Of a stretch of DNA of 64,000 nucleotides, positions 1-64,000 are shown one piece after another (within the stretch, counting starts at the first letter, position 1; every line of letters begins with the position of its first letter). The translations under genes were made by a program, and so were the position numbers. The DNA comes from Candidatus Gottesmanbacteria bacterium RIFCSPHIGHO2_02_FULL_39_11. GTDB lineage: Bacteria; Patescibacteriota; Microgenomatia; 2-02-FULL-39-11. The stretch spans positions 27,192-91,191 of the forward strand of contig MFJL01000019.1 in NCBI GenBank assembly GCA_001779195.1, written 5' to 3'. The notes under the pieces were generated by a model. That model was not told the origin of the DNA, did not search any database, and saw nothing but the letters and a program-made list of their open reading frames with translations.

Positions 1-1863
1 TGCTGGTTGATAAGCCGTTTATGAATTGTTCCTTCAAGTTCAATTAATTTTGCCGATTCATCTTCTGTGAGACGACTGATGGGAATTCCGGTCCATCTTG
101 AAACAATTTCAGCGATGATATCGGGATTTACCACATTGGTTGTGGTCGACTTCTTCACAGTGTACTGCTCCTGGAGTTTTTTAAGATTTTCCTGACTATC
201 TGACATTTCTTTCTCAAGGGTATCGATTCTTACTTTGTCTCCCAGTTTTTGCGCCTCTGTTTTCTCATTGGTTAAGAGCTTAAGACGTTTTTCAAGACTT
301 TTTATTTCTTCAGGAAGAGAGATCGCGGGAAGTCTCACCGATGCTGCCGCCTCATCAATAAGATCAACTGCCTTATCCGGCAAAAAGCGATCTCCTATGT
401 ATCTCTGAGAAAGTCTGACCGCCGCTTCAATTGCCTCATCTGAAATCTTAACCCGATGGAATGCTTCATACTTATCCCGAATTGCCTGAAGCATTTCAAT
501 TGCTACATCAGCCGTTGGCTCAGGAATCAGAACCGGCTGAAACCTTCTCTCAAGAGCAGGATCTTTTTCGATATATTTCCGGTATTCCGTAACCGTTGTT
601 GTTCCAATTGTCTGAAGTTCTCCCCGGGCAAGAGAAGGTTTTAGAATGTTACTGGCATCCATGGTTCCTTCACTCCCAGATCCTGCGCCAACCATATTAT
701 GAAGTTCATCAATAAAAAGAATGATAGATCCGGCGCTTGCTTTAACTTCCTTTATCAAATTCTTAAGTCTTTCTTCAAACTCTCCTCTGTGTTTGGCACC
801 AGCTATAAGAGACATCAGATCCAAAAGCAGAATCCGTTTATGAAGAAGTGTTTCCGGGACATCTTTTTTGGCGATACGTTCTGCTAATCCTTCAACAATT
901 GCGGTCTTACCCACCCCTGCATCCCCAATTAGAACCGGATTGTTTTTGGTGCGCCTGGATAACACATGGATGATTCTTTCAATTTCATAGCTTCTTCCAA
1001 CAACGGGATCTAACTCTCCACGAGCAGCTTTTGCGGTTAAATCTTCAGCGAATTCCTCAAGAGATGATTTGGATTTATCATCTTCTTTTTTTCCAACTTC
1101 TGCCTTTCCCATTATCTTTTTACTCAAAACTTCTTTTGTCAGGCCGAATTTAGAAAGAGTCTGAGCAGCAACTCCTTCTCCTTCCTTAGAAAGGGCCAAA
1201 AGAATATGTTCAGGAGAAATAAATTCATATCCTAAAGTCCGGGCAGCAGAAAGGGAGAATTCCAAAATAAGCTTTACCCGGGGAGAGAAATGGGGCTGGC
1301 CTACAAAATTTCCCCGAGTGAATCCTTTTTCCAAAGCAGCCTGAATTTCAGAAGGAGTTGCTTTACACTCCGAAATAAGCTGATAAATACTTGCATCATG
1401 AAGAAGTGCCCATAACACATGTTCGCTGTCTACATATTGACCTTTAATTTCCTTAACTTTGGTAACTGCCGACATCAAAGCCTGATTGCTTCTTTGGGTT
1501 AAGCGGGACAACACATCCATTCCAACTCTTTTTTGCATATCGATACTGGAATGGTTGGGATCAGCAGTTGGGGTAGGGGAGACAGAGGCAGAAGGTGCAG
1601 AAGACGGCACACTATCGGGAGACGAAGATGAAGGAACACTCTCATTCTGTACATTAGTCGTCGTAGTTGTGGTCGAGGTGGTTTGAGGAATTTCAACGGC
1701 AGGGGGATTTCCAACTCCGTTATAAGAAACGGGATGGACGACAACCGGCTGACTCGTAGTTGTGCTTGTCACCTGAGTTGTGCTTATATCAACCGGAGTC
1801 TGAGACGGTTGATTTTCATCTTTTGGATTTTTCTTTAAAAATTTAGAAAAAGAGAATGCCATA
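1..1863 (-). CDS. Clp ATPase, ClpC/ClpB family (N-terminal part; C-terminal half lies off the window)
   Basis: The reverse-strand translation contains Clp_N repeats, the Walker A motif [23 protein letters not shown] and a short middle domain, and it reads into the NBD2 entry ...[29 protein letters not shown] at the window edge. The N-terminal extension of about 100 aa is S/T/P-rich and may be untranslated, with an alternative start near 1538. Confidence 0.85.
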
Positions 1864-1944
1864 GGTTTAACTGGACAAAAAATAATGCCTTACTTTAGTT
1901 AACCATGATCATAAGAAGTATGTCAAGGAATAGCACAAGAAGTT

Positions 1945-2032
1945 TAGGTAAAAGGTTAAAGGTAATAGACAAATTAATTGAGAAAATAATTTCATATATC
2001 TTTAACCTAGCACCTTTTACCTTTAACCTATT
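1945..2032. repeat. Inverted pair of heptamer arrays (AGGTAAA/AGGTTAA ... TTAACCT/TTTACCT) upstream of the PrgI-like gene
   Basis: The sequence reads tttaggtaaaaggttaaaggtaatag ... ctttaacctagcaccttttacctttaaccta. The same architecture recurs at 10707-10818 and 51570-51651. Confidence 0.5.
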
Positions 2033-2123
2033 ATTGTTTTCACGATTTTATATATGGTTAAGTAGTAGTCTGACACTAAACGAAATAGTTGCAGTAGGAT
2101 TTTTCACATTTTAGGCTAGAGGT

Positions 2124-3428
2124 ATGGAGCAACATCCGGTACCCAGAAATATCTCAGGATTCCAGTTTCGATTAATAGGGGATATGACCCTAAAACAGTT
2201 TGGGTATTTAGCCGGGGGAGCTCTAATCGGATATTTAATATACGCGGTTTTTCCGATTCCTCCTCTTTTTAAATATCCTCTTATTGCAGTCATTGTTTTA
2301 GGAGGAGTAGCATTGGCATTTCTGCCCATTCAGGACAGACCTTTGGATAAATGGCTTATTGCTTTTATCAAAAGCATAACAAGGCCTACTCAGTTTTTAT
2401 GGCAGAAATACGAAGAAGCTCCCGAGATTTTGACACGTCCCTATACGACCGCCCAACAACCGGTACAAGAAAAGCATGTTCAACTGCATCATGAAAGCAA
2501 CCTGAAGCTTAAAGCTTATCTTGCATCCCTTCCGCCAACTACACAACAGACGTATAATATTCACGAAAAACAGTATATTGATCAAACTCTTGCTCTTTTT
2601 GGTACTCCCGTTCCGATAATCCGAGTCCCTTCTCTTAATTCTTCAACGCCTAATCATCCTCACCAGGAGGAGAGCGTGAGACTTTCACAAGCACCTGCTC
2701 AAATTTTACCCAGTCAATCGATAAGAGTTGCCCCTCCGGTAATTCATCCGCCTCATATTCCGACGGTTATTCCAAGTCCTCCTGCGCAGCCGCCTCCCTC
2801 TATCCCGGTAACCTCATCTTCCCATCAAGCAACAGCTTCTGTTTTGGGAACGGTCAATAACTCAACCGATCCCAACACTGATGACAAGCTAAAACAGCTT
2901 CTTTCTGAAAAGGAAAATCTCGCACGGGAGCTTGAGATGCTTAAAAAGAAGATGGAGACCGAAAAAACAACCGTGGTTGTAAAGCCCCAATTTGCTCCGG
3001 ACATTGGGAATGAATCCACCGTCACAAAAGTTAAGGCTGAATCTGTTACTGATACCGTTGGAATACCGAGTCTTCCTCAAACTCCTAATATGGTTGTAGG
3101 TGTGGTTAAAGATCCAGGGAGGAAAATCCTGCCAAACATTATTATTACCATAAAAGATGCATTGGGTACCCCTGTCCGGGCACTTAAAACAAATAAGCTG
3201 GGTCAGTTTGCAATAGCCACTCCTCTTCAAAACGGAAATTACGTATTAGAATTTGAAGATCCCATGAAACGGTACATCTTTGAAAATGTACAAATTATTC
3301 TTAACGACACGCTTTTTATTCCGGTTGAGGTTTTAGCAAAAGGCCAAAGAGAAATTGTGCGTGAACAGCTTAATAAAGCAATATTTGGAGAATTAAATCC
3401 GGCACCTGCCCAAAACGGACTGATTTGA
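2124..3428 (+). CDS. PrgI-like (VirB3-like) T4SS membrane protein with a long C-terminal extension
   Basis: The N-terminal ~95 aa has the PrgI-family layout (FQFRLIGDMTLKQFGYLAGGALIGYL plus two TM helices). A Pro-rich linker, a coiled coil (KLKQLLSEKENLARELEMLKKKMETEK) and a C-terminal beta-sandwich-like domain follow. It lies directly upstream of VirB4. Confidence 0.55.
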   Translation: MEQHPVPRNISGFQFRLIGDMTLKQFGYLAGGALIGYLIYAVFPIPPLFKYPLIAVIVLGGVALAFLPIQDRPLDKWLIAFIKSITRPTQFLWQKYEEAPEILTRPYTTAQQPVQEKHVQLHHESNLKLKAYLASLPPTTQQTYNIHEKQYIDQTLALFGTPVPIIRVPSLNSSTPNHPHQEESVRLSQAPAQILPSQSIRVAPPVIHPPHIPTVIPSPPAQPPPSIPVTSSSHQATASVLGTVNNSTDPNTDDKLKQLLSEKENLARELEMLKKKMETEKTTVVVKPQFAPDIGNESTVTKVKAESVTDTVGIPSLPQTPNMVVGVVKDPGRKILPNIIITIKDALGTPVRALKTNKLGQFAIATPLQNGNYVLEFEDPMKRYIFENVQIILNDTLFIPVEVLAKGQREIVREQLNKAIFGELNPAPAQNGLI

Positions 3429-3458
3429 TTCTCATGTGAATGATTGAAAAGTAAATTG

Positions 3459-3491
3459 TCACTTTTAACTTTTACCTTTTAACTTTAAACT
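3459..3491. repeat. Heptamer array (TTTTAAC/TTTTACC) upstream of the VirB4 N-terminal ORF
   Basis: cacttttaacttttaccttttaactttaaact. Confidence 0.4.
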
Positions 3492-3496
3492 AAAGT

Positions 3497-4186
3497 ATGG
3501 CATCACCTATCGGAACACCTATTCGCGCATCTACTCAGGATTTTTTGGATATTCAAACTATTTTAGATGATATTATTGTGCTTCGAGACGGATCTTGTGC
3601 AATAGCAATTGAGACAACTGCCGTAAATTTCGGTCTTCTTTCTGAAGAAGAACAGGACGCTCTAATTTATGCATATGCGGCTTTTTTAAATTCTCTCTCT
3701 TTTCCTCTTCAGATTGTCATCCTTTCAAAACGCATGGATATTTCTCTTTATATTGAGAGAATTACACGGGAAGAAGAGCGGCAGGTCGATGAAACAGTAA
3801 GACAGCGGCTCAAAAGATATAAAGAATTTATTATGTCCATTGTCAAAGAAAATAGAGTTCTTGAGAAAAAATTTTATCTGGTTATTTCGTTTTCAGCAGT
3901 TGAACTGGGAGTAAAAGGCGCTTTTCAAACAAATAGTCAAAAGAAAAAATTTCAGTTTTCCATGGATTACGTTTTATCGCGTGCAAAAACATCCCTCCTT
4001 CCCAAACGGGATCATGTACTAAGACAAATCGGAAGAATAGGACTTAAGGGAAGGCAACTTACCACACAGGAATTGGTTGAAATATTCTATAATATTTATA
4101 ACCCTACGTTAACCGGAGAAAAATTGGGAGATGTCGCAGGGTACGAAACTGCAATGGTTACTGGACAAGGAAAAAAATCATCATGA
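3497..4186 (+). CDS. VirB4/TraE-family T4SS ATPase, N-terminal domain (separate ORF; likely frameshifted from the next ORF)
   Basis: FLDIQTILDDIIVLRDGSCAIAIETTAVNFGLLSEEEQDALIYAYAAFLNSLSFPLQIV matches the conserved VirB4 N-terminal region. It overlaps the next ORF by 4 nt, ending in GQGKKSS just after an A7 run. Confidence 0.6.
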   Translation: MASPIGTPIRASTQDFLDIQTILDDIIVLRDGSCAIAIETTAVNFGLLSEEEQDALIYAYAAFLNSLSFPLQIVILSKRMDISLYIERITREEERQVDETVRQRLKRYKEFIMSIVKENRVLEKKFYLVISFSAVELGVKGAFQTNSQKKKFQFSMDYVLSRAKTSLLPKRDHVLRQIGRIGLKGRQLTTQELVEIFYNIYNPTLTGEKLGDVAGYETAMVTGQGKKSS

Positions 4187-6099
4187 ATTTCTCTTTTACA
4201 CCTAAAAAACAAAAACAATCAATTACCCCGGGAGAAGTTTCTAAAGTTGCAATCTCACCTAAAAATCCCGTCCCTGTGCCTGCCGGTGGTACGTCTAAAC
4301 TTGGTAGGGCAGGGGCTATTTCTCCGCAACTGAGAACTGAGGTAAATCATTATGTAAAGGGAACGGTAAATGTAAGAGATATTATCGCTCCCTCTTATGT
4401 AGAGGTAGACTTTGACAATATACGGGTTAACAATACGTATTATCGGACTCTTTTTGTCTCCGGATACCCGAGATATGTCTCTGCTAACTGGCTTCATCCG
4501 GTTCTTTCATTTGACCGGTCTCTTTTTATATCCATGTATATTTATCCTACAGAATCAAAAGTTATTTTAGAGGATCTTAAACGGAAAATCGCGGAGATGG
4601 AAGCAACCATTCAGGTGGATATGAAACGGGGGAAAGTAGTTGATCCCTCAGTCCAAGTAGCACTCGATGATGCTCTGAGCCTTCAGGCACAGCTTGCCAA
4701 AGGCGCTGAAAGATTTTACCAGTTCGGCCTATACGTCACCATTCCCTCCGAGGCAATTGATGATCTTAACCGAATGAGTAAGGAGGTTGAAGCAACTTTA
4801 GGTTCCCTCCTTATTATTCCTAAACACGCAACTCTTTCTCAGGAGGAAGGATTTAAATCAACTCTTCCTATGGGACTGGATAAGCTGGATGTAACCCGCA
4901 ATATGGACACTACGTCTCTTGCTACAACTTTTCCCTTTACCACAGCTTCACTTACTCAAAATGAAGGGATTTTGTATGGAATAAATGAACATGACGGGTC
5001 CCTGGTAATCTTTGACCGGTTTAGCCTCGAGAATTCAAACTCGGTTGTATTTGGAAAATCAGGAGGAGGAAAAAGCTTTCTGGTAAAACTTGAAACTATG
5101 AGACATCTTATGTTTGGAACAGAGGTTTTTGTCATTGATCCGGAAGGGGAATACACAGAGCTTACCAAAGTTATAGGAGGAGAGCTCATCAACTTCTCTT
5201 TTAATTCTCCCATTAAAATAAACCCTTTTGATTTATCCGGAGTTTATATAGAAGGAGAGAATGAGTTAGGACTTAAAATCCTTTCTCTGCATGCTCTGAT
5301 GCGGGTTATTATGGGAGATATTACTCCGGGAGAAGATGCGATTTTGGATCGGGCCCTAGTATTAACCTACAAACAAAAGGGGATTACTCCGGATCCGGGA
5401 ACTCAAAAAAACGAACCTCCTCTTATTGAGGATTTATATAAAGTTCTTATGGGAATGGAAGAAGATCACGCCAAATCCCTTGCTGAAAGGCTTGAAAAAT
5501 TTGTGAGGGGAAGTTTGGCTGGAATTTTTAATCAAAAATCAAATTTGGATCTGAAAAATCCTCTTACGGTTTTTAATGTTAAGGAGTTGGAAGCTGAGCT
5601 TCGACCGATTGCCATGTTTATAATTCTGGATCATATCTGGACAAAAATAAAAAAAACGATTAAAAAACGAATCATGGTTGTGGATGAGGCATGGTACCTG
5701 ATGAAACATCCTGATTCCGCAACTTTTCTTTATGGAATTGCTAAACGCGCCCGCAAGTACTACCTGGGGGTCACAACCATTACTCAGGATGTCGAAGATT
5801 TTCTATCAACAGATTACGGAAAAGCCATCATCACCAACTCATCTCTTCAAATTTTATTAAAACAGTCGCCGGCTGCAATTGAAAAACTCGCCCAGGTTTT
5901 TTACCTATCAGGAGGAGAAAAGCATTTTCTTCTTTCTGCAAATGTGGGAGAGGGACTTTTTTTTGCCGGCTCATCCCATGCCGCAATTCAAATTATTGCC
6001 TCTCCTGAAGAGTATCATTTGGCAACCTCAAAGCCTCAGGACATGGAAGATAAACCTCTTCCCATTTCCCATACCCCCGGACCCTCTCCTGCAGTATAA
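4183..6099 (+). CDS. VirB4/TraE/PrgJ-family T4SS ATPase (ATPase domain)
   Basis: Walker A is FGKSGGGKSF, Walker B is IMVVDEAWYLM, and the VirB4 C-terminal motifs are present. Confidence 0.85.
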   Translation: MNFSFTPKKQKQSITPGEVSKVAISPKNPVPVPAGGTSKLGRAGAISPQLRTEVNHYVKGTVNVRDIIAPSYVEVDFDNIRVNNTYYRTLFVSGYPRYVSANWLHPVLSFDRSLFISMYIYPTESKVILEDLKRKIAEMEATIQVDMKRGKVVDPSVQVALDDALSLQAQLAKGAERFYQFGLYVTIPSEAIDDLNRMSKEVEATLGSLLIIPKHATLSQEEGFKSTLPMGLDKLDVTRNMDTTSLATTFPFTTASLTQNEGILYGINEHDGSLVIFDRFSLENSNSVVFGKSGGGKSFLVKLETMRHLMFGTEVFVIDPEGEYTELTKVIGGELINFSFNSPIKINPFDLSGVYIEGENELGLKILSLHALMRVIMGDITPGEDAILDRALVLTYKQKGITPDPGTQKNEPPLIEDLYKVLMGMEEDHAKSLAERLEKFVRGSLAGIFNQKSNLDLKNPLTVFNVKELEAELRPIAMFIILDHIWTKIKKTIKKRIMVVDEAWYLMKHPDSATFLYGIAKRARKYYLGVTTITQDVEDFLSTDYGKAIITNSSLQILLKQSPAAIEKLAQVFYLSGGEKHFLLSANVGEGLFFAGSSHAAIQIIASPEEYHLATSKPQDMEDKPLPISHTPGPSPAV

Positions 6100-6108
6100 T
6101 AAAAGGGT

Positions 6109-7674
6109 ATGAGCGCTGCCCACGGAAAACAACCTACAGAGTTAACACCGGAACAAGAAGAAGAACAAAAACAAAAAGAGCGTTTTGCTCCTGATCGAAT
6201 GGAACAGGACACAGAGTCTGTTTTCTCCCAATTTTTCACTTTCGCAGCAGCAATGGGCTGGGGAAAAATAAAAGGGGATAGAGAACAATTTGAATTATTT
6301 CAAGCCATTTCTAATACTCATCTAAGCGAAGTGATTCTTGATCTTTCAAACCCACAAAATATAAAGGACGCAAGAGCTCTCTATGCAACTGTTAAAAAAG
6401 AATTTGATAGACAAAATTTTGATCCTAAAACAAAAACATATAAAAAAGCCACTGCGTCCAGAGGTTCTCTTTGGGGAAAAGCAACCATCTCAACTGACAC
6501 CCTTACAAAAGCTGACCAGCAAATAACAGTGGGGGAACACTTTCACTCTCTGGTAAATTCTCATGAAACAAACACCCGTATTGACCAAGCAGTCTCTATA
6601 TATGGAATTAAAAATAGAGAAGAATTTGTATCCTCTTTAGCCAAACATCTGAAGGAAAATAGCGGTAATTTTGATGATGCCATTCATACTGTTGTAAGAC
6701 ATCAGACTGCTCTTGAGAAAACAGGAAAAAAGGATGGAAACTTAAATAAAGAACAAGATAATGCATTAAACTCCTCTTACGAAAAATTTTCCAAACAGGA
6801 ATTAAAAGATGAGGCACGACAAAAAGCGGTTGAATATGGTGAATCCATTAAACCTGAGGCTGAAGAGGTGATGGTTAAAATCAAAGCAGGCTTGGATCCA
6901 GATCAGCTTCAAACAGAACTGAATGCAATCGGAAAACCGGTTCAAGAACCCGAGCCTCCTCCGTCTCCTATACAACCACCTGCTTCTGGTTCTATCTCTC
7001 TGGAGGCTCTTGGTTCCGGACAAAACGCACCGCATCCGGAAATGGACGAGTTATATGGAGAAATGATGGGGGAGAGTCCTACGGTTGTTGTTCCCGCGGG
7101 AAGTCCTTCTCTTAAGGGAGCAGTAAATGCCATTAATAATCCTCAAACTCCGATTCCACATATGTCTTCTGTATCATCTCCAGTAGGATCAGTATCGGTT
7201 AAAGGATTAAAAGGTCTTTTGGGGAAAGCCGCCGGTCTTTTTTCAAAACTTAAATCATTAGCTTCAACTCTTTCAAATGCTACGCTAGCTATTCCCGGGG
7301 TAGGAGAAATAGTAAAAGGACTTCAAATTGCAAAAAAAGTTCTGGATCGTATTCCTATTATTGGACAAGCGGTTAATAATGCGATTAATAATGCTTTTAG
7401 CACTCTTCTTAAAGTGTTTGGATTGTCACTTGCAGCAATTTTTCTTTTTCTTCTGATTTTTATAACCAGTTTCAGCGATCCCTCTACTTTGTTCTCACCC
7501 ACACCATCTAATTTAGGTGCATCAAACCCTTCAAATCTTTCCTGGAGTACATTTGAAAAAGATTATTTACAGCTTGCAGAGAAAAAAGAAGAAAAAGATA
7601 TTTCCTGGATCGAATTTCAAAAACAGTTTCTTAGCTCCTCAAAAATCTATCTTTCAGAGACTTCTTCCCGCTAG
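6109..7674 (+). CDS. Hypothetical protein with an acidic N-terminus, a Pro-rich region and a C-terminal TM anchor (T4SS-associated by position)
   Basis: The long ORF is translationally adjacent to virB4. A PEPPPSPIQPP stretch and a single C-terminal helix (LSLAAIFLFLLIFITSF) are present, and no recognisable family was found. Confidence 0.4.
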   Translation: MSAAHGKQPTELTPEQEEEQKQKERFAPDRMEQDTESVFSQFFTFAAAMGWGKIKGDREQFELFQAISNTHLSEVILDLSNPQNIKDARALYATVKKEFDRQNFDPKTKTYKKATASRGSLWGKATISTDTLTKADQQITVGEHFHSLVNSHETNTRIDQAVSIYGIKNREEFVSSLAKHLKENSGNFDDAIHTVVRHQTALEKTGKKDGNLNKEQDNALNSSYEKFSKQELKDEARQKAVEYGESIKPEAEEVMVKIKAGLDPDQLQTELNAIGKPVQEPEPPPSPIQPPASGSISLEALGSGQNAPHPEMDELYGEMMGESPTVVVPAGSPSLKGAVNAINNPQTPIPHMSSVSSPVGSVSVKGLKGLLGKAAGLFSKLKSLASTLSNATLAIPGVGEIVKGLQIAKKVLDRIPIIGQAVNNAINNAFSTLLKVFGLSLAAIFLFLLIFITSFSDPSTLFSPTPSNLGASNPSNLSWSTFEKDYLQLAEKKEEKDISWIEFQKQFLSSSKIYLSETSSR

Positions 7675-7731
7675 CTACTATTTATTTTCAATTCATTGGA
7701 TTTGAGTTCGTATGTCCATTACAATCCAAAA

Positions 7732-7832
7732 GATGGATCCCGGGTCAAGCCCGGGATGACAAAATATTTTTTATTGGTTTATTGGATTATTGGTACTTAT
7801 TGGTAATTGGATAATTGGGTTATTGGATAATT
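7732..7832. repeat. Composite element: GATGGATCCCGGG..CCCGGGATGAC hairpin plus a TTATTGG heptamer array
   Basis: The sequence is gatggatcccgggtcaagcccgggatgacaaa followed by ttattggtttattggattattggtacttattggtaattggataattgggttattgg. The hairpin matches those at 14940-14967 and 51163-51190. Confidence 0.6.
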
Positions 7833-7835
7833 TCC

Positions 7836-8945
7836 TTATCCTTGTACCCGTACCGGCATAATAATATGAAGAAATGTTGAAGCTGACTCACTTGACTTAA
7901 AGAGCCCCGGACTTAAGTTTCCGGATATTTCAAAAACTACATCTCCCTGTGGAAAATTATTAAGAAGATCAAGTAGAAACCGGTAATTAAAAGCAATTTC
8001 TGTCTCTTCTCCCTGAACATTTGCCTCCAAAACTTCCTCATCACCTCCAACCTGAGGAGTATTAGCAGAAAGAGTAATAGTATTTTTCCCAACTACTACT
8101 TTAACTACATTAGCAGACCCCCGGGCAAAAAGAGATGTGGTCTTAACTGCCTGAAGAAAATCATCTTTTTTTAATATCACTTTTGTTTTAAACCCTTGAG
8201 GAATAATTTTTTCAATAGTCGGAAATTCTCCATCTATAAGACGTGAGTAAATCCTCACTTGAGGAAGAGAAAAAACCACCTGATTTTTATCCTTTAATAT
8301 CGTAAATCCCACCTCATTAACTTTCATTTCCGTTGCAATCCGGCTTACTTCAGTTAAAGTAACCGCAGGAATTATACCTATAAAATCCTCGGAAAATTTA
8401 GGAATTGTGATTTTTTCAATAGAAAGCCGATATCCATCTGTTGAGGTTAAAGAAAAGGTGTCTCCTGTCGCAACAATGCGAACACCGGTTAATATAGGAC
8501 GGGCCTCATCTGTTGATGCGGCAAAAACCATCCGGGGAATAGCGGTCTTAATAACAGAGTAGGGGAGTCTTCGATCAAAAACTGTAACCTCGGGAAAGGG
8601 AGGGAAATCTTCAGGATTAGATGTTGCAAATGTGGCTTTTGTTTTCCCGCTTATAATTTTTAATTGTGTTGCCTCCTGAATAAACTCAAGTTTTTCCCCA
8701 TGAACACTTCCCACAAACTCACTAAGAATTTTTCCGGGTACTGTAATTTCTCCTTTTTCTTCAACTTTAACCGGAAGGGTAAAAACAATTCCAAGTTCCA
8801 GATCTGTTCCTGATAAAATAAGTTCTTTATCTGTTGCTTTTATAAGGATATTGGAGAGAATGGGAAGTTGAGCTCTTGTAGGAATACTTCTTCCGACAAT
8901 CCCCAGTGCTTTTAAAAATGATTCTTTCAAAACTACAAAATGCAT
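7836..8945 (-). CDS. dnaN: DNA polymerase III beta subunit (sliding clamp)
   Basis: At 369 aa it has the N-terminus MHFVVLKESFLKALGIVGRSIPTRAQLPILSNILIK typical of DnaN, and it sits directly downstream of dnaA. Confidence 0.93.
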   Translation of the reverse strand: MHFVVLKESFLKALGIVGRSIPTRAQLPILSNILIKATDKELILSGTDLELGIVFTLPVKVEEKGEITVPGKILSEFVGSVHGEKLEFIQEATQLKIISGKTKATFATSNPEDFPPFPEVTVFDRRLPYSVIKTAIPRMVFAASTDEARPILTGVRIVATGDTFSLTSTDGYRLSIEKITIPKFSEDFIGIIPAVTLTEVSRIATEMKVNEVGFTILKDKNQVVFSLPQVRIYSRLIDGEFPTIEKIIPQGFKTKVILKKDDFLQAVKTTSLFARGSANVVKVVVGKNTITLSANTPQVGGDEEVLEANVQGEETEIAFNYRFLLDLLNNFPQGDVVFEISGNLSPGLFKSSESASTFLHIIMPVRVQG

Positions 8946-9121
8946 AAGTTTTAAATAGTAGTAGTATTAGTAAGTATTGGTGATAAGTGTAAAAGTTTTA
9001 GCTTCTACAGTCAAGGAAAGGATAAATTGTGTATTTTTTATGTGCATAACCGCCTATATGTTTTGTGTATAAAAATGTGGATAAAAAAAATTTATTGTGG
9101 ATAAGTTGATAAATCAATTTT
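8946..9121. promoter_or_regulatory. Candidate oriC segment in the dnaA-dnaN intergenic region with DnaA boxes
   Basis: Two perfect TGTGGATAA (= TTATCCACA) boxes lie at 9076-9084 and 9096-9104, with AT-rich flanks and degenerate boxes (ttgataaat, ggataaatt). Confidence 0.6.
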
Positions 9122-10474
9122 TTATCCTACAAGCTTGCTTTTTATCCCCAAGATATCCTCTTGAATTTTTTGATCACTTTCAAGAAGTTTTCCGATTTTG
9201 CGGACTCCATGTAAAATGGTCGTGTGATCCCGTCCACCAAGAAGGGAACCTATATCCATAAGAGGAATTCTTGCTTCCTGTTTTAATAGATAGTAGATAA
9301 TCTGTCTGGGAAGGGCTATAGAACGGTCCCGTTTACTGCTTTTAATTTGAGAAAGTTTCAAATTGTAGTAAGAAAGGACGCAGTTTATAACATTTTGAGG
9401 AGATGTTTTTTGAGCCTCTTTCTGATCTTTTAAATCTGTTTTTAATAGTTTGGAAACAAGATCAATGGTTATAGGGGTATTATTAGTAAGTGCCTCTGCT
9501 GACAGGCGTGTAAGAACTCCCTCAAGTTTTCGAATATTGTCAACATTTGCGGCAATTAACTTGGCAACATCCATAGGAAGAATCATGGACCGTCTTTTCG
9601 CTTTAATAAGAAGTATGGCGGTTTTTAGCTCAAAATCAGGAGGAGCAATATCAATTATTAACCCTCCTTCAAAACGGGATCGCAGACGTGCTTCTAATTT
9701 TTCAATTTCCTCAGGAGGACGATCGGAAGTGAGGATAATTTGTCCTTTACCTTGTTGTACTGTATTAAATGTATGAAAGAATTCTTCCTGTACCGAGTTT
9801 TTCCCTGCGATAAATTGAATGTCATCTATAAAAAGAACATCTGCCCGACGGTATTTTTTTCTAAAATGAGGAGTTGTTTTTCCGCCAATTGCTTCAATAA
9901 TTTCGTTGGTAAACTGTTCCCCGGTACAATACATAATTTTTTTATGCTGTGAATTTGCAAATATCTGATGTCCGATTGCCTGCATAAGATGTGTTTTCCC
10001 AACACCTACTCCTCCGTATAAAAACAGGGGATTGTAGGAAGTTCCGGGGTTTTTAGCAACAGCGGTTGCTGCTGCGTATGCCATTTGATTAGATGAAGAA
10101 ACTGCAAACGTTTCAAACGTATACTCGGGATTAAACGGCAATTGCTCAGTAGGATAAGAGGAGGGGGCGTCATTAAAAGTGAGGAGAGGAAGGTCGTTTG
10201 GATTTTTTTTAATAACGGATGAAGGAGACGGTTCCATAGGAATAAAGGAAACAGAAACGGTTTCTTTTGTATACTCTTTAAGGCGAGTTGCAATTACTGT
10301 TGTATATTTTTTTTCTATGATAGATATCAAAATAGGTTTGTCGCATCCGATAATTGCCTTTTGGTGATCAAAAGAAAGAAGTTTGGTACTGGAAAAAAGA
10401 GTATGAAAAGAAGCCCGGGTTGAGGTGGTTTTTAAGTCCGCTAAAATAGTCTTCCATAAGATATCAACATCCAT
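9122..10474 (-). CDS. dnaA: Chromosomal replication initiator DnaA
   Basis: Walker A is GGVGVGKTHLMQAIG, with DDIQFIAGK, ILTSDRPPEEI and the C-terminal DNA-binding helix RQIIYYLLKQE. The ORF track starts at 10519, but the DnaA-like N-terminus MDVDILWKTIL begins at 10474 and a DnaA box sits just upstream. Confidence 0.93.
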   Translation of the reverse strand: MDVDILWKTILADLKTTSTRASFHTLFSSTKLLSFDHQKAIIGCDKPILISIIEKKYTTVIATRLKEYTKETVSVSFIPMEPSPSSVIKKNPNDLPLLTFNDAPSSYPTEQLPFNPEYTFETFAVSSSNQMAYAAATAVAKNPGTSYNPLFLYGGVGVGKTHLMQAIGHQIFANSQHKKIMYCTGEQFTNEIIEAIGGKTTPHFRKKYRRADVLFIDDIQFIAGKNSVQEEFFHTFNTVQQGKGQIILTSDRPPEEIEKLEARLRSRFEGGLIIDIAPPDFELKTAILLIKAKRRSMILPMDVAKLIAANVDNIRKLEGVLTRLSAEALTNNTPITIDLVSKLLKTDLKDQKEAQKTSPQNVINCVLSYYNLKLSQIKSSKRDRSIALPRQIIYYLLKQEARIPLMDIGSLLGGRDHTTILHGVRKIGKLLESDQKIQEDILGIKSKLVG

Positions 10475-10568
10475 AAGTGAGTTATCCACAATCCTAAAAT
10501 GACCGGACGTCAGCGTCAAGGGAGAGTTACTGGTACTAACTATATGAATATGGTAAAATCCATTTATT
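10475..10568. promoter_or_regulatory. Divergent dnaA/rpmH promoter region with a DnaA box
   Basis: TTATCCACA lies at 10483-10491, immediately upstream of the proposed dnaA start. Confidence 0.55.
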
Positions 10569-10706
10569 ATGCCGAAACGGACATTTCAACCCAAAAAAAG
10601 AAAAGCAAAAAAAATCCATGGATTTTTCAAACGGATTGGTACGGTATCAGGAAGAAAAGTTTTAAAAGCCAGACGGTTAAAGGGAAGAAAGAGACTGAGT
10701 AAGTAA
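10569..10706 (+). CDS. rpmH: 50S ribosomal protein L34
   Basis: The 45-aa translation [45 protein letters not shown] is the classic L34 sequence. It is not in the ORF track because it is short and in another frame from ORF 10499-10702. Confidence 0.9.
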
Positions 10707-10818
10707 TCTAATAACCCAATAAACCAATTTCCAATAACCCAATAAATGTAAAATGTATTAGTTTTTAAATGTGAATGTTTATTGGTAGTATTGGGTTACC
10801 TGTCTGCCGACAGACAGG
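10707..10818. repeat. Inverted heptamer arrays (CCAATAA ... TTATTGG) flanking a perfect 9-bp-stem palindrome
   Basis: The sequence is aataacccaataaaccaatttccaataacccaataaatg ... ttattggtagtattgggtt acctgtctgccgacagacaggt tggtacttattgggttatt. Confidence 0.55.
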
Positions 10819-10845
10819 TTGGTACTTATTGGGTTATTTTCTCCT

Positions 10846-11208
10846 ATGCTCCCTAAAACACACCGAATAACTCCTCCTCAATTTCGAAGAAATACCGCCA
10901 GATATTCTCATCATGAAAATCCGGTTGCGCAAATTATTGCAAAGGATAATGATCTCCATATAATTCGGGCTGGAATTGTTGTCCCGAAACGATTGGATAA
11001 GCGATCCGTCTACCGAAATCGCACTAAACGAAAAATTTCCGAAGTTATCCACAAGAAAGTAATAGGGGAGTCTGTAGGAGTTGATCTTATGATAAAATCT
11101 AAAAAAATATTTTCTCCCGATGAGTCAGACACATTTGCTCAATTAGTTTCTGAAGTTGCAGAAAAAGCCATTTTTACACATGACCAAACAAAGCCGAAAT
11201 TTACTTAA
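10846..11208 (+). CDS. rnpA: Ribonuclease P protein component
   Basis: MLPKTHRITPPQFRR...IVVPKRLDKRSVYRNRTKRKISEVI matches RnpA, and the gene directly follows rpmH. The ORF track starts 27 nt earlier at 10819. Confidence 0.85.
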   Translation: MLPKTHRITPPQFRRNTARYSHHENPVAQIIAKDNDLHIIRAGIVVPKRLDKRSVYRNRTKRKISEVIHKKVIGESVGVDLMIKSKKIFSPDESDTFAQLVSEVAEKAIFTHDQTKPKFT

Positions 11209-11209
11209 T

Positions 11210-11437
11210 ATGTCAAAAAATTTTGTTTTGTATTTAATTAAATTCTATAAAAAATCAGGTACGGCAAGTGCAATAAGTGTCCTTTTTGGATCCACCTGTC
11301 GCTTTACTCCTACCTGTTCAGATTATACCTATGAAGCAGTAAATCGCTATGGTACAATAAGAGGACTTTTTATGGGAGCAAAGAGACTAGCTCGGTGCCA
11401 TCCTTTTAATAAAGCAGGAATTGACCCAGTTAGATAG
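11210..11437 (+). CDS. yidD: Membrane protein insertion efficiency factor YidD
   Basis: SAISVLFGSTCRFTPTCSDYTYEAVNRYGTIRGLFMGAKRLARCHPFNKAGIDPV is the YidD signature. The ATG at 11210 lies 1 nt after the rnpA stop. Confidence 0.8.
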   Translation: MSKNFVLYLIKFYKKSGTASAISVLFGSTCRFTPTCSDYTYEAVNRYGTIRGLFMGAKRLARCHPFNKAGIDPVR

Positions 11438-11452
11438 TAAATTGTATCCCTG

Positions 11453-11520
11453 TGTCATGCTGAATTTATTTCAGCATCTATCTTCTAATAATTAAAAAGA
11501 TCCTGAAACAAGTTCAGGAT
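11453..11520. repeat. Hairpin repeat element (GTCATGCTGAATTTATTTCAGCATC ... ATCCTGAAACAAGTTCAGGAT) downstream of yidD
   Basis: It is the inverse orientation of the elements at 46965-47021 and 47726-47806. Confidence 0.6.
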
Positions 11521-11556
11521 AACAATAGATAAGTATTTAATAGCTCACCTAAACAT

Positions 11557-12378
11557 ATGTTCGATACTAACAATATTTTTAACACGGTTCTTATCATTCC
11601 CATTCTTAATATTCTGATAGCGGTATACCATGTATTTTTAGCCCTTAAAGTTCCGGGAGCTTTAGGATTTTCTTTAATTGCTTTAACCATTATTATCCGT
11701 CTTATTCTACATCCCCTAACCGTCAAACAGTTGAAAAGCACGCAAAAACTGGCACACATAAAGCCGCGGCTTGATGAGCTGAATAAATTGCACAAAGAGG
11801 ATAAAGCAAGGCTCCAGCAGGAACAGTTAAAGCTGTATCAGGAAGCGGGTATAAATCCCGCCTCGGGATGTCTACCCCTCCTTTTACAGATGCCGATTCT
11901 TATCGGACTGTATAATCTGTTTTTCACTGTTTTAGGCAATGGAGGCGATACAAGTAAAATAGTTGAGGGAATAAATAAAGTAGTTTATTTTCCTTTTTTA
12001 AAAATTCAGAGCTTGGATCTTTCTTTTTTTGGATTAAATCTAACCTCAAAACCCAATGAATGGCAGAAAATAGGTTGGGGGTTTCTCTTAATTCCGGTTA
12101 TTACCGCAGCTTTACAGTATCTTCAAACTAAAATGATGACTCCGCCTTCGCCTGCTCCCGCTCTTGTTAAGAAAGACGGGGAGAAGAAGGGTGAGGAAGA
12201 CATGTCTACTATGATGCAGAAACAAATGTCTATCATGATGCCTCTGATGATCGGGTTTTTTGCCTATTCATTTCCTCTCGGATTGTCTCTTTATTGGAAT
12301 ACATACTCTCTTTTTGGTATAATCCAACAACAGATTTTGAATAAAGAGTTAGAGAGGGAAAAGACGCATGGCAAATGA
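11557..12378 (+). CDS. yidC: Membrane protein insertase YidC/Oxa1 family
   Basis: LHPLTVKQLKSTQKLAHIKPRLDELNKLHKEDKARLQQEQLKLYQEAGINPASGCLPLLLQMPILIGLY matches the YidC core. Confidence 0.9.
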   Translation: MFDTNNIFNTVLIIPILNILIAVYHVFLALKVPGALGFSLIALTIIIRLILHPLTVKQLKSTQKLAHIKPRLDELNKLHKEDKARLQQEQLKLYQEAGINPASGCLPLLLQMPILIGLYNLFFTVLGNGGDTSKIVEGINKVVYFPFLKIQSLDLSFFGLNLTSKPNEWQKIGWGFLLIPVITAALQYLQTKMMTPPSPAPALVKKDGEKKGEEDMSTMMQKQMSIMMPLMIGFFAYSFPLGLSLYWNTYSLFGIIQQQILNKELEREKTHGK

Positions 12379-12823
12379 GATAAAATCCCAAATTCTGGAA
12401 ATTGCTCAGGATCTCCTTGAAAAACTTGAAATAACAGGAGAGGTGGTTGTTGAGGACGGGGAAGAAGGAAGTTTTAAGGTAGTTATAAATACTGAAGAAA
12501 CAGGGCTTCTTATTGGTCATCACGGAGAGACTCTCAATAGTTTCCAGCTTATTTTAGGGGTAATTCTTTTTAAGAAGCGAGGAGTTTGGGCACGGGTACT
12601 GGTTGATGTCGGAGACTATCGTAAACTTCGTGAGGAAAGTATTAAAGAAATGGTAAATCGGATTGTTTCAGAAGTTGAAACTGCAGGTCTGCCGGTAACG
12701 TTGCCCTTTTTAACTCCTCTGGAGAGAAGGATTGTGCATGTGATGCTCACCGGACATGAAAAAGTCGTATCTGAATCAACCGGAGAAGGTCGGGACCGCC
12801 GGCTCACTATCCGCCCGAAGTAA
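12368..12823 (+). CDS. jag: Jag/KhpB RNA-binding protein (KH and R3H domains)
   Basis: LLIGHHGETLNSFQLIL carries the KH GxxG motif and RRIVHVMLTGHEKVVSESTGEGRDRRLTIRP is the R3H domain. It lies at the canonical position after yidC. Confidence 0.85.
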   Translation: MANEIKSQILEIAQDLLEKLEITGEVVVEDGEEGSFKVVINTEETGLLIGHHGETLNSFQLILGVILFKKRGVWARVLVDVGDYRKLREESIKEMVNRIVSEVETAGLPVTLPFLTPLERRIVHVMLTGHEKVVSESTGEGRDRRLTIRPK

Positions 12824-12824
12824 A

Positions 12825-14108
12825 GTGAAGCTCAATTGGCTTCCCTATCTTCTTTTTATTCTTCTTCCAACTCAACTTGGTAAATATTTTTTTCTTCCTG
12901 CAGCTTATATAAGCGGACTTAGAAGTGATTATTTAGCCATTTCATTTTACTTAACTGATATTATTTCAGCTTTAATAATTCTGGGATATTTTCTTAGGGT
13001 TAATCGTCACCCTGAACTTGTTTCAGGGTCTGTATTAATAAAGATGCTGAAACGAGTTCAGCATGACAAACACTTGTCTTTTTCTCCCTTTCTCTTTTTC
13101 TCCCTTTCTCTTTTTCTCTATTTATTCCTTTCTTCTCTTTTTATATCTGTAAATCCAATCATTTCTCTTTTTAAACTATTGAAGCTTCTTGAAATAGGTT
13201 TGCTTTGTTTTGTTCTTATCAGGTTAAGGCCGGATATTTCCAAAATTATTTTATCAATTTCCATAGGGGCTTTTTACTCTTCTGTTCTTGCCATTCTTCA
13301 ATTTATAAAAGGAGGGTCTTTAAATGGACTGTGGTGGTTTTTAGGGGAAAGGACGTTTACCGTGACAACTCCCGGAATTGCCGCATTTTCTTTAAACGGA
13401 ATGAGATTTTTGCGTCCCTATGCCGCTTTTCCCCATCCGAATGTTTTGGCGGGATTTTTGGCAATAAGTTCTTTAAGTATTATTTGGTACTTAAGATATA
13501 AAAAACCTCTTTCAAAAAAAGTATTTTATTATTTTGCGGGAGTTTTGGTTTTCGGTCTGATTGCTCTTATATTAACCGCAAGCCGAAACGCAATATTTGC
13601 CTATGCAATTGGTATCTTACTTCTTCTAAAGCCGGTTAAATTTGACGGAAAAAGCGTAATTGCGTTTTTTACATGCGTACTTATTTCAATTTTTATTCCA
13701 CTTTTTATATCAATTCCGAACGAAAGTATTCTGGAGCGCAAAGCGCTTATTAAGAAATCTTTTGATATTATCCAAAGTTCGGGAGTATTGGGCGTCGGGC
13801 TAAACGGGTTTATACAAATTCCAAATAACACCATGCATTTTATGGGAGTTGGTGCATATCAGCCGGTTCATAATGTTTTTCTTCTTATCTTAGCTGAAAC
13901 CGGAATGGTCGGTGTGTTTCTTTTTCTGGTTATTGTCCATCTCATCTTTTGCGATTATAAACTATCTTTTGTCTCTTTTTCTCCTGTCCTCTTTTCTCTT
14001 TTTCTCCTGTCTTTATTTGATCACTATCTATTTACCCTCCAGGAAGGGATGCTTATAACCGTTTCAGTCATCTCTCTTGCCTTTTTAGCTCGAAAAAAAT
14101 ACACTTAA
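12825..14108 (+). CDS. O-antigen ligase family (Wzy_C domain) polytopic membrane protein
   Basis: Multiple TM helices are present. HNVFLLILAETGMVGVF is the H-N...E.G Wzy_C motif, and GERTFTVTTPGIAAFSLNG is also typical. The start is uncertain: the ORF track starts at a TTG/ATG at 12756 that overlaps jag, and an in-frame GTG at 12825 follows the jag stop. Confidence 0.7.
   Translation: MKLNWLPYLLFILLPTQLGKYFFLPAAYISGLRSDYLAISFYLTDIISALIILGYFLRVNRHPELVSGSVLIKMLKRVQHDKHLSFSPFLFFSLSLFLYLFLSSLFISVNPIISLFKLLKLLEIGLLCFVLIRLRPDISKIILSISIGAFYSSVLAILQFIKGGSLNGLWWFLGERTFTVTTPGIAAFSLNGMRFLRPYAAFPHPNVLAGFLAISSLSIIWYLRYKKPLSKKVFYYFAGVLVFGLIALILTASRNAIFAYAIGILLLLKPVKFDGKSVIAFFTCVLISIFIPLFISIPNESILERKALIKKSFDIIQSSGVLGVGLNGFIQIPNNTMHFMGVGAYQPVHNVFLLILAETGMVGVFLFLVIVHLIFCDYKLSFVSFSPVLFSLFLLSLFDHYLFTLQEGMLITVSVISLAFLARKKYT
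13005..13067. repeat. Hairpin repeat copy embedded in frame within the O-antigen ligase CDS
   Basis: cgtcaccctgaacttgtttcagggtctgtattaataaagatgctgaaacgagttcagcatgac is homologous to the intergenic elements at 46965-47021. It encodes the loop HPELVSGSVLIKMLKRVQHDKHL. Confidence 0.6.
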
Positions 14109-14111
14109 CGT

Positions 14112-14327
14112 ATGAAACTCTCACGGATTTTTCTTTTTATCTTTGTGCTTCCGGTTACCCTTTTTTTGGATTTTATCCTGTATGCAATTCTTCAGACATG
14201 TCCCGGGTGTAGCACCTTTTCCGGATTTTTAAAAACTGAAGGGGCTCTTTCATTTCCTTTTGTGATAGAGTTGACGGAGTGGATTCACCGGGTAATTAAA
14301 AACAGTTTAATAGGAAAAAAATTATAA
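14112..14327 (+). CDS. Hypothetical small membrane protein
   Basis: The 71-aa ORF is tightly packed between the ligase and nadD and has an N-terminal hydrophobic helix. No homology was recognised. Confidence 0.3.
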   Translation: MKLSRIFLFIFVLPVTLFLDFILYAILQTCPGCSTFSGFLKTEGALSFPFVIELTEWIHRVIKNSLIGKKL

Positions 14328-14328
14328 A

Positions 14329-14889
14329 ATGAACATAGCAATTTTGGGAGGACGATTTGATCCGCCTCATATCTGGCATTACTGGACGGCTCAGCAAGTC
14401 TTGGAAAATGTTCCCGGAATTGAAGAGGTCTGGCTTCTTCCTGACTATCAGAACGCGTTTAAGCCGATTGTAGCTTCCGCTCTTGAGAGAATTGAAATGC
14501 TTCATTATTTGGAAACCGGAAGAATACGGCTTTCAACTATTGCCGCGGCCCATGAAGAGACTACATTTACAATTGATATTGCCCATGAACTCTCAGGAGA
14601 CACGGCGAATCGTTACTACTGGATTGTAGGATCAGATATAGCCGGAGAATTCAGCAAATGGAGAGATTATCAGAAGCTTACCAAGATTTTACAATTTTTA
14701 GTTTTTCCCCGGAAAGACTATCCTATCAAAAATCTTCCGTTTGGATTTAAACGGGTTGAAGGAAATTTGATGCTTTCCAATATTTCTTCTTCTTTGATAC
14801 GGGATCGAGTAAAGGTGGGAAAAACGATCTCAGGTCTTGTCTACCCTGAAGTGGAAGATTATATCAAAAGAAAAAACCTGTACAAATGA
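14329..14889 (+). CDS. nadD: Nicotinate-nucleotide adenylyltransferase
   Basis: ILGGRFDPPHIWH carries the (H/T)xGH-type nucleotidyltransferase motif, and the 186-aa size is right for NadD. Confidence 0.8.
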   Translation: MNIAILGGRFDPPHIWHYWTAQQVLENVPGIEEVWLLPDYQNAFKPIVASALERIEMLHYLETGRIRLSTIAAAHEETTFTIDIAHELSGDTANRYYWIVGSDIAGEFSKWRDYQKLTKILQFLVFPRKDYPIKNLPFGFKRVEGNLMLSNISSSLIRDRVKVGKTISGLVYPEVEDYIKRKNLYK

Positions 14890-14890
14890 A

Positions 14891-14967
14891 TATCCAATCA
14901 TCTAATCAACCAATTATCCAATAAATACCAATAAGGTTTGTCATCCCGACAAAAGTCGGGATCCATC
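14891..14967. repeat. Composite element: CCAATAA array plus GTCATCCCGAC..GTCGGGATCCATC hairpin
   Basis: atccaatcatctaatcaaccaattatccaataaataccaataagg followed by gtcatcccgacaaaagtcgggatccatc. It mirrors the element at 7732-7832. Confidence 0.6.
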
Positions 14968-14974
14968 TTTGAAT

Positions 14975-15754
14975 ATGGATCTTACAATTGATAGCAAGTT
15001 AATATACGAAAAAATAATCAAATTCATTTCTTCTTCTTTTAAAAAATCCGGTTTTTCTCAAGCAGTTATTGGCCTATCAGGTGGGATTGACTCTGCTGTA
15101 TCTTTAACTTTGGCAGCTCAAGCGTTGGAAAAAGAAAATATTTACCCTTATATTCTTCCCTTTGGAGATTTAAACTCAATAGGAGTAGAGGATGCAAAAT
15201 TATTGATTAACCATTTAACCATTCCCTTTGACCATTTAACCATAATTAATATTAAGCCTTTAGTTGATCCTATCATTTCATTAGATAACTCAATTGATGA
15301 TATACGGAAAGGAAACATTATGGCCCGGATGCGGATGATCCTTCTTATGGACGCTGCCAAAAAAAGAAACGCACTTGTTGTGGGGACTGAAAATAAGACA
15401 GAGCATGTTTTGGGGTACTATACACGCTTTGGAGATGAAGCGTCCGATGTAGAGCCGATACAGAGTCTTTACAAGACTCAGGTGAGAGAGCTTGCAACAT
15501 ATCTGGGAATTCCGAAAAAAATTATTGCTGCCTCCCCCACCGCAGGGTTGTGGGAGGGTCAGACGGATGAAGGGGAATTTGGATTTACCTACGAAGAGGC
15601 GGATCAGATTTTGTATTTGAAATTTGAGAAACATTTATCTGAAGAAGAAATAGTGAAAAAGAGATTTAAGAGGGAGGTAGTGGGGAAAGTGCTAGGACGG
15701 GTTAAGGTAAATGAATTTAAAAAAAATCTCCCGATGGTTTTTATCACTGAATGA
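14975..15754 (+). CDS. nadE: NH3-dependent NAD+ synthetase
   Basis: The PP-loop GLSGGIDSAV is present, with TENKTEHVLGYYTRFGD. The ORF track start at 14969 is a TTG, and the first ATG is at 14975. Confidence 0.88.
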   Translation: MDLTIDSKLIYEKIIKFISSSFKKSGFSQAVIGLSGGIDSAVSLTLAAQALEKENIYPYILPFGDLNSIGVEDAKLLINHLTIPFDHLTIINIKPLVDPIISLDNSIDDIRKGNIMARMRMILLMDAAKKRNALVVGTENKTEHVLGYYTRFGDEASDVEPIQSLYKTQVRELATYLGIPKKIIAASPTAGLWEGQTDEGEFGFTYEEADQILYLKFEKHLSEEEIVKKRFKREVVGKVLGRVKVNEFKKNLPMVFITE

Positions 15755-16190
15755 CTGTTATCTTCTCATTTTTAGACAGAGGGTTAAAATCATTATCAAA
15801 TGTGGCTATTGCAAAAACTTTATTTTGTTTCATGCATTCCAAATGAAAAGCGTCTCGGGGTCTTAAATTATAAGTTTTTATTGAATCTAAAATATTTATA
15901 AGCGAATCTTCGCTATTTTCAAACTCAATTAGCCGTGTCGTATTCCAGGAAAGAACTGCTTGTACTGTTTTAGATAATATAGAAGCAAAAGAACCAAAGG
16001 AATTATCATTTTTTTCACCTCTTAAGAGAAAAACAATCCCATACAAAAATTCATCCATCGTTAAGGCAGATATCAAAAGAAACGCATTCTCTGACCATAA
16101 ATTGTCAATAATTTTTTTCGCTCTCTCGTGAAATTCGTGACCAGAAACCTGATGGGCAATGAGAATATTAGCGTCCAAATATACTTTTTT
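15744..16190 (-). CDS. vapC: PIN-domain toxin VapC
   Basis: The PIN N-terminus is MIKKVYLDANILIA, with acidic residues ...ATFDNDF. Confidence 0.72.
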   Translation of the reverse strand, partial: KKVYLDANILIAHQVSGHEFHERAKKIIDNLWSENAFLLISALTMDEFLYGIVFLLRGEKNDNSFGSFASILSKTVQAVLSWNTTRLIEFENSEDSLINILDSIKTYNLRPRDAFHLECMKQNKVFAIATFDNDFNPLSKNEKITVIQ

Positions 16191-16455
16191 TATCATAAGG
16201 ATTTTTAATAGCGTCAAAGACTTTCTCAATAGGCATTGATTTTGACATTTGAATAGTTCCTGCTGTTTTAGAGGGAGGGAGTTTAGAGGCGACTTGGGAT
16301 GAAGTTTGTTTTCCTAATACATTAAATTGTATGCTTTCCACAACGATTTCATTCATGGTACGTTTTTCTTTTAAAGCTCTTTTTTTTATGATAAATAACA
16401 AATCTTCAGGCAGAGTGACAGTAGTGCGTATCATCGGTGTATTCATATCTATCAT
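16168..16455 (-). CDS. vapB: RHH-type antitoxin VapB
   Basis: TTVTLPEDLLFIIKKRALKEKRTMNEIVVESI is a ribbon-helix-helix motif. It overlaps the vapC start and is paralogous to ORF 16839-17126. Confidence 0.6.
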   Translation of the reverse strand: MIDMNTPMIRTTVTLPEDLLFIIKKRALKEKRTMNEIVVESIQFNVLGKQTSSQVASKLPPSKTAGTIQMSKSMPIEKVFDAIKNPYDKKSIFGR

Positions 16456-16838
16456 ATTAGCATCAAAGCATCAATGTGTCAATACTCGCTGGGAAAAAGA
16501 GCGTTACCGTATGTGTGTTGGTTGAGGCCGGTTTTATATTAATTAGGCCTGACAAGTATCCTAATTTAGTATAAATTAGGACACAAAAAGACGGTTTCTG
16601 ATAAGATACAGCTTTTCGAGAGGATATTTATCATTTTTTTATCTTACTTTCTGTGGACTATTAACAGAGAAAACTACCTGAAGGAACTGACTGGTCCTCA
16701 TTCTTAAGACAAGAAACGATTGATCAAATCGAAAAGTATTGGAACGGGTGAAGAAGAATAGGTTTAAGTCACAATTATCATTTAGCCTATAGAAGAAAAA
16801 TTTGACATATTTATGCTTTTATGTTACTATGAATCCAT

Positions 16839-17126
16839 ATGATAAATCCTACTGTTAGAACTACTGTCGATCTTCCAGAAGATTTGATCTTTGCTATAAA
16901 GCAGAAAGCTCTTAATGAAAAAAAATCTCTAAAATATATTATTTACCAAGCGCTTACAACCTATATGAAATATAAAGAACCGATTACATCTACTACTTCT
17001 GTTCTTTCACTTTTCGGTGCCTGGGGAAAAGGAGAGAAAGGGATAGACTTTCTTAAAAGAGTAAGATACTCTCCCCTTGAGAAAGAACGGGAAGAACATC
17101 TTGAAAAACAATGGAAAAAATCCTAA
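16839..17126 (+). CDS. vapB: RHH-type antitoxin VapB (second copy)
   Basis: TTVDLPEDLIFAIKQKALNEKKS is nearly the same motif as in the first antitoxin. It overlaps the downstream PIN gene. Confidence 0.6.
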   Translation: MINPTVRTTVDLPEDLIFAIKQKALNEKKSLKYIIYQALTTYMKYKEPITSTTSVLSLFGAWGKGEKGIDFLKRVRYSPLEKEREEHLEKQWKKS

Positions 17127-17494
17127 TTGACTCCGATGTGCTCATTGATTTTCTCCGAGGTTATACCCTTCGCATCAAAGATGTTTTTTCACGGATCGAG
17201 AAGAAAGAACTGGATGCGTATATATCGACAATAACTGTCTCAGAGCTCTACAGCGGGCAAGATGTAGTAAGTGAGAAAGGGAAATCAGAACTTAGAAAGT
17301 TATTATCCATTTTCAAAAAAATATCCATAGATGAAAAAATAGCAGAAGAAGCCGGGGATATTCGAAGAAGCCATCGTGTAGGTTTATCCGATGCTTTAAT
17401 TGCAAGCACGGCTCTTTCTCTTACCGCCAAGCTCTTGACCTTTAACAAAAAACATTTTCAACATATTCAGGAACTGACGTTCTTTTCTATTTAA
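17111..17494 (+). CDS. vapC: PIN-domain toxin VapC (second copy)
   Basis: MEKILIDSDVLIDFLRG ... LSDALIASTAL is a PIN fold. Confidence 0.72.
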   Translation: MEKILIDSDVLIDFLRGYTLRIKDVFSRIEKKELDAYISTITVSELYSGQDVVSEKGKSELRKLLSIFKKISIDEKIAEEAGDIRRSHRVGLSDALIASTALSLTAKLLTFNKKHFQHIQELTFFSI

Positions 17495-17502
17495 ATGGGG
17501 GC

Positions 17503-17943
17503 TTAATCTGAATCAGTGGCGCCTTTATACCCATTCATTTGAATTTCCAGCGGATACCCCCCTAAGTCTTGACCTCTCTCGAAAAGAGTTTGGGCAATCC
17601 CATTGTAGGAGTTCATCCATGACTCAACGTGTTGTCGTGGTTCTCTCCTTGCTGCCATTTCTGTTGCAACTCCAAAGAAAAATCTAAGAGCTGTAGGTAC
17701 AGTTGCTTTATTTGTTACCGGAACAAGTACATCATAAGGTGTCAGTCCATTCCCTTGTTTTACTCTGTCCGGTCTGACAGTCAGGGGTTGAGCTATTTTT
17801 TCTGGATCAGGTGAAAAAATGACGCTAAAATGAGGTAAAGTTGCTTGATCAGGATGCTCTGCATCAGCGGTCAATATTATGTCGCGATTCTTTAGTGGCC
17901 CGGCAACTCTGATTGTTTTTTGTTCGAAACCCATAGGAGTCAA
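17503..17943 (-). CDS. Hypothetical protein (higher GC than its surroundings)
   Basis: The 146-aa ORF has no recognisable motifs. It is adjacent to the IS element and looks locally GC-richer. Confidence 0.35.
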   Translation of the reverse strand: MTPMGFEQKTIRVAGPLKNRDIILTADAEHPDQATLPHFSVIFSPDPEKIAQPLTVRPDRVKQGNGLTPYDVLVPVTNKATVPTALRFFFGVATEMAARREPRQHVESWMNSYNGIAQTLFERGQDLGGYPLEIQMNGYKGATDSD

Positions 17944-18083
17944 GTTAGAAAACTAATATATCATACTTTATCATACTCCATATTATGGGTCAAGAGTAAT
18001 TGTCTCTTAGTAAAACTCTACTAATTGTTTTATATAGGAATTAAGTTGCGTGGCTGGCATATTTTGCCGAGTGAAATAGTCTT

Positions 18084-19447
18084 AACTAATCGAAAAATGA
18101 TACCATAATCAGTTGCCTTCGGATTACGGATTCTTGGTAAAAAAGACCTTGTTAAATAATTTGCGTTCTTCGTTTCTGACTATTATAGCCCATTCATTGT
18201 CACTGTGAGCATAGGCTATTGTATTAAGTTTTTCCCATGAGGTCACGGGTTTGAGAAATTGTTTTTGTGTTGTTTTGGCAATGCGTTTGAGTTTGTCATA
18301 CGGAACCATGACATCTCCATAGACTCTCCGTTCTCTTCCCTGATCGTCTTTTGAGGTTTCGGTGAGATACAAACACGGTCTGTGGAAATTGAGATAGGGA
18401 TTGAGAAAATCATGATAATATGTGTTGATGGTATCTGCCATTCCCTGATTGATATGACAGTATCCCATGTTCTTCCGGACAACGGATGCATTCTTTGATT
18501 CCACTAATGCATTGTCGTTGCAGTGACGCGATCTGCTTTTGGTTTGTTTAATAAGTAGATTGTTGAGGATAGTCTCAACGGTGTAGTTGATAAATTCACA
18601 CCCGCGGTCGGAGTGAAAATTAAACACGATAAATGGGAACTGATCCAGAAGAAACCGGAGCGCGGGAGCAAGACAGGACTCGGCTATCACCGGCACACAG
18701 ACCACTACTTCCCACTGGGTAATCTCATCAACAGCGTTGATATGGAAAACATCCCTTTGGTGCACTGTATCAATCCGAATGGCACCTGGTAAATTGTTGG
18801 GTTCCGGAGGTTTGGTGCTCCCAATTCCGATATTTCTTGCTTTTGTCCCATTGACCCAGCTGTTTACGTAGACCGGATGATGCCGCAAATTATTGATGTG
18901 GGAGACAGAACACTGGGCAATCTGTCCATACTCCGTATGACCGAATACGTCCTTTTCCCGTCGAAGAATTTCATGCGTTGCCATAGCGTTAAGCCGGAGA
19001 TGGAGTTCATCTGTTTTTTCCAGGAGTTTAATGTCAGAACTTGTATAGATACGGTTTGGATTTTTCCGTCGGTATTCTGTACGAACGAGCTTCCCAATGA
19101 CTGCTCGCTTGATGAGTCGTAATAGTTGCGCTTTTTTGTAACCGGTTAATTTCCGTAAATACACATAGACCAGATGTTTGTCTCCACGGGAAAGTTTTTT
19201 GTAGGAAAACCGATCCACTGTCCGATCAATGAAGTGATATTTTTCCTCAATAGAATCCAATCGAATGGATACCTCCTGAGAAGATGTTAAAAACTCTTGT
19301 AATTGAGTAACATTAAGGAGACGTGAGTCGTCCATACTTGTGTTCATCGCAGAATCAAGTATATCCGATGGCTCACGTTTTTCCTGCAACCAACGGTATC
19401 ATTTTTCGGTTAGTTGCAGAAAACGCTATGGTATCATCTTCGATTAG
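18084..19447 (-). mobile_element. Insertion sequence with imperfect terminal inverted repeats and a DDE transposase
   Basis: The left inverted repeat AACTAATCGAAAAATGATACC at 18084-18104 matches the reverse complement of 19396-19416 (AACTAACCGAAAAATGATACC) at 20 of 21 positions. A second repeat-like copy lies at 19424-19445. Confidence 0.7.
18124..19389 (-). CDS. DDE-type transposase/integrase (rve core domain), IS481/IS3-like
   Basis: IRIDTVHQRDVFHINAVDEITQW ... FHSDRGCEFINYTV ... RHCNDNALVESKNASV supplies the D, D, E triad with retroviral-integrase-like spacing. An N-terminal HTH is present. Confidence 0.8.
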   Translation of the reverse strand: MQEKREPSDILDSAMNTSMDDSRLLNVTQLQEFLTSSQEVSIRLDSIEEKYHFIDRTVDRFSYKKLSRGDKHLVYVYLRKLTGYKKAQLLRLIKRAVIGKLVRTEYRRKNPNRIYTSSDIKLLEKTDELHLRLNAMATHEILRREKDVFGHTEYGQIAQCSVSHINNLRHHPVYVNSWVNGTKARNIGIGSTKPPEPNNLPGAIRIDTVHQRDVFHINAVDEITQWEVVVCVPVIAESCLAPALRFLLDQFPFIVFNFHSDRGCEFINYTVETILNNLLIKQTKSRSRHCNDNALVESKNASVVRKNMGYCHINQGMADTINTYYHDFLNPYLNFHRPCLYLTETSKDDQGRERRVYGDVMVPYDKLKRIAKTTQKQFLKPVTSWEKLNTIAYAHSDNEWAIIVRNEERKLFNKVFFTKNP

Positions 19448-19501
19448 ACAAGACTGAAATTTGCAAGTAATTTTACTTTCCTCTACAATGCCAACGTTTA
19501 T

Positions 19502-20896
19502 ATGCAATCTGTTGAAAACAAACGGAAAGAATTACGTTTTGAGATAAAAGGTTCGGTTCCGGACATGGAGTCTGACGGTCTTAAAGAAATTGTTTACGAT
19601 TATCCTTGGGTTACCACCATATATTTTGGAGGTAAAGAATCAGGATTTCCCCATGGACAAGCTATAAAAGCTCGCTTTTTTACTAAAGATCCGCAAAGTG
19701 CTCCTTATATTCTTCAGGCAGATACTCCTTGTATTTTTGAGCTTAAAATAGGGCCTAAGGATTTAACAGAATCATCAAGAAGAAGAAAATACCGTATAAA
19801 TACAACTCTTGGAGAGATTCTTCCAGCTTTAGAAAGAAAAGAAAATTTTGACCAATTATCTACTTATCAATTAAGGGAAAGCAAAAAACCCTTTCCAGTG
19901 AGTCTCCTTTATGCTATTAGCCAACATGAGAAAACAGATAATTTTGTTCCTATTGCAGCAACGCATTATCATAGAAGACATTTTGAGGATGCTTCTTTAC
20001 GTGCAACTGTTGATACTAATCTACAGTTCTTCAAATTTATTAAATTTTATAAGGACTGGTTCGCTTTCCCGATATCACAACCTGAAGATGGTGTGATAGT
20101 TGAATGGAAAATACCTTTAGATGAAGAATATGTTCATAATACTTCTCTAGACAGCTTCAAATCTCAAAATTTGCTTCCATCTACTTCTAAATTTAATAAA
20201 CTTAAAGGTGTTGTTGAGGAATCAGTTCTTACTGTAGTAAATCCGGAAATGAGGGGAAGTGCAGAGGCAAGTGATTGGAACTTGATGGAACGGGAGTTGA
20301 AAATTGACCTTCAAGCAGATGCTAGAAACACTTTAAGACGAATGGTTCTTGATGATGCAGAATACTCTTTATCCCAATCTTATGAGGAGACATCATACCA
20401 ACAGTTTCTTATCATGGGTGAAGGGAGTATTTGCTTGATGGGGAGAGGTGGTAGGGGGCAATTTGAGGTAATAAAAGTTAAGACTTCTTCTCATCAAGAA
20501 GGTGATGTTTTAGTACGTAAAGAACAAATTTTTAAATATTCAGATGAGAAGCTTCGCCAAGTATTTGGAGCAGGTGATGTTGAAAAACAAAGATATTCTG
20601 CTCATTTTATTCGAAGAAGAATGCAAAGAAATATACTATGCCGAAATAGTGGCAATATCTTTAATGTATTTGTTGATAACTGTGTGGCTGAATCACCTAT
20701 TGCAGATCTTAATCAATGTGAAGTTGAATATCATGGAAGAATTTGTGCAGGAGAAGATAATACTTTTGACTTAGATCAAATAGATAAAGACTTCAAAAAC
20801 TTACAGAGGGCACTTGTCACCTATTTTACTGGGAGAGAAGTGCCGATTCAATCTTTAGGTACGACTAAATATAACTGGATTAGAGGTCTAATATAA
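19502..20896 (+). CDS. VTC (CYTH-like) domain protein with an unknown C-terminal domain
   Basis: The N-terminus ELRFEIKGSV...YPWVTTIYFGGKE...IKARFF...RRRKYRIN resembles the VTC/polyphosphate-polymerase triphosphate-tunnel domain. The C-terminal ~250 aa is unassigned. Confidence 0.45.
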   Translation: MQSVENKRKELRFEIKGSVPDMESDGLKEIVYDYPWVTTIYFGGKESGFPHGQAIKARFFTKDPQSAPYILQADTPCIFELKIGPKDLTESSRRRKYRINTTLGEILPALERKENFDQLSTYQLRESKKPFPVSLLYAISQHEKTDNFVPIAATHYHRRHFEDASLRATVDTNLQFFKFIKFYKDWFAFPISQPEDGVIVEWKIPLDEEYVHNTSLDSFKSQNLLPSTSKFNKLKGVVEESVLTVVNPEMRGSAEASDWNLMERELKIDLQADARNTLRRMVLDDAEYSLSQSYEETSYQQFLIMGEGSICLMGRGGRGQFEVIKVKTSSHQEGDVLVRKEQIFKYSDEKLRQVFGAGDVEKQRYSAHFIRRRMQRNILCRNSGNIFNVFVDNCVAESPIADLNQCEVEYHGRICAGEDNTFDLDQIDKDFKNLQRALVTYFTGREVPIQSLGTTKYNWIRGLI

Positions 20897-20921
20897 TAAA
20901 GGTCAGTTGACAGAGAAAGTT

Positions 20922-21941
20922 TTATGCTTGTTCCGAAATTTTATAGTGGATAAATCCTCCATGTTCGTGTTTTGGGGATAGGACAAGAAGATGCGCTGCT
21001 TTTTGTAAGGACAAATTATTTTGTTTTACCCCTTTTGTATGTAAATTTATCATATCTGTTGATCCCGTTTGACTTTCCATACATAGATACGGTTCTTCCT
21101 GCGGAGTATATACAACCATGTGTGTAAAATCTTCTGAGGAGTCTAAAAACACTTTCATTTTTTTATCTGAGTAATCGATGCATGGTGTATGATTTTTGTC
21201 TAAGTCAGTAAAAACATGATCAAGTGAAAGTTTTGATAAAGAAATAGGTGAATTAAGATCAAAATGAGTCCCTTTTACATTTATAAGATTTCCGGTTGGT
21301 AACAATTCCTTATCTGCATCCATAACATTTTTAGCCGGAAGTCTAACCAAGGTATGGTTTCTGCCGGATAGAAGGGAAAAGTATGGATGGAGAGCAAAAC
21401 CAAATGGCAAATTCTTGTTGGAAAAATTTTCAACTTTATAATCCACTCTTAAGCCAAACTCATTCAAAGTAAACTTGAGAGTAAGTTTCGATTCAAAAGG
21501 GAAATATTCATATATATTATTACCTGCTTTACATTCAATAAAGGTCTGTGCTTTTACGAAGTTAGAACCTATTTGTATTTTACCTATTTCCCATATTTTG
21601 TTATCTACCAGTCCATGAATAAGCGGGTAATTCCCATTTTTCCTTTTAATTTTTTTTAGTGAATATTTTTCGCCTTCAAACTCAAATTTTTTATCTCGAA
21701 CTCTATTTGGATAAGGCCATAGGACAAAGCATCCAGTCCAGTCTCTTTGTTTTAAGAGGGAAAGATCGCAATAAAAAATATCTTTGTTATTATACTTAAA
21801 GCTGTAAATATTACTGCCAAAATGGGGAGAAATTTTAACTTCAAGATTCTTCTCTTTATTTTGATAAGTAAGAAAGAGAGAATTATGTCCAATCTCGGAG
21901 TCAACTTTTATGCAGCCTTTAATATTTAATTTTCTTGGCAT
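20922..21941 (-). CDS. Aldose 1-epimerase family protein
   Basis: GFALHPYFSL and the overall galactose-mutarotase-like layout support the call. Confidence 0.7.
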   Translation of the reverse strand: MPRKLNIKGCIKVDSEIGHNSLFLTYQNKEKNLEVKISPHFGSNIYSFKYNNKDIFYCDLSLLKQRDWTGCFVLWPYPNRVRDKKFEFEGEKYSLKKIKRKNGNYPLIHGLVDNKIWEIGKIQIGSNFVKAQTFIECKAGNNIYEYFPFESKLTLKFTLNEFGLRVDYKVENFSNKNLPFGFALHPYFSLLSGRNHTLVRLPAKNVMDADKELLPTGNLINVKGTHFDLNSPISLSKLSLDHVFTDLDKNHTPCIDYSDKKMKVFLDSSEDFTHMVVYTPQEEPYLCMESQTGSTDMINLHTKGVKQNNLSLQKAAHLLVLSPKHEHGGFIHYKISEQA

Positions 21942-21972
21942 GAAAAAATGCGGAGTTGAAGTAACAGTATTC

Positions 21973-23364
21973 TTAAACGATTATTTTTGTTTCAATAATC
22001 TTTTTATACCAGAAGAAGCTATCTTTAGGTATTCGCTCAAGATTATGCTCTCTGTCAATATGTATCAGTCCAAAGCTTGAGTTGGGATTATATGCTAAAT
22101 CCCACTCAAAGTTATCCATAAGCGTCCATACAAAATATCCTTTCATGGGAACTCCTGCCAAAATAGCTTTGGCAACCATCTTTAGGTGTTCGCGGATATA
22201 AAATATCCTGAATTCATCATGAATTTTTCCATCTTTATCAATTTTATCCGGCCAACAGGTTCCGTTTTCACTAATCACCATCTCTTTTATTCCATAACTT
22301 CCATATCGGTTATATAATTTTTTAAGAAGTTCATACAATGCTTCAGGATAGGTTGGGGGAATCATAACGGGCCAGCCCATGGCATTTCCAACTCCTTGAG
22401 GATACCGGATTTCTTCAAACGTCAGTTCAGCTTTAGGGTTGTATTTGACAATTTTACCCCGATAGAAGTTAATTCCAAACGTTTTTAACCCTTTTCCAAC
22501 ATTTATTATTTCCATATCACCATCTTGAATTTTAGGCATTTTATCTTGTATCAGCTCCATGATGTTTTCCGGATATTTACCCATATAAAGAGGATCCATA
22601 AACATCCCTGTTTGGTATTCAAAAAGAAGTTGAGCAGCTTTCACATCTTTTTCATCGGAGCTTGCTGCATACGTGATGGTGGGGTTGTAAACAGTACTTA
22701 AGGCTACGTTCCTATCCATTTTTTTAAGAGCGTGATACACCATACCTTGACTGAGCAGCATATGATGAACAGCAGCAAGAGCTCCTTTTAGGCTTGTTTC
22801 ACCGGGTGCCTGTACACCATTGTGGTAACTTTCAAATGTGGCCTGGAAGGGTTCATTTAAAATATAATATTCATAGATATATTCGCCCAAGTACTTATGA
22901 ACGATTTTTGCATGTTCCACAAAATAATCCACAATTTCCCTATTTTTCCAGCCTCCTTTATCGGATAGATACTGTGGAAGATCCCAATGGTAGAGTGTCA
23001 CGTATACTCGTATCTTGTCTTTATTTAAGACTTTGAAAAAATTTTTATACCACTCAATTGCCTTCATGTTTGGTTTTTTCTCCCGGGTCATTACCCGTGA
23101 CATAGCAACTGATGTCCGGTAATCTTTAACTCCCAGCTTTTTCATAAATTCAATATCCTCTTTCCACCTGTGATATCTGTCAATGGCGATATCATTTGTC
23201 TGGCCTTGGTATACTTTACCCGGTATTTTGGAGAACTTTTTCCATACTGTAGGTTCTGCTTGTTCATTTTCGATTGTGAATTTTTCACCCATCACCTGGG
23301 CATCTGCGTCTGTCACTCCAAAAACAAAATCTTTAGGAAATTTAAAAGAATTGAGTTGGTACAT
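21973..23364 (-). CDS. Glycoside hydrolase family 1 beta-glucosidase/beta-galactosidase
   Basis: FVFGVTDADAQ, TLYHWDLPQ, ILNEP (acid/base) and ISENG (nucleophile) are all present. Confidence 0.9.
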   Translation of the reverse strand: MYQLNSFKFPKDFVFGVTDADAQVMGEKFTIENEQAEPTVWKKFSKIPGKVYQGQTNDIAIDRYHRWKEDIEFMKKLGVKDYRTSVAMSRVMTREKKPNMKAIEWYKNFFKVLNKDKIRVYVTLYHWDLPQYLSDKGGWKNREIVDYFVEHAKIVHKYLGEYIYEYYILNEPFQATFESYHNGVQAPGETSLKGALAAVHHMLLSQGMVYHALKKMDRNVALSTVYNPTITYAASSDEKDVKAAQLLFEYQTGMFMDPLYMGKYPENIMELIQDKMPKIQDGDMEIINVGKGLKTFGINFYRGKIVKYNPKAELTFEEIRYPQGVGNAMGWPVMIPPTYPEALYELLKKLYNRYGSYGIKEMVISENGTCWPDKIDKDGKIHDEFRIFYIREHLKMVAKAILAGVPMKGYFVWTLMDNFEWDLAYNPNSSFGLIHIDREHNLERIPKDSFFWYKKIIETKIIV

Positions 23365-23453
23365 AAAAATTTTTATTAGATTTCTTAGCTAAATTTATAT
23401 AATTATGGTCGATACTATCCTATAGAATCGTTTGTTGCAACTATAAAAATAGC

Positions 23454-25244
23454 CTATCGTTGATAGACAGTTGCCTGGTTTGGCAAACTTACACTTGGTG
23501 CTCCTTCAGGTACCACATAAGCTGCAGGATACCTACCCCCTCTAAGGATATCTTTTGTTGCTTCCACAACAATCGGTGTGGTAACCAGAATTGTATTGAA
23601 GTAGTGTAATTGCCTTCTGCCGGTATCATCAATTGCTTTTTTCCATTGGTTAAAAGCAACGTCTTCCCATTGTGAAGTTGGAATGATGGTGTTATTTTCT
23701 TGTTCGTATGCAAGTACCCCTAATTTCCTTTTGAATGTCTGATGTATTTGAGTATACATATCGATTTTTCTCATTAATTGTTTTTCTTCTTCTGTACTAT
23801 GAGTGTTCCGTTGACTTAGTTCATCTCTTTTATTTTCACATATGAGTGCAAATTCCTGAAATGTGTCAAATACTTTATGCGCTCGATCTTCAGGTATCGT
23901 GTAAGCGTCAATAGCCTGACTATCCATAGATGCATGCATATCGTTATATTCCATCAATTCATTTGCCGCTTGGGCATATAAGTTATCTACAAGGGATGTA
24001 CATGCTTGATCAACGATATTTGGCCGGTATCCGCTAGAGTCTCTGGTATGTTTGACCTGAAAATTAGGTCCGGTGGCATAAAGGAGAGATTTTCCGGTCC
24101 TCTGATAAACCTCATCTGCCATTCCTGGCAGTAATTCATTATCTGCTCGAGTGCGTATTTTTCCTACCGTTCCATATTTTCCTTGACCTGATATTTCCGG
24201 GCTTATAATAAAGGAGAAAGGCAGCCGGGAAGTGTCTTCATCTACATGCCAAGCAGACATAGCAGCATCAACATTAGTCCCGCACTTTCGAATAGCAAAC
24301 ATTTTATTAGGGCTTGCAGGGAAAGAAAGTATAGGAAGTTCTTCTTCCGGAAATTCATCCATTAAAAATTGCTTTAAAACCGCGGCAGTTCTGTAATCCG
24401 GCTTGCCTGATTTAATCGCAGATATTCCCCAAACGGTTCCATTCTCAATAGATTCGCCATCGGGGTTAACTTCAAATATTGCTACACCATTTCTTTGCGC
24501 TTCATCTAATTGACGATGCATAGTATCTTTCCATGTCTCACTCGCCTGCATTTCCGGAAATCTACCTTTAAGTTCTTGTATTGTTTTACCGGGAATATCT
24601 AAAAAATCCGTAGCTATATTACCATTTTTTGCTCGGTCAAATTGTAAATGACCATTTCGCCGCATATCTACAATAACCTGACCATTATAAATACTCCCGT
24701 AACCGCCAACCTTCTCATACTGATAAGGTACGTCTATATCATCATCAACAAGTCCGAGTACAAAACTATTAGGAGTTCCATCCACAGCCGCAGCCGCAAT
24801 TACCGCAACCTTGTGTCTATTACCTCCGCAGGAAGGGTCCAGGCTGATTCTCTCCAAAAGATCCCTAGTGATGCTCTGTTTGTTTAGTTTTTCCTCTAGT
24901 TGGTCGACTAAACGAGTTTGACCATTGTGAGTAAGGATAAAAGTAGGTGTCTGAAGTGATCCGCCATTTTTGTCGTAGTAAGACTGAAGCCACCGAGCTC
25001 GTTCTTCGTGAGTGGTTTTTGAAGATCCGTCTGCAATCAAAAACCTGGAAGTGGGAGCAATTCCAGCCCTTTGGATAGCTGCATCATACGTTGCAAGGGT
25101 CGTTGGGAGTGATCCCATAACCTCAGTTTGTGGTCCTCCATCCTCAGGTTTCACAGGTTTACCCCACCTTTCATATGTAGGTATAGCGACTGTATATGGG
25201 CTGATATCCGGTGGAAGGTATCCGTTCGCAATTTCGATTGGCAT
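23454..25244 (-). CDS. Hypothetical 596-aa protein (higher GC, within the sugar island)
   Basis: The long intact ORF has no recognisable catalytic motif and is compositionally GC-richer than neighbouring genes. Confidence 0.4.
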   Translation of the reverse strand: MPIEIANGYLPPDISPYTVAIPTYERWGKPVKPEDGGPQTEVMGSLPTTLATYDAAIQRAGIAPTSRFLIADGSSKTTHEERARWLQSYYDKNGGSLQTPTFILTHNGQTRLVDQLEEKLNKQSITRDLLERISLDPSCGGNRHKVAVIAAAAVDGTPNSFVLGLVDDDIDVPYQYEKVGGYGSIYNGQVIVDMRRNGHLQFDRAKNGNIATDFLDIPGKTIQELKGRFPEMQASETWKDTMHRQLDEAQRNGVAIFEVNPDGESIENGTVWGISAIKSGKPDYRTAAVLKQFLMDEFPEEELPILSFPASPNKMFAIRKCGTNVDAAMSAWHVDEDTSRLPFSFIISPEISGQGKYGTVGKIRTRADNELLPGMADEVYQRTGKSLLYATGPNFQVKHTRDSSGYRPNIVDQACTSLVDNLYAQAANELMEYNDMHASMDSQAIDAYTIPEDRAHKVFDTFQEFALICENKRDELSQRNTHSTEEEKQLMRKIDMYTQIHQTFKRKLGVLAYEQENNTIIPTSQWEDVAFNQWKKAIDDTGRRQLHYFNTILVTTPIVVEATKDILRGGRYPAAYVVPEGAPSVSLPNQATVYQR

Positions 25245-25417
25245 AAGCTTTTATTTCGAACCGCTGAGCAACATCATACTTTATCATACCTTTTAAAACT
25301 AGTCAATACCGACCTATAGTAACCATACCTTCAATCAAATAGTGGGTAAAGCTTATCTATATTTTTTATCAATGTATCTGATATAATCAGCCTGAGTTAA
25401 TTCTTTTCACATTTTTT

Positions 25418-26404
25418 ATGAAAATCTTGGTTACAGGAGGAGCGGGATATATCGGAAGTATAGTTACGGCCCAACTTATAGAAGAAGGTCATACTGTAGT
25501 AGTATACGACAATTTATCCCGGGGTCACAAAAAAGCGGTTCACCCTGAAGCTGTATTTATAAAAGGAGATTTATCTGACCGGGAAAAAATTGAGCAAACT
25601 CTTCGTGATCACAAAATAGAGGCAGTTATGCATTTTGCAGCTTTTATAGAAGCCGGGGAAAGTATGGTAAAACCGGAAGTTTACTTTCGGAATAATACCG
25701 CAAACGCATTAACTCTTCTTGAGGCCATGACAGCTCAAAAAATTAATTATTTTGTTTTTTCCTCAACAGCTGCGGTATACGGAAATCCGGACTCAATTCC
25801 TATTACAGAAGATAGTAAATTGTTACCCACCAATGCATATGGAGCCTCAAAATTACTGGTTGAGAATATGATGAAGTGGTTTGATCAAATTCATAAACTA
25901 AAATATGCAGCTCTGAGGTATTTTAATGCCTGCGGAGCAACTCCAACCCTAGGTGAAGATCATCAGCCGGAATCTCACTTGATTCCCTTAGCAATTGCTG
26001 CAGCTGTGGGAAAGAGAGATAAGCTTCAACTCTATGGAACTGACTATCCGACAAAGGATGGAACGTGTGTGCGAGACTATATTCATGTGAGTGATCTGGC
26101 AACTGCTCATGTACTTGCTCTTAAAAAAATTACAAGTTCGAAAAATAAAGAATCAAAAATTTATAATCTGGGGAGCGAAAAAGGTTTTACCAACCAGGAA
26201 GTGATTAAGGCAGTCGGACGTGTTTTAGGAAAAGCGGTTCCTGTTATAGAAGCATCCCGCAGAATGGGAGATCCAGCAATTCTAGTTGCCAGTTCAGAAA
26301 AAATTAGAAAAGAATTAGGGTGGATTCCAAAATATACAAAACTGGAAGATATTATTTCATCTGCATGGGAGTGGAGAAAGAAGCATCTAAATGGCTACAA
26401 ATAA
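25418..26404 (+). CDS. galE: UDP-glucose 4-epimerase
   Basis: MKILVTGGAGYIGS is the Rossmann motif, and YGASK is the SDR catalytic Y..K. Confidence 0.9.
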   Translation: MKILVTGGAGYIGSIVTAQLIEEGHTVVVYDNLSRGHKKAVHPEAVFIKGDLSDREKIEQTLRDHKIEAVMHFAAFIEAGESMVKPEVYFRNNTANALTLLEAMTAQKINYFVFSSTAAVYGNPDSIPITEDSKLLPTNAYGASKLLVENMMKWFDQIHKLKYAALRYFNACGATPTLGEDHQPESHLIPLAIAAAVGKRDKLQLYGTDYPTKDGTCVRDYIHVSDLATAHVLALKKITSSKNKESKIYNLGSEKGFTNQEVIKAVGRVLGKAVPVIEASRRMGDPAILVASSEKIRKELGWIPKYTKLEDIISSAWEWRKKHLNGYK

Positions 26405-27449
26405 TATGAATGATTTTTCCTTACACCCTCACCGAAGGTACAATCCTCTAATGGATGAATGGGTTTTAGTTTCTCCTCAACGCACAAAGAGACCTTGGCA
26501 AGGAGCTATCACTCCTGAAATTCAAAAAGAGTCGGTTAAGTACGATTCTCATTGCTATTTATGTCCTGGAAACAAACGGGCGAATAATAAAAAGACTCCT
26601 GATTATACCGGAGCTTATGTTTTTGAAAATGATTTCCCGGCACTTCTTTCTGATAAAACAGATTTTAAATTTCCTCAGGACAACGACTTATTTAACGTAT
26701 CCTCTCAAAGAGGAACATGTAGAGTAATCTGTTATTCTCCTAGTCACAGTCTTACCATGGCAAAAATGACTACTGATCAAATTAATGATGTAATAACCGC
26801 ATGGATAGGTCAATATATTGAGCTTGGCAATTTACCTTTTATTAACTATGTACAAATTTTTGAAAATCGGGGAGAAATGATGGGAGCAAGTAATCCCCAT
26901 CCTCATGGACAAATATGGGCAACAGAACATATTCCGACAATCGTTTCAAAAGAACAGTATGAACAGGAAAAATATTTTCAAAAGAAAAAAACTTCTCTTC
27001 TTTTAGATTATTTAAAATGCGAAATACAAATGAAAGAGAGAACCGTATACGCAAATGATAATTTTGTCTCTCTGATTCCTTTTTGGGCAGTATGGCCTTA
27101 TGAAGTTATGATCGTGCCGAAACAAAAAAAGGAATCCCTTTCACAATTAACTTTGTCAGAACGGTTAAATCTAGCGGATATGCTACGAAATACGATTATT
27201 CGCTATGACAACTTATTTCATACACCTTTTCCTTATACCCTGGGAATTCATCAGGCGCCAACGGATGGAAAAAACCATCCAGAATGGCAATTTCATATCC
27301 ATTTTTATCCCCCGTTACTTCGGTCAGCAACTGTAAGAAAATTTATGGTAGGGTATGAAATGATGGCAGAGGCTCAAAGAGATATCACGCCAGAAGAATC
27401 CGCAGAGAAATTAAGAAGTTTATCAGCAACTCATTATTTCCAGTCTTAA
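26391..27449 (+). CDS. galT: Galactose-1-phosphate uridylyltransferase
   Basis: CYLCPGNKR is the zinc site, and HPHGQIWA is the HPH active site. Confidence 0.9.
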   Translation: MATNNMNDFSLHPHRRYNPLMDEWVLVSPQRTKRPWQGAITPEIQKESVKYDSHCYLCPGNKRANNKKTPDYTGAYVFENDFPALLSDKTDFKFPQDNDLFNVSSQRGTCRVICYSPSHSLTMAKMTTDQINDVITAWIGQYIELGNLPFINYVQIFENRGEMMGASNPHPHGQIWATEHIPTIVSKEQYEQEKYFQKKKTSLLLDYLKCEIQMKERTVYANDNFVSLIPFWAVWPYEVMIVPKQKKESLSQLTLSERLNLADMLRNTIIRYDNLFHTPFPYTLGIHQAPTDGKNHPEWQFHIHFYPPLLRSATVRKFMVGYEMMAEAQRDITPEESAEKLRSLSATHYFQS

Positions 27450-27455
27450 CCTTTT

Positions 27456-28865
27456 ATGAACTCACTCTCTCCTATTGCTCATGAACTATTAACTAGAGGA
27501 ATGAAATCATTTGTTTCCAAGTTTGGATATATTCCTACTCATGCATGGGTAGCCCCTGGAAGAGTAGAAGGGATCGGAAACCATGTAGATTATCAGGGAG
27601 GGAATATTTTTGCTTTTTCCATTGACCGGTATGTGGCTAGCTTTGTAGCTCTTAGAAGACCGGATGCTACTCGCGATATCGGTATGGCCCCTATTCGCAT
27701 GGTTGATTTAAATATTGATGTGACTTTAGATATTCATAATAAATCACCTGGAATTTATAATTACTACCGGCCAGATGGAACAACTGAGAAAGATCGTCTG
27801 GTAAAAGGAATCATTGCACAAATAATGAATCCCTATAAAGATAATCCAAATCAAGTGGGTACAATGCTTCCTGATACCGGGTACTATTCCATACTTGCAA
27901 AAAGAGATCCTCAAATTTATGAAAAAATACGAAGACTTGAAAACGGGTTGGATGTAGTTATAACAGGTAATGTTCCTTTTGAGGCAGGAGTAAGTTCTTC
28001 CGCTGCATTTTCAGTGTCTCTTCTTCAAACACTTTTGGATGCTCTTGATATATCCATGACTGAAAAGGAGAAAATTCATTTTATTAAAATGGCAGAACAC
28101 CGGTCAGGTGCTATTACCGGGCATCTAGATCAAACGGTCTCGCTTATTGGAGGTGCGGTGCTGGTTCAGACAGAAGAAGCAGGACCTCTTCGTATTAAAG
28201 TAGATCCCAGATTTTATGAGTATGAATACATGCTTTTTCCATCGGGTATCAGTCATAGCTTGGCAGGTCCAGATGCTATTTATCCAAAACGGGTTAAAGA
28301 ATGCGATGTCGCATTAAAAACAATTAATACGTTTCTGAAGGAAGAAAAACAAAAGGAGATCCATACTCTTGCGGAACTTGGGAAATTAAAGAACTTTAAA
28401 ACCGTACTTCCTGATATTTATCATATTCTTCCTGATTCTTTAAAAAAACGTGTTAGGCATATTGTGGAAGAAACTTTAAGAGTGGATAAAGCACTTGAAT
28501 GTGTTCAAAATGGAGATGTATTTAGGTACTCTCAACTGCTGAATGAATCCGGAGAAAGTTCAGCACTGCTTTATGAAATTAGCCATAAGGAAGTGGAAGA
28601 TTTAAAACATATAATCTGGAAGTTTTTTAAAGAAAAAAATAAAGATAGAAATGCAAATGACCAGCTTACCTATGCTGCGCGCATGATGGGGGGAGGAGAT
28701 GGGGGTCCAGTCCTTGTTTTTTTACCAAAAGACAAAAAATTAATAGAAGAACTTTTAGAGTATACACAAAAAGAATACTATCAGCCTCGAGGAAGGTCTC
28801 ACCTGATTCCTTTTAATGTAAATATAAGCAGCGGTCCAATCAATCTTCAACCCTATCTAAAATGA
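27456..28865 (+). CDS. galK: Galactokinase (GHMP kinase)
   Basis: PGRVEGIGNHVDYQGG is the galactokinase signature, and PFEAGVSSSAAFSV is the GHMP ATP motif. Confidence 0.88.
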   Translation: MNSLSPIAHELLTRGMKSFVSKFGYIPTHAWVAPGRVEGIGNHVDYQGGNIFAFSIDRYVASFVALRRPDATRDIGMAPIRMVDLNIDVTLDIHNKSPGIYNYYRPDGTTEKDRLVKGIIAQIMNPYKDNPNQVGTMLPDTGYYSILAKRDPQIYEKIRRLENGLDVVITGNVPFEAGVSSSAAFSVSLLQTLLDALDISMTEKEKIHFIKMAEHRSGAITGHLDQTVSLIGGAVLVQTEEAGPLRIKVDPRFYEYEYMLFPSGISHSLAGPDAIYPKRVKECDVALKTINTFLKEEKQKEIHTLAELGKLKNFKTVLPDIYHILPDSLKKRVRHIVEETLRVDKALECVQNGDVFRYSQLLNESGESSALLYEISHKEVEDLKHIIWKFFKEKNKDRNANDQLTYAARMMGGGDGGPVLVFLPKDKKLIEELLEYTQKEYYQPRGRSHLIPFNVNISSGPINLQPYLK

Positions 28866-29056
28866 ACAAAATAAATAGTTATCCTCTTATAAGCTCAGAA
28901 GGGTTAAAAAAAGCTGCCGAGGATTTTAAGAAAGACCTGATCATGGGTCTTTCCAACCAAACCTCTTCCCTTCCCATGATTTTAAACCCTATTCATAGAA
29001 TTCCTGCTCATCCAGGAAGCGGGGTTGCTGTTTCAATCGGATCTTTCAGTTTTTAA
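28862..29056 (+). pseudogene. Hexokinase N-terminal gene fragment (duplicate of the 5' end of gene 30488-31708)
   Basis: The 64-aa ORF has a core DFKKDLIMGLSNQTSSLPMILNPI identical to hexokinase residues 24-47, with ~75 bp about 93% identical at the nucleotide level. It is truncated exactly where the AbiE cassette begins. Confidence 0.6.
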
Positions 29057-29816
29057 CGAGGCTAGCTCTCAAATAGGAAGTGATATAGGAGAATAGCCTG
29101 GGAAGATCGTGCCTTTCTTTTATCGGGACAAAGGGTTGTAAATCACGTACGAAATCTTTCTCTGTAAATTTTCCGAGAGATTTTTCAAGAGGATCTTTTC
29201 CATCCAGTTCTAAACCATAGTATTTCAATTTTTTCTGAATCATCCGCATAGTAGGGTTTATTCCTAGAGTCGACAAATACCAAAGATCATAAAGATCGCG
29301 GCCTTTTTTTCGAGAAGTAAGCGCTCGAATCTTCTCTGCAAACAGTTCCTCTTTTGACAGATGATGAATATAGGAAGTAAATAAAACGGGATAGTCTGTC
29401 TCTATGATAGATTTTTCTTTAATAAGAACTTTTTCGCGAAATGAGAAATCGAGATTGATGAAAATATCATATGGCATGACTCCAGGCTTTAGAGTAAGAA
29501 GGAATCGTTTCCCCGTGATTGTTTTTCTTTCTTTAAACCCTATCGTTTCCTGCTGGGATAACTTTTTAACCGTATCTCTTATAAGAACTAAAAAATCTTT
29601 CTCATCCATATTGACAGTAAAATCCAGATCTTCTGAAAACCGCGGAGCTTTGTAGATCAGGTGAATTGCGGTTCCTCCCTTAAAAAAGATCGATGAACTT
29701 TTCTTTTGCTGATACAGCATACTTAAAAATAAAATTTGAAGATATTCCCGAAGAATGACTGATTGAGTGATATTGAGTTTTTTTGAAAGTAAAGTTAGTT
29801 GGCTAGTCGTAATCAT
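29046..29816 (-). CDS. AbiEii/AbiGii nucleotidyltransferase toxin (DUF1814)
   Basis: FFKGGTAIHLIYKAPRFSEDLDFTV is the AbiEii signature GGTAL...R.SEDLDF. Confidence 0.8.
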   Translation of the reverse strand: MITTSQLTLLSKKLNITQSVILREYLQILFLSMLYQQKKSSSIFFKGGTAIHLIYKAPRFSEDLDFTVNMDEKDFLVLIRDTVKKLSQQETIGFKERKTITGKRFLLTLKPGVMPYDIFINLDFSFREKVLIKEKSIIETDYPVLFTSYIHHLSKEELFAEKIRALTSRKKGRDLYDLWYLSTLGINPTMRMIQKKLKYYGLELDGKDPLEKSLGKFTEKDFVRDLQPFVPIKERHDLPRLFSYITSYLRASLVKN

Positions 29817-30412
29817 ATGTGTTTTTTTACCGTCTCAATCATAGTTTCAAACGATCGTGTGCGGGGAAACTGCTTAGAATAGTGTATGAATTTCGATATC
29901 TTGATACTAGAAAAGTCACATTCCTCAAGGTGGATTGTTTTAATCCCTTTTGAAACAAGGTAAAGTTGATCAAGAAGCGCTTTTTCTGCCTCAGCTATGA
30001 GATAATTCTCTTTTTTTTCATATCCCCAAAAAAGGGATTTATTCAGATGTGTATAGGTAAATAGCTTTTCAAACATCTTTTTTTTGACTGATTTTCCCGA
30101 TGTTGCACTTGTGATCTCATAGGGAAACTGTGGAAGAATGCCTAGACTATTGAGAGCACTCTCAAAAGAAATATACGAGGGTGTATAACTTGATGAAGCT
30201 ATCTCAAAATCAGTGACAGGTCGACCTAGGAACACATAATGATCGCGTTCAATTTTTTTGATGATCTTGCTTTTCTCAAGCCGTTTTATGATGCTATACA
30301 CTGTAGGCTCTTTAGTAACTCCAAGAATATCCTTGAGCGTTTTTAACCGCAGTATTGAGAGCTCTGAGTCGTATAGCCTTTTAGTAAGTGATGCAATCGA
30401 ATACGATTCCAT
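29813..30412 (-). CDS. AbiEi antitoxin/transcriptional regulator (type IV TA system)
   Basis: The N-terminal wHTH (SILRLKTLKDILGVTKEPTVYSIIKRLEKSKII) plus a C-terminal AbiEi_4-like domain overlaps the AbiEii gene by 4 nt. Confidence 0.7.
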   Translation of the reverse strand: MESYSIASLTKRLYDSELSILRLKTLKDILGVTKEPTVYSIIKRLEKSKIIKKIERDHYVFLGRPVTDFEIASSSYTPSYISFESALNSLGILPQFPYEITSATSGKSVKKKMFEKLFTYTHLNKSLFWGYEKKENYLIAEAEKALLDQLYLVSKGIKTIHLEECDFSSIKISKFIHYSKQFPRTRSFETMIETVKKHI

Positions 30413-30487
30413 ATACTATTGATATTAGATAGTTTAAAGAATCGTGTCAAGGTCTTATATGCGAAGAAGAAAAAAGTATGATAAAGT

Positions 30488-31708
30488 ATGCACATGGAAA
30501 ATGATATGAATACGTATCCTTTACTCAGTGACCAGCAGGTTGAGAAGGCTTCTGAGGATTTTAAAAAAGACCTGATCATGGGTCTTTCTAACCAAACCTC
30601 CTCCCTTCCCATGATTTTAAATCCTATTAGCAAAATCCCTGCACATCCCGGAAATGGAGTCGCAGTATCAATCGGAGGGACAAACGGGTATGTATCCCTT
30701 TTTCATATTTCCCAAAGCGGAGTAATCAAATTTCTCAACCGGGAATTTTTTACTCTTCCTACTCAAACCACCAAAGAAAATTTATTTGAATTAATCACAA
30801 AAAAAGTTCCTGCCGTTTCCAAAGGAAAGAAAGAAGTACTTCCTATCGGAATAGGCTTTGCGTATCCCCTAAAGCCTATCCTGCATGCCGGATTTATTGA
30901 CGGAATTTTAGTTGAAATGTCAAAAGGTCGTACTATAAAAGGTCTGGTTGGGCAAAAAGTCGGACAGGAATACCATAGATATCTTATTGAAAAACACAAT
31001 TTAGATACAACCGTGACGGTTGCCAATGATGCAATTTGTCTCTTATTAGGAGGAGATGGGGTGGAGATTGCCGGGGTTGTCGGAACCGGGCTTAATTTTG
31101 CGTATTGGGAAAAAAGATCTCATATTGCACCCCTCAAGCTTTCTGAGCTTCCCGGGTTTTCCCAACATGAAGTTGCCATAAATATTGAGTCTGCAAATTT
31201 TGACAAAATTCCTCCTACTTCACTATTGAAAATAGTAGATAAGCAAAGCAATAATCCGGGGGATGCACTTTCTGAGAAAGAGTGCGCCGGAGCCTATTTA
31301 TTTGAGCTGTTTAATGCAGGGAAAGATGAAATAGTCGGAGAATCATGTCCAAAGATGAATTCAACGGACGAACTGAACGAAATTGTTATTGGGGCGTCAG
31401 AAAAGATAAGAAGCCTGAGTTTGGAAGAAAAAAAACGGGCAAAAGAATTTGCGGAAAACCTTTTTAAACGATCTGCTCAGATAACTGCTATTCAGATATC
31501 AGGAATTTTGGAAAAAATCGGAAAGACAAAAGGGATCGTGCCCATTGTTATGGAGGGAGGAATTTTTTGGAAGGCAAAAAACTATTCAACTCTTGTCAAT
31601 GCCTATATTCATGATGTTCTCCCGGAAGTTATCCCCTCATTTGCCCGTCTGTTTGGTTCATCCCGGAGAGGAATTGCGGTACTTGCCAGAAGTCCTGCGG
31701 CTAGTTAA
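30488..31708 (+). CDS. Hexokinase family protein (eukaryote-type hexokinase fold)
   Basis: MILNPISKIPAHPGNGVAVSIGGTNGYVSL corresponds to ML.PT..P.G.E.G.FLALDLGGTNFRV. LPIGIGFAYP, VANDAICLL, VGTGLNFAY and MEGGIFW...GSSRRGIAVLA are also present. Confidence 0.72.
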   Translation: MHMENDMNTYPLLSDQQVEKASEDFKKDLIMGLSNQTSSLPMILNPISKIPAHPGNGVAVSIGGTNGYVSLFHISQSGVIKFLNREFFTLPTQTTKENLFELITKKVPAVSKGKKEVLPIGIGFAYPLKPILHAGFIDGILVEMSKGRTIKGLVGQKVGQEYHRYLIEKHNLDTTVTVANDAICLLLGGDGVEIAGVVGTGLNFAYWEKRSHIAPLKLSELPGFSQHEVAINIESANFDKIPPTSLLKIVDKQSNNPGDALSEKECAGAYLFELFNAGKDEIVGESCPKMNSTDELNEIVIGASEKIRSLSLEEKKRAKEFAENLFKRSAQITAIQISGILEKIGKTKGIVPIVMEGGIFWKAKNYSTLVNAYIHDVLPEVIPSFARLFGSSRRGIAVLARSPAAS

Positions 31709-32634
31709 GCCCTGACAATTTTTCCACCAAGTTCATAAACCTTTCTTACCCCTCTTTTTTTTGCCAGATAATATGTCAGGAAATTAAAAGGAATGATAGA
31801 AAGAAGAGGAGAAAAATTTTCTTCGGGAGATTCTACAGATAATGAAATAGAGAGACAGTTTTTAACATTTTTTATTTTATTTTTAATGGTTGTCAACCTT
31901 TGACCAACTTCTCCCTTTGCATCAATAAAAATAACAATAGAATCCTTTGCTGTTTCTTTGGGACCGTGGTCATACTCAGCCAAGCTCATTCCTATAATTC
32001 CCAGTTTTGCCGCTTCTCCCATAGTAAGGGCCGCCTGTTTTGCCGTTGCCAGGTTCGGCCCGCTTCCTACAATATAAAAACTTGTATGATGAACTTTGTT
32101 CATAAAAGAAAAAATTTCATCGGCACTCTCTTCTCCCCATTTTTCATAAGAAGGCAAATCTCTGGGTAGAATTTTGAGAGTTTCGGAAACTGAAAATCCG
32201 AGTCCCCGGTAAAGGGTAATGAGGGTATTAATATATGTTTTACTTGAAATGGCGGTCTCTTTCCCTGACTCAAGTAAAATTTTTTCTGACACATTTTTTC
32301 CGGTTGCAAGAGGAGAGGAAGGATCATTGGTTATGGCAACATATGTTTTAAATCGTTCCCGGCACCAAAGAGTCTCACTGCTGTGTCCGGATTGTGATAT
32401 AAGTACTCCCTTATTTGTTTTAGATACGGGTGAGGAGCGGTAGTAATAATATTCTGAAGATAAATCAGGATAGATAGGGGCATTTGCGTAATAGAGAGCT
32501 AAGATTGGGTTGTAGGAAGCCCCCATTCCAAGATATGGAACATGAACAGGAAGCCGGATGTCGCGTTGGGTGTGTAAGCACCTATCTGCAGCTTCCGGAA
32601 TTTCGCGGATTTCTTTTAATAAAAGATCTAGCAT
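31705..32634 (-). CDS. SIS-domain sugar phosphate isomerase
   Basis: VLISQSGHSSETL is the SIS motif, and there are two SIS-like halves. Confidence 0.72.
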   Translation of the reverse strand: MLDLLLKEIREIPEAADRCLHTQRDIRLPVHVPYLGMGASYNPILALYYANAPIYPDLSSEYYYYRSSPVSKTNKGVLISQSGHSSETLWCRERFKTYVAITNDPSSPLATGKNVSEKILLESGKETAISSKTYINTLITLYRGLGFSVSETLKILPRDLPSYEKWGEESADEIFSFMNKVHHTSFYIVGSGPNLATAKQAALTMGEAAKLGIIGMSLAEYDHGPKETAKDSIVIFIDAKGEVGQRLTTIKNKIKNVKNCLSISLSVESPEENFSPLLSIIPFNFLTYYLAKKRGVRKVYELGGKIVRA

Positions 32635-32645
32635 ACTGGATATTT

Positions 32646-33578
32646 TTATTCTACTGCAATAACGGTTGCCGGAGTTAGCTCGTCAAAAACTTCTCTGGCT
32701 TTTATTTTACCCGTCCCGACTGTCTGCATTCCTCCCAAATACAAAGCTCTCGCATTTCCGATTTTTCCATACTCGCTTCCTGCCTGGCTTACAAAACAGT
32801 CAAGCGCTTTTTGCCGAAGGGAAGGAATATCCCCCTCCGGATCATACTCAAAATAAAGGTTGGGGTTAGGAACTCCTTTGCCCCAGGTAGCATACCGTCT
32901 CCAGGAAAGAAAACGGTCTGCTTTACCGGGAACTCTGCCCTGCCAGAAGTCATTTTCCGTTCCCCACGCAATCATTCTCTCAACTGCTTTTGCAACCGCA
33001 TGATGGTCCGGATGCCGATCCGCTTCTAAGTCCGGATGAGGCGAATACATAATGTGCGGATTAATCGTGCGGACAATGGACTCCCAAACGGATGAAAGAG
33101 TAGGATCATCTCCCCTCCAGCGGGATTCTGAGAAGCCTGAAGTACCATCCGGAAGGGTTATGATTCCGATTTTATTTACACCCGTAATTTGAGAAGAGAG
33201 GATATCTTCTGCCAGACGAACCGTTAAAAAGCTTTCATTATCGGCAAATCCCCGGCTTTCCCGTCCGGTTGAGGCATTGGTAAATAACAGCTCCAAAACA
33301 GTATCTCCCTGTTTTATATGATGGTGTGTTGCGGCAGTTGCAACCAAAGGCAGGTCGTCAGAATGAGGTGAGCAAAATAGAACGGTTTTTGATGAGCGAT
33401 TGGAATTGGGAGAAGGATTGGTAAGATACCAGACTATTTTATAGTTGCGTGCAAATTTGTTTTTTAACGACTGAATTTCCGTGGGCGTTTGTCTAACGAT
33501 TTGTGCACAATACTCAATCCATCTTTGGGAATCTTGTGGAAGTCTAATTTGATTGGGCGAAAGAGATACTTTTTTCAT
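32646..33578 (-). CDS. PIG-L/LmbE-family N-acetylglucosaminyl deacetylase
   Basis: LFCSPHSDDL and HPDHHAVAKA correspond to the LmbE PH.DD and HPDH motifs. Confidence 0.78.
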   Translation of the reverse strand: MKKVSLSPNQIRLPQDSQRWIEYCAQIVRQTPTEIQSLKNKFARNYKIVWYLTNPSPNSNRSSKTVLFCSPHSDDLPLVATAATHHHIKQGDTVLELLFTNASTGRESRGFADNESFLTVRLAEDILSSQITGVNKIGIITLPDGTSGFSESRWRGDDPTLSSVWESIVRTINPHIMYSPHPDLEADRHPDHHAVAKAVERMIAWGTENDFWQGRVPGKADRFLSWRRYATWGKGVPNPNLYFEYDPEGDIPSLRQKALDCFVSQAGSEYGKIGNARALYLGGMQTVGTGKIKAREVFDELTPATVIAVE

Positions 33579-33657
33579 ATTAGCAATATTTGACTGGAAT
33601 AAAACTTATGCTATTATACCACTGTTATCATACATTATCATACTCTGTTATTGGTAT

Positions 33658-34902
33658 ATGAACGTCACAACAGAAATTAAGCAAGATGGGCGATCTGCAA
33701 GTTTTACACAGTTTCAGCCAAATTCAGGGGCTGTTTCCGGTAATCGATTTATAGACTTCTATAACGCAGGAGGCAGACTGAAACTTTCATCTGAAGAAAA
33801 GAATAGGGCTCATCATTATTCCTGTTCAGGACAGGTAGGAGCCATAATTCCCGTTCGAAACGAACTTGGAAACGGATCTGCTTATCCGGATACACTGGAA
33901 TATTTCAAAGATGCATTGGGAGATCCCAGAAAAATACTTGTTGTAGACGCTGACTCAACAGACGGATCTTTTGAAGAAGCCGCTAACAAAGGAATACCGG
34001 TTGTAAAACAAGGAGATATAGAACGAGCATTAAAGGGTGAAAAAATAGAAAAAGATTTTGATGTTCGTTTTCCATTAAATCCCGGGAAAGGAAAAACACT
34101 CCAGCTTGGCGGCCTCTTTTACTATTATCTCCGTCAAAGATTTAATAATGGGAATTATCATGTGCCGGAACCCGTTGAGATACAGGAATCAGATAGTGAC
34201 ATTGCAACCATCTGGAAATTTGATCCCGCTACCTGGTTTTCATGGGTATCAATTCAGTCTAAAAAACCATATACAGCAGTGCTTGCTGCGCAGACAAATC
34301 GAAATAATCAGGAAGTTATGCATGCAATCACCAGTCGTATGGGACAAAATCCCGGTTTTGATCGGGATGCAGTTGTTTTTCAGGAAATGAAATGGCCGTT
34401 ATCAGGACAACGGAGAGTCACACCAAGTCTTTTATATGAGCTTCCTGGTGTTACAGGATACCCTGTTGAAACAATGCAGGATCTTGCATCCATTGCCCAT
34501 GCTCGAAAAGCAGGAGGTAGAATTGCACAAGTGGAGATTATAAATCGCTGCGGAGATGGTCAGAATTCGCCCTATAAAGAAGAGACTATGATGGGTTCGA
34601 TAAGTGCATTAGTGGATGCTGTAGTGGGTGATGTTTATTCGAAGGGATATGATTTAACAAATATGCCTCTTGAGGTGTATCGATTATTGAATCAAGAGCT
34701 TCGCAGGCGGGAATGTAATGATCAGGGAGAGCCATTTTCAGTTTCTGTAATCTCAGATAAACCCGGTCCAAATATCCTGATACCTGCACGTTTAGACCAG
34801 GTTCTTTCATCTCCAAGCTGTCTAGTAAGAGAAGGCTATGTGGACGAGAATATTCTTTTTAATATAGCTCAAGATCTTTATGGTAAAGTATGGTCAATAT
34901 GA
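33658..34902 (+). CDS. GT-A fold glycosyltransferase, glucosyl/mannosyl-3-phosphoglycerate synthase-like
   Basis: IIPVRNELGNG ... ILVVDADSTDGSFEEA shows GT2/GT81 signatures. The true start is the ATG at 33658, because the track ORF extends upstream across the divergent gene. Confidence 0.55.
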   Translation: MNVTTEIKQDGRSASFTQFQPNSGAVSGNRFIDFYNAGGRLKLSSEEKNRAHHYSCSGQVGAIIPVRNELGNGSAYPDTLEYFKDALGDPRKILVVDADSTDGSFEEAANKGIPVVKQGDIERALKGEKIEKDFDVRFPLNPGKGKTLQLGGLFYYYLRQRFNNGNYHVPEPVEIQESDSDIATIWKFDPATWFSWVSIQSKKPYTAVLAAQTNRNNQEVMHAITSRMGQNPGFDRDAVVFQEMKWPLSGQRRVTPSLLYELPGVTGYPVETMQDLASIAHARKAGGRIAQVEIINRCGDGQNSPYKEETMMGSISALVDAVVGDVYSKGYDLTNMPLEVYRLLNQELRRRECNDQGEPFSVSVISDKPGPNILIPARLDQVLSSPSCLVREGYVDENILFNIAQDLYGKVWSI

Positions 34903-36074
34903 TAATTCCTAAAGAAGATCAATTACTTATCGACCGAATAAAATCAGCAATTGGCTCTAAAAAATATTTTGTCAAAAGAAGAGCAAGCGGGCTTTTAAAA
35001 CATGATTACCTGGTTCCCGGAGGATTTTATAACGAGCAATGGGACTGGGATGGATTTTATATGGGAGTTGCTTTGGCAAGTGAAATTCCTACAGAAGCAG
35101 TATTTCTCAAAAACTGGGCATTAAATTATATGGAATTATCAGATGAAAGGGGATATTCTCCCGGTTGTGTCACTCCGAATGGACCTGAAAAGGGAACCCG
35201 GGCATTTCCTATGAAACCGTTTATCGCTCAGGGAGTGTATCTTTCAAGTAATTTTTTAAATGATTTTATCTGGATTAAGCATTACTACAAAAAACTTCGA
35301 AAAATGGTTTTGTACCGGGAGAAAAATCTCTGGAGCAAAAAATTGGATCTGGGAGTTTGGGGAAACTGGATGGAATCAGGCGCTGACAATAACCTCTCTA
35401 TATTGGGTTTCCCTAAGTCAAGCGTTGTGGCTACTGACGTAAATACATTTATTTATCGCGAATATAAAGCAATGAGTAAGATCGCTTCTGCACTTAATAA
35501 AAAGAAAGATGTTTCTTTTTTTGCAAAGCGGGCTGAAACCATCAAAAAAAATATGCAGAAGTACCTCTGGGATGATACAGATAAGACTTTTTACAATTAT
35601 AATTTGAAAACAAATGAATTTATTCGTAAACATACCTACTCAAATATGATTCCACTTTGGGAGAAGATTGCATCTCTTAAAGACGGAAAAGAAATGATTG
35701 AGAAGTATGTTGTAAATCCCAACAAGCTCTGGTCGAATCATGGGATTCGAACGCTTACTAAAGATGATCCGTTATACAACAACAAAAAGATGATCACTCC
35801 CTACTCCAACTGGCAGGGACCGGTGTGGCCACATACGAACTACATGCATATGCACTCGCTTCTAAACTACGGATTTGAAAAAGAAGCATTTCTTCTTTCG
35901 CGTAAAATAACCCAACTATGTCTGAGCGATTTTGAAAAATCAGGAGGCATGCATGAGTGCTATAGTGCAGAAACGGGCGCTCCTCTTGCGGCTGACAATT
36001 TCGTAAGCTGGAACTTGCTTGTCGGAAATATGCTGCCTGAAGCTTATTCAGGAAATAATCCCTTTTCAATTTAA
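34890..36074 (+). CDS. GH63-like (alpha/alpha)6 glycoside hydrolase (glucosylglycerate/mannosylglycerate hydrolase-like)
   Basis: YSNWQGPVWPHTNYM and GGMHECYSAETGAP are GH63/GH37-type toroid motifs. Confidence 0.55.
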   Translation: MVNMIIPKEDQLLIDRIKSAIGSKKYFVKRRASGLLKHDYLVPGGFYNEQWDWDGFYMGVALASEIPTEAVFLKNWALNYMELSDERGYSPGCVTPNGPEKGTRAFPMKPFIAQGVYLSSNFLNDFIWIKHYYKKLRKMVLYREKNLWSKKLDLGVWGNWMESGADNNLSILGFPKSSVVATDVNTFIYREYKAMSKIASALNKKKDVSFFAKRAETIKKNMQKYLWDDTDKTFYNYNLKTNEFIRKHTYSNMIPLWEKIASLKDGKEMIEKYVVNPNKLWSNHGIRTLTKDDPLYNNKKMITPYSNWQGPVWPHTNYMHMHSLLNYGFEKEAFLLSRKITQLCLSDFEKSGGMHECYSAETGAPLAADNFVSWNLLVGNMLPEAYSGNNPFSI

Positions 36075-36100
36075 TAACACGACTACTTATGTAGTAAGCC

Positions 36101-36217
36101 GTCATCCCGCACTTGTTTACCCTGTAAGGGATGCGGGATCCAGAAGTCAAAACACTGGATTCCGGGTCTCGAAACAATCCTTACGGATTTTCCGAGTAAA
36201 CAAGCCCGGAATGACAA
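36101..36217. repeat. Compound hairpin repeat element downstream of the GH63 gene
   Basis: cgtcatcccgcac...gggatgcgggatcc followed by tggattccgggtc...aagcccggaatgacaatg has the same two-hairpin architecture as 51163-51259 and 55216-55310. Confidence 0.6.
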
Positions 36218-36277
36218 TGTAACTCTTTCATCTTTGACCTCTTGCTTAGGGGAAGTTATACTGCTAAATATTATAGT

Positions 36278-37222
36278 ATGATCGATAACCAGCTTCCTAA
36301 GATTTCCGGTTTTGGCCTTACGGTTGTTGATATTCTCATGCAGATTGAGAACGGAATTCATTTATATCAAAAAAACCCTGTTGGAATGCAGATGGTTCAA
36401 TTAGGAGGGGTTGTTCCGACAGCTCTTGTAACCGCATCCCGCCTGGGACTTGACTCCCGGCTGTATACTGCTTTTGGGAGCGATAAATTTTCAGAAATAC
36501 TTTATGATATTTTTGAAAAAGAAAAAGTTAAAACAGAAGAGATTGGAAATCCAGATCTTTACCAAACCCCCCTTTCCGTTGTTGCAATTGATAAACGTAC
36601 CGGAGAAAGAACGGGGTTTAACTCTCAGGGAGATTTTCCGAAACTTGCCCCTTCCAGTATTACGGTTCCACTGGACTCCGATACATCTATTTTGTTAATT
36701 GACGGACATAATCCGTCCTGCTCTTTGCAATTTCTCAAAGAAGCTCATAAATTAGGAGCAAGAGTTCTTTTGGATCTGGGGAATCCTAAAGAGGGAATGG
36801 AAGAGATTATAAAGGAAGCGGATTTTCTAATTGTTCCCCAGGCCTATTGGAAAACGGTGTGGCCCAATATTCCGGTTAAAAAGGTTATGACCGAGCTTTT
36901 AAAAATCGGACCTAAAACAGTTATAATTACCATGGGCCCGCAGGGGTGTCTTATCGGGAATAGTCAGGAGGTTTTTCACCAGCCTGCTTTTGATATCAAT
37001 GTCATTGACACCAATGGTGCCGGAGATATTTTTTTCGGAGCATTTGTATACGGTCTGGCATCCAAATGGGATTTTAAAAAAATCACTACTTTTGCAGCAG
37101 GAGCAGCAGGATATAGCTGTCAGCGGTATGGAAAGCAGGAGAAAATTCCAAAATCAGTAGGGGACATTGAAAATTTTATAAGTACCAATAAACTCCGGAC
37201 ATTTAATTTTAACCTGCTGTGA
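36278..37222 (+). CDS. PfkB-family sugar kinase (tagatose-6-phosphate kinase/ribokinase-like)
   Basis: DTNGAGDIFFGAF is the PfkB C-terminal motif. The ATG at 36278 is used because the track ORF starts at an upstream TTG. Confidence 0.78.
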   Translation: MIDNQLPKISGFGLTVVDILMQIENGIHLYQKNPVGMQMVQLGGVVPTALVTASRLGLDSRLYTAFGSDKFSEILYDIFEKEKVKTEEIGNPDLYQTPLSVVAIDKRTGERTGFNSQGDFPKLAPSSITVPLDSDTSILLIDGHNPSCSLQFLKEAHKLGARVLLDLGNPKEGMEEIIKEADFLIVPQAYWKTVWPNIPVKKVMTELLKIGPKTVIITMGPQGCLIGNSQEVFHQPAFDINVIDTNGAGDIFFGAFVYGLASKWDFKKITTFAAGAAGYSCQRYGKQEKIPKSVGDIENFISTNKLRTFNFNLL

Positions 37223-38081
37223 TATCTGCAATCTGGGAAAAACGGCTAAAGACCGTATTTTTCAGATAGCTGTCTAAGTCGCTTAGAAGATGCTCGTTTA
37301 TTTCCTGCCAGATGGAACGCCCTGCCAAAAATCCGCTGCATCCATTATTTGAGGCAATTGAAATATGTTCTAAAAACTTTTCAAACGGTTCACCTTTACT
37401 AAGAAGTATCCAGGGGGTTTGGTTTAAAAGGCTTGTAATTTTTGTACAGGAATCAGGATCTCCCGGATATTCCAACTTGAAAATATCAGCCTCTACATTT
37501 CTTTCCAGAAAATATTTTACAGATGATATAACGAGATTTTCACCCGATATGTCAATTCCTGAAATGGGATAGGTGACAAGTTCCAGAAAAAAAGGAACGT
37601 TATTTTTTTTACATTCTGCAAGGACTTCTTTTGCGGTATTTAATTGTACGGACGCGCTTTTAGCATGGGGATTAAAAAATAAAAGTATTTTTACTCCCTT
37701 TGCCCCTTTTTCTACTAATTGGTCAACTGTGCAGTCCAAGAGCGTTGTTCTTTCGTGATCTTTTTCTTCATATCCCGTTTTTTCTATGCACAGCAGATAA
37801 GGTTTTTGAGATTGCGGGGAAATGTCTTTATTTACCATATTGTATGCGGGCAAGCCATATTCTAAGTCTACTAAAACTCCTGAAAAAAGAGGATATAAGC
37901 ACTTTATAATCTTGGATTTTATTTCAATAAGTTTGGATAGAGTTTGGGGAGTTTTTTCTTTTACATCCATTATTTTTTCAAAACTTCCCCGGTGGTCGAG
38001 GGCTAGCATTAGCAGTCGGTCGTTTTTTAAAAAAGGAGAGAGAAGAGGCGAGGTGATCATTAATTTTAATTCTAACATAGT
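37209..38081 (-). CDS. lacD: Tagatose-1,6-bisphosphate aldolase-like class I aldolase (LacD family)
   Basis: LLMLALDHRGS, LVDLEYGLPA, EKTGY, PFFLELVTYP and GFLAGRSIW align with the LacD motifs LAFDQRG, LDPEYGLPA, EKTGY, PFFLEVLTY and GVLCGRATW. The start is taken at the internal Met (MLELKLM). Confidence 0.7.
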   Translation of the reverse strand, partial: TMLELKLMITSPLLSPFLKNDRLLMLALDHRGSFEKIMDVKEKTPQTLSKLIEIKSKIIKCLYPLFSGVLVDLEYGLPAYNMVNKDISPQSQKPYLLCIEKTGYEEKDHERTTLLDCTVDQLVEKGAKGVKILLFFNPHAKSASVQLNTAKEVLAECKKNNVPFFLELVTYPISGIDISGENLVISSVKYFLERNVEADIFKLEYPGDPDSCTKITSLLNQTPWILLSKGEPFEKFLEHISIASNNGCSGFLAGRSIWQEINEHLLSDLDSYLKNTVFSRFSQIADITAG

Positions 38082-38116
38082 TGCACTATTGCGGGTGTGA
38101 CATCTACAATATAAGC

Positions 38117-39748
38117 ATGGCAGATCATGAACCAAAAGAAGGAAAAGGACTGAAAGGGCTTCTAAAAAAGATTTTACAGGGAGGTGTTCCTCCCGAGGCT
38201 CTCTATACAGAACCTCCTCCCCCGCAGGAGGCTCGTTCCAATTCTTCCCGTCATAATAACAATAATGAGAACGAAGCACCTCGCGATGTAGATCAGTTGT
38301 GGGACATGATGGCTAGTGCTCCTGCTAAAGCACGCGAATTTATTCCGGATGTGCCCTCTAAAAAAGCTCTTGAGATTCCTGAGATGAAAAGACTGGCTAT
38401 TGACCTTATCGTAAACGTTGACTCTGATTTATATTCAAATCCCCAGTGGCTTAAAAACCGGAAATCAGATATTGAAAGAATTCAAAGCGGGTATGCCTCT
38501 ACTCTGGATCTGAAAGATCAAGGCATATTAGTTGAGATGAAGAACGCAATTATCCAGAAAGAGAGAAAAATTAAAAATATAGACGAAAGATTAAAAGAAA
38601 ACAAAGACGAGATAGAAGCGGTTAAAAAGGGAGAGCCCAAAAATACAGCCGAAGAACTGAAAAAAACAATTAGAGAAGTTACCGATCTTGATGAGATAAA
38701 AAATGATGTAAAAATTAGAGATATAGTTTCTGAATTGGAAGAATATGTCAATAAAGATGACGATGGTCGACACGAGGATGATAAAAAGGTCGGGGGAGAA
38801 CATCCCCCCAAGGGCATTTATCTGGAGTATGCGTATCGAAAGCTTCAGGATCAAATAAAAGAAGAGTATAAGAAATTAAATCAGGAAAAACCGGAAATAT
38901 ATAAGCCTCAACGCCAGGAATTAGCAAAAAAAGTAGAAGCAGTTGAACGGCTTCAAAAAAAGATGGCAAAACACTGGGGAAGCATGACCGGCAAACTGGA
39001 TAATGAAAATTATCGGGAGGTAGGTGACTATGAGATGCATAAAGATACTCTAAGGCGCGATCAAAACTACCGCGACTACTATTTTTATAAAACACTTAAG
39101 CCTATTTTATTTAATGATCGCCTGGAAGCACATAGAGATTTAACCAGTCTCTCACTTATTCAGAGGATGGAGGATTTTATGGAAATTATAAGCGAGGCAA
39201 AAGATACAGGTGAAAATCCGAATGAGAACTACGGTAGGAGCTTGGTAGCTCACTATACCCGTCTGAAAAATATGATTTTTCAGTCTAACGATACGGATTA
39301 TTATGCCGCGCATCCGGCACAGGGAATTGATGAGTTTATCCAGTCCACCGCATTTTTTACAAACGGACTCATCGATTTTGCTTTTCAAAACCCGATGGTA
39401 GTTTTAGCAAAGCGCATGTATGAGTCTGTTCTTCTTGAGATCCGGGAAAACCACCAGGGATATATTCCCAGAAGATATTTGGAATGGAATGAAAGCAGTA
39501 GAGATATCCCGATTGATCGGATGGTAAGAGAGCGTATTCTCCAGGCAATTAAAAACGGACAGGTATACAACCATCCTATTGATCCTGCAACCGGACAGGA
39601 CCAGGTTGATATATATCAAAGGCTTAGGTCCAGTAAGGGAGGAGTATTAGGCGAAAAAGAAAAACTTAAGATGGATGATTTAACCGGCGGACTTGCCCCG
39701 GGAAGTCCGGGATGGAGACGGGACTTAGGAGACCTCCAAATTGCCTAA
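38117..39748 (+). CDS. Hypothetical coiled-coil-rich protein (higher GC)
   Basis: The 543-aa ORF has no TM helix or Walker motifs. It is K/E-rich and is co-oriented and adjacent to the next large gene. Confidence 0.4.
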   Translation: MADHEPKEGKGLKGLLKKILQGGVPPEALYTEPPPPQEARSNSSRHNNNNENEAPRDVDQLWDMMASAPAKAREFIPDVPSKKALEIPEMKRLAIDLIVNVDSDLYSNPQWLKNRKSDIERIQSGYASTLDLKDQGILVEMKNAIIQKERKIKNIDERLKENKDEIEAVKKGEPKNTAEELKKTIREVTDLDEIKNDVKIRDIVSELEEYVNKDDDGRHEDDKKVGGEHPPKGIYLEYAYRKLQDQIKEEYKKLNQEKPEIYKPQRQELAKKVEAVERLQKKMAKHWGSMTGKLDNENYREVGDYEMHKDTLRRDQNYRDYYFYKTLKPILFNDRLEAHRDLTSLSLIQRMEDFMEIISEAKDTGENPNENYGRSLVAHYTRLKNMIFQSNDTDYYAAHPAQGIDEFIQSTAFFTNGLIDFAFQNPMVVLAKRMYESVLLEIRENHQGYIPRRYLEWNESSRDIPIDRMVRERILQAIKNGQVYNHPIDPATGQDQVDIYQRLRSSKGGVLGEKEKLKMDDLTGGLAPGSPGWRRDLGDLQIA

Positions 39749-39778
39749 GCTCTAAAGCAGGCAAAAGCTCTGGGACTT

Positions 39779-42031
39779 GTGGATATGCGGTTTTTGGAAA
39801 TTCTGGCAAAATCCCGGGGAAGCGGATCCAACATGAAGATAAAGAATAATAACGACCTGCACTCGTTCAATATGACGGGGCTTGCTAGTGTCCCCTATGA
39901 AGCAGTCGTGCAGTATCTGGAACCGGTTATTTATAAATACAGCCGGTTTAAGATGGGAGACCGGAAATTTCACGCGTTTTTCAACTTTATGATTCAGGAG
40001 AAGCAGAGCTTTGGGTATAAGCAAATCAGAGAGATTATACAAATGCATGAGGCGGGAGACCAAAAAGGGCTGGAAAAAAAGTATGGAAAAGAGATTGCTA
40101 CCCGGCTTATTTCCCAGGACAACCCATTTCTTTTTTCAAGCATGTGGGGAACGATGACGGGATGGAGAGCTTCCATGTCCACAACCGGTTGGGATGACTG
40201 GAGAAAGGAAAGAATGTCAACGGCCAACCGTCTTACCGGGGTGGGCGATAGGTATATTCTACAGGCAGGATCAGAACATGGAGGAGGAGAACACGGAGGA
40301 CATTTTGATTTTGATGAGGATGAAAAAGATTTACATGCCCACGGATCAACGAGAAATAAGAGAGGGTATGCCTATGAAAAAGTAAAAGAATATTTTCTGT
40401 ATGAATTTGGAGGTATGAGGGATTTTGTCCAGAACAAAAAAATCGATTTAAAAAATGAAATGAAAAGTTCGGGAGATGTCAGGCTTTCTGAGATTGCAAA
40501 AAATCCTGTTGAATTTGAAAAATATTGGAGACAAATTGGAATAAAAAGACATGAAAGTGAGATTAAGGAAAAATCAAAAGAGGAAAGAAGAAAAAATTTT
40601 CATGGAAATGAAATCGAACTTATTATGCAGACAGAGCGGGCATATAAGGCTCGCGTCTGGGCACAGGCTGTCATGAGGTCTCCTCTTATTGTGGCCCGTG
40701 AGTGGGGAAAAGAGAATACGTTAGAATCCAAGGAATTCGAATACCTGGGACAGGGAGCTCTCCGGAGAAAAATTCTAAGAGAAATTCTTCATTTTGATCT
40801 TCCGGAAATGGGACCTACCCAGGAACCTACCAAACAGCAGGAAGAGCAGTTGAACCGTATTACCGTACTTGAAGGACAGCTTGCCAGTATTTCTGAAAAA
40901 TCCAGACGGGAGAACCGGGATCTTCAGGATGAGGATTTTGAGGATATTGTAGATCCCGACCAGCGGGTACTTGCTCTAAGGTATTGGCATAAAGTGCAAA
41001 AGGCAGTTCTGGGAGCTGAGGGAAACCATGCCGGACAAGCCTGGTATGACGCGCTTGGAATACAGAGTGCGGATTTACCGGATGACAATGAATTAAGAAC
41101 GTATATATTAAATCCGGAGAACGGATTTTTAAAACCGGACGGAAAAGTTGATTTATCCGATGAACGTCTGGAAGGGCTTAGGTCTCACAAAATTGATTTT
41201 AACAAAATATCCCAGAATATTAATATTCATGCAGACGGGAAAGATTATGCAGATATTTTCCATGGAGGACATCTGCCTCCCGGAGTAAATCATGATGCAA
41301 TGCTTACCGGGCGCATGATTGACAAAGACTGGAGATATTTTTTCTCTACAGAGGATATGGGATGGGAATATTTAAATATGGTTGCATTAGGAGAAAGAAA
41401 TCCGGTCCGGCGTGCCGGAGATCTGGCCTCTCATGTGCAATTTTCACAAGGACTGGATAAGCTTATTGCCCCGGCAGGAGGTGCCATAGGACCCCGCTTA
41501 AATGAAGAAGAATTTCATAAGGCACTTACAGAAATGTTTACCGCAATTGAGGGAGATGATAGAGATGTCGCCTATGATACCGTTCAGAGGATTTTCTATA
41601 ACTCCATGCTTATGTACCGGAAGATGACTCCGAGCTATTATAAAATACCTCTTATCGGGTGGGGAGCTGCAAAAATAAAAGGTTTTCTGCGGCCCATGTC
41701 TGTGATGCAGATACTGTCAGAGCCATATGGGCAGATGCACGCGGACGCGTTTGGAGCTCAGGACATACTAAAACAAATTCACATGGGAGAGGCAGCAGGG
41801 TATATTCTTCCATCTGATATAAATCCCTTAACCGGAGAAAGGGATCATTGGACAGAATGGAATGCCCATACTCTTGAGTCTCGCTTAGGCGCAGGTAAAG
41901 AGTCTCTTACGTATGATGTTGAAAATTATGTTCTGTTTCTGATGTTTATGCTTCTTCTTTGGCAATCTCTGAAGCAATCAAACGCGGATAACGCGGAAGG
42001 TGGTGGAGGTGGAGGCCCCCCTGGTCACTAG
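39779..42031 (+). CDS. Hypothetical 750-aa protein with a C-terminal TM helix and a poly-Gly tail (higher GC)
   Basis: It has a His/Gly cluster HGGGEHGGHFDFDEDEKDLHAHG, a C-terminus YVLFLMFMLLLWQSL...AEGGGGGGPPGH, and no family assignment. Confidence 0.4.
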   Translation: MDMRFLEILAKSRGSGSNMKIKNNNDLHSFNMTGLASVPYEAVVQYLEPVIYKYSRFKMGDRKFHAFFNFMIQEKQSFGYKQIREIIQMHEAGDQKGLEKKYGKEIATRLISQDNPFLFSSMWGTMTGWRASMSTTGWDDWRKERMSTANRLTGVGDRYILQAGSEHGGGEHGGHFDFDEDEKDLHAHGSTRNKRGYAYEKVKEYFLYEFGGMRDFVQNKKIDLKNEMKSSGDVRLSEIAKNPVEFEKYWRQIGIKRHESEIKEKSKEERRKNFHGNEIELIMQTERAYKARVWAQAVMRSPLIVAREWGKENTLESKEFEYLGQGALRRKILREILHFDLPEMGPTQEPTKQQEEQLNRITVLEGQLASISEKSRRENRDLQDEDFEDIVDPDQRVLALRYWHKVQKAVLGAEGNHAGQAWYDALGIQSADLPDDNELRTYILNPENGFLKPDGKVDLSDERLEGLRSHKIDFNKISQNINIHADGKDYADIFHGGHLPPGVNHDAMLTGRMIDKDWRYFFSTEDMGWEYLNMVALGERNPVRRAGDLASHVQFSQGLDKLIAPAGGAIGPRLNEEEFHKALTEMFTAIEGDDRDVAYDTVQRIFYNSMLMYRKMTPSYYKIPLIGWGAAKIKGFLRPMSVMQILSEPYGQMHADAFGAQDILKQIHMGEAAGYILPSDINPLTGERDHWTEWNAHTLESRLGAGKESLTYDVENYVLFLMFMLLLWQSLKQSNADNAEGGGGGGPPGH

Positions 42032-42033
42032 GT

Positions 42034-43467
42034 TTAATGCTTCTGTTCTCCTCCTCCAAAAAATTTCTTCAAAGGTCCATGCTGGGTAGCCTGCTGGAAA
42101 TAATACTGAGTCTGCAAAGCTGACATTCCGGTTTGAACCGTCCCGGTAACCGGAGCAAATATGGTTCCCAGAGAGAAAGGTAAGGTTGGCTGAGGGTTGA
42201 AAGCTTTCTTAGCAGCGGCAACCAGATTGGGTGCTAAAAAGACTACACCGATTGCTAAAATATTATGGAAAATTCCCCCGGCTCCGACTCCCACAAAAGG
42301 AGGGGCCCAGGTGCTGACAGACGCTTGATTCTCTGAGCCTAGGAATGCTGCAAAGATCAATATTCCGGCCGTTGCCGGAAACACGACTAAATTGGCTAAA
42401 ATATTTTGTATCCATCCTCCAAACGCGGATTTACCGGGTATCGCCTCCTGAAGAAGAATAAACGGACCGAGGATAACGGAAATTAGTAGCTGGATATAGG
42501 AGTTTAGCAGAAGAAAGAAAAGTCTGACTAATGTAAAAAGAAACCCCCCAAAAATAAAAAGAAGTATGACTCCTCCTCCAGTGGCAATAACAGGTAGTGT
42601 TGCGACATGTGTAACTATTGCCGCAATTATTCCTACAACTCCCGCGCCGGTTGTAAGCTCTATTACTCCCAGATTATTGACAACTCCGGCCCAAAATACT
42701 CCGTTAATAAGTCCTCCCAGATCAGCATTCAGGTAAGCAGATTGAAGATTGGTTACGTCTGCTCCTCCGATTCTTCCCCCTGCTCCTGTGACCAGTAAGT
42801 TTATGAGAATTGCCATTGAAAAATACATAATATCAATCAAAAATCCGGCAATTGCATAGGAGAAGGTGATAAGAAGAAGGGCAACAACTATTTTAGGAAG
42901 CGCTGCCTGAATGGTGATTACCGTTTTAGGATCTATTTTCATCCTAAAAATAATCATAAATCCGATGATAAGCATGACGATAATAATAATGGAATACGCG
43001 ATATTGCGGGTCACTTTCCAGAAGGGAAGAAAAGTGGAAAGTGCTGAAAATCCTATCCCTTGAGCATATGCAGGCTTTACAAACCCGGCGTTATTTAGGG
43101 TATCGTGAACATAAGCAATTCCTGAGGCCGCGGGATTTGAGTAAACTTCCCCAATTAAGTTTGTGACATTTCCAAGAGCAGTTAATTTAGATTCACAGTT
43201 AGTTATATCTGTGCATCCGATTTTGTTTGTTAAATTATAAATTAAGGCATCGATTGTAAAACTTCCTGCCGAAAGGCCGCTTATACACGGCTTACCATTA
43301 TTATCGGCGGCACAGGCTTCTTCTTTTTGTTTCATATCATTTAGGCTGTTAACGTTCTGTTTATAGAAAACATCCTGAGGGTTTGCTGCGTTTACAGTTG
43401 AAGTGAATGAGACAAAGAGAGTAAAAAAGATAAATACAATAAAAAATAGGGGCAGTAGACGTTGCAT
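42034..43467 (-). CDS. Polytopic membrane protein, VirB6/TrbL-like (putative T4SS inner-membrane channel component)
   Basis: A signal peptide is followed by a Cys-containing extracytoplasmic domain and then at least 6 Gly/Ala-rich TM helices. It is immediately followed by the pilin-like gene array. Confidence 0.45.
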   Translation of the reverse strand: MQRLLPLFFIVFIFFTLFVSFTSTVNAANPQDVFYKQNVNSLNDMKQKEEACAADNNGKPCISGLSAGSFTIDALIYNLTNKIGCTDITNCESKLTALGNVTNLIGEVYSNPAASGIAYVHDTLNNAGFVKPAYAQGIGFSALSTFLPFWKVTRNIAYSIIIIVMLIIGFMIIFRMKIDPKTVITIQAALPKIVVALLLITFSYAIAGFLIDIMYFSMAILINLLVTGAGGRIGGADVTNLQSAYLNADLGGLINGVFWAGVVNNLGVIELTTGAGVVGIIAAIVTHVATLPVIATGGGVILLFIFGGFLFTLVRLFFLLLNSYIQLLISVILGPFILLQEAIPGKSAFGGWIQNILANLVVFPATAGILIFAAFLGSENQASVSTWAPPFVGVGAGGIFHNILAIGVVFLAPNLVAAAKKAFNPQPTLPFSLGTIFAPVTGTVQTGMSALQTQYYFQQATQHGPLKKFFGGGEQKH

Positions 43468-43522
43468 AATAGATATCTTTATTATTCAGACTTATACAGA
43501 AGAAGTCAAGAAGATATGTCTC

Positions 43523-43939
43523 TTAAGTTTGGACAGCCGAGGGAATGTTAAAGTTGAAAATGTTCGGAACTCCCAGGAAGTTAGCAACTAAATTGAATAT
43601 TGCGTAAGCTGCAAAGACCAACAGAAGTCCCAAAAGTGCAGCCTGGATTTTATTCCGTGCCGACTCAATATTTCCTTTGTCTCCTCCTGAGGTGATCCAC
43701 TGAAATCCTCCCCAGAGAAGATAGACAAAGGCGATAAGTCCCGCTAAAAAGAGGAATAAGGAAAGAAGGCTTCCAATAAGTTTTCCTAAATCTAGGATTC
43801 TTAGTTCCGGAGGTGGAGGGATATTAATTGATCCCGAGGGGAAGGGTGTGTTGGATTGAGCGTGAACTCCTGGGACAACAATTCCGGACGTAACTGCAAT
43901 TGTTAATGTTGTGATAGCAGAGGACAAAGTTTTCTTCAT
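43523..43939 (-). CDS. T4SS pilin-like protein (VirB2/TrbC-like), paralog 1
   Basis: A signal peptide precedes a TM helix, the motif FQWITSGGDKGNIESARNKIQAALLGL and a second TM helix. Confidence 0.5.
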   Translation of the reverse strand: MKKTLSSAITTLTIAVTSGIVVPGVHAQSNTPFPSGSINIPPPPELRILDLGKLIGSLLSLFLFLAGLIAFVYLLWGGFQWITSGGDKGNIESARNKIQAALLGLLLVFAAYAIFNLVANFLGVPNIFNFNIPSAVQT

Positions 43940-44014
43940 ATATAAACAGATTAGGAGGATTTTTTTCTCTTGTCAAGAGATAAAAAAGTACTGAGGTAAA
44001 ACTTGCCCCAGTCT

Positions 44015-44341
44015 TCACTGAGTCGGGATTCTGAAAATAGTAATGGGAACCCCTGTGAAATACTCAATCAGTTTAAATATAAGGTACGCCCCAGCCATCA
44101 GAGCAATTCCGATAATCGCGTATGTCAGCGTCGATTTTGCAGATGCTACAGCTTTGGGGTCTCCTCCGGCTGTCAGGAACTTAAACCCTCCGACTAGAAA
44201 CATCACAAATAGAGCCAAAGCTGCAAGACTTACGGCAACCACCAAAATATTTGAGAATACAATCTCAAGGCATTTAATAGTCGGGACTTCTACCTCTCCA
44301 ACCTTTAACAAACATCCCGGAACATCATTCCAATTTTTCAT
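44015..44341 (-). CDS. T4SS pilin-like protein, paralog 2
   Basis: FKFLTAGGDPKAVASAKSTLTYAIIGI lies between two TM helices. Confidence 0.5.
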   Translation of the reverse strand: MKNWNDVPGCLLKVGEVEVPTIKCLEIVFSNILVVAVSLAALALFVMFLVGGFKFLTAGGDPKAVASAKSTLTYAIIGIALMAGAYLIFKLIEYFTGVPITIFRIPTQ

Positions 44342-44347
44342 AATGGT

Positions 44348-44689
44348 TTAAAAGAGTTTAGGAAGATTCAGATTTACTCCATCTCCGCTTGTAAGTCCCA
44401 GAAATTTTAAAAGGACAAGATATATTGACCACGAAGCAACCAGAATGATAAGCCCGATGATGGACTGCAAGATCCGTTCCCTGGCCTCCATCACTTTCCC
44501 TTTATCTCCTCCTGAGGTGATCCACTCCAGTCCTCCCCGAAGAAGCTGAAACAATGTCCAGATTGCTCCTAAGAATAAAATTATTCCCACCAGAGCTGAA
44601 AAAAACTTTCCAAAAGCAGCTGCGGAGCTTGCTTGGTCACAGTTAAGCCCGATTATAGCTGTATTACAAACAGGAGTTATGTTTGGCAT
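44348..44689 (-). CDS. T4SS pilin-like protein, paralog 3
   Basis: LEWITSGGDKGKVMEARERILQSIIGL lies between two TM helices. Confidence 0.5.
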   Translation of the reverse strand: MPNITPVCNTAIIGLNCDQASSAAAFGKFFSALVGIILFLGAIWTLFQLLRGGLEWITSGGDKGKVMEARERILQSIIGLIILVASWSIYLVLLKFLGLTSGDGVNLNLPKLF

Positions 44690-44693
44690 AGCA

Positions 44694-45182
44694 TCAGATT
44701 ACTAATTTTATTATAGCTTCTCCGGGATTAAAAATATTAAGCCCGAAAATATTTCCAACCAGTCCTACAAAGATATAGGAGACAACCACAATAAGAAGCC
44801 CAATCACCGCGTGAAGCATGCGCAGGCGCGCGATTTCCAAAAGCCCTTTATCAGCTCCGGCTGAGATCCACTGAAATCCTCCTATTATAAATTGTATTAA
44901 AAACCACAATCCTGCAATGATCGTTATAAATGAGATAATTCCGCTGACAAGCTGATTTAAGGAGTTTGCAACCTGAGTATTTTGATCAGTAGTATTGTTA
45001 GAATTTAAGATTCCGCAAATAATGTTTCCAATTGGGCCCATCCCTCCTCCGCATCCTATACCTTGGGTATTTGGTCCTGCTGGAGTTTGTGCAAAAGCTT
45101 TTGGAATCCCAATCAAATGAACTAAGCCGACAAAAAAAATAATAATTAAAGCAGAAATAATAATATTTAAGTATTTACTCAT
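44694..45182 (-). CDS. T4SS pilin-like protein, paralog 4
   Basis: FQWISAGADKGLLEIARLRMLHAVIGL lies between two TM helices, with an N-terminal signal peptide. Confidence 0.5.
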   Translation of the reverse strand: MSKYLNIIISALIIIFFVGLVHLIGIPKAFAQTPAGPNTQGIGCGGGMGPIGNIICGILNSNNTTDQNTQVANSLNQLVSGIISFITIIAGLWFLIQFIIGGFQWISAGADKGLLEIARLRMLHAVIGLLIVVVSYIFVGLVGNIFGLNIFNPGEAIIKLVI

Positions 45183-45619
45183 GGTGTTGGTGTAATAGTA
45201 GGATTAAGAATTGCGGTAACATTTCCATACAGAACAAGCCCGATAATTGCAGCTACCAGAAATGATGCCACAATGATAATAAGTCCTACCAGGGACTGCC
45301 AGATACGTGTCCAGGCTGATGCAACCTTTTTGCTATCCCCGGAAGCGCTCATAAAATCAAATCCGGCTATAATAAAATTTAAAAAAGTCCACAAGCCGGC
45401 AACGATAAAAATAATCCGAAGAACCAGGTTCATCAGAATGACAACTGCGGTAAGTTGTCCCGTATCACTAATTGGGGGTGTTGAGAAAAGTCCGCCGAAT
45501 CCGGTGGGATTGATTGTCCCAATCGGATCTCCCTGAGCGTAGACAGGAGTAGAAAGCGAAAGGGAGAAAGAGAGAAGAAGCGAAAAAAAAATAATTGTTA
45601 TAGATGACAAACGATTCAT
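45179..45619 (-). CDS. T4SS pilin-like protein, paralog 5
   Basis: FDFMSASGDSKKVASAWTRIWQSLVGL, with an N-terminal signal peptide ending in the AQG cleavage context. Confidence 0.5.
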   Translation of the reverse strand: MNRLSSITIIFFSLLLSFSLSLSTPVYAQGDPIGTINPTGFGGLFSTPPISDTGQLTAVVILMNLVLRIIFIVAGLWTFLNFIIAGFDFMSASGDSKKVASAWTRIWQSLVGLIIIVASFLVAAIIGLVLYGNVTAILNPTITPTP

Positions 45620-45969
45620 CCGAATACTCCTCCAAAAGGTTTTCCTGTAAGGTTATTTATTATCTGAAGTATCCAGAGGGAGGCAAACATAATAATGAGT
45701 CCTATCACCGCATATGTCAGAATCATTTTTCTGCTCTCCGATGCATGAGGGTCTCCTCCGGCATTTGAGATCACTCCAAATCCCGCAATAACTACGATAA
45801 AAAAGCACAAAATGCCGCCGGCAAGTAAAAATAGGGGAACAAAAAAAGACACAAATCCCCCGATTGAACCAAAAGCCGGATTTTTCGCGATAGGAAAAAT
45901 TTTTCCGATATCTACTCCACCTGTAGGCATTCTAAATTTAGAATAAGGGGGAACAGGGAGGTTTGTCAA
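45616..45969 (-). CDS. T4SS pilin-like protein, paralog 6
   Basis: FGVISNAGGDPHASESRKMILTYAVIGL. The start may be at the internal Met (MPTGG). Confidence 0.45.
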   Translation of the reverse strand: MTNLPVPPYSKFRMPTGGVDIGKIFPIAKNPAFGSIGGFVSFFVPLFLLAGGILCFFIVVIAGFGVISNAGGDPHASESRKMILTYAVIGLIIMFASLWILQIINNLTGKPFGGVFG

Positions 45970-45998
45970 ATAAGAGAAAGAGCCGTATACTTCTAGGT

Positions 45999-46553
45999 AT
46001 GAAACCAGGCAGATGTGAAGAAAAAGAGTTGGTAGAAAATATACTGAAAGGAGAAGAGTCCTCCCTGCGAAAGTTTTATGACACTTACTATCGTCCTATT
46101 CTTTCCTTTATCAGAAAGAGGATAAACAGTGAAAATGATGTAGAGGAAGTTTTGCAGGATACCCTCTTAGGAGCGCTTGATTCATTCCGGGATTTCTCTT
46201 TCCGCTGTTCCATATTTACTTTTTTATGCAGTATCGCAAGTCATAAAGTGATTGACTATTACAGAAGAAAGAAAATAAAAAATATCGTTTTTTCTAAAAT
46301 TCCGGATGTGGAGGAAATACTGGGAACACTTTTAGGTCCTGAAGAAATTTTAGACCATGAAATGCTTAAAAGTAAGATAAAAAAAACTCTTTTATCTCTT
46401 TCTCCCATGTATCAGAAAATTATAGACTTAAAATATATTCAAGGCTATACCGTTTCTGAGATTGCCGAAAAATTATCGTTATCATTTAAAAGCTGCGAAA
46501 GCCATCTGTTTCGTGCTCGGAAAGCATTTGTCGTGGCTTTTGAGAAAAAGTAA
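45999..46553 (+). CDS. RNA polymerase sigma-70 factor, ECF subfamily
   Basis: Region 2 (VEEVLQDTLLGALDSFRDF) and region 4 HTH (GYTVSEIAEKLSLSFKSCESHLFRARKAF) are present. The start is taken at the Met of MKPGRCEEKE to avoid overlap with the divergent pilin gene. Confidence 0.78.
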   Translation: MKPGRCEEKELVENILKGEESSLRKFYDTYYRPILSFIRKRINSENDVEEVLQDTLLGALDSFRDFSFRCSIFTFLCSIASHKVIDYYRRKKIKNIVFSKIPDVEEILGTLLGPEEILDHEMLKSKIKKTLLSLSPMYQKIIDLKYIQGYTVSEIAEKLSLSFKSCESHLFRARKAFVVAFEKK

Positions 46554-46555
46554 CT

Positions 46556-46795
46556 GTGAAAAGTAACTCAGACCTTCTTTATCTTAAATTAGTGAAAAGG
46601 ATGGAGGAGATAAGTGTTGTTTCTCCTCAAGAACTGGGGCCTTTTACCTTATTTTATAAGGTTATTGCCTCGCAGTTAAAAGTTCATCCCTGGAAGAGTG
46701 CAGGAGTTGCCGCTCTTATTGCGACTCTACTTCTGTATCTGGCTCTAGGAGGAGCTTTTATCAAAATTGCCTCACTACTCCAGTACGGATTCTGA
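46556..46795 (+). CDS. Hypothetical small membrane protein (possible anti-sigma factor)
   Basis: The 79-aa ORF immediately follows the ECF sigma gene with a 2-nt gap and has one TM helix. The function is suggested only by position. Confidence 0.3.
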   Translation: MKSNSDLLYLKLVKRMEEISVVSPQELGPFTLFYKVIASQLKVHPWKSAGVAALIATLLLYLALGGAFIKIASLLQYGF

Positions 46796-46964
46796 TTGGG
46801 AAGTGGGAAATTAGATATGTGACGTGAGATGTTGATATTCTCGAAATTGGATGTTCATGAATTTGGTTACTTGGTATCAAGAATTCAAGATTTCAAAAAT
46901 TCTAGATCAAAAGTATCTAACTTCCAACTTCAAGATATCTCATGCTAGAAGTCATCTCTAAACT

Positions 46965-47021
46965 GTCATCCTGAACTTGTTTCAGGATCTTCTGAAGATG
47001 CTGAAATAAATTCAGCATGAC
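46965..47021. repeat. Hairpin repeat element (GTCATCCTGAACTTGTTTCAGGATC ... GATGCTGAAATAAATTCAGCATGAC)
   Basis: Two consecutive stem-loops. The element is nearly identical to 47726-47806 and is the inverse of 11453-11520. Confidence 0.6.
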
Positions 47022-47085
47022 GCAGACGCGGAGGTTTCGAGACTACTTCTAACTTCTTACAGTCACTTCCCACTTCATAATTACT

Positions 47086-47715
47086 ATGTCTCTTGTGATA
47101 TCTGTATTTTTCCAATCATTCGTGTCATTTCTTAAAACCTCTTGGGGGTGTTTTAATCGTCCGTATGAAACATATAGAAAAATTTCTTCCGGATCCTTTA
47201 ATTTGCTTTCTACGTTTTTTATTTTTTTCTTTGTCTGTGTTTACTTTGCCTGGGAGAGCTTAATCCGAACTCCCTTTAGAAGTCCCTATGTATTGACTTA
47301 CAATTTTGGTTTGTCGTTTTTAGCAGCAGCTACCGGGTTTTCTCTTATCGTAGGCATTTTGTACTTTTTAGGAGAAAAGACACATGAGAAGATATCTCTT
47401 GAAAGAGTAGTAATACTCTGGTCTTATTCATTACTTCCAACGGTAATTTGGTTTTTTTCTACATCTCTTATCTATATGATTCTTCCGCCTCCAAGAACCT
47501 TATCTGTGTGGGGAAAGGGATTTAGTATCGTATTTATCTCTTTTTCCATCGCTCTTTTGGGATGGAAAATCATTCTGTATTATCTGACACTTCGGTTTGG
47601 ACTTCGAATCAGTTTGAAAAAAATTCTTACTGTTTCTTTTGTCGTTATCCCGATTATAGCGATCTACTCACTAGGCATGTATTATTTAAGAATATTTAGA
47701 ATACCGTTTATATAA
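47086..47715 (+). CDS. Hypothetical polytopic membrane protein (Yip1-like topology)
   Basis: A 209-aa ORF with five or six TM helices. Confidence 0.4.
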   Translation: MSLVISVFFQSFVSFLKTSWGCFNRPYETYRKISSGSFNLLSTFFIFFFVCVYFAWESLIRTPFRSPYVLTYNFGLSFLAAATGFSLIVGILYFLGEKTHEKISLERVVILWSYSLLPTVIWFFSTSLIYMILPPPRTLSVWGKGFSIVFISFSIALLGWKIILYYLTLRFGLRISLKKILTVSFVVIPIIAIYSLGMYYLRIFRIPFI

Positions 47716-47725
47716 AAATTGCTCT

Positions 47726-47806
47726 GTCATCCTGAACTTGTTTCAGAGCCTGTCCTGAATTCGGTTCAGGAATCTTCTGAAGATGCTGAAATAAATTCAG
47801 CATGAC
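47726..47806. repeat. Hairpin repeat element, three stem-loops
   Basis: gtcatcctgaacttgtttcagagcctgtcctgaattcggttcaggaatcttctgaagatgctgaaataaattcagcatgac. Confidence 0.6.
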
Positions 47807-47815
47807 GATCAAGCT

Positions 47816-48973
47816 ATGTCATTGAGAGACTTTAAGACGATAGAAGAAAGAAGAAAATATATTGAAGATGAAACTCACAACAAATTCTCTTCGATATCTT
47901 TATTTCCGGATAAGTTAAAGGAAGCATCGCAGACCAATTGTGAAAATATGATTGGGGCGGTATCTATTCCTTTAGGAATTGCAGGACCGTTAAAAATCAG
48001 AGATCAGGGATCAGGGGTCAGGGATCAGGAAGTCTATGTTCCTTTAGCAACCACAGAAGGAGCATTGGTAGCTTCCGTAAATCGGGGATGCAAGGCAATT
48101 TCAGAAAGCGGGGGAGCATATACGGTTGTTGAAAATTCAGGAATGACACGGGGAGCTTCATTTAAAACACAAAGTCTTAAGCAGAGTTTAGAGCTTCGTG
48201 AATTTATTAATATCCATAATGAGGATATAAAAAAAATTGCATCATCTACTTCTTTTCATCTTCAGTTTAAATCTGTATTTACTAAAACATTAGGAAGAAG
48301 TGTTTTTGTGAGATTTTCTTTTGATTGTTCTGAGGCAATGGGAATGAATATGGCGACAATTGCTGTCTCTAAAATTTGTAACTATTTAGAAAAAGAAACT
48401 CAAGCTAAAACCATTTCGGTTGCCTCAAACTTTGATGTAGATAAAAAACCTGCTTGGCTAAATGTGATTTTAGGAAGAGGAAGGCAGGTATGGGCTGAGG
48501 TTGAGATTTCAGATAAAACCATCGTATCGGTATTAAAAACAACCGCACAGAAAATGCACGAATTAAATATTCAAAAAAATCTTTTAGGTTCATCTCTTTC
48601 AGGGTCCCTGGGGTTTAATGCTCATTTTGCCAACATTGTTTCTGCGTTTTTTATCGCAACCGGTCAGGATCCGGCTCATGTAACTGAAGGAAGTTTAGGC
48701 TTCACAACGACTGATCTTACAACCGCTGGAATTGCGGTAAGTATTTACATGCCCAATGTAAATGTAGGGACAGTAGGAGGGGGAACTAAGCTTGCCTGCC
48801 AAAAAGAAGCACTAAGTATATTAGGCATCACAGACGGCTCTTGTAAGGGAAGCGCTGATCTTTTAGCTTCTTATTTGGGAGCAGCAGTTCTGGGAGGAGA
48901 AATATCCCTTCTTGCCTCCCTTGCAGAGGGAAGTCTTGCATCAACTCATAAAAAATTAGGAAGAGGAAAATAA
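47816..48973 (+). CDS. Hydroxymethylglutaryl-CoA reductase (class I-like)
   Basis: ENMIGAVSIPLGIAGPLKI and LATTEGALVASVNRGCKA are diagnostic HMGR motifs. Confidence 0.9.
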   Translation: MSLRDFKTIEERRKYIEDETHNKFSSISLFPDKLKEASQTNCENMIGAVSIPLGIAGPLKIRDQGSGVRDQEVYVPLATTEGALVASVNRGCKAISESGGAYTVVENSGMTRGASFKTQSLKQSLELREFINIHNEDIKKIASSTSFHLQFKSVFTKTLGRSVFVRFSFDCSEAMGMNMATIAVSKICNYLEKETQAKTISVASNFDVDKKPAWLNVILGRGRQVWAEVEISDKTIVSVLKTTAQKMHELNIQKNLLGSSLSGSLGFNAHFANIVSAFFIATGQDPAHVTEGSLGFTTTDLTTAGIAVSIYMPNVNVGTVGGGTKLACQKEALSILGITDGSCKGSADLLASYLGAAVLGGEISLLASLAEGSLASTHKKLGRGK

Positions 48974-50013
48974 TGAATGTCGACATCTTAGGCTATGGAA
49001 TGTACGTGCCCTATCGTCGAATCTCGGTTTCTGAGATTGCCAGCGTCTGGGGAAAAAATAAAGACGAAATAAGTAAATCCCTGGGGGTCAGCCAAAAATC
49101 AGTTCCCTATCTGGATGAAGATGCGGTAACTTTAGCATATGAGGCAGCATCTGAAGCAATTTTAAGAGCTCAAATTAACCCAACTGAAATTGAGGCGTGT
49201 TTTGTAGGATCTGAATCTCATCCGTACGCGGTAAATCCCACCTCAACTATTGTTGCTGAATTTTTAGGAATAGGGCATAAGTATCTTGCAGCAGATCTGG
49301 AGTTTGCCTGTAAAGCGGCAACGACAGGAATTATTGCAACGGCAGGACTTATCGCTTCTTCCCAAATTAAAACCGGACTTGTTATTGGAAGCGACACAGC
49401 GCAGGCAAGACCTCATGATATTTTGGAATATACTGCAAGCTCTGCTTCCGCTGCATATATTTTAGGAAAAGATAAAAATAAATCGATTGCAACCCTTCAG
49501 GGAACGGTTTCCTACTCGTCTGATACCCCGGATTTTTGGAGAAGAGACGGGGTGAGGTTTCCCAGTCACGGAGGAAGATTTACCGGAGAACCTTCTTATT
49601 TTAATCATGTACTATCAGCCTCCAAGATGCTTCTTGAAAAAACAAAGACAACACCTTCCGACTATACATACGCTGTTTTTCATATGCCAAACGGGAAATT
49701 TCCCCGGGCGGCTGCAAAACGACTGGGTTTTTCTGAAAGCCAGATCGCCCCTTCTTTAATAGTTGATCATATAGGAAACCCCTATTCTGCTTCTTCATTA
49801 TGCGGACTGGGCGCTGTTTTGGATATTGCCAAGCCGCAAGATAAAATTTTTGTGGTTTCCTATGGATCCGGAGCCGGATCAGATGCATTTTCATTTGAAG
49901 TAAACAGTGGGATATTAGAAAGAAGAGGAAAATCAAAGTCATTTAAAGATTTCATCAGCTTCACAAAACAAATTTCTTATGTTGAATATTTAAAGTACGG
50001 AGGAAAGATTTAA
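48973..50013 (+). CDS. Hydroxymethylglutaryl-CoA synthase (archaeal-type)
   Basis: The family fold is a thiolase-like condensing enzyme, and GYGMYVPYRRISVSEIA is typical. Gene order with the thiolase and DUF35 matches the archaeal HMGCS/thiolase/DUF35 complex. Confidence 0.82.
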   Translation: MNVDILGYGMYVPYRRISVSEIASVWGKNKDEISKSLGVSQKSVPYLDEDAVTLAYEAASEAILRAQINPTEIEACFVGSESHPYAVNPTSTIVAEFLGIGHKYLAADLEFACKAATTGIIATAGLIASSQIKTGLVIGSDTAQARPHDILEYTASSASAAYILGKDKNKSIATLQGTVSYSSDTPDFWRRDGVRFPSHGGRFTGEPSYFNHVLSASKMLLEKTKTTPSDYTYAVFHMPNGKFPRAAAKRLGFSESQIAPSLIVDHIGNPYSASSLCGLGAVLDIAKPQDKIFVVSYGSGAGSDAFSFEVNSGILERRGKSKSFKDFISFTKQISYVEYLKYGGKI

Positions 50014-50018
50014 AGTTT

Positions 50019-51161
50019 ATGACACCTGTAAGAATTTTATCAGGAGCGGTGAGTAAATTCGGAGAACTTTGGGATGTGTCTCCCCGTGATTTAGTAAAAG
50101 AAGTTGTTCAGAAGGCATTAACTGAAGCAGGTCTAACCACCTCATCAATTGACGGTGTGTTTGTGGGAAATATGCTTGCCGGAACTTTGGGCAATCAGGA
50201 TCATTTGGGAGCTTTTTTTAGTGAAGAGTTGGGTATTTTTAGAGGATCCATTAGCGTTGAGGGAGCATGTGCCTCCGGAGGTTTGGCTGTTCATAGCGGT
50301 GTAATGGCTATTCTTTCCGAGTTATATCACCATGTTTTGGTAATTGGTGTTGAAAAAATGACAGATCATAAGCCTGAAGATGTTGCCAAAGGCCTCATGG
50401 GTGCAGGCTCCTCAGCAGAACGGGAATCAGGGGCGACTTTTCCCAGTCTGTATGCGCTTATGGCTGTTGCCCATATGGAGAAATACGGAACAACCGAGGA
50501 ACAGATGGCCGCAGTATCCGTCAAAAACCATTTTCATGCGAGTTTAAACCCCAATGCTCAGTTTCATACTCCTATAACCATTGAACAGGTGATGAAAAGT
50601 TCATGTATCGCCTCCCCCCTCAAACTTCTGGATTGCTCTCCTATAACAGATGGAGCAGCAGCGATTATCTTATCGAAAAACAAAACGAAAAACGAGATAA
50701 GTATTATTGCTTCCTCTGTTGAAACAGATACATTAGGAGTTGCAGAGAGGGAAAGTTTGACCAGTCTTGCCTCATCAGTACATGCTTCAAAAGAAGCATA
50801 TGCACAGGCTGGTATTAAACCTTCCGATATTGATGTAGCTGAAGTTCATGATTGCTTTTCAATTGCGGAAATACTGGCGATGGAAGACCTCGGTTTTTTT
50901 CAAAAAGGTGAAGCAGCAGAGGCAATTTTTGAGGGGAAAACGAAACTAGGATCCAAAAAACTTGTGGTAAATACCTCCGGAGGTTTAAAAGCATCCGGTC
51001 ATCCGGTGGGTGCAACCGGAGTTAAGCAGATAGTTGAGATTTATGAGCAGCTTAAAGGAAAAGCAGGAAAACGGCAGGTAGATGGTGCAAAGATAGGACT
51101 TACCCATAATGTCGGAGGATCAGGAGCAACGGCGGTTATACATATTTTAAGGAGAAATTAA
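50019..51161 (+). CDS. Acetyl-CoA acetyltransferase (thiolase, archaeal-type)
   Basis: The thiolase active-site region is VEGACASGGLAVH, with C-terminal GATG and NVGGSGA motifs. Confidence 0.85.
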   Translation: MTPVRILSGAVSKFGELWDVSPRDLVKEVVQKALTEAGLTTSSIDGVFVGNMLAGTLGNQDHLGAFFSEELGIFRGSISVEGACASGGLAVHSGVMAILSELYHHVLVIGVEKMTDHKPEDVAKGLMGAGSSAERESGATFPSLYALMAVAHMEKYGTTEEQMAAVSVKNHFHASLNPNAQFHTPITIEQVMKSSCIASPLKLLDCSPITDGAAAIILSKNKTKNEISIIASSVETDTLGVAERESLTSLASSVHASKEAYAQAGIKPSDIDVAEVHDCFSIAEILAMEDLGFFQKGEAAEAIFEGKTKLGSKKLVVNTSGGLKASGHPVGATGVKQIVEIYEQLKGKAGKRQVDGAKIGLTHNVGGSGATAVIHILRRN

Positions 51162-51162
51162 C

Positions 51163-51259
51163 GTCATCCCGGGCTTGACCCGGGATCCATTCCTTATGGT
51201 GTGTGGATTCCCGCCTTCCCTAAAAAGCGAACTTTTCAGGGTAAACGCGGGAATGACAA
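51163..51259. repeat. Compound hairpin repeat element downstream of the thiolase
   Basis: gtcatcccgggcttgacccgggatccat followed by tggattcccgcc...gcgggaatgacaaa. The first hairpin is identical to the one at 7732-7761. Confidence 0.6.
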
Positions 51260-51268
51260 ACAACTCTT

Positions 51269-51571
51269 ATGATTAGCCCGGTAAAAATTTGGAGAAACCA
51301 GAAAAAAATAGAAGCACTTCTTGGGAAAGTCGGAGAAATTGTATCCTGGACAAAGGTTTATGTTCCCCCCGCCGGATTTATTTCTCAAGCCCCTTATATT
51401 GTTGCGGTTGTAAAGCTTAAGGAGGGAAAAAATATTATCTGCCAGTATGTAGACTGGGGGGAAAGAGAACTTGTTATTGGACAAAAAGTAAAAACCATAT
51501 TAAGACGTACCCAGGAAAGCGATACGGATGGGGTAATTCCCTATGGAGTTAAAGTAAAACCTGTTAATTAG
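51269..51571 (+). CDS. DUF35 OB-fold/Zn-ribbon protein (scaffold of the thiolase/HMG-CoA synthase complex)
   Basis: The ~100-aa protein shows the OB-fold pattern YIVAVVKLKEGKNIICQYVDWGERELVIGQKV. Its position after the thiolase matches archaeal operons. Confidence 0.65.
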   Translation: MISPVKIWRNQKKIEALLGKVGEIVSWTKVYVPPAGFISQAPYIVAVVKLKEGKNIICQYVDWGERELVIGQKVKTILRRTQESDTDGVIPYGVKVKPVN

Positions 51572-51651
51572 GTGTCAGGTGCTAGGTTTTAGGTGTTAGA
51601 TTATTATTCAACGTTTTTCTTATAACCTATAACCTTAAACCTATAACCTTA
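51570..51651. repeat. Inverted pair of heptamer arrays (AGGTGTC/AGGTGCT/AGGTTTT ... TAACCTA/TAAACCT)
   Basis: aggtgtcaggtgctaggttttaggtgttag ... ataacctataaccttaaacctataacctta. Confidence 0.5.
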
Positions 51652-51661
51652 TTTATTGTTT

Positions 51662-52621
51662 ATGCAAATTACTGTTTCGGCACCCGGCAAAATTCATCTA
51701 TTAGGGGAACATGCAGTCGTATACGGATATCCTTCTCTTCTTTCCACAATTGATAAGCGGTTAGAAGTGATATTGACCCTACTTGATAAATCAAACGATA
51801 CCAAGGAAAAAATTCAGATTCAAACCCCTGAAGGAACCGGTCTTATTTATAAATCACTTGAAATTTTTCAGAAAGCCGCCAGACTTTCCCAGTTACCTCC
51901 GCTTCACATTAAAGTTGAGTCAGACATTCCAGTGGGCTCAGGTCTTGGTTCATCTGCAGCTTTATCGGTTGCTCTTATGGGGGCATTATTTAAAGGGATA
52001 AAAAATTTGTGGAATCCGGTTAAGATAAATGAACTTGCATATGAAGTGGAAAAACTCCAGCATGGAAATCCTTCAGGAGGAGACAACACAGTTGTTACAT
52101 TTGGAGGCCTTGTCTGGTTTAGGCGCGAAACAGAATTTCTAAAATCCATTTGGAATTTGCCTTCTGCCTCTTATCATCTTCCCTCTCTTATTCTTATTGA
52201 TTCGGGCCGTCCCAAAGAGACAACCGGAGAGATGGTGTCCTATGTAAATAGACTCTATACCCAAAAGAAAACTTTTTATGAAAATATTTTTAAGGACCAG
52301 GAAAGAGAGACGCGAAATCTTTTAAGTGCATTAAAAAAGGGAGATAGGGAAAATGTAAAACGCGCTTTTTATCGGGGTGAGAAAAATTTGGAAAAAATGG
52401 GGGTTGTAGGTAAAAAAGCACAATCCCTTATCCGTTCTATTGAAAAGCTCGGGGGGTTTGCCAAAATAAGCGGAGCCGGAGGAATAACAGAAGGAAGCGG
52501 AATGATTCTATGTTATCTATCTAATTTTGAAAAAATAGAAGAAATTGCTAAAAAATTTGGATGTAATATTCACAAAGTAAACCTGGGAGTGGAAGGAGTA
52601 AGGATAGAAAATGGAGAATAA
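51662..52621 (+). CDS. mvk: Mevalonate kinase (GHMP kinase)
   Basis: APGKIHLLGEHAVVYG and PVGSGLGSSAALSVAL are present. The ATG is at 51662, because the track start at 51656 is a TTG. Confidence 0.85.
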   Translation: MQITVSAPGKIHLLGEHAVVYGYPSLLSTIDKRLEVILTLLDKSNDTKEKIQIQTPEGTGLIYKSLEIFQKAARLSQLPPLHIKVESDIPVGSGLGSSAALSVALMGALFKGIKNLWNPVKINELAYEVEKLQHGNPSGGDNTVVTFGGLVWFRRETEFLKSIWNLPSASYHLPSLILIDSGRPKETTGEMVSYVNRLYTQKKTFYENIFKDQERETRNLLSALKKGDRENVKRAFYRGEKNLEKMGVVGKKAQSLIRSIEKLGGFAKISGAGGITEGSGMILCYLSNFEKIEEIAKKFGCNIHKVNLGVEGVRIENGE

Positions 52622-53534
52622 GATTACGGTTACCGTTTGCGGAAAAGTGATGCTTCTGGGAGAGCACAGTGTAGTTTATGGAGGATTGTGTCTTGCAAGT
52701 GTTGTTAATAAATACATAACCGTAACTGTTGCTCGGAGTAGTACCAATACAGATGAACTTTTTCTTCCTGACAAAACAGGAGATCAATTTATCCTATCCT
52801 CACTTAATTCTTTTCGGAATTCTTATAAAACCCCTCCGTTATTAATTCGTACCACATCTGATATCACCGGATTCGGATTGGGGTCATCATCTGCTGTTGT
52901 CATAGGAATTGTAAAGGGAATTTCTTCTTTTTTATCCCTGAATCTTTCAGATAGGGAAATCTTTGATATATCCTACCGTGCAGTTCTGGGAGTCCAAAAA
53001 GTTGCCTCAGGATTTGACATAGCTACGTCTTTATACGGAGGGACCATTTTATTTAACGGAAAAACAAAAGTTGCAGAAATACTTTCAAAAGAAAATTTAC
53101 CAATAAGTGTTTTTTTCAGCGGAAAAAAAGCAAGCACGGTTTCATTAGTTAAAAAAGTAAGAAATGTCCATGAAAAGAACCCGCAAAAGCTAAAAGATTT
53201 TTTTGGAAAAATTGAAGAATGTGTGACCGATGCAAAAATTGCTCTTATAAAAAAAGATTGGGAAAAATTGGGAATGGCTATGAACAAAAACCATTCCATA
53301 TTAAAACGTATGGGAGTAAGTACTCCCTATCTTGATTGCATCGTACAGACGGCTCAAGAGAGGGGGGCATACGGAGCGAAACTATCAGGTGCCGGAGGAG
53401 GGGATTGTGTGATTGTTCTTACACCTACTGATCAAAAAGATAAAATTATTTCATCTCTTGAGGCAATTGGAGTAAAACACCTTAATATTTCAGTAGGAGG
53501 GAGTGAGGGTGTTAGAATAAGTACATTACTATGA
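52611..53534 (+). CDS. GHMP kinase, probable phosphomevalonate kinase
   Basis: VCGKVMLLGEHSVVYGG and GFGLGSSSAVVIG are present. It sits between mvk and mvaD, as in Gram-positive mvaK1-mvaD-mvaK2 clusters. Confidence 0.6.
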   Translation: MENKITVTVCGKVMLLGEHSVVYGGLCLASVVNKYITVTVARSSTNTDELFLPDKTGDQFILSSLNSFRNSYKTPPLLIRTTSDITGFGLGSSSAVVIGIVKGISSFLSLNLSDREIFDISYRAVLGVQKVASGFDIATSLYGGTILFNGKTKVAEILSKENLPISVFFSGKKASTVSLVKKVRNVHEKNPQKLKDFFGKIEECVTDAKIALIKKDWEKLGMAMNKNHSILKRMGVSTPYLDCIVQTAQERGAYGAKLSGAGGGDCVIVLTPTDQKDKIISSLEAIGVKHLNISVGGSEGVRISTLL

Positions 53535-54496
53535 AACAAACTGCAGTTGCCTGTTCCAACATCGCATTTATCAAATTCTTCGGAAAAAAAGATGAGATGC
53601 TTCGCATCCCCATGAACAGTTCAATTTCCATGAACTTAAAGAATGCTACAAGCACGACAACGGTTGAATTTTCAGAAGAGGTTCACACGGATAGTATCAA
53701 TATGACAGATAGAGAAAAAGAAAGAATTGTCACCCATCTAGACCGGATAAGAAAGATTGCGAAAATTTCCCTGAAAGCAAAAGTAGTCACTGAAAACAAT
53801 TTTCCCAAAGGTAGCGGAATTGCCTCATCTGCATCCGGATTTGCAGCACTTACTGTTGCTGCGACAAAAGCGTTAGATTTAAATTTATCGGAAAAAGAAC
53901 TCGGTATGTTATCTAGAGTTGCTTCAGGGTCTGCATGCAGGTCAATCCCCACAGGATTTGTAAAATGGGAAAAAGGAACAAAAAATGATGATTCTTATGC
54001 ATTTTCCTTATATCCCCCCTCCTACTGGAATTTAAAAGATGCAGTCGTTATTGTCGATCGAAATCAAAAACCCATAAGTACATCTAAAGCTCATGGATTA
54101 TCCTGCACCAGTCCTTTTCTTAGTAAACGTTTTGAGGGAATGGATGAAAAAATAAAAGAATGTGAAGGTGCTTTAGCAAAAAAAGATTTTGAAAGATTAG
54201 GAGAACTGATCGAAAGTGAGGCTTTAAATATGCATGCGGTTATGATGACTGCACATCCATCCATATTTTATTTCCGACCCGGAAGTATTTCTGTTATGGA
54301 AACGGTATGGAAACTTAGAAAAGAGGGAATACAAGCATATTTTACTCTGGATGCGGGACCAACGGTGCATGTAATTTATGAAGGTAAGGAAGAGGATCGA
54401 ATTTTGCCGGTTCTTAAGAAATTAGAAAGTGCAAAAGAGATTATTGTAAGCGAAGTTGGAGAGGGAGCAAAAATTATCTCAGACCATCTTTTTTAA
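53531..54496 (+). CDS. mvaD: Diphosphomevalonate decarboxylase
   Basis: SNIAFIKFFGKKD and GSGIASSASGFAALTVAA are present, with the SGSACRS catalytic region. Confidence 0.85.
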   Translation: MKQTAVACSNIAFIKFFGKKDEMLRIPMNSSISMNLKNATSTTTVEFSEEVHTDSINMTDREKERIVTHLDRIRKIAKISLKAKVVTENNFPKGSGIASSASGFAALTVAATKALDLNLSEKELGMLSRVASGSACRSIPTGFVKWEKGTKNDDSYAFSLYPPSYWNLKDAVVIVDRNQKPISTSKAHGLSCTSPFLSKRFEGMDEKIKECEGALAKKDFERLGELIESEALNMHAVMMTAHPSIFYFRPGSISVMETVWKLRKEGIQAYFTLDAGPTVHVIYEGKEEDRILPVLKKLESAKEIIVSEVGEGAKIISDHLF

Positions 54497-55207
54497 ATGA
54501 AAAAAGTAAAAATACAAAATATTCCTAAACATGTAGCTTTTATAATGGACGGAAATAGAAGGTGGGCAAGAGAACGTAAGCTCCCACTTCTTCAGGGACA
54601 TAAAAATGGAGAAGATAGAATTGAACCTTTAGTTGACATGGCAATTGAATATCATATTCCTTATCTTACTTTTTGGGCTTTTTCAACAGAAAACTGGAAG
54701 AGATCTCCTGAGGAAGTTGGCTATCTTTTGAGTTTATATAAGAGAAATTTGGACAAAACCGTGGATGTATTTCGTAAAAAAAATGTACAAGTTAAAGTGA
54801 TTGGAGATTTAAATAAATTCCCTAGAGACTTACAGCAAAAAACAGCCAGATGGATAGAACTGACCAAAAAGAATAAAAGTATTACCGTAATCCTTGCATT
54901 AAGCTACGGAGGAAGAGATGAGATAATTCGTGCTGTGAATAAAATATTAAATAACAAAAAACAAATAACAAATAACATAAAAATTACAAAAGAAGATTTA
55001 GAGAAAAACCTAGATACAGCGGGAATTCCTGATCCAGATCTCATGATTAGAACAGGTGGAGAGAGACGACTTTCAGGCTATCTTCTTTGGCAAATGGAGT
55101 ATGCCGAGTTTTATTTTACGGAAAAATACTGGCCAGAATTCACACCTGAAGAATTTGTCAAAGCCCTACAGGATTATTCAGAACGGATAAGAAGGTTTGG
55201 GAGGTGA
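54497..55207 (+). CDS. uppS: Undecaprenyl diphosphate synthase (cis-prenyltransferase)
   Basis: HVAFIMDGNRRWA and GGRDEI are present, with the C-terminal RTGGERRLSGYLLWQ. Confidence 0.9.
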   Translation: MKKVKIQNIPKHVAFIMDGNRRWARERKLPLLQGHKNGEDRIEPLVDMAIEYHIPYLTFWAFSTENWKRSPEEVGYLLSLYKRNLDKTVDVFRKKNVQVKVIGDLNKFPRDLQQKTARWIELTKKNKSITVILALSYGGRDEIIRAVNKILNNKKQITNNIKITKEDLEKNLDTAGIPDPDLMIRTGGERRLSGYLLWQMEYAEFYFTEKYWPEFTPEEFVKALQDYSERIRRFGR

Positions 55208-55215
55208 CGTGAAGC

Positions 55216-55310
55216 GTCATCCTGAGCGACCCGAGCTTATCGAGGGGAGTCGAAGGATCCCAAACGGAATCTAGACATAAACGGGATTCTTCGCTAAGCT
55301 CAGAATGACA
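55216..55310. repeat. Compound hairpin repeat element downstream of uppS
   Basis: gcgtcatcctgagcgacccgagcttatcgaggggagtcgaaggatcc followed by ggaatc...gggattcttcgctaagctcagaatgacaatg. Confidence 0.6.
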
Positions 55311-55982
55311 ATGAATTTTCTAGATTTTCTTTTTCCCCGTCGCTGTGTCTCGTGCGGAAAATTAGGAGGATATTTTTGCAGGAAATGCGCAAATTCCATT
55401 CATTTTTTTGACGAACAGATTTGTCCGATTTGCGCAAAGCCTTCAATTGACGGAAGAACTCACATTAAGTGTCAAACTTCACACACAATCGATGGATTGT
55501 ATAGCGCTGTTTATTTTAAAGATGCAATTAAAGACGCCATCCATCAATTTAAATACCAACAGATAAGTGATTTATCAGAGGTACTGGCTAAAATACTGGT
55601 ATATAAGTTTCCCACCCACCTTATTCATTTTGATTTTTTATGCAGCGTGCCTCTCTACCGATCGCGTGAGAAAGAGAGAGGATTTAATCAAAGTTTTTTA
55701 TTGGCCAAACATATGGGACGTATATGGGGAATTCCGGGAACAGATAAGCTTTTGGTTCGTACGAAAAAAACAGTCCCTCAGGCAGATTTAAAAAAAGAGG
55801 ATAGAGAAAAAAATGTAAAAGATGCTTTTTCTTTATCAAGAGATATCAATTTGACAGATAGATCAATTGGACTTGTTGATGATGTCTCAACCACCCGCTC
55901 AACTCTTGTGGAATGTGCCAAAATTTTAAAACGCGCTCATGCAAAGTTTGTCTACGGAATCGTGATTGCGCATGGGTCATGA
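55305..55982 (+). CDS. comF: ComF-family protein (phosphoribosyltransferase domain with an N-terminal Zn finger)
   Basis: CVSCGK...CRKC...CPIC is the Zn ribbon, and the C-terminal PRTase motif is IGLVDDVSTTRSTL. The start may be at 55311. Confidence 0.78.
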   Translation: MTMNFLDFLFPRRCVSCGKLGGYFCRKCANSIHFFDEQICPICAKPSIDGRTHIKCQTSHTIDGLYSAVYFKDAIKDAIHQFKYQQISDLSEVLAKILVYKFPTHLIHFDFLCSVPLYRSREKERGFNQSFLLAKHMGRIWGIPGTDKLLVRTKKTVPQADLKKEDREKNVKDAFSLSRDINLTDRSIGLVDDVSTTRSTLVECAKILKRAHAKFVYGIVIAHGS

Positions 55983-56131
55983 TATAATAAACAGCTAGTT
56001 TGACCTGAAAGTATTTTTAGGGTTTACCCTAAAAATATTTTTAAATTTACGAAGTAAATTGGCCGAATTGCTTTGCAATTCAAAAATATTTTCAGGGTTT
56101 ACCCTGAAAAATTTGTTTACAAATTTTTTAG

Positions 56132-56218
56132 GGAGGAGTCGCATAGTTGGTCCATTGCGAGAGTTCGCTAAACTCTTGAGCCGCAAGGCTCGCGTGGGTT
56201 CAAATCCCACCTCCTCCG
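56132..56218 (+). tRNA. Type-II (long variable arm) tRNA, probable tRNA-Ser (anticodon GCU)
   Basis: The hand-folded cloverleaf has acceptor GGAGGAG/CTCCTCC, a 3-bp D stem, anticodon stem AGAGT/ACTCT with loop TCGCTAA, a variable hairpin GAGCC-GCAA-GGCTC and a T arm GTGGG-TTCAAAT-CCCAC. Position 33 is C. Confidence 0.7.
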
Positions 56219-56221
56219 CTT

Positions 56222-56512
56222 ATGAAAAAAACTAACTTAAACCACATTAAAAGAAAAACACTTCCTATTCTAAAAGAGGCTGGGGTGACTCGATCTGCTC
56301 TTTTTGGTTCTTATGCCAGAGGAGAAAATAAAAATGAAAGTGATATAGATATTTTAATAGATCTGCCTCAGGATAAAAGTCTATTTGATTTTGTAGACTT
56401 AAAATTAAAACTACAAGAAGCCTTGGGAAGAAACGTTGACTTGGTTGAGTATATAAGTATAAAACCGCAGTTGAAAAATAGTATTCTAAAAGATCAAATA
56501 CAGATTCTATGA
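56222..56512 (+). CDS. mntA: Nucleotidyltransferase antitoxin MntA
   Basis: LFGSYARGENKNESDIDILID is the minimal nucleotidyltransferase GS...D.D motif. Confidence 0.78.
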   Translation: MKKTNLNHIKRKTLPILKEAGVTRSALFGSYARGENKNESDIDILIDLPQDKSLFDFVDLKLKLQEALGRNVDLVEYISIKPQLKNSILKDQIQIL

Positions 56513-56838
56513 AGAGAAGCATAGGTGTCTATTTAGACGATATTTTTCAAAGTATCCGGTTAATTGAAGAATATACGGAAGGCTTAACCAAAAAGAAGTT
56601 TTTAGACAGTATTGACAAACAAGACGCAGTCTTAAGAAGATTTGAAATCATTGGGGAAGCCGCACGTCACATTCCGCTTGAATTTAGAAATAATCACCCT
56701 AAAATTCCCTGGAAAAAAGCAGTGGGAATGAGAGATGTTATGATCCACGGATATTATGAGATAAATCTTGATCGGGTATGGAACACTATCAAGAAAGACT
56801 TACCCAAATTTAAAGAACAAATTGAGGAATTAATTTAA
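56509..56838 (+). CDS. hepT: HepT (DUF86) toxin
   Basis: VGMRDVMIHGYYEIN is the R-x4-H-x-Y HepT motif. It overlaps mntA by 4 nt. Confidence 0.78.
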   Translation: MKRSIGVYLDDIFQSIRLIEEYTEGLTKKKFLDSIDKQDAVLRRFEIIGEAARHIPLEFRNNHPKIPWKKAVGMRDVMIHGYYEINLDRVWNTIKKDLPKFKEQIEELI

Positions 56839-56839
56839 A

Positions 56840-56926
56840 GGAGAGGTCGCATAGTGGCCTAGTGCAGAGGTTTACTAAACCTCCGTCCTGTCAAAGGGAC
56901 CGCGAGTTCGAATCTCGCCCTCTCCG
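56840..56926 (+). tRNA. Type-II tRNA (long variable arm), Ser-like; the anticodon loop reads TTACTAA (apparent anticodon ACU)
   Basis: Acceptor GGAGAGG/CCTCTCC, a 3-bp D stem, anticodon stem GAGGT/ACCTC and a T arm GCGAG-TTCGAAT-CTCGC. The anticodon assignment is uncertain. Confidence 0.65.
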
Positions 56927-57014
56927 CAGCGTAAGAAATCCCGTCTAAATCGGGATTTCAACGCTGCTGGAACGCTGAAATTTTCAGCAGAAAATTTCTT
57001 GCGTTGCCGCCTTC

Positions 57015-57295
57015 ATGTTTTATTACACCTATATTCTTCAAAGTAAAAAGAACAAGAGCCTTTATATCGGTTACACTTCGGATTTAAGGAAAAGATTAGA
57101 TAAACATAATTCAGGGAGAAACCTTGCTAACGAAACCCTTTATACCTTACAAGTTAATATATTACGAGGCCTTTCTCAACAGAATTGACGCCAAGAACAG
57201 GGAGGAATGTTTGAAGGGTGTATATGGAAGAAAAACGATTAAAGCAGTACTTAATAGATTTTTGGAAAATACCTCAAATTCGAAGGAACGTTGAA
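57015..57295 (+). pseudogene. GIY-YIG nuclease family (UPF0213-like) gene disrupted by a frameshift
   Basis: Frame A gives MFYYTYILQSKKNKSLYIGYTSDLRKRLDKHNSGRN and frame B gives PYKLIYYEAFLNRIDAKNREECLKGVYGRKTIKAVL. Together they make an intact GIY-YIG domain. Confidence 0.6.
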
Positions 57296-57332
57296 ATTTA
57301 TGGAATAAATTTATTACGTTCCGGTTCAGGAA

Positions 57333-58040
57333 GTGCGTTTATTAAGAAACATAAAATTGTTATACTCAAATAAGATTATATATTTAATTATTATGACAAT
57401 ATTTGGTTATAAAATCTCGAAATTAGCAGTCGTTGTATTTATAGTCATAGTTTTTTTGATTTTCCTTAGTAATTTAATCATGAAACAAATAGCGAGGGAA
57501 CCTGAGTGGTTGGTCGAAAGAAATCGATTAGCAAACGAAGAGAAAATTCGAACGTCAGATTGGCAAATATATAAAAACGATGAGTATTATTTTAAATTTC
57601 AAAATCCTCCAATGACTAAAGTTGATGATTGTATAATTACAGACTGTTCACTTAGTGTTGTTTTTGGTTCTGAGAATTATAAAGAACTTTATGGGATAAA
57701 AAATGCAAATGGCCCAACAAGAAAATATTTTATGGGTATTATGGTAAAAACAAGTCCTTTGGAAGTTAGTCTGAAAGAGTACGTAGAAAATCAAAAAAAT
57801 GCTATTAAAAATATATCCTTATCCAATCGCGAAGCACTGGGTAAAGATCTAAATGTTGACTGGATTGTTAAAACAAGTGAAATAGAGAATATACAAGGAT
57901 ATGTTATTGAAACAGTTAATTATGATGACAATACACCATCAAGAAGATTTTTTATTCCCTTAAAAAACAATCAACTACTGGTCATTCTTGAAGTTGGGAG
58001 AAATATCGACGACATATTGTCAAAATTCGTATTTAACTGA
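57333..58040 (+). CDS. Hypothetical membrane-anchored protein (AT-rich)
   Basis: A 235-aa ORF with an N-terminal TM helix and no recognised family. Confidence 0.35.
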   Translation: MRLLRNIKLLYSNKIIYLIIMTIFGYKISKLAVVVFIVIVFLIFLSNLIMKQIAREPEWLVERNRLANEEKIRTSDWQIYKNDEYYFKFQNPPMTKVDDCIITDCSLSVVFGSENYKELYGIKNANGPTRKYFMGIMVKTSPLEVSLKEYVENQKNAIKNISLSNREALGKDLNVDWIVKTSEIENIQGYVIETVNYDDNTPSRRFFIPLKNNQLLVILEVGRNIDDILSKFVFN

Positions 58041-58319
58041 ATTCATGATATAAATAGGTTCTAACTTTGTATATGGTCTCCCGCCTGATGGGATAGAAAG
58101 AAAAATGAGATTTAGATTGGTATAAAGATCCATACTTAATTCGATGAATTTAATTCTTTCTTCTTTCCATACGCTACAACCAAATGGGATTTGAACCATA
58201 AATACAAAATACGAAATGCATCGTAACAAAATTACGTTTCATCTACTTTTCTGAATTTTACAGGCGGTATTTTCAAAGCGAAAAACTTATTATAATCCTT
58301 TGCATGCTAAAATCTTTTT

Positions 58320-60185
58320 ATGTCTGATGCTTTGGGAATCTTAAGGGAAAAGTTTGGCTATCATGATTTCAGATTTACCCAGGAAAAGATTATTGAATCC
58401 GTAATGTCTCTGAAGGATACTTTTGTCCTGATGCCCACAGGTGGCGGAAAATCTCTCTGTTTTCAGATTCCCGCCCTTTTATTTACAGGTACTACTATTG
58501 TTGTTTCTCCTCTTATATCCCTCATGAAAGACCAGGTAGATAGTTTAAAATTGTCCGGTATTCCTGCTGCTTTTTTAAATTCCACCCTTTCATACGAAGA
58601 ACAAACAGCAATTATCCATCAATTGATCAATCAGAAGCTGAAATTACTCTATGTTGCACCAGAACGTTTATTAAACGAGAATGGTCAATTCCTCAGTCTT
58701 CTTTTAAGAGTTCATATTTCTCTTTTTGCAATTGATGAAGCGCACTGCATATCCCATTGGGGTCATGATTTTCGGCCGGAATATTTAAAATTATCAAAAC
58801 TTAAGAAAAACTTTCCCCATATACCTGTCGTTGCCCTGACGGCTACTGCTGATGATCTCACACAGAAAGACATTCTGGAAAAATTATCCCTTGTACATCC
58901 CAATGTTTTTATTTCTAGTTTCAACAGGAAAAATATCCATTACTATGTGGAACCCAAAAAAAACACCTACAGAAGAATTACAGACTATATCCGTTTACAC
59001 CATGACGAATCTGGAATTATCTATTGCCTTTCCAGGAAGAGTGTGGAGAGTTTAGCTTCTGATCTCTCCGGTGATGGATTTTCAGCCAAGCCTTACCATG
59101 CAGGGCTTTCCAAAAATATCCGTGATAGGAATCAGGATTTATTCATCAAGGATGAAGTAAAAATTATTGTTGCTACCATTGCTTTCGGACTGGGTATCGA
59201 CAAATCAAATGTGCGCTATGTCATCCACCTGGATCTGCCAAAAAATATCGAGAGTTATTATCAGGAAACCGGAAGAGCGGGAAGGGATGGAGTAAAAAGT
59301 GAAGCGCTTCTTTTCTATAGCCGCGGGGATGTTTTAAAACTGAAAAAGTTTGCTGAGATTGAAAATGACCCCGTCCAATCGGAGATTATGCTTGATAAAC
59401 TGCGGAAAATGGCTAGATACGGTGAGATAACTACCTGCCGCCGCAAATTTATATTGAACTATTTCGGAGAGGATTTTGACGGTAATTGCAATTCTTGTGA
59501 TATATGTCTGACTGAATTTGAAAGAATCGACGGTACTATCATTGCCCAAAAAGCTTTATCAGCAGTTGCCAGAGTCGGACAGCGTTTCGGTACAAATTAT
59601 ATTATTGATTTTCTAAAGGGAGCAAAATCGGAAAAAATTTGGCCATACCACAAAAATTTAAAAACATACGGCATAGGCGCGAATCTAACTTCCGACGAGT
59701 GGAGACACTACATCCATGATCTTATTGAATTAGGATTTCTAAAACAGGTAGGTGGGCAATACCCGGTTCTTAAACTTACCGAAAAAAGCCTTGATGTATT
59801 AAAAGGCAAGGAGAAAGTGATGCTTGTGAAAATTGCCAAAAAAACGGAACTGATTTCCGAGTCTTCCAAAGCATATGAAAAAGATCTTTTTACACTGCTA
59901 AAATCCATACGCCTCACACTGGCCACAGATGCCAAAGTACCGGCATATATTATTTTTTCTGACGCGACCTTAATTGAGATGTCTACCTATTTGCCCCAAA
60001 CTATGGAAGAACTAGCCTGGATTTCCGGTTTTGGAAATATTAAACTTAAGCGTTTCGGGGAAATATTCTTAAAGTCCATTAAGGAGTATTGTGTCTTGAA
60101 AGGGTTAACCTCAAAAATACTAATGAAGAGTCCCAAAAGACATAGAAGAACTAGAACTGACTCGGCACTGCATAATCAGGTCTGA
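58320..60185 (+). CDS. recQ: ATP-dependent DNA helicase RecQ
   Basis: [12 protein letters not shown], Walker [15 protein letters not shown] and DEAH ([17 protein letters not shown]) are present, with an RQC Zn site and a C-terminal HRDC. Confidence 0.93.
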
Positions 60186-60491
60186 GTGATAAATCTAGTA
60201 TATTGCTCTATACTAGAGTGCTAAAAGATGCTCTTTTAGCCTAATCTTAAGAAGTATTACTAGCTTTCTTTTCAGATATATAAAACCGCGTCAGACTATA
60301 GAAATGTATTACAATTGGTTCGAATAGAGACGCATCGGGTCCGCCTTCGCTTCGCTGAAGCCCCGCTAAGCGGGACGAAAGCGGGTTTCACCCTTTTTCA
60401 GCTCGGCTTCCGCGAGATAAAATCCGCTATAAATTAGTATATATTTCAGCTTATTTTCAGAAGCAACTGGTAACATAATTGTTTCTACCCA

Positions 60492-61553
60492 ATGAACAAG
60501 CATTTAGTTATCGTTTTTATTATTGTTATCGGAATTCTCACTAGTATTATTGGTTATAACCGTTTTTTCAAATATACTTCTAAGTCTGGTATTACTTTAA
60601 ATCAAAATACCCAACCAGAAGATCTCGGCGGACCAGTATATAAACCCAATCCGCTTTCCATAGAATACATGCGGAAGCAGGAATACCCAGGGAGCGACAT
60701 TGTTATTGAACAGACGCTGCCCTCCGGGGCAAATTACAATAGGTACATTGCTTCTTATAAATCAGACGGTTTGAAAATATTCGCACTACTGACAATACCG
60801 TTTGGTGAAAAACCCAAAACTGGCTGGCCGGTCGTTATCTTTAATCACGGGTATATTCCACCAAAGCAGTACCGGACAACCGAGAGATATATTGCCTATA
60901 CGGATGCTTTTTCCAGAAACGGCTATATGGTCTTTAAATCCGATTACCGGGGACATGGAAATTCTGAAGGGCAGGGAAACAGTTATGGATCAAATGGTTA
61001 CACGATTGACGTATTAAATGCTGTTGCATCGATGAAAAAATACAAAGATGCTGACCTGAATAGAATTGGCATGTGGGGACATTCTATGGGGGGACATATT
61101 ACGCTTCGGTCCATGGTAGTAAGCCACGATATTAAGGCAGGAGTTATTTGGGCGGGAGTAGTTGCATCGTATCCGGATTTAATTTCTAAATGGCGAAGGG
61201 GAAATACACCTGTCAATACGACTCTGTCACCGTTTCCAACATCCTCTTCCCGAGGTGGTTGGAGACGAGGGTTTATTGACCAGTATGGAACACCAGAAGA
61301 GAATCCAGAATTTTGGAATTCCATTTCTTCAAATTCTTACCTTGCCGATATATCTGGTCCACTCCAGCTTCATCATGGAACAGAAGACCATTCAGTACCT
61401 TACGAGTTTTCCCAAACCTTAGCCGAGCAGTTAAAACAAGCAGGCAAAGAAGTAGAACTCTATATTTATCCTGGTGATGAACATGATATTCCCAATAACT
61501 TTGGTACTGCAATGCAAAGATCAGTTGAGTTTTTTGATAAATATCTTAAATAG
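60492..61553 (+). CDS. Alpha/beta hydrolase, S9 peptidase/dienelactone hydrolase-like, with an N-terminal TM helix
   Basis: The nucleophile elbow is GMWGHSMGG, with HGTEDHSVP and GDEHD in the C-terminal part. Confidence 0.68.
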   Translation: MNKHLVIVFIIVIGILTSIIGYNRFFKYTSKSGITLNQNTQPEDLGGPVYKPNPLSIEYMRKQEYPGSDIVIEQTLPSGANYNRYIASYKSDGLKIFALLTIPFGEKPKTGWPVVIFNHGYIPPKQYRTTERYIAYTDAFSRNGYMVFKSDYRGHGNSEGQGNSYGSNGYTIDVLNAVASMKKYKDADLNRIGMWGHSMGGHITLRSMVVSHDIKAGVIWAGVVASYPDLISKWRRGNTPVNTTLSPFPTSSSRGGWRRGFIDQYGTPEENPEFWNSISSNSYLADISGPLQLHHGTEDHSVPYEFSQTLAEQLKQAGKEVELYIYPGDEHDIPNNFGTAMQRSVEFFDKYLK

Positions 61554-61554
61554 A

Positions 61555-62640
61555 TCATTGAAGCAGCTCTTGGGCAGATTTTAGGTTTTTATTGTAAAAA
61601 AGAGCTTTATCAAATTCTTTTTTTGCTTCATCTGTTTTTCCCTGTTTTTGAAAAATTCTTCCTCTTAAAATATAAAGCTCCGAAAAAGCCCGGTTATCAT
61701 TATTTATAATCTTATCTGTCAACTCAAAAACTCTTTCATAATTTTCCAATTCAAAATATGCTTCAATTGGTTCAATCTGATACCAGAGTGTCCGGAAAGG
61801 AAGTCTATCGTCAACCATCTCAAATTCCGAAACAGCACCGTCAAAATCACCGGTATGATAGAGCGCAACAGAGAGGTTAAATCGGGCATATATAGTATCT
61901 GGGTTTAACTCCAATTCCTTTTGAGAATTGTCTGCTGCTTTTTTCCATGACGTTATTACATCGGCATCTTCACCTAAAATACTTTTTGCCAGGGGTTCTT
62001 TATCGGGAGAGACAAGAACCAAATATTCATAATTAAACATCTGCCAGAGTCGCATAAATTGCAAATAGGAATACCTCAAGTTGTGACCTTGCAGTGAGTC
62101 ATCCTGTATGAATTCTCCTGTGGTGTCATCGTATCCTTTAATTACTCTGTAATGTCCAATATCATCAGTTTCTTTTAAAAGAGTTCTGGTTACAACAGGA
62201 ATATCATAAGTGATGAATTGCTTTATAAGCTTAATAGTGCCATTTGGCCGATGGAATGGGACAAGCTTGTACTCCGAAGCTTTTTCTGCTAGCTCACCCA
62301 AAGTAACTGATTTATCATCATTATTTCCCTGAGTTTGCTGATACGGTCTTAAGTCCTGTCCTAACTCTTGCTGGCTTTTGTTGACTCCATAGTAAGAAAG
62401 AGCCATGGATAAAGCTGCGGGACCGCAATTATTAAATGTTTGAAATACCTGATAATCATTTTCAATGACATAAGTTACTGGAAGCGGTTGCAGAGTAGGG
62501 GTTAGTGTAACGGCGGGAGTGTCAGTAACGGCAACTTCAGTTGGAAATACACTAGAAACAGGCGGTTTATTTTCATACATTTTAAAAAACACGATCATAC
62601 TTAAAACAATTATCGAAAAAATAAGAAAAGGTTTTATCAT
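61555..62640 (-). CDS. Peptidase C39-like domain protein with TPR repeats
   Basis: The N-terminal TM helix is followed by FNNCGPAALSMALSYYG, a C39-like papain-fold Cys motif. C-terminal TPR-like repeats are present. Confidence 0.55.
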   Translation of the reverse strand: MIKPFLIFSIIVLSMIVFFKMYENKPPVSSVFPTEVAVTDTPAVTLTPTLQPLPVTYVIENDYQVFQTFNNCGPAALSMALSYYGVNKSQQELGQDLRPYQQTQGNNDDKSVTLGELAEKASEYKLVPFHRPNGTIKLIKQFITYDIPVVTRTLLKETDDIGHYRVIKGYDDTTGEFIQDDSLQGHNLRYSYLQFMRLWQMFNYEYLVLVSPDKEPLAKSILGEDADVITSWKKAADNSQKELELNPDTIYARFNLSVALYHTGDFDGAVSEFEMVDDRLPFRTLWYQIEPIEAYFELENYERVFELTDKIINNDNRAFSELYILRGRIFQKQGKTDEAKKEFDKALFYNKNLKSAQELLQ

Positions 62641-62718
62641 GGCAGTATTTTACCAAAATCATTAGCAACTAGATTTAACTCATTACCCATTCTATAATTA
62701 ACCCCCGGGGTAGATGAA

Positions 62719-63621
62719 TTATGATTTGATTTGAGGATTACATTTTTTAACTTCATCAATAAAATATTCTGTGAAGTTAGCAGGTTGGAATCTCATCGCA
62801 ACAAAATCAAGAACTCCATGGTTTACAGGTTTTAAACCCAGCAGCATTAACAATGAATTTATCTGATTGATAAACAAGCTTTGATTAACATTTTCAAACA
62901 TATGCATATTAATTCCATATTGGTAATACAGTCCGATAATAGTTAATATTTCCATTATATTCATATCATCAGATAGTTTTATCACTAACTCTTTCAACTT
63001 TTTTTGCATCATTTGAAGGTATTGTTTGTAATAAATAGGGTCCGGATAATAGTGCCATACTTCGTTATTAGTGATCCAGCAATCTTTCGGTAATGCATCA
63101 AAACATATACCGGACAGAGCAACTACCTGAGTATCCTTGTCAGTATAAGGATCCGAATATTTTTTGGCTAATGGGATAATTATTTGTTTTACCATTGCAC
63201 TGTGTTCTCCTTGGGACGTCCTTTTCTCTGCTAATAATTTTCCTCCTTTGCCTTTATATGCCTGTTTTTTGTGCAGTTCTATTAACCAGGTTCTGTTATT
63301 TTGAAAACCTTTGTTTGTCAAACTTAGGAGGAAATATTTCTCCTGTTCGATAGATCTTTTTATCAAAGAAACGTGTTCTTCATTCGTCAGGTCAGGATAA
63401 GGTTGTTTACCATATCTAAAGTATTTATTGTCATTATCAGAATAATACTTTGACCATTTTCCATAAGGATCGCGAACTAATCCTTTCCAGAATGAAATAA
63501 GTTTTTGTTCTTTATTGTTTTTACTATCTACAGCTTTTCTCACACTATCTAATTCTGGAAAAACTCTTTCTTGTATCAGTTTTGATAGTGTTATTGGCAA
63601 ATCAATCATTAAAAATATCAA
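62719..63621 (-). CDS. Hypothetical protein (possible degenerate Fic-like helical domain)
   Basis: A 300-aa ORF. The segment GINMHMFENVNQS loosely resembles HPFx(D/E)GNGR but lacks key residues. Confidence 0.3.
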   Translation of the reverse strand: MIFLMIDLPITLSKLIQERVFPELDSVRKAVDSKNNKEQKLISFWKGLVRDPYGKWSKYYSDNDNKYFRYGKQPYPDLTNEEHVSLIKRSIEQEKYFLLSLTNKGFQNNRTWLIELHKKQAYKGKGGKLLAEKRTSQGEHSAMVKQIIIPLAKKYSDPYTDKDTQVVALSGICFDALPKDCWITNNEVWHYYPDPIYYKQYLQMMQKKLKELVIKLSDDMNIMEILTIIGLYYQYGINMHMFENVNQSLFINQINSLLMLLGLKPVNHGVLDFVAMRFQPANFTEYFIDEVKKCNPQIKS

Positions 63622-63625
63622 ATCT

Positions 63626-64000
63626 TTATTCTAAATTTGCCATGGTTTTTAACAGTTCCGCCGACCAACGATAGATATTGTAATTTTTTACAATCTCACG
63701 CATTTTCCGGATTTTTCTTATCTGTTCCGATGGTGTCATCTCAAGACCTGATTTGATGGCTTCAGACATGTGTTCTGTGTTGTAAGGATTCACTATAAAA
63801 GCATCTTTCAGTTCCCGGGACGATCCGGCAAACTGACTGAGAATGAGTACCCCCCTTTCATCATCTCGGGCGGCAATAAATTCCTTCGCTACGAGATTCA
63901 TCCCGTCATGAAGAGAAGTAACCAAACAGATATTGGCAAGCCGGTAAAAGTGATTCAATTCTTCATGATTGTAACGTTTCTTGAGAAAAATAATCGGTTC
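63626..64000 (-). CDS. otsA: Trehalose-6-phosphate synthase (GT20), C-terminal part; the gene continues beyond the window end
   Basis: HFYRLANICLVTSLHDGMNLVAKEFIAAR...ILSQFAGSSRELKDAFIVNPYN matches the OtsA C-terminal UDP-binding region. The reading frame stays open to position 64000. Confidence 0.82.
   Translation of the reverse strand, partial: EPIIFLKKRYNHEELNHFYRLANICLVTSLHDGMNLVAKEFIAARDDERGVLILSQFAGSSRELKDAFIVNPYNTEHMSEAIKSGLEMTPSEQIRKIRKMREIVKNYNIYRWSAELLKTMANLE

Follow-up and report, generated by a model that had tools for sequence, protein, structure and literature searches.

An incidental A7 tract at the junction of two overlapping genes that together encode a VirB4 in a Gottesmanbacteria genome

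RESULTS

Two overlapping ORFs and the homopolymer at their junction

The DNA analyzed here is a stretch of 64,000 nucleotides from a genome of the Gottesmanbacteria (hereafter, the window). A first-pass annotation made from its letters described a VirB4 gene split into two ORFs at a poly-A tract, and offered sequencing error, a programmed or phase-variable frameshift and a genuine two-subunit protein as explanations. The features to which we refer are the following.

2124..3428, + strand: gene for a PrgI/VirB3-like membrane protein of 434 aa (Pfam PF12666 PrgI, E 7.4e-10, above cut-off)
3497..4186, + strand: ORF1, 229 aa, ATG start and TGA stop (sequence reading); stand-alone TrsD/TraC-like protein, homologous to the first ~130-200 residues of full-length VirB4
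4171..4177, + strand: run of seven A residues, A7 (sequence reading)
4183..4186, + strand: 4-nt ATGA overlap of the ORF1 TGA and the ORF2 ATG (sequence reading)
4183..6099, + strand: ORF2, 638 aa, ATG start (sequence reading); VirB4-family ATPase without the first ~170 profile positions
5053..5076, + strand: Walker A, GKSGGGKS, ORF2 residues 291-298 (motif search)
5671..5688, + strand: Walker B, IMVVDE, ORF2 residues 497-502 (motif search)

Inspection of the sequence confirmed the two ORFs, their 4-nt overlap, the position of the A7 run and a downstream reading frame that, following a stop at 4099-4101, is open from 4102 onward. A stop and a start overlapping as ATGA is an arrangement typical of translational coupling, and any such overlap implies a -1 frame relation, as ORF2 has relative to ORF1. 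The 3' end of ORF1 reads GGA AAA AAA TCA TCA TGA and encodes the peptide GKKSS*; the A7 run is thus made up of the final A of the glycine codon GGA and two AAA lysine codons, and lies within the last five codons of ORF1, six nt before its stop.

The initial proposal that a slip of either +1 or -1 at this tract would fuse the ORFs into a protein of ~867 aa proved correct in one direction when edits of the tract were simulated. Addition of one A (A8), the counterpart of a -1 slip by the ribosome, creates an 867-aa fusion, in which the peptide across the hypothetical junction is ...GQGKKIIMNFSF..., and deletion of 2 nt also joins the ORFs, into 866 aa; removal of a single A (A6), by contrast, yields no fusion and ends in a stop after 235 aa. 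Neither element of the junction is rare in its surroundings: the window contains 117 A7 runs, about one per 550 nt, against 108 +/- 16 expected from shuffles, and six ATGA-type overlaps between ORFs of at least 100 aa, the ORF1/ORF2 overlap included. Nothing at this junction rises above chance or marks it as special.

ORF1 resembles the N-terminal portion of VirB4

Comparisons of ORF1 with NCBIfam profiles returned three matches, every one scoring under the curated cut-off of its model: VirB4_plasma over profile positions 104-234 (E 1.7e-9), TrsD/TraD (NF041427) over ORF1 residues 12-92 (33.2 bits, E 4.3e-8; cut-off 200 bits), and the CD1110 VirB4-like model over positions 2-124 of 752 (E 4.7e-5). 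On these sequence scores ORF1 is a remote homologue of TrsD/TraD and not a member of that family; as a small separate gene that directly precedes virB4 and shares homology with the VirB4 N-terminus, it has the properties of the TrsD/TraD-like functional class. The domain PF26593 (TraC-like) is present in the precomputed annotation of an identical protein (P0001) and of all 120 closest homologues; a local hmmscan of ORF1 against Pfam-A gave no match at E <= 0.1, to PF26593 or any other family.

Structural comparison pointed the same way. An AlphaFold model of ORF1, of moderate confidence (pLDDT 67, pTM 0.60), was compared with the PDB using Foldseek, and the top 14 matches were TrwK/VirB4 chains of plasmid R388, though these matches are weak (best E 2.9e-3, TM about 0.45); searching the PDB chains with the ORF1 sequence gave only chance-level matches (GST, PriL; E >= 0.1). 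The NCBIfam matches, the TrwK/VirB4 fold matches and the colinearity of an artificial fusion, described below, identify ORF1 as a homologue of the VirB4 N-terminus. All 120 of its closest homologues are 219-240 aa in length, and the ATPase part is absent from 149 of 150 representatives of the ORF1 family (50%-identity clusters).

ORF2 encodes the ATPase and the rest of the N-terminal domain

ORF2 passed the cut-off of a curated VirB4-type model, NCBIfam NF045971 (conju_CD1110), scoring 400.3 bits against a threshold of 325 over positions 172-730 of 752, and matched Pfam PF19044 (P-loop_TraG) at 104.5 bits against a cut-off of 25.8 (E 6.8e-30). Its domain content is of the P-loop_TraG/AAA_10/DUF87 type, residues 255-614 match the structure of a VirB4 C-terminal domain (PDB 4AG5, E 1.6e-44), and both Walker A and Walker B are present, so that score and motifs alike place it in the VirB4 family. 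The protein consists of a variable N-terminal segment of ~50 aa, the remainder of the VirB4 N-terminal domain, and the P-loop ATPase domain. A complete N-terminal domain is not contained in this single polypeptide, which begins at profile position 172, positions 2-124 being supplied by ORF1.

The original division of labor, with the N-terminal domain assigned to ORF1 and the ATPase domain to ORF2, therefore holds approximately, and needs correction in that ORF1 covers only CD1110 positions 2-124 and ORF2 all of 172-730. These alignments place the split within the N-terminal region of VirB4 and not at the boundary of its N-terminal domain with the ATPase. All 120 of the closest homologues of ORF2 are 571-745 aa in length.

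The two products are colinear with a fused VirB4

To relate the pair to an undivided protein, the artificial A8 fusion was aligned with a fused VirB4 of 942 aa from Ktedonobacteraceae. BLASTP returned one HSP, joining residues 14-850 of the fusion to 14-892 of the natural protein (E 2e-119), with an unaligned linker of similar length in each. Two predictions of the first-pass annotation were thereby confirmed, namely that insertion of a single A gives a colinear alignment to a full-length VirB4, and that ORF1 and ORF2 together make up one VirB4. Colinearity of this kind is what would be seen had a true A8 been misread as A7 and a single 867-aa gene broken artificially, and homopolymers are indeed error-prone; the comparisons of assemblies and orthologous loci that follow speak against that account, and the colinearity stems from the shared ancestry of split and fused forms and is no sign of a lesion in this genome.

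Among the closest known systems are the full-length VirB4 proteins of the CD1110 family and TrwK of R388. ORF1 and ORF2 are colinear with the full-length form and cover CD1110 positions 2-124 and 172-730, the ATPase domain matches 4AG5, and the ORF1 model matches TrwK chains; the difference is that here the protein is divided within a variable linker of the N-terminal domain and is translated as two separate products.

The junction is reproducible and its homopolymer is not conserved

The A7 tract and ATGA junction were identical in six contigs of 99.3-100% identity that come from different ENA/Logan assemblies or runs, some of which may share read sets. Recurrence of A7 in six assemblies from different samples or runs argues against a sequencing or assembly indel. 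It also counts against another explanation, in which the poly-A tract acts as a phase-variation switch that turns VirB4 on and off or alters its form: some host-associated bacteria have well-known contingency loci in homopolymers where two genes meet, yet tract length was invariant here (A7 in 6/6 assemblies).

The nearest relative, locus L036, has 81% nucleotide identity over the locus and retains the GKKSS* terminus, the TGA and the ATGA; its junction reads GGA AAG AAG TCA TCA TGA, synonymous changes having broken the A run. Substitutions relative to L036 across 4097-4186 fall mostly at third-codon positions of ORF1, which indicates that ORF1 is the selected frame up to its stop. Both the C-terminus of ORF1 and the N-terminal peptide of ORF2 are conserved as protein, which counts against a sequencing or assembly indel.

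A scan of GTDB species genomes identified 35 related loci, 34 of which have both parts. Thirty-three are patescibacterial-type two-gene loci, from Gottesmanbacteria, Microgenomates, other Patescibacteria and Saccharibacteria, and the only fused locus is the one from Ktedonobacteraceae (L035). Without exception, the patescibacterial-type loci (33/33) end gene 1 with a stop codon and begin gene 2 with an ATG at this stop or close by, and share the N-terminal domain over two polypeptides. The junction is ATGA in 22 of the 33 and of a TAAnnATG type in the rest. The frame relation is usually -1, with +1 in L014, L016 and L017 and 0 in L007, where two in-frame stops (TAA TAA) intervene. The stretch of open ORF2 frame upstream of the ATG ranges from a few to about 100 nt, and the Gottesmanbacteria-type junctions (L001-L009 and L034) contain no run of six or more A/T or five or more G/C. 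No common slippage mechanism could serve these loci.

Every patescibacterial orthologue examined shows the same split without a homopolymer, including those in the +1 or 0 frame with in-frame stops, and with the independent assemblies and L036 this leaves sequencing error as an exceedingly improbable account. The surmise of a genuine two-subunit VirB4 was upheld on the terms first set for it, A7 recurring in independent assemblies and the orthologues being two-gene loci with intact starts and stops.

Programmed frameshifting and other alternatives

A more specific alternative is that ribosomes are programmed to shift by -1, or transcription slips, at A_AAA_AAA, so that a fused VirB4 is made beside the two separate products. 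The heptamer at 4171-4177 has the phase that a -1 slip requires of a slippery site, no stop interrupts the -1 frame between 4102 and the end of ORF2, and the resulting fusion would be colinear with VirB4. These features recall established -1 sites (E. coli dnaX, A_AAA_AAG, and transposases of the IS3 family), with which the locus shares an in-phase A-rich heptamer a few codons before the 0-frame stop and an open -1 frame. It differs from them in that the heptamer is unconserved, no stimulatory structure lies downstream, and the downstream ORF possesses a conserved start codon. Synonymous changes have removed the slippery run in L036, L001-L009 and L034 lack it, and the frame is +1 or 0 in L007, L014, L016 and L017, so that neither the site nor the frame relation is conserved among orthologues; in several relatives the -1 frame leaves a window of just 4-16 nt ahead of the stop. 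The 93 nt following the A7 contain no stimulatory RNA structure (MFE -6.9 kcal/mol, z = -0.25 relative to shuffles), a run of seven A residues is short for efficient transcriptional slippage, and A7 tracts occur in the window at chance frequency. With an unconserved site, varied frames, no structure downstream and a chance-level tract, we consider a programmed frameshift very unlikely. A weaker version, in which low-level -1 slippage in this strain gives a minor 867-aa fused TrsD-VirB4 beside the separate subunits, as a strain-specific by-product that is not selected, has a slim chance of being correct.

The phase-variation account fares no better on closer reading of the junction. The tract falls within the final five codons of ORF1, a separate and conserved ATG starts ORF2, and the tract is unconserved among orthologues; in the simulations A6 alters only the tail of ORF1 and A8 fuses the genes, neither representing an off state. 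Given this outcome and the lack of tract polymorphism in six assemblies, the probability of such a switch is negligible.

Recent pseudogenization, whereby a once-intact VirB4 is decaying in this genome, would accord with the accumulation of broken genes in reduced genomes. Against it, neither ORF is truncated, and both have hundreds of homologues of matching length at 65-100% identity; Walker A and B are undamaged, the arrangement is found across the phylum and on plasmids of Firmicutes, and homologous genes are reported to be essential in a cultivated relative (PMC12102498). We attach almost no weight to decay as an explanation.

Gene neighborhood

The PrgI-like protein encoded upstream of ORF1 carries its PrgI domain at residues 5-90, followed by a long C-terminal extension. 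Its gene is the first of a conserved trio, PrgI, TrsD-like and VirB4, in an order repeated in orthologous loci and in plasmids of Firmicutes; finished examples of the latter (Brevibacillus, Clostridium perfringens and C. botulinum) encode PrgI, a TrsD-like protein of 257-332 aa and an ATPase of ~620-640 aa. In the window the trio is followed by an unknown ORF of 521 aa, then by dnaN and dnaA on the opposite strand. Further upstream lie several small + strand ORFs (235-2114), whose translations have the look of non-coding frames, a ClpB-like gene being located opposite them on the - strand; the three that were scanned (456-644, 699-887 and 1905-2114) matched no Pfam family.

DISCUSSION

The data establish two separately terminated and separately initiated genes, under purifying selection, that together cover a complete VirB4 with its ATPase motifs intact. 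The best explanation, which we hold to be correct with high confidence, is that this is a native two-gene VirB4, consisting of separate TrsD/TraC-like and ATPase genes with their own conserved starts and stops, the A7 between them being incidental. The tract is a pair of AAA lysine codons that happen to adjoin another A; it is neither a mistake in the sequence, nor a site of programmed slippage, nor a tract for phase variation.

In this reading gene 1 (3497-4186) encodes a stand-alone protein corresponding to the N-terminal module of full-length VirB4, and gene 2 (4183-6099) supplies the remaining N-terminal domain and the hexameric P-loop ATPase. The order of the genes and their ATGA overlap suggest that translation of the two is probably coupled, and the same gene order, considered with what is known of full-length VirB4, suggests that the two polypeptides probably associate, without a covalent link, to form an equivalent of the full-length protein. 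In R388 structures the N-terminal domain of full-length VirB4 contacts VirB3. By analogy, the TrsD-like module probably takes part in contacting the PrgI/VirB3-like membrane protein, whose gene lies directly upstream.

The arrangement itself is ordinary, and is already documented for Patescibacteria and for some Gram-positive plasmids. According to published work, TrsD has remote homology to the VirB4 N-terminal portion and is the commonest component of type IV secretion systems (T4SS) in Patescibacteria, with 2,272 homologues, 1,664 of them associated with virB4; the same study, published in 2025, reported the PrgI-TrsD-VirB4 arrangement beside dnaA/dnaN in Patescibacteria, T4SS loci near dnaA/dnaN in Microgenomatia, and a TrsD homologue essential in Ca. 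Southlakia epibionticum ML1 (PMC12102498, Microb Genom 2025). Our locus is an instance of that chromosomal system and differs from it in no substantive way, having the same phylum (Gottesmanbacteria within Microgenomatia), gene order, proximity to dnaN/dnaA and separate TrsD-like gene, with a PrgI-like protein that is unusually long at 434 aa. Our search of the literature on "split VirB4" found nothing more specific than this report, and in the main text of Guglielmini et al. 2014 (PMC4027160) the pGO1 profiles appear but the word TrsD does not.

The trio of PrgI, TrsD-like protein and ATPase is also the arrangement of Gram-positive conjugation systems of the pGO1 type. In TrsD/TrsE of the Staphylococcus plasmids pGO1/pSK41 and TraD/TraE of pIP501, representing the pGO1 subclass of MPF-FATA, a small, remote homologue of the VirB4 N-terminus likewise lies directly upstream of a VirB4-type ATPase of ~650 aa. 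ORF1, at 33 bits against a cut-off of 200, is a distant relative of these TrsD/TraD proteins. The plasmid systems are moreover conjugative and possess a relaxase and a coupling protein, whereas the patescibacterial system is chromosomal, and most patescibacterial clusters are reported to lack a relaxase (PMC12102498).

That Patescibacteria keep an origin-proximal T4SS of Gram-positive type, homologous components of which are reported to be essential to a cultivated relative in its epibiotic lifestyle, has thus been published, and the present locus adds no new information on the role of the detached N-terminal module of VirB4 (TrsD). Its main value concerns annotation, for pipelines or readers may flag, or "repair", the junction as that of a frameshifted or pseudogenized VirB4, where one gene for a TrsD/TraC-like protein and another for a VirB4 ATPase should be annotated. 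With respect to the second of these, many of the 120 closest homologues of ORF2 have a recurring N-terminal motif of the MxxxFF type, which favors the ATG at 4183 over the shorter, 589-aa start given in the NCBI record.

Start codon of the ATPase gene

In the public NCBI record the VirB4-family ATPase encoded by ORF2 is 589 residues long (P0123), its start being placed 49 codons downstream of the ATG at 4183 (4183-4329). Judged from sequence comparison, the longer 638-residue product initiated at ATG 4183 is the favoured prediction, because an MxxxFF-type N-terminal motif recurs among the 120 closest ORF2 homologues and the ATG at the ORF1 stop is conserved.

The ORF1 family and its C-terminal ends

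Among 150 representatives of the ORF1 family (P0241-P0390), a single protein, P0301 (787 aa), combines TrsD-like and VirB4 regions in one chain, with 45% identity to ORF1, 62% identity to ORF2 and most of the linker deleted; it may be either a genuine re-fusion or an artefact of assembly. Two motifs recur as C-terminal ends in this set, one PPxPEI-like (26 of 150) and the other FVVEEL-like (19 representatives), a recurrence suggesting that these ends may serve as short linear docking motifs. The more distant TrsD/TraC-like homologues of the family often extend past a conserved YTTPLV-like motif in a low-complexity tail rich in P, T, Q and S, which can reach ~500 aa; ORF1 of the window (3497-4186) carries no tail of this kind. 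The two Pfam results for ORF1 disagree: our hmmscan against local Pfam-A returned no family at E <= 0.1, whereas an identical protein is listed under PF26593 (TraC-like) in the precomputed annotation of the collection.

Flanking genes and chromosomal setting

Features flanking ORF1 and virB4 in the window
2124-3428, +, PrgI/VirB3-like protein, 434 aa
6109-7674, +, 521-aa ORF directly 3' of virB4
7836-8945, -, dnaN
9122-10519, -, dnaA
11557-12378, +, yidC

The T4SS genes are directly followed by dnaN, dnaA and yidC, which places the locus beside the probable replication origin, in agreement with the placement reported for Microgenomatia T4SS (PMC12102498). The 521-aa ORF, which could be a divergent T4SS component, has no Pfam match; it contains Pro/Ser-rich segments and a single hydrophobic stretch near its C-terminus, and a gene of 514 aa is kept in the same position in the nearest-relative locus, L036. 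The PrgI/VirB3-like protein comprises 434 aa, in contrast to the ~100 aa of its counterparts in Firmicutes plasmids. Its PrgI domain is confined to residues 5-90 and is followed by a Pro-rich linker and then a coiled-coil-like stretch, and residues 324-382 weakly match a CarboxypepD_reg / SdrD_B-like beta-sandwich.

Follow-up and report, generated by a model that had tools for sequence, protein, structure and literature searches.

The repeats scattered through this 64-kb stretch of a Candidatus Gottesmanbacteria contig (hereafter, the window) are members of an already described cross-phylum superfamily, the CGTC-tagged REPs, alias Ssn-related motifs (SRM), and not a novel element type. Two details are new: the host, which belongs to the Candidate Phyla Radiation (CPR), and a stem class, CTGAA, that falls outside the published SRM pattern. 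The explanation that best accommodates all of the evidence, and which we consider rather probable, is that the repeats are gene-less, MITE-like derivatives of the pair of units that flanks ssn genes, and that they arrived recently. CGTC-tagged REPs are defined by a CGTC or TGTC head, a stem of 8-9 bp starting with AT, a loop of 4-5 nt and a short tail with the consensus CCA, and they occur mostly as dimers, often heterodimers (Di Nocera, De Gregorio & Rocco 2013, BMC Genomics 14:522). The same study distinguished the families CGTC-1 to -4, placed the Neisseria dRS3/NTS and the Rickettsia RPE-4 and RPE-6 elements in the superfamily, and found the units without an adjacent transposase; in none of the species did they flank a tyrosine transposase. 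A GIY-YIG nuclease specific for ssDNA, Ssn, has since been linked with the family (Chenal et al. 2025, Nat Commun 16:2388). The GTC of the head and the C at the 3' side are critical for cutting and binding by SsnA, which does not bind the motif as RNA; the Neisseria enzyme cuts ssDNA and modulates transformation, and it is not known to mobilise the repeats (Chenal et al. 2025).

Structure and arrangement of the units

The source of the window is a tiny uncultured groundwater bacterium. Its 64 kb contain nine loci with 17-18 hairpin units, present in both orientations as the first-pass annotation had stated; that annotation counted at least ten copies, and all nine intervals it listed do hold hairpins, with bounds accurate to 1-3 nt (Table 1). 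Dinucleotide shuffles contain 5.4 +/- 2.0 copies of the motif GTCATCC, and none of 100 reached the 13 present in the window. There are 18 perfect GTCA-anchored hairpins of 7 bp or more (14 of them family members), compared with a mean of 2.9 and a maximum of 6 in 30 shuffles. A covariance model of the unit, run over the window with filters off, gave significant matches at the nine loci and nowhere else in the 64 kb, the next best hit (E=0.19) lying inside recQ; the earlier list of loci is therefore complete. A further copy in this organism, a doublet between thyA and folA, was found on a second contig (L129).

Each unit consists of (C/T)GTC, an 8-bp stem starting with A-T/C, a loop of 4-5 nt (long in some units) and a C. 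Among 272 units from the window and from fetched loci, 251 carry a CGTC or TGTC head (142 with C and 109 with T at base -1), 260 have a C directly 3' of the stem, and 240 combine an 8-bp stem with a 5-nt loop. The commonest tail is CCA (71 units), and units of the CTGAA class end in CTT, CTC or CTA instead. In the window, the loop is short in ten units, and about five have a long structured one. All nine clean window units are headed by C or T followed by GTC, the GTC and the 3' C being invariant among them, and all retain a perfect 8-bp stem. Several copies have decayed: the head at 11520-11525 reads GTTAT, one arm of 47724-47752 is broken, and 47753-47775 is a hairpin that lacks a head; the long-loop variants are further examples. 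The hairpins show covariation, with both sides changed in six of the eight stem pairs and 99.8% of cells paired; G-U pairs occupy 3 of 1056 cells, a figure weakened by the fact that the alignment was fitted to the model. Folded as DNA, the hairpins have z-scores of -4 to -7, and the doublets can also fold as a single long hairpin. A search of Rfam at gathering thresholds returned two tRNAs only, and the elements match no known RNA family.

Seven of the nine loci are inverted doublets or triplets with GTCAT heads pointing outward, and in every one the two arms differ. All four CTGAA doublets of the window, as well as the doublet on the second contig, pair one unit with C at stem position 3 (C-type) with one carrying G there (G-type). 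Neither a target-site duplication nor a common target sequence is visible at the seven doublets. Eight loci are intergenic; seven of them start 0-24 nt past a stop codon and the eighth 167 nt past one. The ninth, at 13005-13067, is not intergenic but lies inside a gene, which corrects the first-pass annotation. The nearness to stop codons follows from how short the spacers between genes are in this genome. The two singletons share a CCAAT-repeat tract 5' of the head. Both singleton heads also lie on the lagging-strand template, with oriC near 9.05 kb, which is suggestive; as n=2, this orientation is not relied on.

The 63-nt doublet at 13005-13067 is inserted in frame within a Wzy_C (O-antigen-ligase-like) gene. 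The encoded protein is conserved on either side of the insertion with its frame unchanged, and at the insertion itself its closest homologue has 16 aa fewer. In-frame insertion that adds a peptide is known from the Rickettsia palindromic elements, of which RPE-4 and RPE-6 are CGTC repeats (Di Nocera 2013); here, in contrast, only one of the nine copies is intragenic, and the host is a CPR bacterium, free-living or episymbiotic, and not Rickettsia.

Table 1. Repeat units and adjoining tracts in the window
Feature	Position	Strand	Context	Evidence
Singleton unit TGTCATCCCGGGCTTGACCCGGGATCCAT	7733..7762	-	between hypothetical gene (+) and dnaN (-)	covariance 39.9 bits; matches published SRM pattern; as DNA -9.3 kcal/mol, z = -4.4
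CCAAT/ATTGG tract, 8-nt period	7763..7832	-	adjoins head of singleton 7733..7762	tandem repeat finder; aligns with tract 5' of the 14938 unit
Doublet, left unit, stem ATGCTGAA	11452..11481	+	14 nt past yidD stop	covariance 41.5 bits; yidD by Pfam
Doublet, right unit, stem ATCCTGAA, head decayed to GTTAT	11496..11525	-	31 nt before yidC start	covariance 38 bits
Wzy_C doublet, ACCCTGAA on +, ATGCTGAA on -	13004..13069	+	in-frame insertion encoding RHPELVSGSVLIKMLKRVQHD	covariance 43.6 and 43.1 bits
CCAAT-repeat tract	14890..14937	+	directly after nadD stop, 5' of singleton unit	
Singleton unit TGTCATCCCGACAAAAGTCGGGATCCAT	14938..14966	+	8 nt before nadE ATG	covariance 25 bits
Doublet of two long-loop units (36099-36143 +, 36155-36217 -)	36099..36217	+	between GH63-like gene and pfkB	covariance 29.7 and 27.0 bits; as DNA -25.9 kcal/mol, z = -4.8
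Doublet, ATCCTGAA unit + / ATGCTGAA unit -, spacer TTCTGAA	46963..47023	+	upstream of Yip1	covariance 45.9 and 40.9 bits
Three-unit array: 47724-47752 (+, decayed 3' arm), 47753-47775 (headless hairpin), 47779-47808 (-)	47724..47808	+	between Yip1 and HMG-CoA reductase	covariance 19.8, 17.1 and 42.5 bits
Doublet: short unit 51161-51190 (+), long-loop unit 51205-51259 (-)	51161..51259	+	starts at base after thiolase stop, ends 9 nt before DUF35 ATG	short unit: covariance 39.6 bits, matches SRM pattern
Imperfect palindrome of ~97 nt, ends CGTCATCCTGAGCG... / ...CTCAGAATGACA	55214..55311	+	between uppS and comF-like gene	right arm 16.8 bits (covariance); the two arms pair together in DNA folding

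Relation to CGTC-tagged REPs and Ssn-type genes

The window repeats resemble the CGTC-tagged REPs of Di Nocera 2013 in the head, the 8-9 bp A-T stem, the 4-5 nt loop, the short tail, which is CCA in the CCCGGG and CCCGAC units, the inverted heterodimers, the occurrence of some intragenic copies and the lack of an adjacent transposase. They differ in the tails of the CTGAA units and in the structured loops of 20-40 nt seen in several copies. The published families come from Proteobacteria, Chlorobi, Bacteroidetes, Spirochaetes and Thermotogae, whereas the present host belongs to the CPR/Patescibacteria. With NTS/dRS3 and the SRM of the Ssn system (Chenal et al. 2025) they have in common the conserved GTC head and 3' C. 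In that system the motifs lie on both sides of single-domain GIY-YIG genes of ~95 aa, an IS-like arrangement of motif, gene and motif; the window copies, in contrast, are gene-less doublets, with no ssn in ~90 kb, and most of the window units, those of the CTGAA class, escape the SRM pattern.

At least 120 genome contigs, representing about 12 phyla, contain the exact 25-mer GTCATSCTGAAYTYRTTTCAGSATC, in the same doublet architecture and with unrelated flanks. Among the listed genome loci that carry it, all four Ssn-type GIY-YIG ORFs lie between or beside inverted units, and clustering of the ORFs in 120 pattern-matched genome loci recovered a small GIY-YIG family as the sole enriched neighbour. 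Clusters of ABC transporters and histidine kinases near units are generic and were rejected as partners. The association was tested on 80 independent metagenomic Ssn-type loci. Within 300 bp of the gene, 51 of 76 loci have units on the upstream side, 54 of 73 have them on the downstream side and 41 of 69 on both; unit density is 3.9 per kb near the gene versus 0.07 per kb beyond 600 bp. Heads-out is the dominant arrangement around these genes. The top stems beside them (ATGCTGAA, ATCCTGAA and the ATCCCTGAA-like ACCCTGAA) are identical to those of the window. At stem position 3, upstream units tend to be C-type and downstream units G-type. The link between this motif family and Ssn-type genes is reproduced independently by these data. 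No sequence relative of the Ssn-type proteins was found in the PDB.

The published SRM pattern, HGTCWYN(0-2)YYVSBRHN(0-5)WNVSBRGN(0-2)RNCYNB, matches just two window units (7733-7761 and 51162-51190; 0.08 expected in shuffles). It also misses 161 of 176 units beside ssn genes, matching the other 15, and is therefore too narrow as a membership test. Since so few units match, the assignment of the CTGAA class to SRM rests on our association test. For researchers working on Ssn, this means that the pattern overlooks the commonest motif class beside one large Ssn clade. The results also show that the CGTC-REP/Ssn motif family reaches the CPR, with a 25-nt sequence essentially as in Bacteroidota, Alphaproteobacteria and Spirochaetes.

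Empty sites in relatives and the search for a partner enzyme

Empty orthologous sites were found in related Gottesmanbacteria at four of the junctions checked. The thiolase/DUF35 junction (51161..51259) is empty in the relatives L124, L125, L126 and L127, the site upstream of Yip1 (46963..47023) in L127 and the Yip1/HMG-CoA reductase site (47724..47808) in L124, while in the relative L128 nadD and nadE abut with zero spacer. Several copies occupy junctions at which the genes overlap or abut in relatives: thiolase/DUF35, nadD/nadE, Yip1/HMGR and, on the second contig, thyA/folA. The covariance model detected zero units in about 52 kb of relatives. The thiolases of relatives with empty junctions are 72-86% identical to that of the window, and empty sites at 86% identity imply that the burst was recent; judged from these sequence comparisons, the doublets were probably gained recently in this Gottesmanbacteria lineage. 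The empty sites yield neither a target-site duplication nor a clean excision footprint, as the relatives have diverged too far in their intergenic DNA. The filled and empty sites, together with the in-frame insertion, provide circumstantial evidence that gene-less doublets are gained as units. Such gain would amount to mobilisation, a step that the Ssn system is not yet known to take.

No Ssn-type gene was detected in the window or in about 25 kb of other contigs of the same organism, no transposase in these roughly 90 kb together, and no Y1_Tnp or other transposase domain in any window ORF; mobilisation in trans is therefore something that we infer for this genome. An extension of ~8.6 kb beyond one end of the window contained no units and no ssn. 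The only GIY-YIG gene of the window (57015-57294) is frameshifted and was rejected as an Ssn, being of the UPF0213 type and without CGTC flanks in 6 contexts. An ORF between two tRNAs (56509-56838) was rejected as a nuclease: it encodes a HepT toxin with an MNT partner.

Proposed origin and competing explanations

In ssDNA, a unit would form an 8-bp hairpin bracketed by the unpaired 5' (C/T)GTC and 3' C, the bases by which the Ssn-family GIY-YIG ssDNA endonucleases of Neisseria are guided to bind and to cleave upstream. Elsewhere a heads-out inverted pair of units flanks ssn, and the window doublets would be that pair minus the gene. Of the features of a MITE, inverted ends are present and a related gene-bearing element is known from other genomes, but no target-site duplication is visible; the doublets would be non-autonomous, MITE-like derivatives. 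They may have entered this Gottesmanbacteria lineage recently, copies surviving only where they are harmless, in tiny intergenic spacers and once in frame in a variable membrane-protein loop. An Ssn-type enzyme encoded now or formerly in this genome would copy the elements together with host replication or repair, and the elements may affect ssDNA metabolism, for example the processing of incoming or lagging-strand DNA. The earlier proposal of a REP- or MITE-like family spread by a transposase in trans was right about the class, as seen from the unit structure, the Ssn-type genes between such units elsewhere and the empty sites, but the likely partner is an ssDNA-specific GIY-YIG nuclease (Ssn) and not a classical transposase. 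More tentatively, and with the odds against it, the CTGAA doublets might be active non-autonomous ssDNA elements, with left ends ATCCTGAA/ACCCTGAA and right ends ATGCTGAA, copied in trans via Ssn-type GIY-YIG cleavage. They would then represent a GIY-YIG counterpart of REPIN/RAYT, moving between phyla (CPR, possibly DPANN archaea and phages) and able to insert in frame.

Alternatively, the hairpins might be kept for a role at the RNA level, as intrinsic terminators or stabilisers of mRNA 3' ends, which is how they were first interpreted. E. coli REPs stabilise upstream mRNA. The strength of the hairpins and the position of eight loci downstream of stop codons agree with such a role, and a lax terminator rule accepts two units, the one at 7757-7737 (-) past dnaN and the one at 11457-11477 (+) past yidD. 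However, these are the only two of about 17 units with a correctly oriented T-rich tail, even a lax one; all ten units in 35.5-55.5 kb fail the rule, two further matches lie on the wrong strand, and terminator-like sites are not enriched over shuffles (22 vs 18.8 and 21 vs 19.6). Several copies separate genes of tight operons that overlap or abut in relatives, and the Wzy_C copy is translated. The conserved unpaired GTC and 3' C would be useless for termination, and SsnA does not bind the motif as RNA (Chenal et al. 2025). The near absence of G-U pairs points the same way, weakly given the fitted alignment. We find the RNA-level role poorly supported and improbable. The repeats may instead be inert relics of a burst whose enzyme has since been lost, persisting passively with neither function nor mobility, a scenario proposed for CGTC repeats generally (Di Nocera 2013). 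The decayed copies and the lack of ssn in about 90 kb fit this scenario, but the nine intact units and the recent burst indicated by the empty sites make it unlikely. It overlaps with the derivation from ssn-flanking pairs and differs from it in present-day activity only.

Two further alternatives concern the identity of the enzyme. REPs, BIMEs and REPINs are short GTAG-headed hairpins recognised as ssDNA by RAYT, the gene of which is flanked by the repeats (Nunvar 2010; Bertels & Rainey 2011; Ton-Hoang 2012). The window units look much the same, with an unpaired tetranucleotide head, intergenic inverted doublets that fold as one long hairpin and, in their family, an ssDNA-recognising enzyme gene flanked by repeats, and a RAYT (an IS200/IS605-type Y1 transposase) whose gene lies in another part of the genome could in principle mobilise them. 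Their head, however, is CGTC or TGTC and not GTAG, transposase domains are lacking from the window ORFs, CGTC-flanked tyrosine transposases were found in no species (Di Nocera 2013), and the sole protein family that we found enriched beside units is the Ssn-type GIY-YIG nuclease, not an HUH/Y1 transposase; we regard mobilisation by a RAYT as very improbable. A role in trans for the organism's own UPF0213-type GIY-YIG nucleases, in place of a canonical Ssn, is somewhat easier to envisage. At least two such genes are present, the frameshifted copy in the window and an intact paralogue (L129:7156-7434); they belong to the same superfamily, with 38-41% identity to Ssn-type seeds over the N-terminal ~65 residues, and the upstream leader holds a hairpin with an ATCCCG/CGGGAT stem. 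This substitution is nevertheless quite improbable, given that the genes are without CGTC flanks in the 6 contexts examined, that they follow tRNA-Ser, as they also do in relatives devoid of units, and that they match the structures 1ZG2 and 1YWL, which the Ssn-type seeds do not. In genome annotation, the repeats explain spurious small ORFs and contig breaks at such sites.

A delimited family of CGTC-tagged hairpin units

Hairpins were found in all nine intervals where the first-pass annotation had placed them. Each unit has the same order of parts: (C/T)GTC, an 8-bp stem starting A-T (or A-C), a loop, the complementary arm and a C (e.g. TGTCATCCTGAACTTGTTTCAGGATCTT, CGTCATGCTGAATTTATTTCAGCATCTT, CGTCATCCCGGGCTTGACCCGGGATCCAT and TGTCATCCCGACAAAAGTCGGGATCCAT). 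The window contains 13 GTCATCC motifs versus 5.4 +/- 2.0 in shuffles, and 18 GTCA-anchored perfect hairpins versus a shuffle mean of 2.9. We built a covariance model on 45 distinct units and searched the whole window with filters off. Strong matches are confined to the nine loci, so the original list is complete, comprising 17-18 units. The family is real and well delimited, and its first description was correct. No Rfam family matches the window's elements.

At seven loci the units are inverted, as doublets or (once) as an array of three, and the GTCAT heads point outward. The arms of a doublet are always unlike, and changes are compensated inside each arm: for example, C:G versus G:C at stem position 3. 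Structured loops of 20-40 nt occur in five units (36099-36217, 51205-51259, 55214-55311). Folded as DNA, the elements reach z = -3 to -7. The two singletons have CCAAT-repeat tracts with a period of ~8 nt 5' of their heads, and so are part of a larger composite that spans some 85-110 nt. The head of each singleton is on what is inferred to be the template of the lagging strand.

An exact search for the 25-mer GTCATSCTGAAYTYRTTTCAGSATC in one genome per species matched at least 120 contigs. Hosts among the matches listed are Bacteroidota (many Pedobacter), Sphingomonadales, other Alphaproteobacteria including a Rickettsia endosymbiont, Spirochaetota, Nitrospirota, Ignavibacteriota, Melainabacteria, Bacillota, Elusimicrobiota, Campylobacterota, 13 CPR lineages and one MAG labelled Nanoarchaeota, whose 3.8-kb contig (L026) may be mis-binned. 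The same doublet architecture recurs among these matches in other genomes with unrelated flanking DNA. A further 94 contigs with the 25-mer are viral or proviral (IMG/VR, L135-L228), and viral carriage may be one way in which it passes from phylum to phylum. Among 272 units, GTC is preceded by C in 142 and by T in 109, a C directly follows the stem in 260, 240 combine a stem of 8 bp with a loop of 5 nt, and the commonest tail is CCA. This anatomy is the published definition of CGTC-tagged REPs, a superfamily to which Neisseria dRS3 and Rickettsia RPE-4/-6 belong and whose members were said to "apparently lack a dedicated transposase" (Di Nocera et al. 2013).

Association with Ssn-type GIY-YIG genes

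Clustering of all ORFs across the GTCATSCTGAAYTYRTTTCAGSATC genome loci (at least 120) revealed, among the matches listed, a single small family adjoining the units, a GIY-YIG protein of ~100 aa. In 4/4 cases its gene is flanked by, or adjacent to, inverted units arranged as GTCAY-hairpin, gene, hairpin-RTGAC. One of the viral or proviral contigs also codes for an Ssn-type protein (L227:541-834). The association of units with ssn is already in the literature: the Neisseria NTS, defined as CGTCATTCCCGCG...CGCGGGAATC, was generalised to "Ssn-related motifs", found near 71% of ssn homologues and on both sides of 42% (Chenal et al. 2025). SsnA binds the hairpin solely as single-stranded DNA, not as RNA or double-stranded DNA, and its cleavage site is a few nucleotides upstream of the hairpin; the trinucleotide just 5' of the palindrome is important for cleavage, and the C that follows the palindrome for binding (Chenal et al. 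2025). In its NTS-ssnA-NTS layout the locus is similar to an insertion sequence and has an analogue in REP/RAYT (Chenal et al. 2025).

We measured the association at 80 independent metagenomic loci, retrieved by searching with the aligned sequences of the four GIY-YIG proteins. Units occur within 300 bp of the Ssn-type gene upstream in 51/76, downstream in 54/73 and on both sides in 41/69 loci, at a density of 3.9/kb near the gene versus 0.07/kb more than 600 bp away. The heads-out arrangement dominates, and the top stems (ATGCTGAA, ATCCTGAA and ACCCTGAA) are exactly the window's types. Covariance-model matches cluster just 5' of the start codon and just 3' of the stop codon. Double, compensating changes affect 6/8 stem pairs, with 99.8% of cells paired, a fraction inflated by fitting the alignment to the model.

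The published degenerate pattern for Ssn-related motifs matches two window units only, and 15/176 units beside ssn genes. This indicates that the CTGAA class, the commonest stem type in the window, is Ssn-associated yet outside the pattern; an example of an Ssn-type gene with CTGAA units as its flanks is L071:660-947. Beside ssn genes, the upstream unit tends to be C-type at stem position 3 and the downstream unit G-type. One unit of each type is present in 4/4 CTGAA doublets of the window and in the doublet on a second contig of the same organism (L129), as would be expected of a deletion derivative keeping both ends.

Placement of the elements and their probable gain in this lineage

The idea that the hairpins act as transcription terminators or mRNA stabilisers has little support. 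By a lax rule, correctly oriented T-rich tails follow only two units, those downstream of dnaN and of yidD; the terminator rule is passed by 0/10 units within 35.5-55.5 kb, and terminator-like sites show no enrichment relative to shuffled sequence. Read-through is required at the copies that interrupt tight operons or a coding sequence. The nearness to stop codons arises because spacers in this genome type are only 0-25 nt, and gene-sparing insertion has no site left but spacers. The RNA hairpins may have incidental effects.

Placement after stop codons, as first described, does not extend to the doublet within the Wzy_C gene. Wzy_C-family conservation is present on either side of it in one frame, and the closest homologue (71% identity) has 16 residues fewer at exactly this variable loop. 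The copy is thus translated, as RHPELVSGSVLIKMLKRVQHD, within its host protein, like the RPEs of Rickettsia.

The thiolase and DUF35 genes overlap or nearly abut in relatives with 86%, 78% and 72% thiolase identity; in the window their spacer is 107 nt, filled by a 98-nt element whose first base directly follows the stop codon. The Yip1/HMG-CoA reductase and anti-sigma/Yip1 junctions are likewise filled in the window and empty in relatives. The nadD and nadE genes abut (TAAATG) in a related Gottesmanbacteria contig (L128) and are separated by 85 nt in the window. Scanning ~52 kb of these relatives with the covariance model yielded no units. The filled and empty junctions point to a probable gain of elements in this lineage. 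The thiolase element is common to assemblies of near-identical strains, one contig breaking exactly there, and the L129 doublet, from the same sample, lies between thyA and folA.

This kind of repeat is already known, having been described in 2013 and its partner enzyme identified in 2025. What is new is that the host belongs to the CPR, that the CTGAA class escapes the published search pattern, that filled sites have empty counterparts and that one insertion is in frame.

Genomic setting and the resident GIY-YIG gene

The window's thiolase shares 100% identity with a Candidatus Gottesmanbacteria bacterium RIFCSPHIGHO2_02_FULL_3x protein (locus tag A3D77_01595), which makes the host of the repeats a CPR/Patescibacteria bacterium. 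The window includes its replication origin region, with dnaN and dnaA, a mevalonate-pathway operon, sugar metabolism genes and type-IV-secretion-like genes that may bear on DNA uptake or transfer. No window ORF has a transposase domain.

Coordinates of features (window positions unless a contig is named; L129, same organism; L133 and L315, other CPR contigs)
Feature	Position	Context	Remark
Type-IV-secretion-like genes (PrgI-like, TraC-like, VirB4/TraG P-loop) and run of T4SS-pilin-domain genes	2124-6099, 43523-45969
CCAAT-repeat tracts	7763-7832, 14890-14937	5' of GTCAT head at both singletons	mutually alignable
Likely oriC	8946-9121	dnaN-dnaA gap; four DnaA boxes (two perfect TTATCCACA) at 9041-9104	cumulative GC-skew minimum coincides
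63-nt doublet	13005-13067	inside Wzy_C gene	in frame
Perfect 16-nt tandem repeat TCTTTTTCTCCCTTTC	13077-13133	Wzy_C coding sequence, 8 nt past doublet	2.6 copies
PIN-domain toxin genes	15744-16229, 17111-17494
AbiEii toxin gene	29046-29816
MNT/HepT toxin-antitoxin pair	56222-56838	inserted between tRNA-Ser(GCU) and tRNA-Ser(ACU)
Long-arm tRNA-Ser, anticodon ACU (A at position 34)	56840-56927; L133:9836-9923; L315:2822-2911		ARAGORN
Two-hairpin leader	56928-57014	5' of GIY-YIG gene	z = -8
Frameshifted GIY-YIG gene	57015-57294	directly 3' of tRNA-Ser gene	UPF0213-type
UPF0213 leader/gene contexts	56928-57340; L129:7080-7434; L133:9924-10261; L315:2912-3282

No Ssn-type gene was found in the window, on L129 or in the ~8.6 kb past the window's end. 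The frameshifted GIY-YIG gene is UPF0213-type and not an Ssn; it matches PDB 1ZG2 and 1YWL, whereas no PDB relatives of Ssn-type proteins were found. Its intact paralogue (L129:7156-7434) and its orthologues are placed after tRNA-Ser genes and lack CGTC flanks, and UPF0213-type genes stand beside a tRNA-Ser gene in 5/6 CPR contexts examined. A serine tRNA with A34 is unusual in bacteria. Three different CPR organisms conserve this tRNA-Ser(ACU), each time close to a tRNA-Ser(GCU) and followed by the GIY-YIG gene. Leader stems differ between organisms by compensating substitutions (ATCCCG/CGGGAT, ATTGC/GCAAT, ATCGC/GCGAT), and the second leader hairpin is found again 3' of the window's GIY-YIG gene, at 57285-57322.

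Follow-up and report, generated by a model that had tools for sequence, protein, structure and literature searches.

In a 64,000-nt window (the whole stretch of DNA that was analysed) from the uncultured groundwater organism Candidatus Gottesmanbacteria bacterium RIFCSPHIGHO2_02_FULL_39_11, we identified an inverted AbiEii-AbiEi operon lying between a 3′-truncated relic of a hexokinase 5′ end and a complete hexokinase gene, in the order originally predicted (Table 1). Judged from their sequences, the relic and the 5′ end of the intact gene are alleles long diverged under purifying selection, not a fresh duplicate that has decayed, a pattern that speaks for recombination by the host and against transposition. 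As the most likely origin we favour, with somewhat better than even credence, a homology-anchored insertion-duplication, with the cassette arriving together with a foreign hexokinase 5′ end. We regard the locus as a well-preserved scar of horizontal acquisition, at which a defence cassette landed inside a tightly packed CPR sugar operon and the interrupted gene was not lost.

Table 1 Features of the AbiE locus (positions in the window)
Feature	Position	Strand	Basis
galK (galactokinase), last of the galE-galT-galK run	27456..28865	+	Pfam, NCBIfam
Relic hexokinase 5′ fragment, 3′-truncated, 64-aa ORF	28862..29056	+	Alignment, Pfam Hexokinase_1 (0.002)
Left junction, 4 nt from the end of hexokinase homology to the AbiEii stop codon	29042..29045	.	
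abiEii, DUF1814 nucleotidyltransferase toxin, 256 aa	29046..29816	-	Pfam PF08843, PADLOC
abiEi, antitoxin/autorepressor candidate, 199 aa	29813..30412	-	PADLOC AbiEi
Predicted abiE promoter/operator	30403..30450	-	Sequence, cross-cassette conservation
Region upstream of the intact hexokinase, 37 nt	30451..30487	+	
Intact hexokinase, 406 aa	30488..31708	+	Pfam Hexokinase_1 + Hexokinase_2
Duplicated part of the intact hexokinase gene	30500-30676		

The relic ORF begins in the galK stop codon, its ATG overlapping the TGA (ATGA at 28862-28865), which bears out the short frame that had been proposed here. As its Pfam match covers just residues 9-57, in hexokinase domain 1 only, it is a fragment. 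Its codons 2-60 (28865-29041) align to codons 5-63 of the intact hexokinase without a gap and in register, at an offset of 1635 nt. The pairwise alignment suggested as a check of the similarity gave 135/177 identical nucleotides (76%; blastn E-value 6e-40), so the repeat is genuine; identity rises to 112/132 (85%) over 28910-29041 and to 71/75 (94.7%) in the core at 28919-28993, where 25 residues (E23-I47 of the intact hexokinase) are unchanged. The 5′ flank of the core is 51% identical and the 3′ flank 73%. Just beyond the repeat, identity drops to the random level of 22–35%, and no flanking repeat with E ≤ 1e-8 was seen around any of 60 pseudo-cassettes placed at random in this window.

Hexokinase homology in the relic stops at 29041, just before the intact gene would reach its GGTNGY stretch, and 4 nt short of the AbiEii stop codon (29046-29048, minus strand); neither a terminator nor spare DNA was found in the left junction. 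Past the homology, the ORF runs through 4 unrelated codons (SFSF) to a stop at 29054-29056, all of which belong to the 3′ end of AbiEii, read here from the other strand. GenBank labels this ORF as a hypothetical protein (A3D77_01475), which we correct to a pseudogene fragment. An assembly or binning chimera fusing the hexokinase alleles of two strains was considered, because the sequence comes from a metagenome-assembled genome in which diverged alleles of a single gene are found a short distance apart. On the other hand, four other contigs from separate ENA assemblies (L001, L028, L029 and L030) are >99.9% identical across the junctions, so that identical junctions recur in at least 4 other assemblies, made with different assemblers; the exact 64-aa product, whose C-terminus is made by the junction, is recorded from 13 contigs; and there is no sequence common to codon 60 of hexokinase and the 3′ end of AbiEii by which an assembler could have been misled. 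As the same junctions appear in independent assemblies of this population, they are not an assembly artefact, and we consider a chimera extremely improbable.

The intact hexokinase has both domains (PF00349, Hexokinase_1, 2e-18; PF03727, Hexokinase_2, 2e-23) and retains all 64 columns that are invariant among 41 Gottesmanbacteria hexokinases. The preceding galK is 100% identical to OGG A3D77_01470 and matches Pfam GalKase_gal_bdg (1.8e-12) and GHMP_kinases_N (8e-12), as well as NCBIfam gal_kin (7e-36, below its cutoff). Other neighbours are galM, GH1, galE, galT, SIS and PIG-L genes and those for a GH63/trehalase-like hydrolase, a PfkB kinase and a DeoC/LacD aldolase; every assignable neighbour is a carbohydrate-metabolism gene. 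The ORF scan took in the 19.5–42 kb region plus most ORFs of ≥150 aa in the rest of the window, and among these it found no integrase, no transposase and no second defence gene. Thus, the reading of the locus as a mobile defence-island insertion was rejected: it is a lone cassette within a sugar-catabolism cluster, with no clustered defence or mobile genes among the scanned ORFs. The nearest other hexokinase is 66–67% identical and the nearest galK 41–43%, and galK adjoins a hexokinase at none of the nearest relatives' loci.

AbiEii matched Pfam PF08843 (6e-32) and PADLOC AbiEii (1.3e-34). Residues GG47-48, R59, D63-L-D65, K162, R169 and R173-D-L-Y-D177, invariant across 33 homologues, supply motifs I-II (GG...R...DhD), III (K, R) and IV (+DxxD) of the family nucleotidyltransferases as defined in PMC3985639, which also defines the bicistronic operon feature; abiEii is apparently intact. 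Its profile matches PDB 4o8s and 4ok0 at 2e-8 and 6y56 at 0.014, and neither AbiE protein matched PDB as a single sequence. The putative antitoxin AbiEi, of a family with a wHTH N-domain plus a C-terminal domain, matched PADLOC AbiEi models (1.1e-26 to 1e-20) but reached NCBIfam TAA_AbiEi only below cutoff (1.7e-8; 34 bits against 150) and matched no Pfam AbiEi family. The two genes form a bicistronic operon on the minus strand, with abiEi first and a 4-nt overlap. By family membership, AbiEi presumably represses the operon and neutralises AbiEii, and AbiEii presumably arrests growth on phage infection.

Upstream of abiEi, a putative -35 box (TTGACA, 30450-30445) and -10 box (TAATAT, 30427-30422) were predicted, together with a putative operator, a 17-nt imperfect dyad (30403-30419 / 30429-30445, 82% complementary) that reaches from the -35 box to the start codon and thus covers the -10 box. 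A block of ~41 nt from -35 to ATG is conserved in 7 related cassettes, the proteins of which are only 53–62% identical, and the similarity ends at -35. The cassette is self-contained, with its own predicted promoter and dyad operator, and measures ~1.4 kb from -35 box to stop codon.

The differences between the two hexokinase copies are mostly synonymous. Over all 59 codons, Sd is 22.8 over S 39.3 and Nd 19.2 over N 137.7 (pS 0.58, pN 0.14), with pS 0.48 and pN 0.05 in the core; dS is about 0.8–1.1. Neutral evolution of the relic since duplication was rejected (P = 0.0004–0.011; 59 codons, small counts), in a test that is conservative because synonymous sites are saturated. The relic retains 21/21 family-conserved residues, and at the 13 differing positions the family consensus is matched five times by the relic and once by the intact copy, leaving the relic nearer to the consensus. 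The copies share 78% of their amino acids and are mutual nearest relatives, with any other locus at ≤67%. Their homology starts at the N-terminus. Upstream of them the DNA is unrelated, at 35% identity, and the two starts therefore lie in different contexts: the relic is coupled to galK by ATGA, and the intact gene has a separate upstream region. Mostly synonymous differences, conserved relic residues and separate start contexts argue that these alleles diverged while functional. Of the partial target duplication that was originally proposed, the flanking direct duplication as a footprint of arrival stands, but a target duplicated at insertion that then decayed does not agree with the synonymous excess and the 21/21 retained residues.

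This footprint recurs elsewhere: direct flanking repeats of host sequence were found at 13/44 related AbiE cassettes, and inverted ones at 1/44 (random positions, about 3%). At E ≤ 1e-3, 14/41 real cassettes had flanking repeats vs 11/322 random positions, and at E ≤ 1e-8, 9/41 vs 1/322 (Fisher p about 1e-8 in each case). Both cassette ends are tight across the related loci, the right repeat copy beginning -12 to +28 nt from the AbiEii stop at 10 of the 13 positive loci, and the related cassettes occupy many different, unrelated targets. At one of them (L082), the start of a Gmd-like gene is duplicated around the cassette with 17 identical residues and 6 nt differences; the copies differ in N-terminal extension, and each is preceded by an RBS of its own. 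For the four coding cases pooled, pS is about 0.53 and pN about 0.14, with pS > pN in 4/4. About one third of the related cassettes have flanking repeats, and these look like two functional alleles.

In the origin that we favour, hexokinase would ancestrally have followed galK directly, with the ATGA overlap. The donor would have been a related lineage with abiE head-to-head with hexokinase, and the host's own homologous recombination would have integrated the donor DNA within the hexokinase 5′ region, either by one crossover with a ~1.6-kb fragment that had circularised (insertion-duplication) or by one homologous end and one illegitimate join. Either route would leave the resident copy truncated on one side of the cassette and place a complete gene beginning with the donor leader on the other. 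The first 60 codons of the resident hexokinase would then remain as a dead relic; downstream of the cassette now lies the complete hexokinase, which differs from the relic in its leader and N-terminal extension. The observed geometry is that of an insertion-duplication, with direct repeats, a 3′-truncated upstream copy and a complete downstream copy with its own leader. The 37-nt region before the intact gene is not conserved in other cassettes and shows no homology to what precedes the relic, and we infer that it is the hexokinase leader brought by the incoming allele. In an experimental precedent, a circular molecule that recombined with the chromosome by single crossover left 109–950 bp of the homologous locus duplicated in 56/60 events (PMC3240628), and another report describes merodiploids arising via transformation (PMC3784515).

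Another Gottesmanbacteria genome (L020) carries an AbiE pair, 53–62% identical to the one described here, ~1 kb upstream of hexokinase, which makes a donor with abiE beside hexokinase plausible; it is the only other case of abiE near hexokinase, its arrangement differs and the adjacency could be due to chance. Neither a cassette-free site nor a donor-like locus (abiEi head-to-head with hexokinase) was found in public data, which leaves both the direction and the number of the steps to inference. With its illegitimate junction only 4 nt beyond the AbiEii stop, and with tight ends at related loci, the cassette would also fit a discrete element with defined ends.

Direct-repeat geometry and these tight ends would likewise be expected if the cassette had inserted into a resident hexokinase and duplicated a ~180-nt target, the copies being identical at birth and diverged since; direct repeats at intergenic insertions with no gene to rescue, e.g. 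L116, agree with this too. However, the relic is undecayed and differs by a synonymous excess, none of the 13 repeat pairs is 100% identical, and no transposase or integrase is encoded nearby in the scanned ORFs, nor do we know of any that gives variable duplications of 20–190 nt. Moreover, as there is no homology upstream of the start, a cassette end would need to have supplied a leader and an in-frame start by chance. In a variant, later allelic recombination refreshed one copy; after an in-situ duplication, exchange with alleles of cassette-free relatives could have replaced the sequence of one copy or the other, and this would mimic copies born diverged. We consider such a target duplication rather unlikely. 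We give a similarly low probability to two steps, in which two full-length hexokinases (a resident after galK and a xenologue arriving with abiE, or old paralogues) were followed by deletion of the first from codon 61 to the AbiEii stop. This accounts for divergence under selection and for the tight junction, since the deletion could enter neither abiEii nor galK, and two hexokinase genes seem to be present in MFJN01 (L016 plus L023/L024), a Gottesmanbacteria bin. However, that duplicate may reflect strain mixing within the bin, tandem hexokinases occur at no other locus, two events are needed, and it would still have to be explained why the incoming DNA arrived next to the resident hexokinase.

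Two known element types were rejected. A transposon or IS with target-site duplication does not agree with the lack of a transposase in the scanned ORFs and of terminal inverted repeats, nor with a 177-nt repeat at 76% identity; an integrase-borne island with a surrogate gene end does not agree with abiEi and abiEii alone between the repeats and with relatives in unrelated targets. Returning to homology-anchored insertion, we tentatively put forward, as a possibility on the unlikely side, that this AbiE clade is a discrete unit of ~1.4–1.5 kb (-35 box to stop) spreading without its own recombinase; it would carry a short host-sequence handle, often a gene start, be inserted by host recombination and leave diverged direct repeats of 20–190 nt with a truncated relic on one side. 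The surveyed repeats may mark such an undescribed, integrase-free spread. Alternatively, any accessory gene in a compact, recombining genome may commonly show this footprint, or some other, end-specific mechanism may produce it. In the literature that we found, toxin-antitoxin and abortive-infection cassettes are called mobile, and the movement of a recombinase-less two-gene unit is unexplained; if true, our reading offers a concrete, testable route, namely host recombination via a carried gene-end handle.

Among known systems, e14 and phage 21 in icd of E. coli lie between imperfect direct repeats of the target gene end, leave the displaced fragment behind as a pseudogene and show mostly synonymous differences, and all three features are seen here. 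Such elements bring a site-specific integrase of their own and, as far as is known, insert at one and the same site every time, whereas the 1.4-kb AbiE cassette encodes no integrase and its relatives lie in many different targets. The locus may also be likened to homology-facilitated illegitimate recombination (through DNA uptake or conjugation). With this and with Campbell-type insertion-duplication (single crossover) it shares an insert between direct repeats of the homologous segment, with one truncated and one complete gene copy. Experimental insertion-duplications have repeats of ~0.1–1 kb (PMC3240628); this case, in contrast, is natural, its repeats are 15–24% diverged, the homology is only ~180 nt, and a circular or linear intermediate would have to be assumed. 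The operon itself resembles AbiE type IV TA/abortive-infection systems, e.g. that of Streptococcus agalactiae, and the related MenAT systems of M. tuberculosis in its antitoxin-first order and 4-nt overlap, its DUF1814 toxin motifs I-IV and the dyad symmetry of its promoter, which would serve autorepression (PMC3985639, PMC7319586, PMC7450476). It differs from known AbiE in its distant proteins, its CPR host and an AbiEi that matches only PADLOC models.

In the stretch from 25.4 to 31.7 kb, galE, galT and galK are followed by a 64-aa ORF, two minus-strand genes and a hexokinase gene. Exact protein matches assign the window to Ca. Gottesmanbacteria bacterium RIFCSPHIGHO2_02_FULL_39_11, locus tags A3D77_01470 to A3D77_01490. 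The 64-aa ORF (A3D77_01475, OGG15679.1), labelled a hypothetical protein in GenBank and UniProt, is a hexokinase pseudogene fragment, here referred to as the relic. Its alignment to the 5′ end of the intact hexokinase gene needs no gap and keeps an unchanging offset (1635 nt), with 76% nucleotide identity over 28865–29041 and 85% over 28910–29041. A 75-nt core (28919–28993) reaches 94.7% and encodes 25 identical residues, while the flanks are 51% (5′) and 73% (3′) identical and identity drops to 22–35% just outside the repeat. These values, re-measured by alignment together with the offset match, bear out the repeat figures of the original prediction. The homology stops at 29041, 4 nt short of the AbiEii stop codon and within the ...SIG codons, which in the intact gene directly precede the GGTNGY stretch. 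The junctions between relic, cassette and hexokinase are real: 4 further contigs from other ENA assemblies, >99.9% identical, together span both of them (one, L028, covers 28734–30724), and 13 recorded contigs encode the exact product of the relic, the final residues of which arise from the junction. At its 3′ end the hexokinase gene likewise meets its neighbour without a spacer, its stop codon overlapping that of a convergent SIS-domain gene.

Features of the window and of the compared loci (L handles denote fetched contigs)
Feature	Positions	Strand	Length	Remark
PrgI-like and TraG/VirB4-like ATPase genes	2124-6099			adjoin dnaN and dnaA
dnaN	7836-8945
dnaA	9122-10519
galE	25418-26404
galT	26391-27449
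galK	27456-28865			stop inside ATGA shared with relic ATG
Relic	28862-29056	+	64 aa	starts at ATG of that ATGA
abiEii	29046-29816	-
abiEi	29813-30412	-
Promoter/operator block	30410-30450	-	~41 nt	-35 to ATG; TTGACAAGTTTCCTTAAACTCTATAATATnTAGAGTATATG
Sigma-70-like promoter	30450-30422	-		TTGACA, 17-nt spacer, TAATAT
Hexokinase	30488-31708	+	406 aa	stop 31706-31708
SIS-domain gene stop	31705-31707			overlap in TTAA 31705-31708 (4 nt)
tRNA-Ser(GCT)	56132-56219
Second tRNA-Ser, anticodon ACT	56840-56927
L020, AbiE pair and hexokinase	7635-11188			Ca. Gottesmanbacteria RIFCSPLOWO2_01_FULL_39_12b, MFJR01000009
L046 repeat	5250-5297/6759-6806		48 nt	start of 402-aa gene, from exactly its ATG
L082 repeat	5290-5342/6752-6804		53 nt	Gmd-like gene start; 17 identical residues, 6 nt differences
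L086 repeat			55 nt	start of small membrane protein
L074 repeat	2556-2743/4213-4400		188 nt	3′ end of upstream gene + 138 identical non-coding nt
L116 repeat	3310-3348/4768-4806		39-45 nt	intergenic hairpin
L112 tandem repeat	3218-3398			units like GACTTTATGACTTTAAGGACTTTC
L114 tandem AbiE pairs	3414-6434			two different pairs

The toxin gene of the cassette was recognized by Pfam AbiEii (6e-32) and PADLOC AbiEii (1e-34), and the upstream gene by PADLOC AbiEi models (1e-26), with an NCBIfam match below cutoff and no match to any Pfam AbiEi family. The residues of NTase motifs I–IV (GG47-48, R59, D63xD65, K162, R169 and R173-D-x-x-D177) are all present, without variation across 33 homologues. 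A sigma-70-like promoter lies 5′ of abiEi, and a 17-nt dyad extends from the -35 box to the abiEi start codon, including the -10. The promoter/operator block is kept in 7 cassettes whose proteins are only 53–62% identical (equivalents in L116, L111, L114, L031, L032 and L020), and the similarity breaks off exactly at the -35 box. The cassette looks intact and self-sufficient, and we infer its AbiE function solely from family membership. Its GC content is slightly lower than that of the surroundings (0.33–0.37 vs 0.38–0.40), which is not diagnostic. No terminator or additional promoter near the junctions stood out from background, and neither terminal inverted repeats nor other repeats were found at the cassette ends. 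Single-sequence PDB searches with AbiEii and AbiEi gave no match, and profile matches were distant. Among related loci, the two AbiEi/AbiEii pairs in L114 adjoin V-type ATPase genes, and the short tandem repeat in L112 lies directly 5′ of the AbiE promoter, where it gives rise to a spurious ORF of 46 aa.

The assignable neighbours of the cassette all belong to carbohydrate metabolism (aldose epimerase, GH1, galETK, SIS, PIG-L, a GH63/trehalase-like enzyme, PfkB and DeoC/LacD), with housekeeping genes beyond them. The Pfam scan, which took in the ORFs at 19.5–42 kb and, in the rest of the window, most of those ≥150 aa long, showed neither an integrase nor a transposase nor a further defence system; the locus does not have the character of the defence island that had been proposed. 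The position of dnaN and dnaA places the window near the replication origin; these genes and the adjoining PrgI-like and TraG/VirB4-like genes lie ~20 kb from the cassette and show no link to it. ARAGORN also detected a second tRNA-Ser 0.7 kb after the normal one. A Ser anticodon with A34 is unusual among bacteria.

Nei-Gojobori counts between the relic and the intact copy gave, over all 59 shared codons, Sd/S of 22.8/39.3 and Nd/N of 19.2/137.7 (pS 0.58, pN 0.14) and, over the 44-codon core, 15.0/31.2 and 5.0/100.8 (pS 0.48, pN 0.05). For a relic evolving neutrally since duplication, at least ~62–64% of the differences would be non-synonymous; the observed share was 5/20 in the core (P=0.0004–0.0009) and 19/42 over all shared codons (P=0.005–0.011). 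In an alignment with 40 other Gottesmanbacteria hexokinases, all 21 columns conserved to at least 90% are retained in the relic and 20 of them in the intact copy. Of the 13 positions that distinguish the copies, the relic has the residue commonest in the family at 5 and the intact copy at one. The copies are each other's closest relatives (78% amino acid identity; no other locus exceeds 67%) and have several lineage-specific residues in common. The DNA upstream of the N-terminus is unrelated between them, the relic being coupled to galK and the intact gene being preceded by a separate 37-nt leader and differing in its N-terminal extension. Judging from these comparisons, the two copies are diverged functional alleles rather than a decayed duplicate, with the divergence expected of sister-lineage alleles brought together. 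The synonymous excess, the conserved columns and the unrelated upstream DNA argue against the partial target duplication of the original prediction.

No close relative, no other galK-hexokinase adjacency and hence no empty site was found in public data among the hexokinase and galK homologues, 19 GTDB loci, nearest-galK contexts and 90% clusters examined. The nearest other hexokinases are 66–67% identical, and in L015 and L021 galE and galT lie 3–6 kb upstream of the hexokinase gene. The nearest galK genes are 41–43% identical, with other genes after their galT-galK pairs, and no relic-type N-terminus occurred among the members of the 90%-identity hexokinase cluster. In L020, a co-directional AbiEi/AbiEii pair, 53–62% identical to that of the window and with no significant flanking repeat, lies ~1 kb upstream of a hexokinase gene, with an epimerase gene between; this arrangement is suggestive of a donor-type neighbourhood and could be due to chance. 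The bin MFJN01 (L016, L023 and L024; Ca. Gottesmanbacteria RIFCSPHIGHO2_02_FULL_40_13) seemingly has a complete hexokinase gene and a second one that is broken across two contig ends; the latter could be a true paralogue or reflect strain mixing.

We searched 80 metagenomic loci with AbiEii relatives, and the contexts of 3 closer relatives, for direct repeats common to the ≤700 nt upstream of abiEi and the ≤700 nt downstream of abiEii. Repeats were detected in 14/41 real cassettes at E≤1e-3 and in 9/41 at E≤1e-8, compared with 11/322 and 1/322 random 1.35-kb pseudo-cassettes from the same contigs, GTDB loci and the window (Fisher p ~1e-8 at each threshold). With the 3 extra loci, direct repeats were present in 13/44 cassettes and inverted repeats in 1/44. 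The right copy begins -12 to +28 nt from the AbiEii stop in 10 of the 13 positives, and in 8 of those the abiEi ATG follows the end of the left copy by 50–136 nt. The unit enclosed by the repeats typically measures 1.41–1.50 kb. About a third of the related cassettes (L031–L118) have 20–190-nt direct repeats of host sequence, 81–97% identical and with no pair reaching 100%. The repeated sequence is different at each locus, so tRNA-gene or attC-type repeats were dropped as its source. The copies in L082 each have their own RBS and N-terminal extension, and in each of the four coding cases pS is higher than pN (0.58/0.14, 0.37/0.05, 0.26/0.10 and 0.61/0.22). A scan of viral contigs gave only relatives of 25–32% identity, which were left out. 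The survey is small and drew on distant relatives and metagenomic contigs, with random positions as the sole controls; the systematic presence of diverged direct repeats from host gene ends on both sides of AbiE cassettes is put forward as a possible reading rather than as a result.

A circular molecule with one homologous segment including the 5′ end of the gene could enter the resident gene by a single homologous crossover. The product would have a 3′-truncated upstream copy, a complete downstream copy with a foreign leader, homology from the N-terminus and diverged repeats, and the anatomy of the locus is exactly that of such a product. A homologous event at one end combined with illegitimate joining at the opposite end would give the same result; in an E. 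coli assay built to detect homology-facilitated illegitimate recombination, duplications of 109–950 bp were the majority outcome (56/60 events; PMC3240628). Recombination between the repeats might later release a circle, which could then integrate once more at that gene in a relative. An mRNA-derived (retro) insertion was dropped because the unit includes the promoter.

Several points fit recombination poorly: the non-homologous junction lies just 4 nt past the AbiEii stop, the cassette has tight boundaries on both sides from locus to locus, and duplications occur at intergenic sites too. All three points would reflect either deletional trimming in compact genomes or some end-specific mechanism. 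Duplication in situ, against which the divergence of the copies speaks, is unlikely to be the origin of the locus, with the reservation that later allelic recombination could disguise an originally identical duplication; we consider a deletion following two full hexokinase copies similarly improbable. Because of the ill-fitting points and such possible later recombination, we favour recombination between alleles by a little better than even chances.

Our literature search turned up no report that diverged direct repeats derived from host gene ends systematically border AbiE or other TA cassettes, and nothing specific on gene-end duplications around such cassettes. Insertion-duplication, AbiE systems and the abundance of the latter in groundwater bacteria (PMC12259885) have been described before. 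The cassette resembles the AbiE system of S. agalactiae (PMC3985639) in having the antitoxin gene first and a 4-nt overlap of both genes.

Follow-up and report, generated by a model that had tools for sequence, protein, structure and literature searches.

A large gene of an uncharacterised family, interrupted by one stop codon and encoded beside a type IV secretion pilin array of a Gottesmanbacteria genome, possibly specifies an accessory subunit of the apparatus

Between a group of sugar genes and a type IV secretion system (T4SS) pilin module in this window (the whole stretch of 64,000 nucleotides that was analysed), two long open reading frames of 543 and 750 aa follow each other on the + strand (38117..39748 and 39779..42031). 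An earlier note, made from the sequence alone, found both frames as given here and took them to be two co-oriented genes. The locus raises three questions: whether these are two genes or one, whether they were acquired or inherited, and what a product of this size does next to a pilin array.

The two reading frames share the same frame, and one TAA codon (39746-39748) is all that separates them. The second was started at GTG 39779 by the ORF finder (750 aa, 39779..42031) and at ATG 39785 in the GenBank annotation (A3D77_01530); the codons between the stop and the GTG (39749..39778, encoding ALKQAKALGL) are coding and are conserved in homologues. A contig of an independent ENA assembly (k141_3120886 of ERZ4903137; locus L016) that corresponds to 28117..52031 of the window differs from it at a single base in 23,915 bp, carrying C instead of A at 39747. 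At the position of the stop it therefore reads TCA (Ser), which gives an intact open reading frame of 1,304 aa (P0127). Homologues have Ser (TCC or TCG) or Ala (GCA or GCG) codons at this position, and the eight closest of them (1,173 to 1,289 aa) align collinearly through the junction, with residues conserved on both sides. Every full-length homologue is a single protein of 1,000 to 1,350 aa. The eight short family matches that were checked were all short-read fragments or derived from contigs of less than ~4 kb; therefore, gene splitting is not usual in the family. Nor is the codon reassigned, since 27 of 51 window genes end in TAA, the commonest regular stop. Rather than two co-oriented genes, 38117..42031 is a single gene of 1,304 codons. 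A C-to-A difference at 39747 (TCA to TAA) is all that interrupts it, and the intact allele is carried by an otherwise identical assembly.

The stop codon falls in the middle of helix 450-472 of the AlphaFold model of P0006 (pLDDT ~96). If the stop is real, the product of the allele in the GenBank metagenome-assembled genome (MAG) of Candidatus Gottesmanbacteria (RIFCSPHIGHO2_02_FULL) is cut off within this core helix and is probably nonfunctional. We place just short of an even chance the view that TAA is a genuine population allele (i.e., a recent nonsense mutation, a pseudogene in the making, or a pair of fragments still able to assemble) and not a consensus or assembly error. At 56218, 56220, and 56224, two further ENA assemblies match the window but the TCA-bearing contig does not, so that this contig may come from a slightly divergent genotype. 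The two halves are otherwise intact as well, which fits a very recent event. On the other hand, the 543-aa and 748-aa products are recorded from the GenBank MAG alone, and the only other assembly spanning the site is intact. The stop also lies inside a core helix predicted with high confidence rather than in a linker, and no Shine-Dalgarno sequence was seen by eye ahead of the GTG or ATG restart codons. The site is outside any repeat tract, which makes phase variation unlikely.

Table 1. Positions of the features of the large gene, its convergent partner, and the T4SS genes in the window
Feature	Position	Strand	Remarks
ORF1	38117..39745 (TAA to 39748)	+	543 aa; first 543 codons of the interrupted gene; GenBank A3D77_01525
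Conserved N-terminal "PExG + basic amphipathic helix"	38147..38185	+	Inside ORF1
Conserved block YRDYYFY	From 39068	+	In ORF1
Conserved block DTDYYAAHP	From 39284	+	In ORF1
In-frame TAA splitting the large gene	39746..39748	+	Base 39747 is A here, C in the ENA contig
ORF2	39749..42031	+	C-terminal 760 codons and stop; GenBank A3D77_01530
Conserved block NPFxFSSMWGTMTGWR	From 40121	+	In ORF2
His/Gly/acidic-rich insertion GSEHGGGEHGGHFDFDEDEKDLHAHGS	40268..40348	+	Only in the window's subclade; pLDDT below 50
Conserved block ERAYKARVW..SPLIVARE	From 40634	+	In ORF2
Conserved block RENRDL	From 40904	+	In ORF2
Conserved block WRYFFSTEDMGWEYLN..LGERNPVRRAGDL	41318..41425	+	In ORF2
C-terminal hydrophobic helix YVLFLMFMLLLWQSL	41927..41971	+	
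Acidic and poly-Gly tail EGGGGGGPPGH	41996..42028	+	After the C-terminal helix; ends in His
Convergent partner	42034..43467	-	477 aa; signal peptide, ~125-aa extracytoplasmic domain, ~7 hydrophobic segments
Six small VirB2-like pilin genes	43523..45969	-	138, 108, 113, 162, 146, and 117 aa
Distal part of the apparatus	2124..7674	+	Four ORFs; adjoins dnaN and dnaA
PrgI-family protein (VirB3-like)	2124..3428	+	
TrsD-like protein	3497..4186	+	
VirB4-like ATPase	4183..6099	+	
ORF of unknown kind	6109..7674	+	521 aa; beside the VirB4-like ATPase

The gene had also been described as visibly GC-richer than its neighbors and compositionally distinct. Across 52 window genes, GC content averages 0.388 (standard deviation, 0.033); ORF1, at 0.408, and ORF2, at 0.435, have z scores of +0.6 and +1.4, respectively. 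The corresponding GC3 scores, relative to the same genes, are +0.9 and +1.5. The difference is marginal, with both parts within 1.5 standard deviations of the window genes, and composition is equally raised in the gene at the VirB6 position and in the pilins. Flanking genes are kept in five related loci (L002, L003, L006, L010, and L012), and synteny is conserved in relatives at 25 to 70% identity. Divergent relatives have the same housekeeping flanks, namely PfkB and DeoC upstream and ECF sigma, Yip1, and mevalonate pathway genes downstream. No plasmid or phage homologues were found by tblastn, and ORF and domain scans detected no mobile-element hallmark (integrase, tRNA gene, or other) beside the gene. 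Ordinary composition, conserved flanks, and the lack of plasmid and phage matches point to a chromosomal gene, syntenic with relatives, that has been inherited vertically; horizontally acquired cargo, the origin first suggested, does not fit flanks shared by divergent relatives. The earlier note would have been refuted by average composition together with homologues in unrelated contexts; composition is near average, but the homologues occur in the same, not in unrelated, genomic contexts. The large protein matched no toxin or defense profile, those of PADLOC included, and the toxin role once considered for it is set aside. That two individual genes, horizontally acquired as cargo and perhaps encoding toxins, were inserted where the sugar genes meet the pilin module, a view in keeping with the slight GC excess and the lack of recognizable domains, is almost certainly wrong given a single gene of unexceptional composition (within 1.5 standard deviations), conserved synteny in relatives, no adjoining mobile-element hallmark, and no plasmid, phage, PADLOC, or toxin match.

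An exhaustive profile search retrieved 122 cluster representatives (clustered at 50% identity) at an E value of ≤1e-3 and 55 at ≤1e-30. All named members come from Gottesmanbacteria, Microgenomates, or the "Patescibacteria group." As the earlier note had it, the protein has no recognizable domain: no profile matched in Pfam, NCBIfam, PHROGs, or PADLOC. Searches of PDB sequences gave no match, and Foldseek comparison of the AlphaFold model with the PDB and BFVD gave no relative. Homology to known T4SS subunit families was likewise absent from Pfam, NCBIfam, PDB sequences, and the Foldseek search of the PDB. The family (~1,000 to 1,350 aa) is thus uncharacterised and was undescribed until now, and a function can be assigned to it from neighborhood and topology alone. 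Between the same two genomes, identity is 26% for the large protein, compared with 74% for VirB4, 55% for TrsD, and 44% for PrgI. Its divergence rate resembles that of the pilins and the convergent partner and is much above that of VirB4.

The AlphaFold model is mostly alpha-helical (pLDDT, 89; pTM, 0.86). Past the N-terminal helix, ORF1 encodes a variable, K/E-rich helical region and then conserved blocks; its earlier description as K/E-rich was borne out (K, 9.6%; E, 9.8%). In the alignment, the N-terminal third is variable, and a core of ~900 residues is collinear with invariant motifs, in which D, E, R, and S residues are nearly invariant (HDxD, TED, RRxGD, and SxAQ). A His/Gly cluster and a Gly-rich tail had been pointed out in the 750-aa frame, and both are present. 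The former is the insertion GSEHGGGEHGGHFDFDEDEKDLHAHGS, which is restricted to the window's subclade and predicted to be disordered, and the latter reads EGGGGGGPPGH. The hydrophobic helix read earlier as a single C-terminal transmembrane helix is also there, but its hydrophobicity is moderate. Kyte-Doolittle 19-residue means are below 1.4 in the window protein and 1.5 to 2.2 in homologues; across members, the helix gives means of 1.4 to 2.2, with three members, the window protein included, below 1.4. Helix and acidic tail are common to full-length close homologues and to the distant members whose C termini were inspected. R/K residues follow the helix and precede the acidic tail, a charge pattern that is ambiguous for orientation; with a helix of moderate hydrophobicity, this is a poor fit to a simple N-in/C-out tail anchor under the positive-inside rule. 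No signal peptide was found in the large protein. Cysteine makes up 0.12% of residues in the family, compared with 0.81% in other window genes.

The large gene and its partner meet 3' end to 3' end, with a 2-nt gap in the window. A conserved, polytopic partner of ~500 aa is convergent with the large gene in all 13 loci examined, which reach down to large-protein homologues at an E value of ~5e-6, and the gap varies from -7 to +41 nt. The partner beside the most distant large-protein homologue tested is itself homologous (hhalign probability, 99.9%; E value, 2e-32). In three loci (L013, L014, and L017), the pair is kept in altered surroundings, with other genes both upstream and downstream and the pilins displaced by a few kilobases. 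The C-terminal tails of the two proteins, each with a Gly run and His, are similar in the subclade of the window. The partner has five or more helices and is encoded beside VirB2 pilins, i.e., in the "VirB6" position. The earlier note was thus right about convergence on this gene, but its label of VirB6-like lacks sequence support: 12 members gave no TrbL/VirB6 or PrgH match in Pfam at an E value of ≤1, the partner profile did not match the solved VirB6 (TrwI) sequences in the PDB, and no Pfam domain occurred among the best 120 of 507 homologue matches.

The T4SS setting is better defined. Two of the small neighboring genes were tested, and both match PF18895 (T4SS_pilin), in agreement with their earlier identification as pilins; for the identical genes of the ENA contig, precomputed PF18895 matches exist in four of six, two of them weak. 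A GGD/GAD..K..A motif is common to all six. PF18895 pilins or arrays of pilin-sized genes are present in every locus with a long enough contig, and the PF18895 arrays lie beside the pair or within a few kilobases of it. The PrgI-TrsD-VirB4 genes are also near the pair in some genomes; in locus L011, VirB4, a TraC-like protein, and PrgI are only three genes from the large gene. The link first proposed to a T4SS-like module of pilins and a membrane protein is upheld by the convergent partner, present in all 13 loci. No coupling protein is encoded near the large gene within the window. Patescibacteria T4SS have pilin arrays, with few detectable VirB6 proteins in Microgenomatia (PMC12102498; PMC10633639); Quinonero-Coronel et al. 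(2025) describe VirB6 as scarce and VirB8 as almost undetected in that group (PMC12102498).

From gene neighborhood and topology, we propose, at about an even chance, that the large protein is a membrane-anchored accessory subunit, specific to this lineage, of the Patescibacteria T4SS/pilus module. Such a subunit would begin with a short, basic amphipathic helix, followed by a large, mostly alpha-helical body that carries invariant acidic and basic motifs; a single hydrophobic helix with a short acidic tail would form the C-terminal end. It would face the cytoplasm, tail-anchored in the membrane, dock on the polytopic partner, which occupies the VirB6 position, and aid a pilin-assembly or translocation platform. 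Several observations weigh against this proposal. No database searched gave homology to a known T4SS component, the two genes are convergent and not cotranscribed, and the C-terminal helix is moderately hydrophobic and followed by R/K residues and then the acidic tail. All the loci belong to a single lineage whose gene order is broadly conserved, such that adjacency may partly be inherited synteny, and fast divergence (26% identity) would fit a protein that is secreted or exposed at the surface as well. We lean somewhat against a bolder version, in which the two proteins form an unrecognized, Gottesmanbacteria/Microgenomatia-specific core of the pilus-assembly/translocation platform, the large protein having a fold without solved relatives and the pair replacing undetected VirB6, VirB8, or coupling functions.

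Secreted substrate and structural component had both been suggested at the outset, and both are still reasonable readings. We consider it unlikely that the large protein is a T4SS substrate or effector, or a protein displayed at the surface of the cell or pilus, instead of being part of the machine. A substrate of this kind would be synthesized in the cytoplasm, lack a signal peptide, be recognized through its C-terminal helix and Glu-rich tail, and be exported towards a host cell. The missing signal peptide and the Glu-rich extreme C terminus common to inspected members agree with such a route, but the likeness of this terminus to T4SS signals is an analogy only, and no secretion signals are known from Patescibacteria. 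Divergence as fast as that of the pilins and partner and far above that of VirB4, together with a variable N-terminal third, would suit a substrate; so would a transcription unit of its own beside the apparatus genes. However, effectors usually vary in number, position, and architecture, and the large gene is strictly single copy, in 1:1 synteny with the partner over deep divergence (13 of 13 loci), with ~900 core residues collinear with invariant motifs. The low cysteine content of the family (0.12 versus 0.81%) is nondiscriminating, because VirB4, a cytoplasmic protein, likewise has no Cys among its 638 residues.

Similarly improbable, in our judgment, is a function unrelated to the T4SS (e.g., a cell envelope, cytoskeletal, or scaffold protein or an unrecognized enzyme), with adjacency reflecting inherited Gottesmanbacteria gene order. 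All named members do belong to one lineage in which the wider neighborhood is also conserved, but the pair persists in the three loci with changed surroundings. Convergent genes form no operon, and homology to T4SS parts is undetectable; even so, the gap between the 3' ends is kept at -7 to +41 nt in all 13 loci, and the two proteins have similar Gly-run and His tails in the window's subclade. In favor of such a function, the nearly invariant HDxD, TED, RRxGD, and SxAQ residues resemble an active or binding site.

The large protein can be compared with several known systems. Tail-anchored subunits occur in secretion systems, e.g., DotU/TssL of T4BSS and T6SS. Like these, it has no signal peptide, a predicted cytoplasmic bulk, and one hydrophobic helix at most ~35 residues from the C terminus; unlike them, it is about six times larger and shows no homology, and its helix is moderately hydrophobic, with insertion and orientation predicted. 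Some T4SS substrates carry C-terminal translocation signals, such as the Glu-rich "E-block" of Dot/Icm effectors. The conserved Glu-rich extreme C terminus (..TAKSEEEE..) and the lack of a Sec signal are reminiscent of these, but the resemblance is compositional only: a hydrophobic helix precedes the Glu-rich stretch, the gene is single copy and strictly syntenic, and no coupling protein is encoded near it in the window.

The nearest functional analogy for the large protein and its partner may be the extended VirB6 proteins, which include TcpH of pCW3, TraG of the F plasmid, and RvhB6 of Rickettsia. This class joins a polytopic VirB6 domain to a large hydrophilic domain (PMC12857230). The pair likewise combines a polytopic module (five or more helices) and a very large hydrophilic module at a pilin/T4SS locus. 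Here, however, the modules are separate polypeptides from genes convergent in 13 of 13 loci, the partner is without TrbL/VirB6 similarity, and the hydrophilic protein resembles nothing found. The closest known system is the Patescibacteria (CPR) T4SS with VirB2-like pilin arrays, which is related to MPF-FATA (Quinonero-Coronel et al., 2025, PMC12102498; Wang et al., 2023, PMC10633639). The large protein and partner are both absent from its listed components (PMC12102498), and none of the MPF, Pfam, or NCBIfam profiles matches the large protein. As in the Patescibacteria T4SS, six divergent PF18895 pilins stand elsewhere on the chromosome, with the large gene and its partner at that array, and as in Microgenomatia T4SS, the PrgI (VirB3-like), TrsD-like, and VirB4 genes of the window adjoin dnaA and dnaN (PMC12102498).

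The two co-oriented ORFs at 38117..42031, of 543 aa (ORF1) and 750 aa (ORF2), are one gene of 1,304 codons that carries a one-base stop in the window assembly. They share a reading frame, and the sole stop between them is a TAA at 39746-39748. The 750-aa ORF is 100% identical to GenBank A3D77_01530 from the Candidatus Gottesmanbacteria MAG (RIFCSPHIGHO2_02_FULL), and its eight closest homologues are all 1,173 to 1,289 aa in length, i.e., the summed length of both ORFs. When translated through the stop, the window aligns collinearly with those eight proteins over ~1,300 residues. The junction, LGDLQIA*ALKQAKALGLVDMRFLEIL, matches LGDLQIASALKQAKALGLVDMRFLEIL in a 70%-identical homologue, and the match covers the ten codons that separate the stop from the presumed GTG start. 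In the DNA of the homologues, the position of the TAA is occupied by a Ser codon (TCC or TCG) or an Ala codon (GCA or GCG). An intact allele is present in an independent ENA assembly (ERZ4903137), whose 1,304-aa protein falls in one 90%-identity cluster with OGG15689.1 (543 aa) and OGG15690.1 (748 aa). This assembly matches window positions 28117..52031 (23,915 bp) at every base but one, 39747, where it has C (TCA, Ser) and the window has A (TAA). The earlier note had described two genes; GenBank A3D77_01525 and A3D77_01530 are instead best read as a single gene with a single-base stop, and “two adjacent unknown ORFs” in any MAG may be one gene.

Features of the large gene, its convergent partner, the pilin array, and the T4SS gene cluster in the window
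Feature	Coordinates	Strand	Source or remark
ORF1	38081/38117..39748	+	ORF finder
ORF2	39779..42031	+	ORF finder
Partner ORF, convergent	42034..43467	-	ORF finder
Six small ORFs (pilin array)	43523..45969	-	ORF finder
His/Gly cluster in large protein	40268..40348	+	
C-terminal hydrophobic helix of large protein	41927..41971	+	
GGGGGGPPGH tail of large protein	41996..42028	+	
Stretch for peptide searches in large protein			...LGDLQIASALKQAK...
PrgI-family protein, 434 aa	within 2124..7674		Beside dnaN and dnaA
TrsD-like protein, 229 aa	within 2124..7674		Beside dnaN and dnaA
VirB4-like ATPase, 638 aa	within 2124..7674		Beside dnaN and dnaA
ORF without assigned function, 521 aa	within 2124..7674		Beside dnaN and dnaA

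Extending the comparison with ERZ4903137 to position 64000 added only three clustered base differences (56218-56224), located at the 3′ terminus of a tRNA-Ser gene, where two further ENA assemblies side with the window. That the stop is a real allele and not an assembly error is a tentative reading, to which we give slightly less than even weight. The equivalent residue in a structure model of P0006, a 1,173-aa homologue with 35-38% identity to the window protein, falls midway along a long helix (pLDDT ~96), so the split does not coincide with a domain boundary. TAA is an ordinary stop in the window and the most frequent one (27 of 51 genes), and the codon is therefore not reassigned; this usage, together with the TCA of the sister assembly, rules out stop-codon reassignment and programmed readthrough. 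A phase-variable site was ruled out by the lack of any repeat or homopolymer at 39747, as was recurrent splitting in other genomes, since the eight short family members checked were located on small contigs (1.7-4 kb) or were short-read fragments. In one or more further ENA assemblies of this strain, a contig ends inside the gene (~41010, from the contig coordinates of L021), and P0128, a 345-aa fragment protein, starts near that end, which may reflect strain microdiversity or a branch in the assembly graph.

Elsewhere in the window, two tRNA-Ser-like genes (56132..56219 and 56840..56927) lie 700 bp apart, both above the Rfam tRNA threshold. One has the anticodon GCT and the other ACT (A34), which is unusual for bacterial tRNA; the differences from ERZ4903137 (56218, 56220, and 56224) are grouped at the 3′ terminus of the first gene. 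Toxin-antitoxin-like pairs also occur among the housekeeping genes: one consists of an AbiEii nucleotidyltransferase toxin and a 199-aa ORF upstream of it (29046..30412, minus strand), and the other, flanked by the tRNA-Ser genes, of NTP_transf_2 and HepT-like members (~56285..56840, from the gene calls of L019).

The family of the large protein is undescribed and restricted to one lineage. An exhaustive profile search over 1.84 billion cluster representatives retrieved 122 proteins at an E value of ≤1e-3 and 55 at ≤1e-30, nearly all of them 1,000-1,350 aa in length. The exhaustive search was needed to find these members, as a word-indexed homologue search with the profile gave no new ones; a GTDB genome scan, which used narrow search patterns, gave two loci only. 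The names provided by the sources are all Gottesmanbacteria, “Candidatus Microgenomates,” or “Patescibacteria group.” One locus (L009, CAZJBV010000005.1) is titled “uncultured Gammaproteobacteria bacterium” and probably represents a mislabelled or contaminated bin, because its large gene, partner, and small-gene array are laid out as in Gottesmanbacteria.

As the earlier note had stated, no recognizable domain is present: neither ORF1 nor ORF2 matches Pfam or NCBIfam, and 38 diverse members have no Pfam domain in common. The other features it listed (a K/E-rich ORF1, the His/Gly cluster, the C-terminal helix, and the GGGGGGPPGH tail) were all located in the sequence. Many members begin with a short “PExG” followed by a basic amphipathic helix, and the first third of the family proteins is variable, K/E-rich, and helical. 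Two cores are conserved, around HDxD..P..F.N.Y..DP.V..A.R.YE and around TED..W..LD...LG.R...RR.GD ... S.AQ, in which D, G, R, D, and S are nearly invariant. The C terminus of the close homologues, and of those distant members that were inspected, consists of a hydrophobic helix, then R/K, then a Glu-rich tail, which in the window’s subclade has a Gly run ending in His. Such tails close both convergent genes in this subclade (41996..42028 and 42034..42060 in the window; also L001, L006, and L007), reading GGGGGGPPGH in the large protein and GGGEQKH in the partner, and ..GGGGGGHGGHH and ..GGGHKGEHH in L001. The internal His/Gly loop occurs in the same subclade, and the tails and loop could have a metal-binding or interaction role in common. 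The idea that the Gly-codon runs of the abutting 3′ ends fold into an RNA hairpin or act as a bidirectional terminator was rejected: folding was not significant (z-scores of -1.06 and +0.84), and no site resembling a terminator turned up at this spot. Cys is strikingly scarce in the T4SS-associated proteins. The 1,304 residues of the large protein include no Cys, versus ~10.5 expected from the other window genes (family mean, 0.12%). Cys depletion does not discriminate as evidence of export, since VirB4 (0/638), PrgI (0/434), and the 521-aa ORF (0/521) are likewise Cys-free.

AlphaFold prediction for ORF2 alone, using nine sequences, gave an unusable model (pLDDT 57). Full-length P0006 with a 75-sequence alignment gave a pLDDT of 89 and a pTM of 0.86, and the model is mainly alpha-helical with a few small beta elements. 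A Foldseek search of this model against 350,542 PDB chains and against BFVD returned nothing at an E value of ≤1e-3; the best TM-scores (≤0.11) were to generic helical-repeat proteins, and profile searches of PDB sequences gave designed helical repeats only.

The position of the large gene is invariably coupled to that of the partner, a 477-aa polytopic membrane protein, beside or near the pilin array. The two genes converge in each of the 13 loci for which data exist (the window, L001, L002, L003, L006, L007, L008, L009, L010, L011, L013, L014, and L017), with 3′-end spacings of -7 to +41 nt, and the layout of L011 recurs in L012. Even where homology of the large protein is barely detectable, the pair holds: the gene downstream of the distant homologue P0100 (profile E value of 5e-6) aligns with the partner family at an hhalign probability of 99.9% and an E value of 2e-32. 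At the loci of homologues P0065 and P0074, the surrounding genes differ and pilin genes are 3-6 kb away, and the pair is still together. Both small ORFs tested in the window match PF18895 (T4SS_pilin), as do four of six identical pilin genes of L016, the ERZ4903137 locus, in precomputed matches. The partner combines a signal peptide with an extracytoplasmic domain of ~125 residues and ~seven hydrophobic segments, and it has at least 507 homologues. Its earlier description as VirB6-like holds for topology and position only, because it has no TrbL/VirB6 or PDB match and none of the best 120 of these homologues carries a Pfam domain. The lack of a VirB6 profile match is consistent with the published scarcity of VirB6 in Microgenomatia, presumably through divergence (PMC12102498).

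In the window, the T4SS cluster beside dnaN and dnaA (2124..10519 with that region) lies ~30 kb from the pilin module. In L011, VirB4, TraC-like, and PrgI genes are found three genes upstream of the large gene. Between the window genome and that of L011, identity is 74% for VirB4, 55% for TrsD, 44% for PrgI, 33% for the partner, and 26% for the large protein. An ECF sigma-factor gene (45963..46553, plus strand) diverges from the first gene of the pilin array (45616..45969, minus strand), overlapping it by a few bases, and may regulate the pilin operon. It occupies the same position in L002, L010, and L016 and lies close downstream in L003 and L012, with Yip1 next in each.

The large protein would be a membrane-anchored, cytoplasm-facing accessory subunit that would act with the partner in pilin assembly or translocation, a reading that we infer and to which we assign about an even chance. 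Alternatively, it may be a T4SS substrate or surface protein; its lack of a signal peptide, Glu-rich C terminus, and fast divergence point this way, and we consider this unlikely. An unrelated function combined with inherited synteny is similarly improbable. Readings outside those listed account for the remaining probability.

The gene is vertically inherited. Its composition is not an outlier: the two parts have GC contents of 0.408 and 0.435 (z = +0.6 and +1.4) and GC3 contents of 0.368 and 0.398 (z = +0.9 and +1.5), relative to window means (n = 52 genes) of 0.388 (SD, 0.033) and 0.324 (SD, 0.049), and GC is raised to about the same extent in the partner and pilin genes. Relatives with only 25-70% identity in the large protein keep the neighborhood: PfkB and DeoC/DUF2090 lie upstream, and the partner, pilins, ECF sigma factor, Yip1, and the genes of the mevalonate pathway, HMG-CoA reductase first, lie downstream. 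A tblastn search with the intact protein found no match among plasmids (72,556 records) or phages (50,697 records), nor did PADLOC or PHROGs give any, and a defense-system, phage, or plasmid origin was rejected. Because composition is ordinary, synteny is conserved, and these searches were empty, the earlier proposal of compositionally distinct, horizontally acquired genes fails, and a two-gene cargo or toxin is scarcely credible.

The Patescibacteria T4SS is essential for epibiotic growth in the only species in which this was testable (PMC10633639). Its list of parts is incomplete, above all in Microgenomatia, in which VirB6 and VirB8 mostly escape detection (PMC12102498). Both this T4SS and the pilin arrays that go with it are already known; no description of the large protein or the partner as T4SS components was found in PMC12102498, PMC10633639, or literature searches. 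Strictly co-located at the pilin array, the two proteins are concrete candidates for missing T4SS parts, and the large protein, whose predicted fold is unmatched, is a good candidate lineage-specific part of the T4SS. A confident model exists for one of the pair, which makes it possible to plan co-folding, pull-down, and cryo-ET work straight away. The window shares the published arrangement of Patescibacteria, with a T4SS cluster near the origin (dnaN and dnaA) (PMC12102498). The nearest analogy for the large protein is the hydrophilic domain of extended VirB6, from which it differs in being a separate polypeptide.
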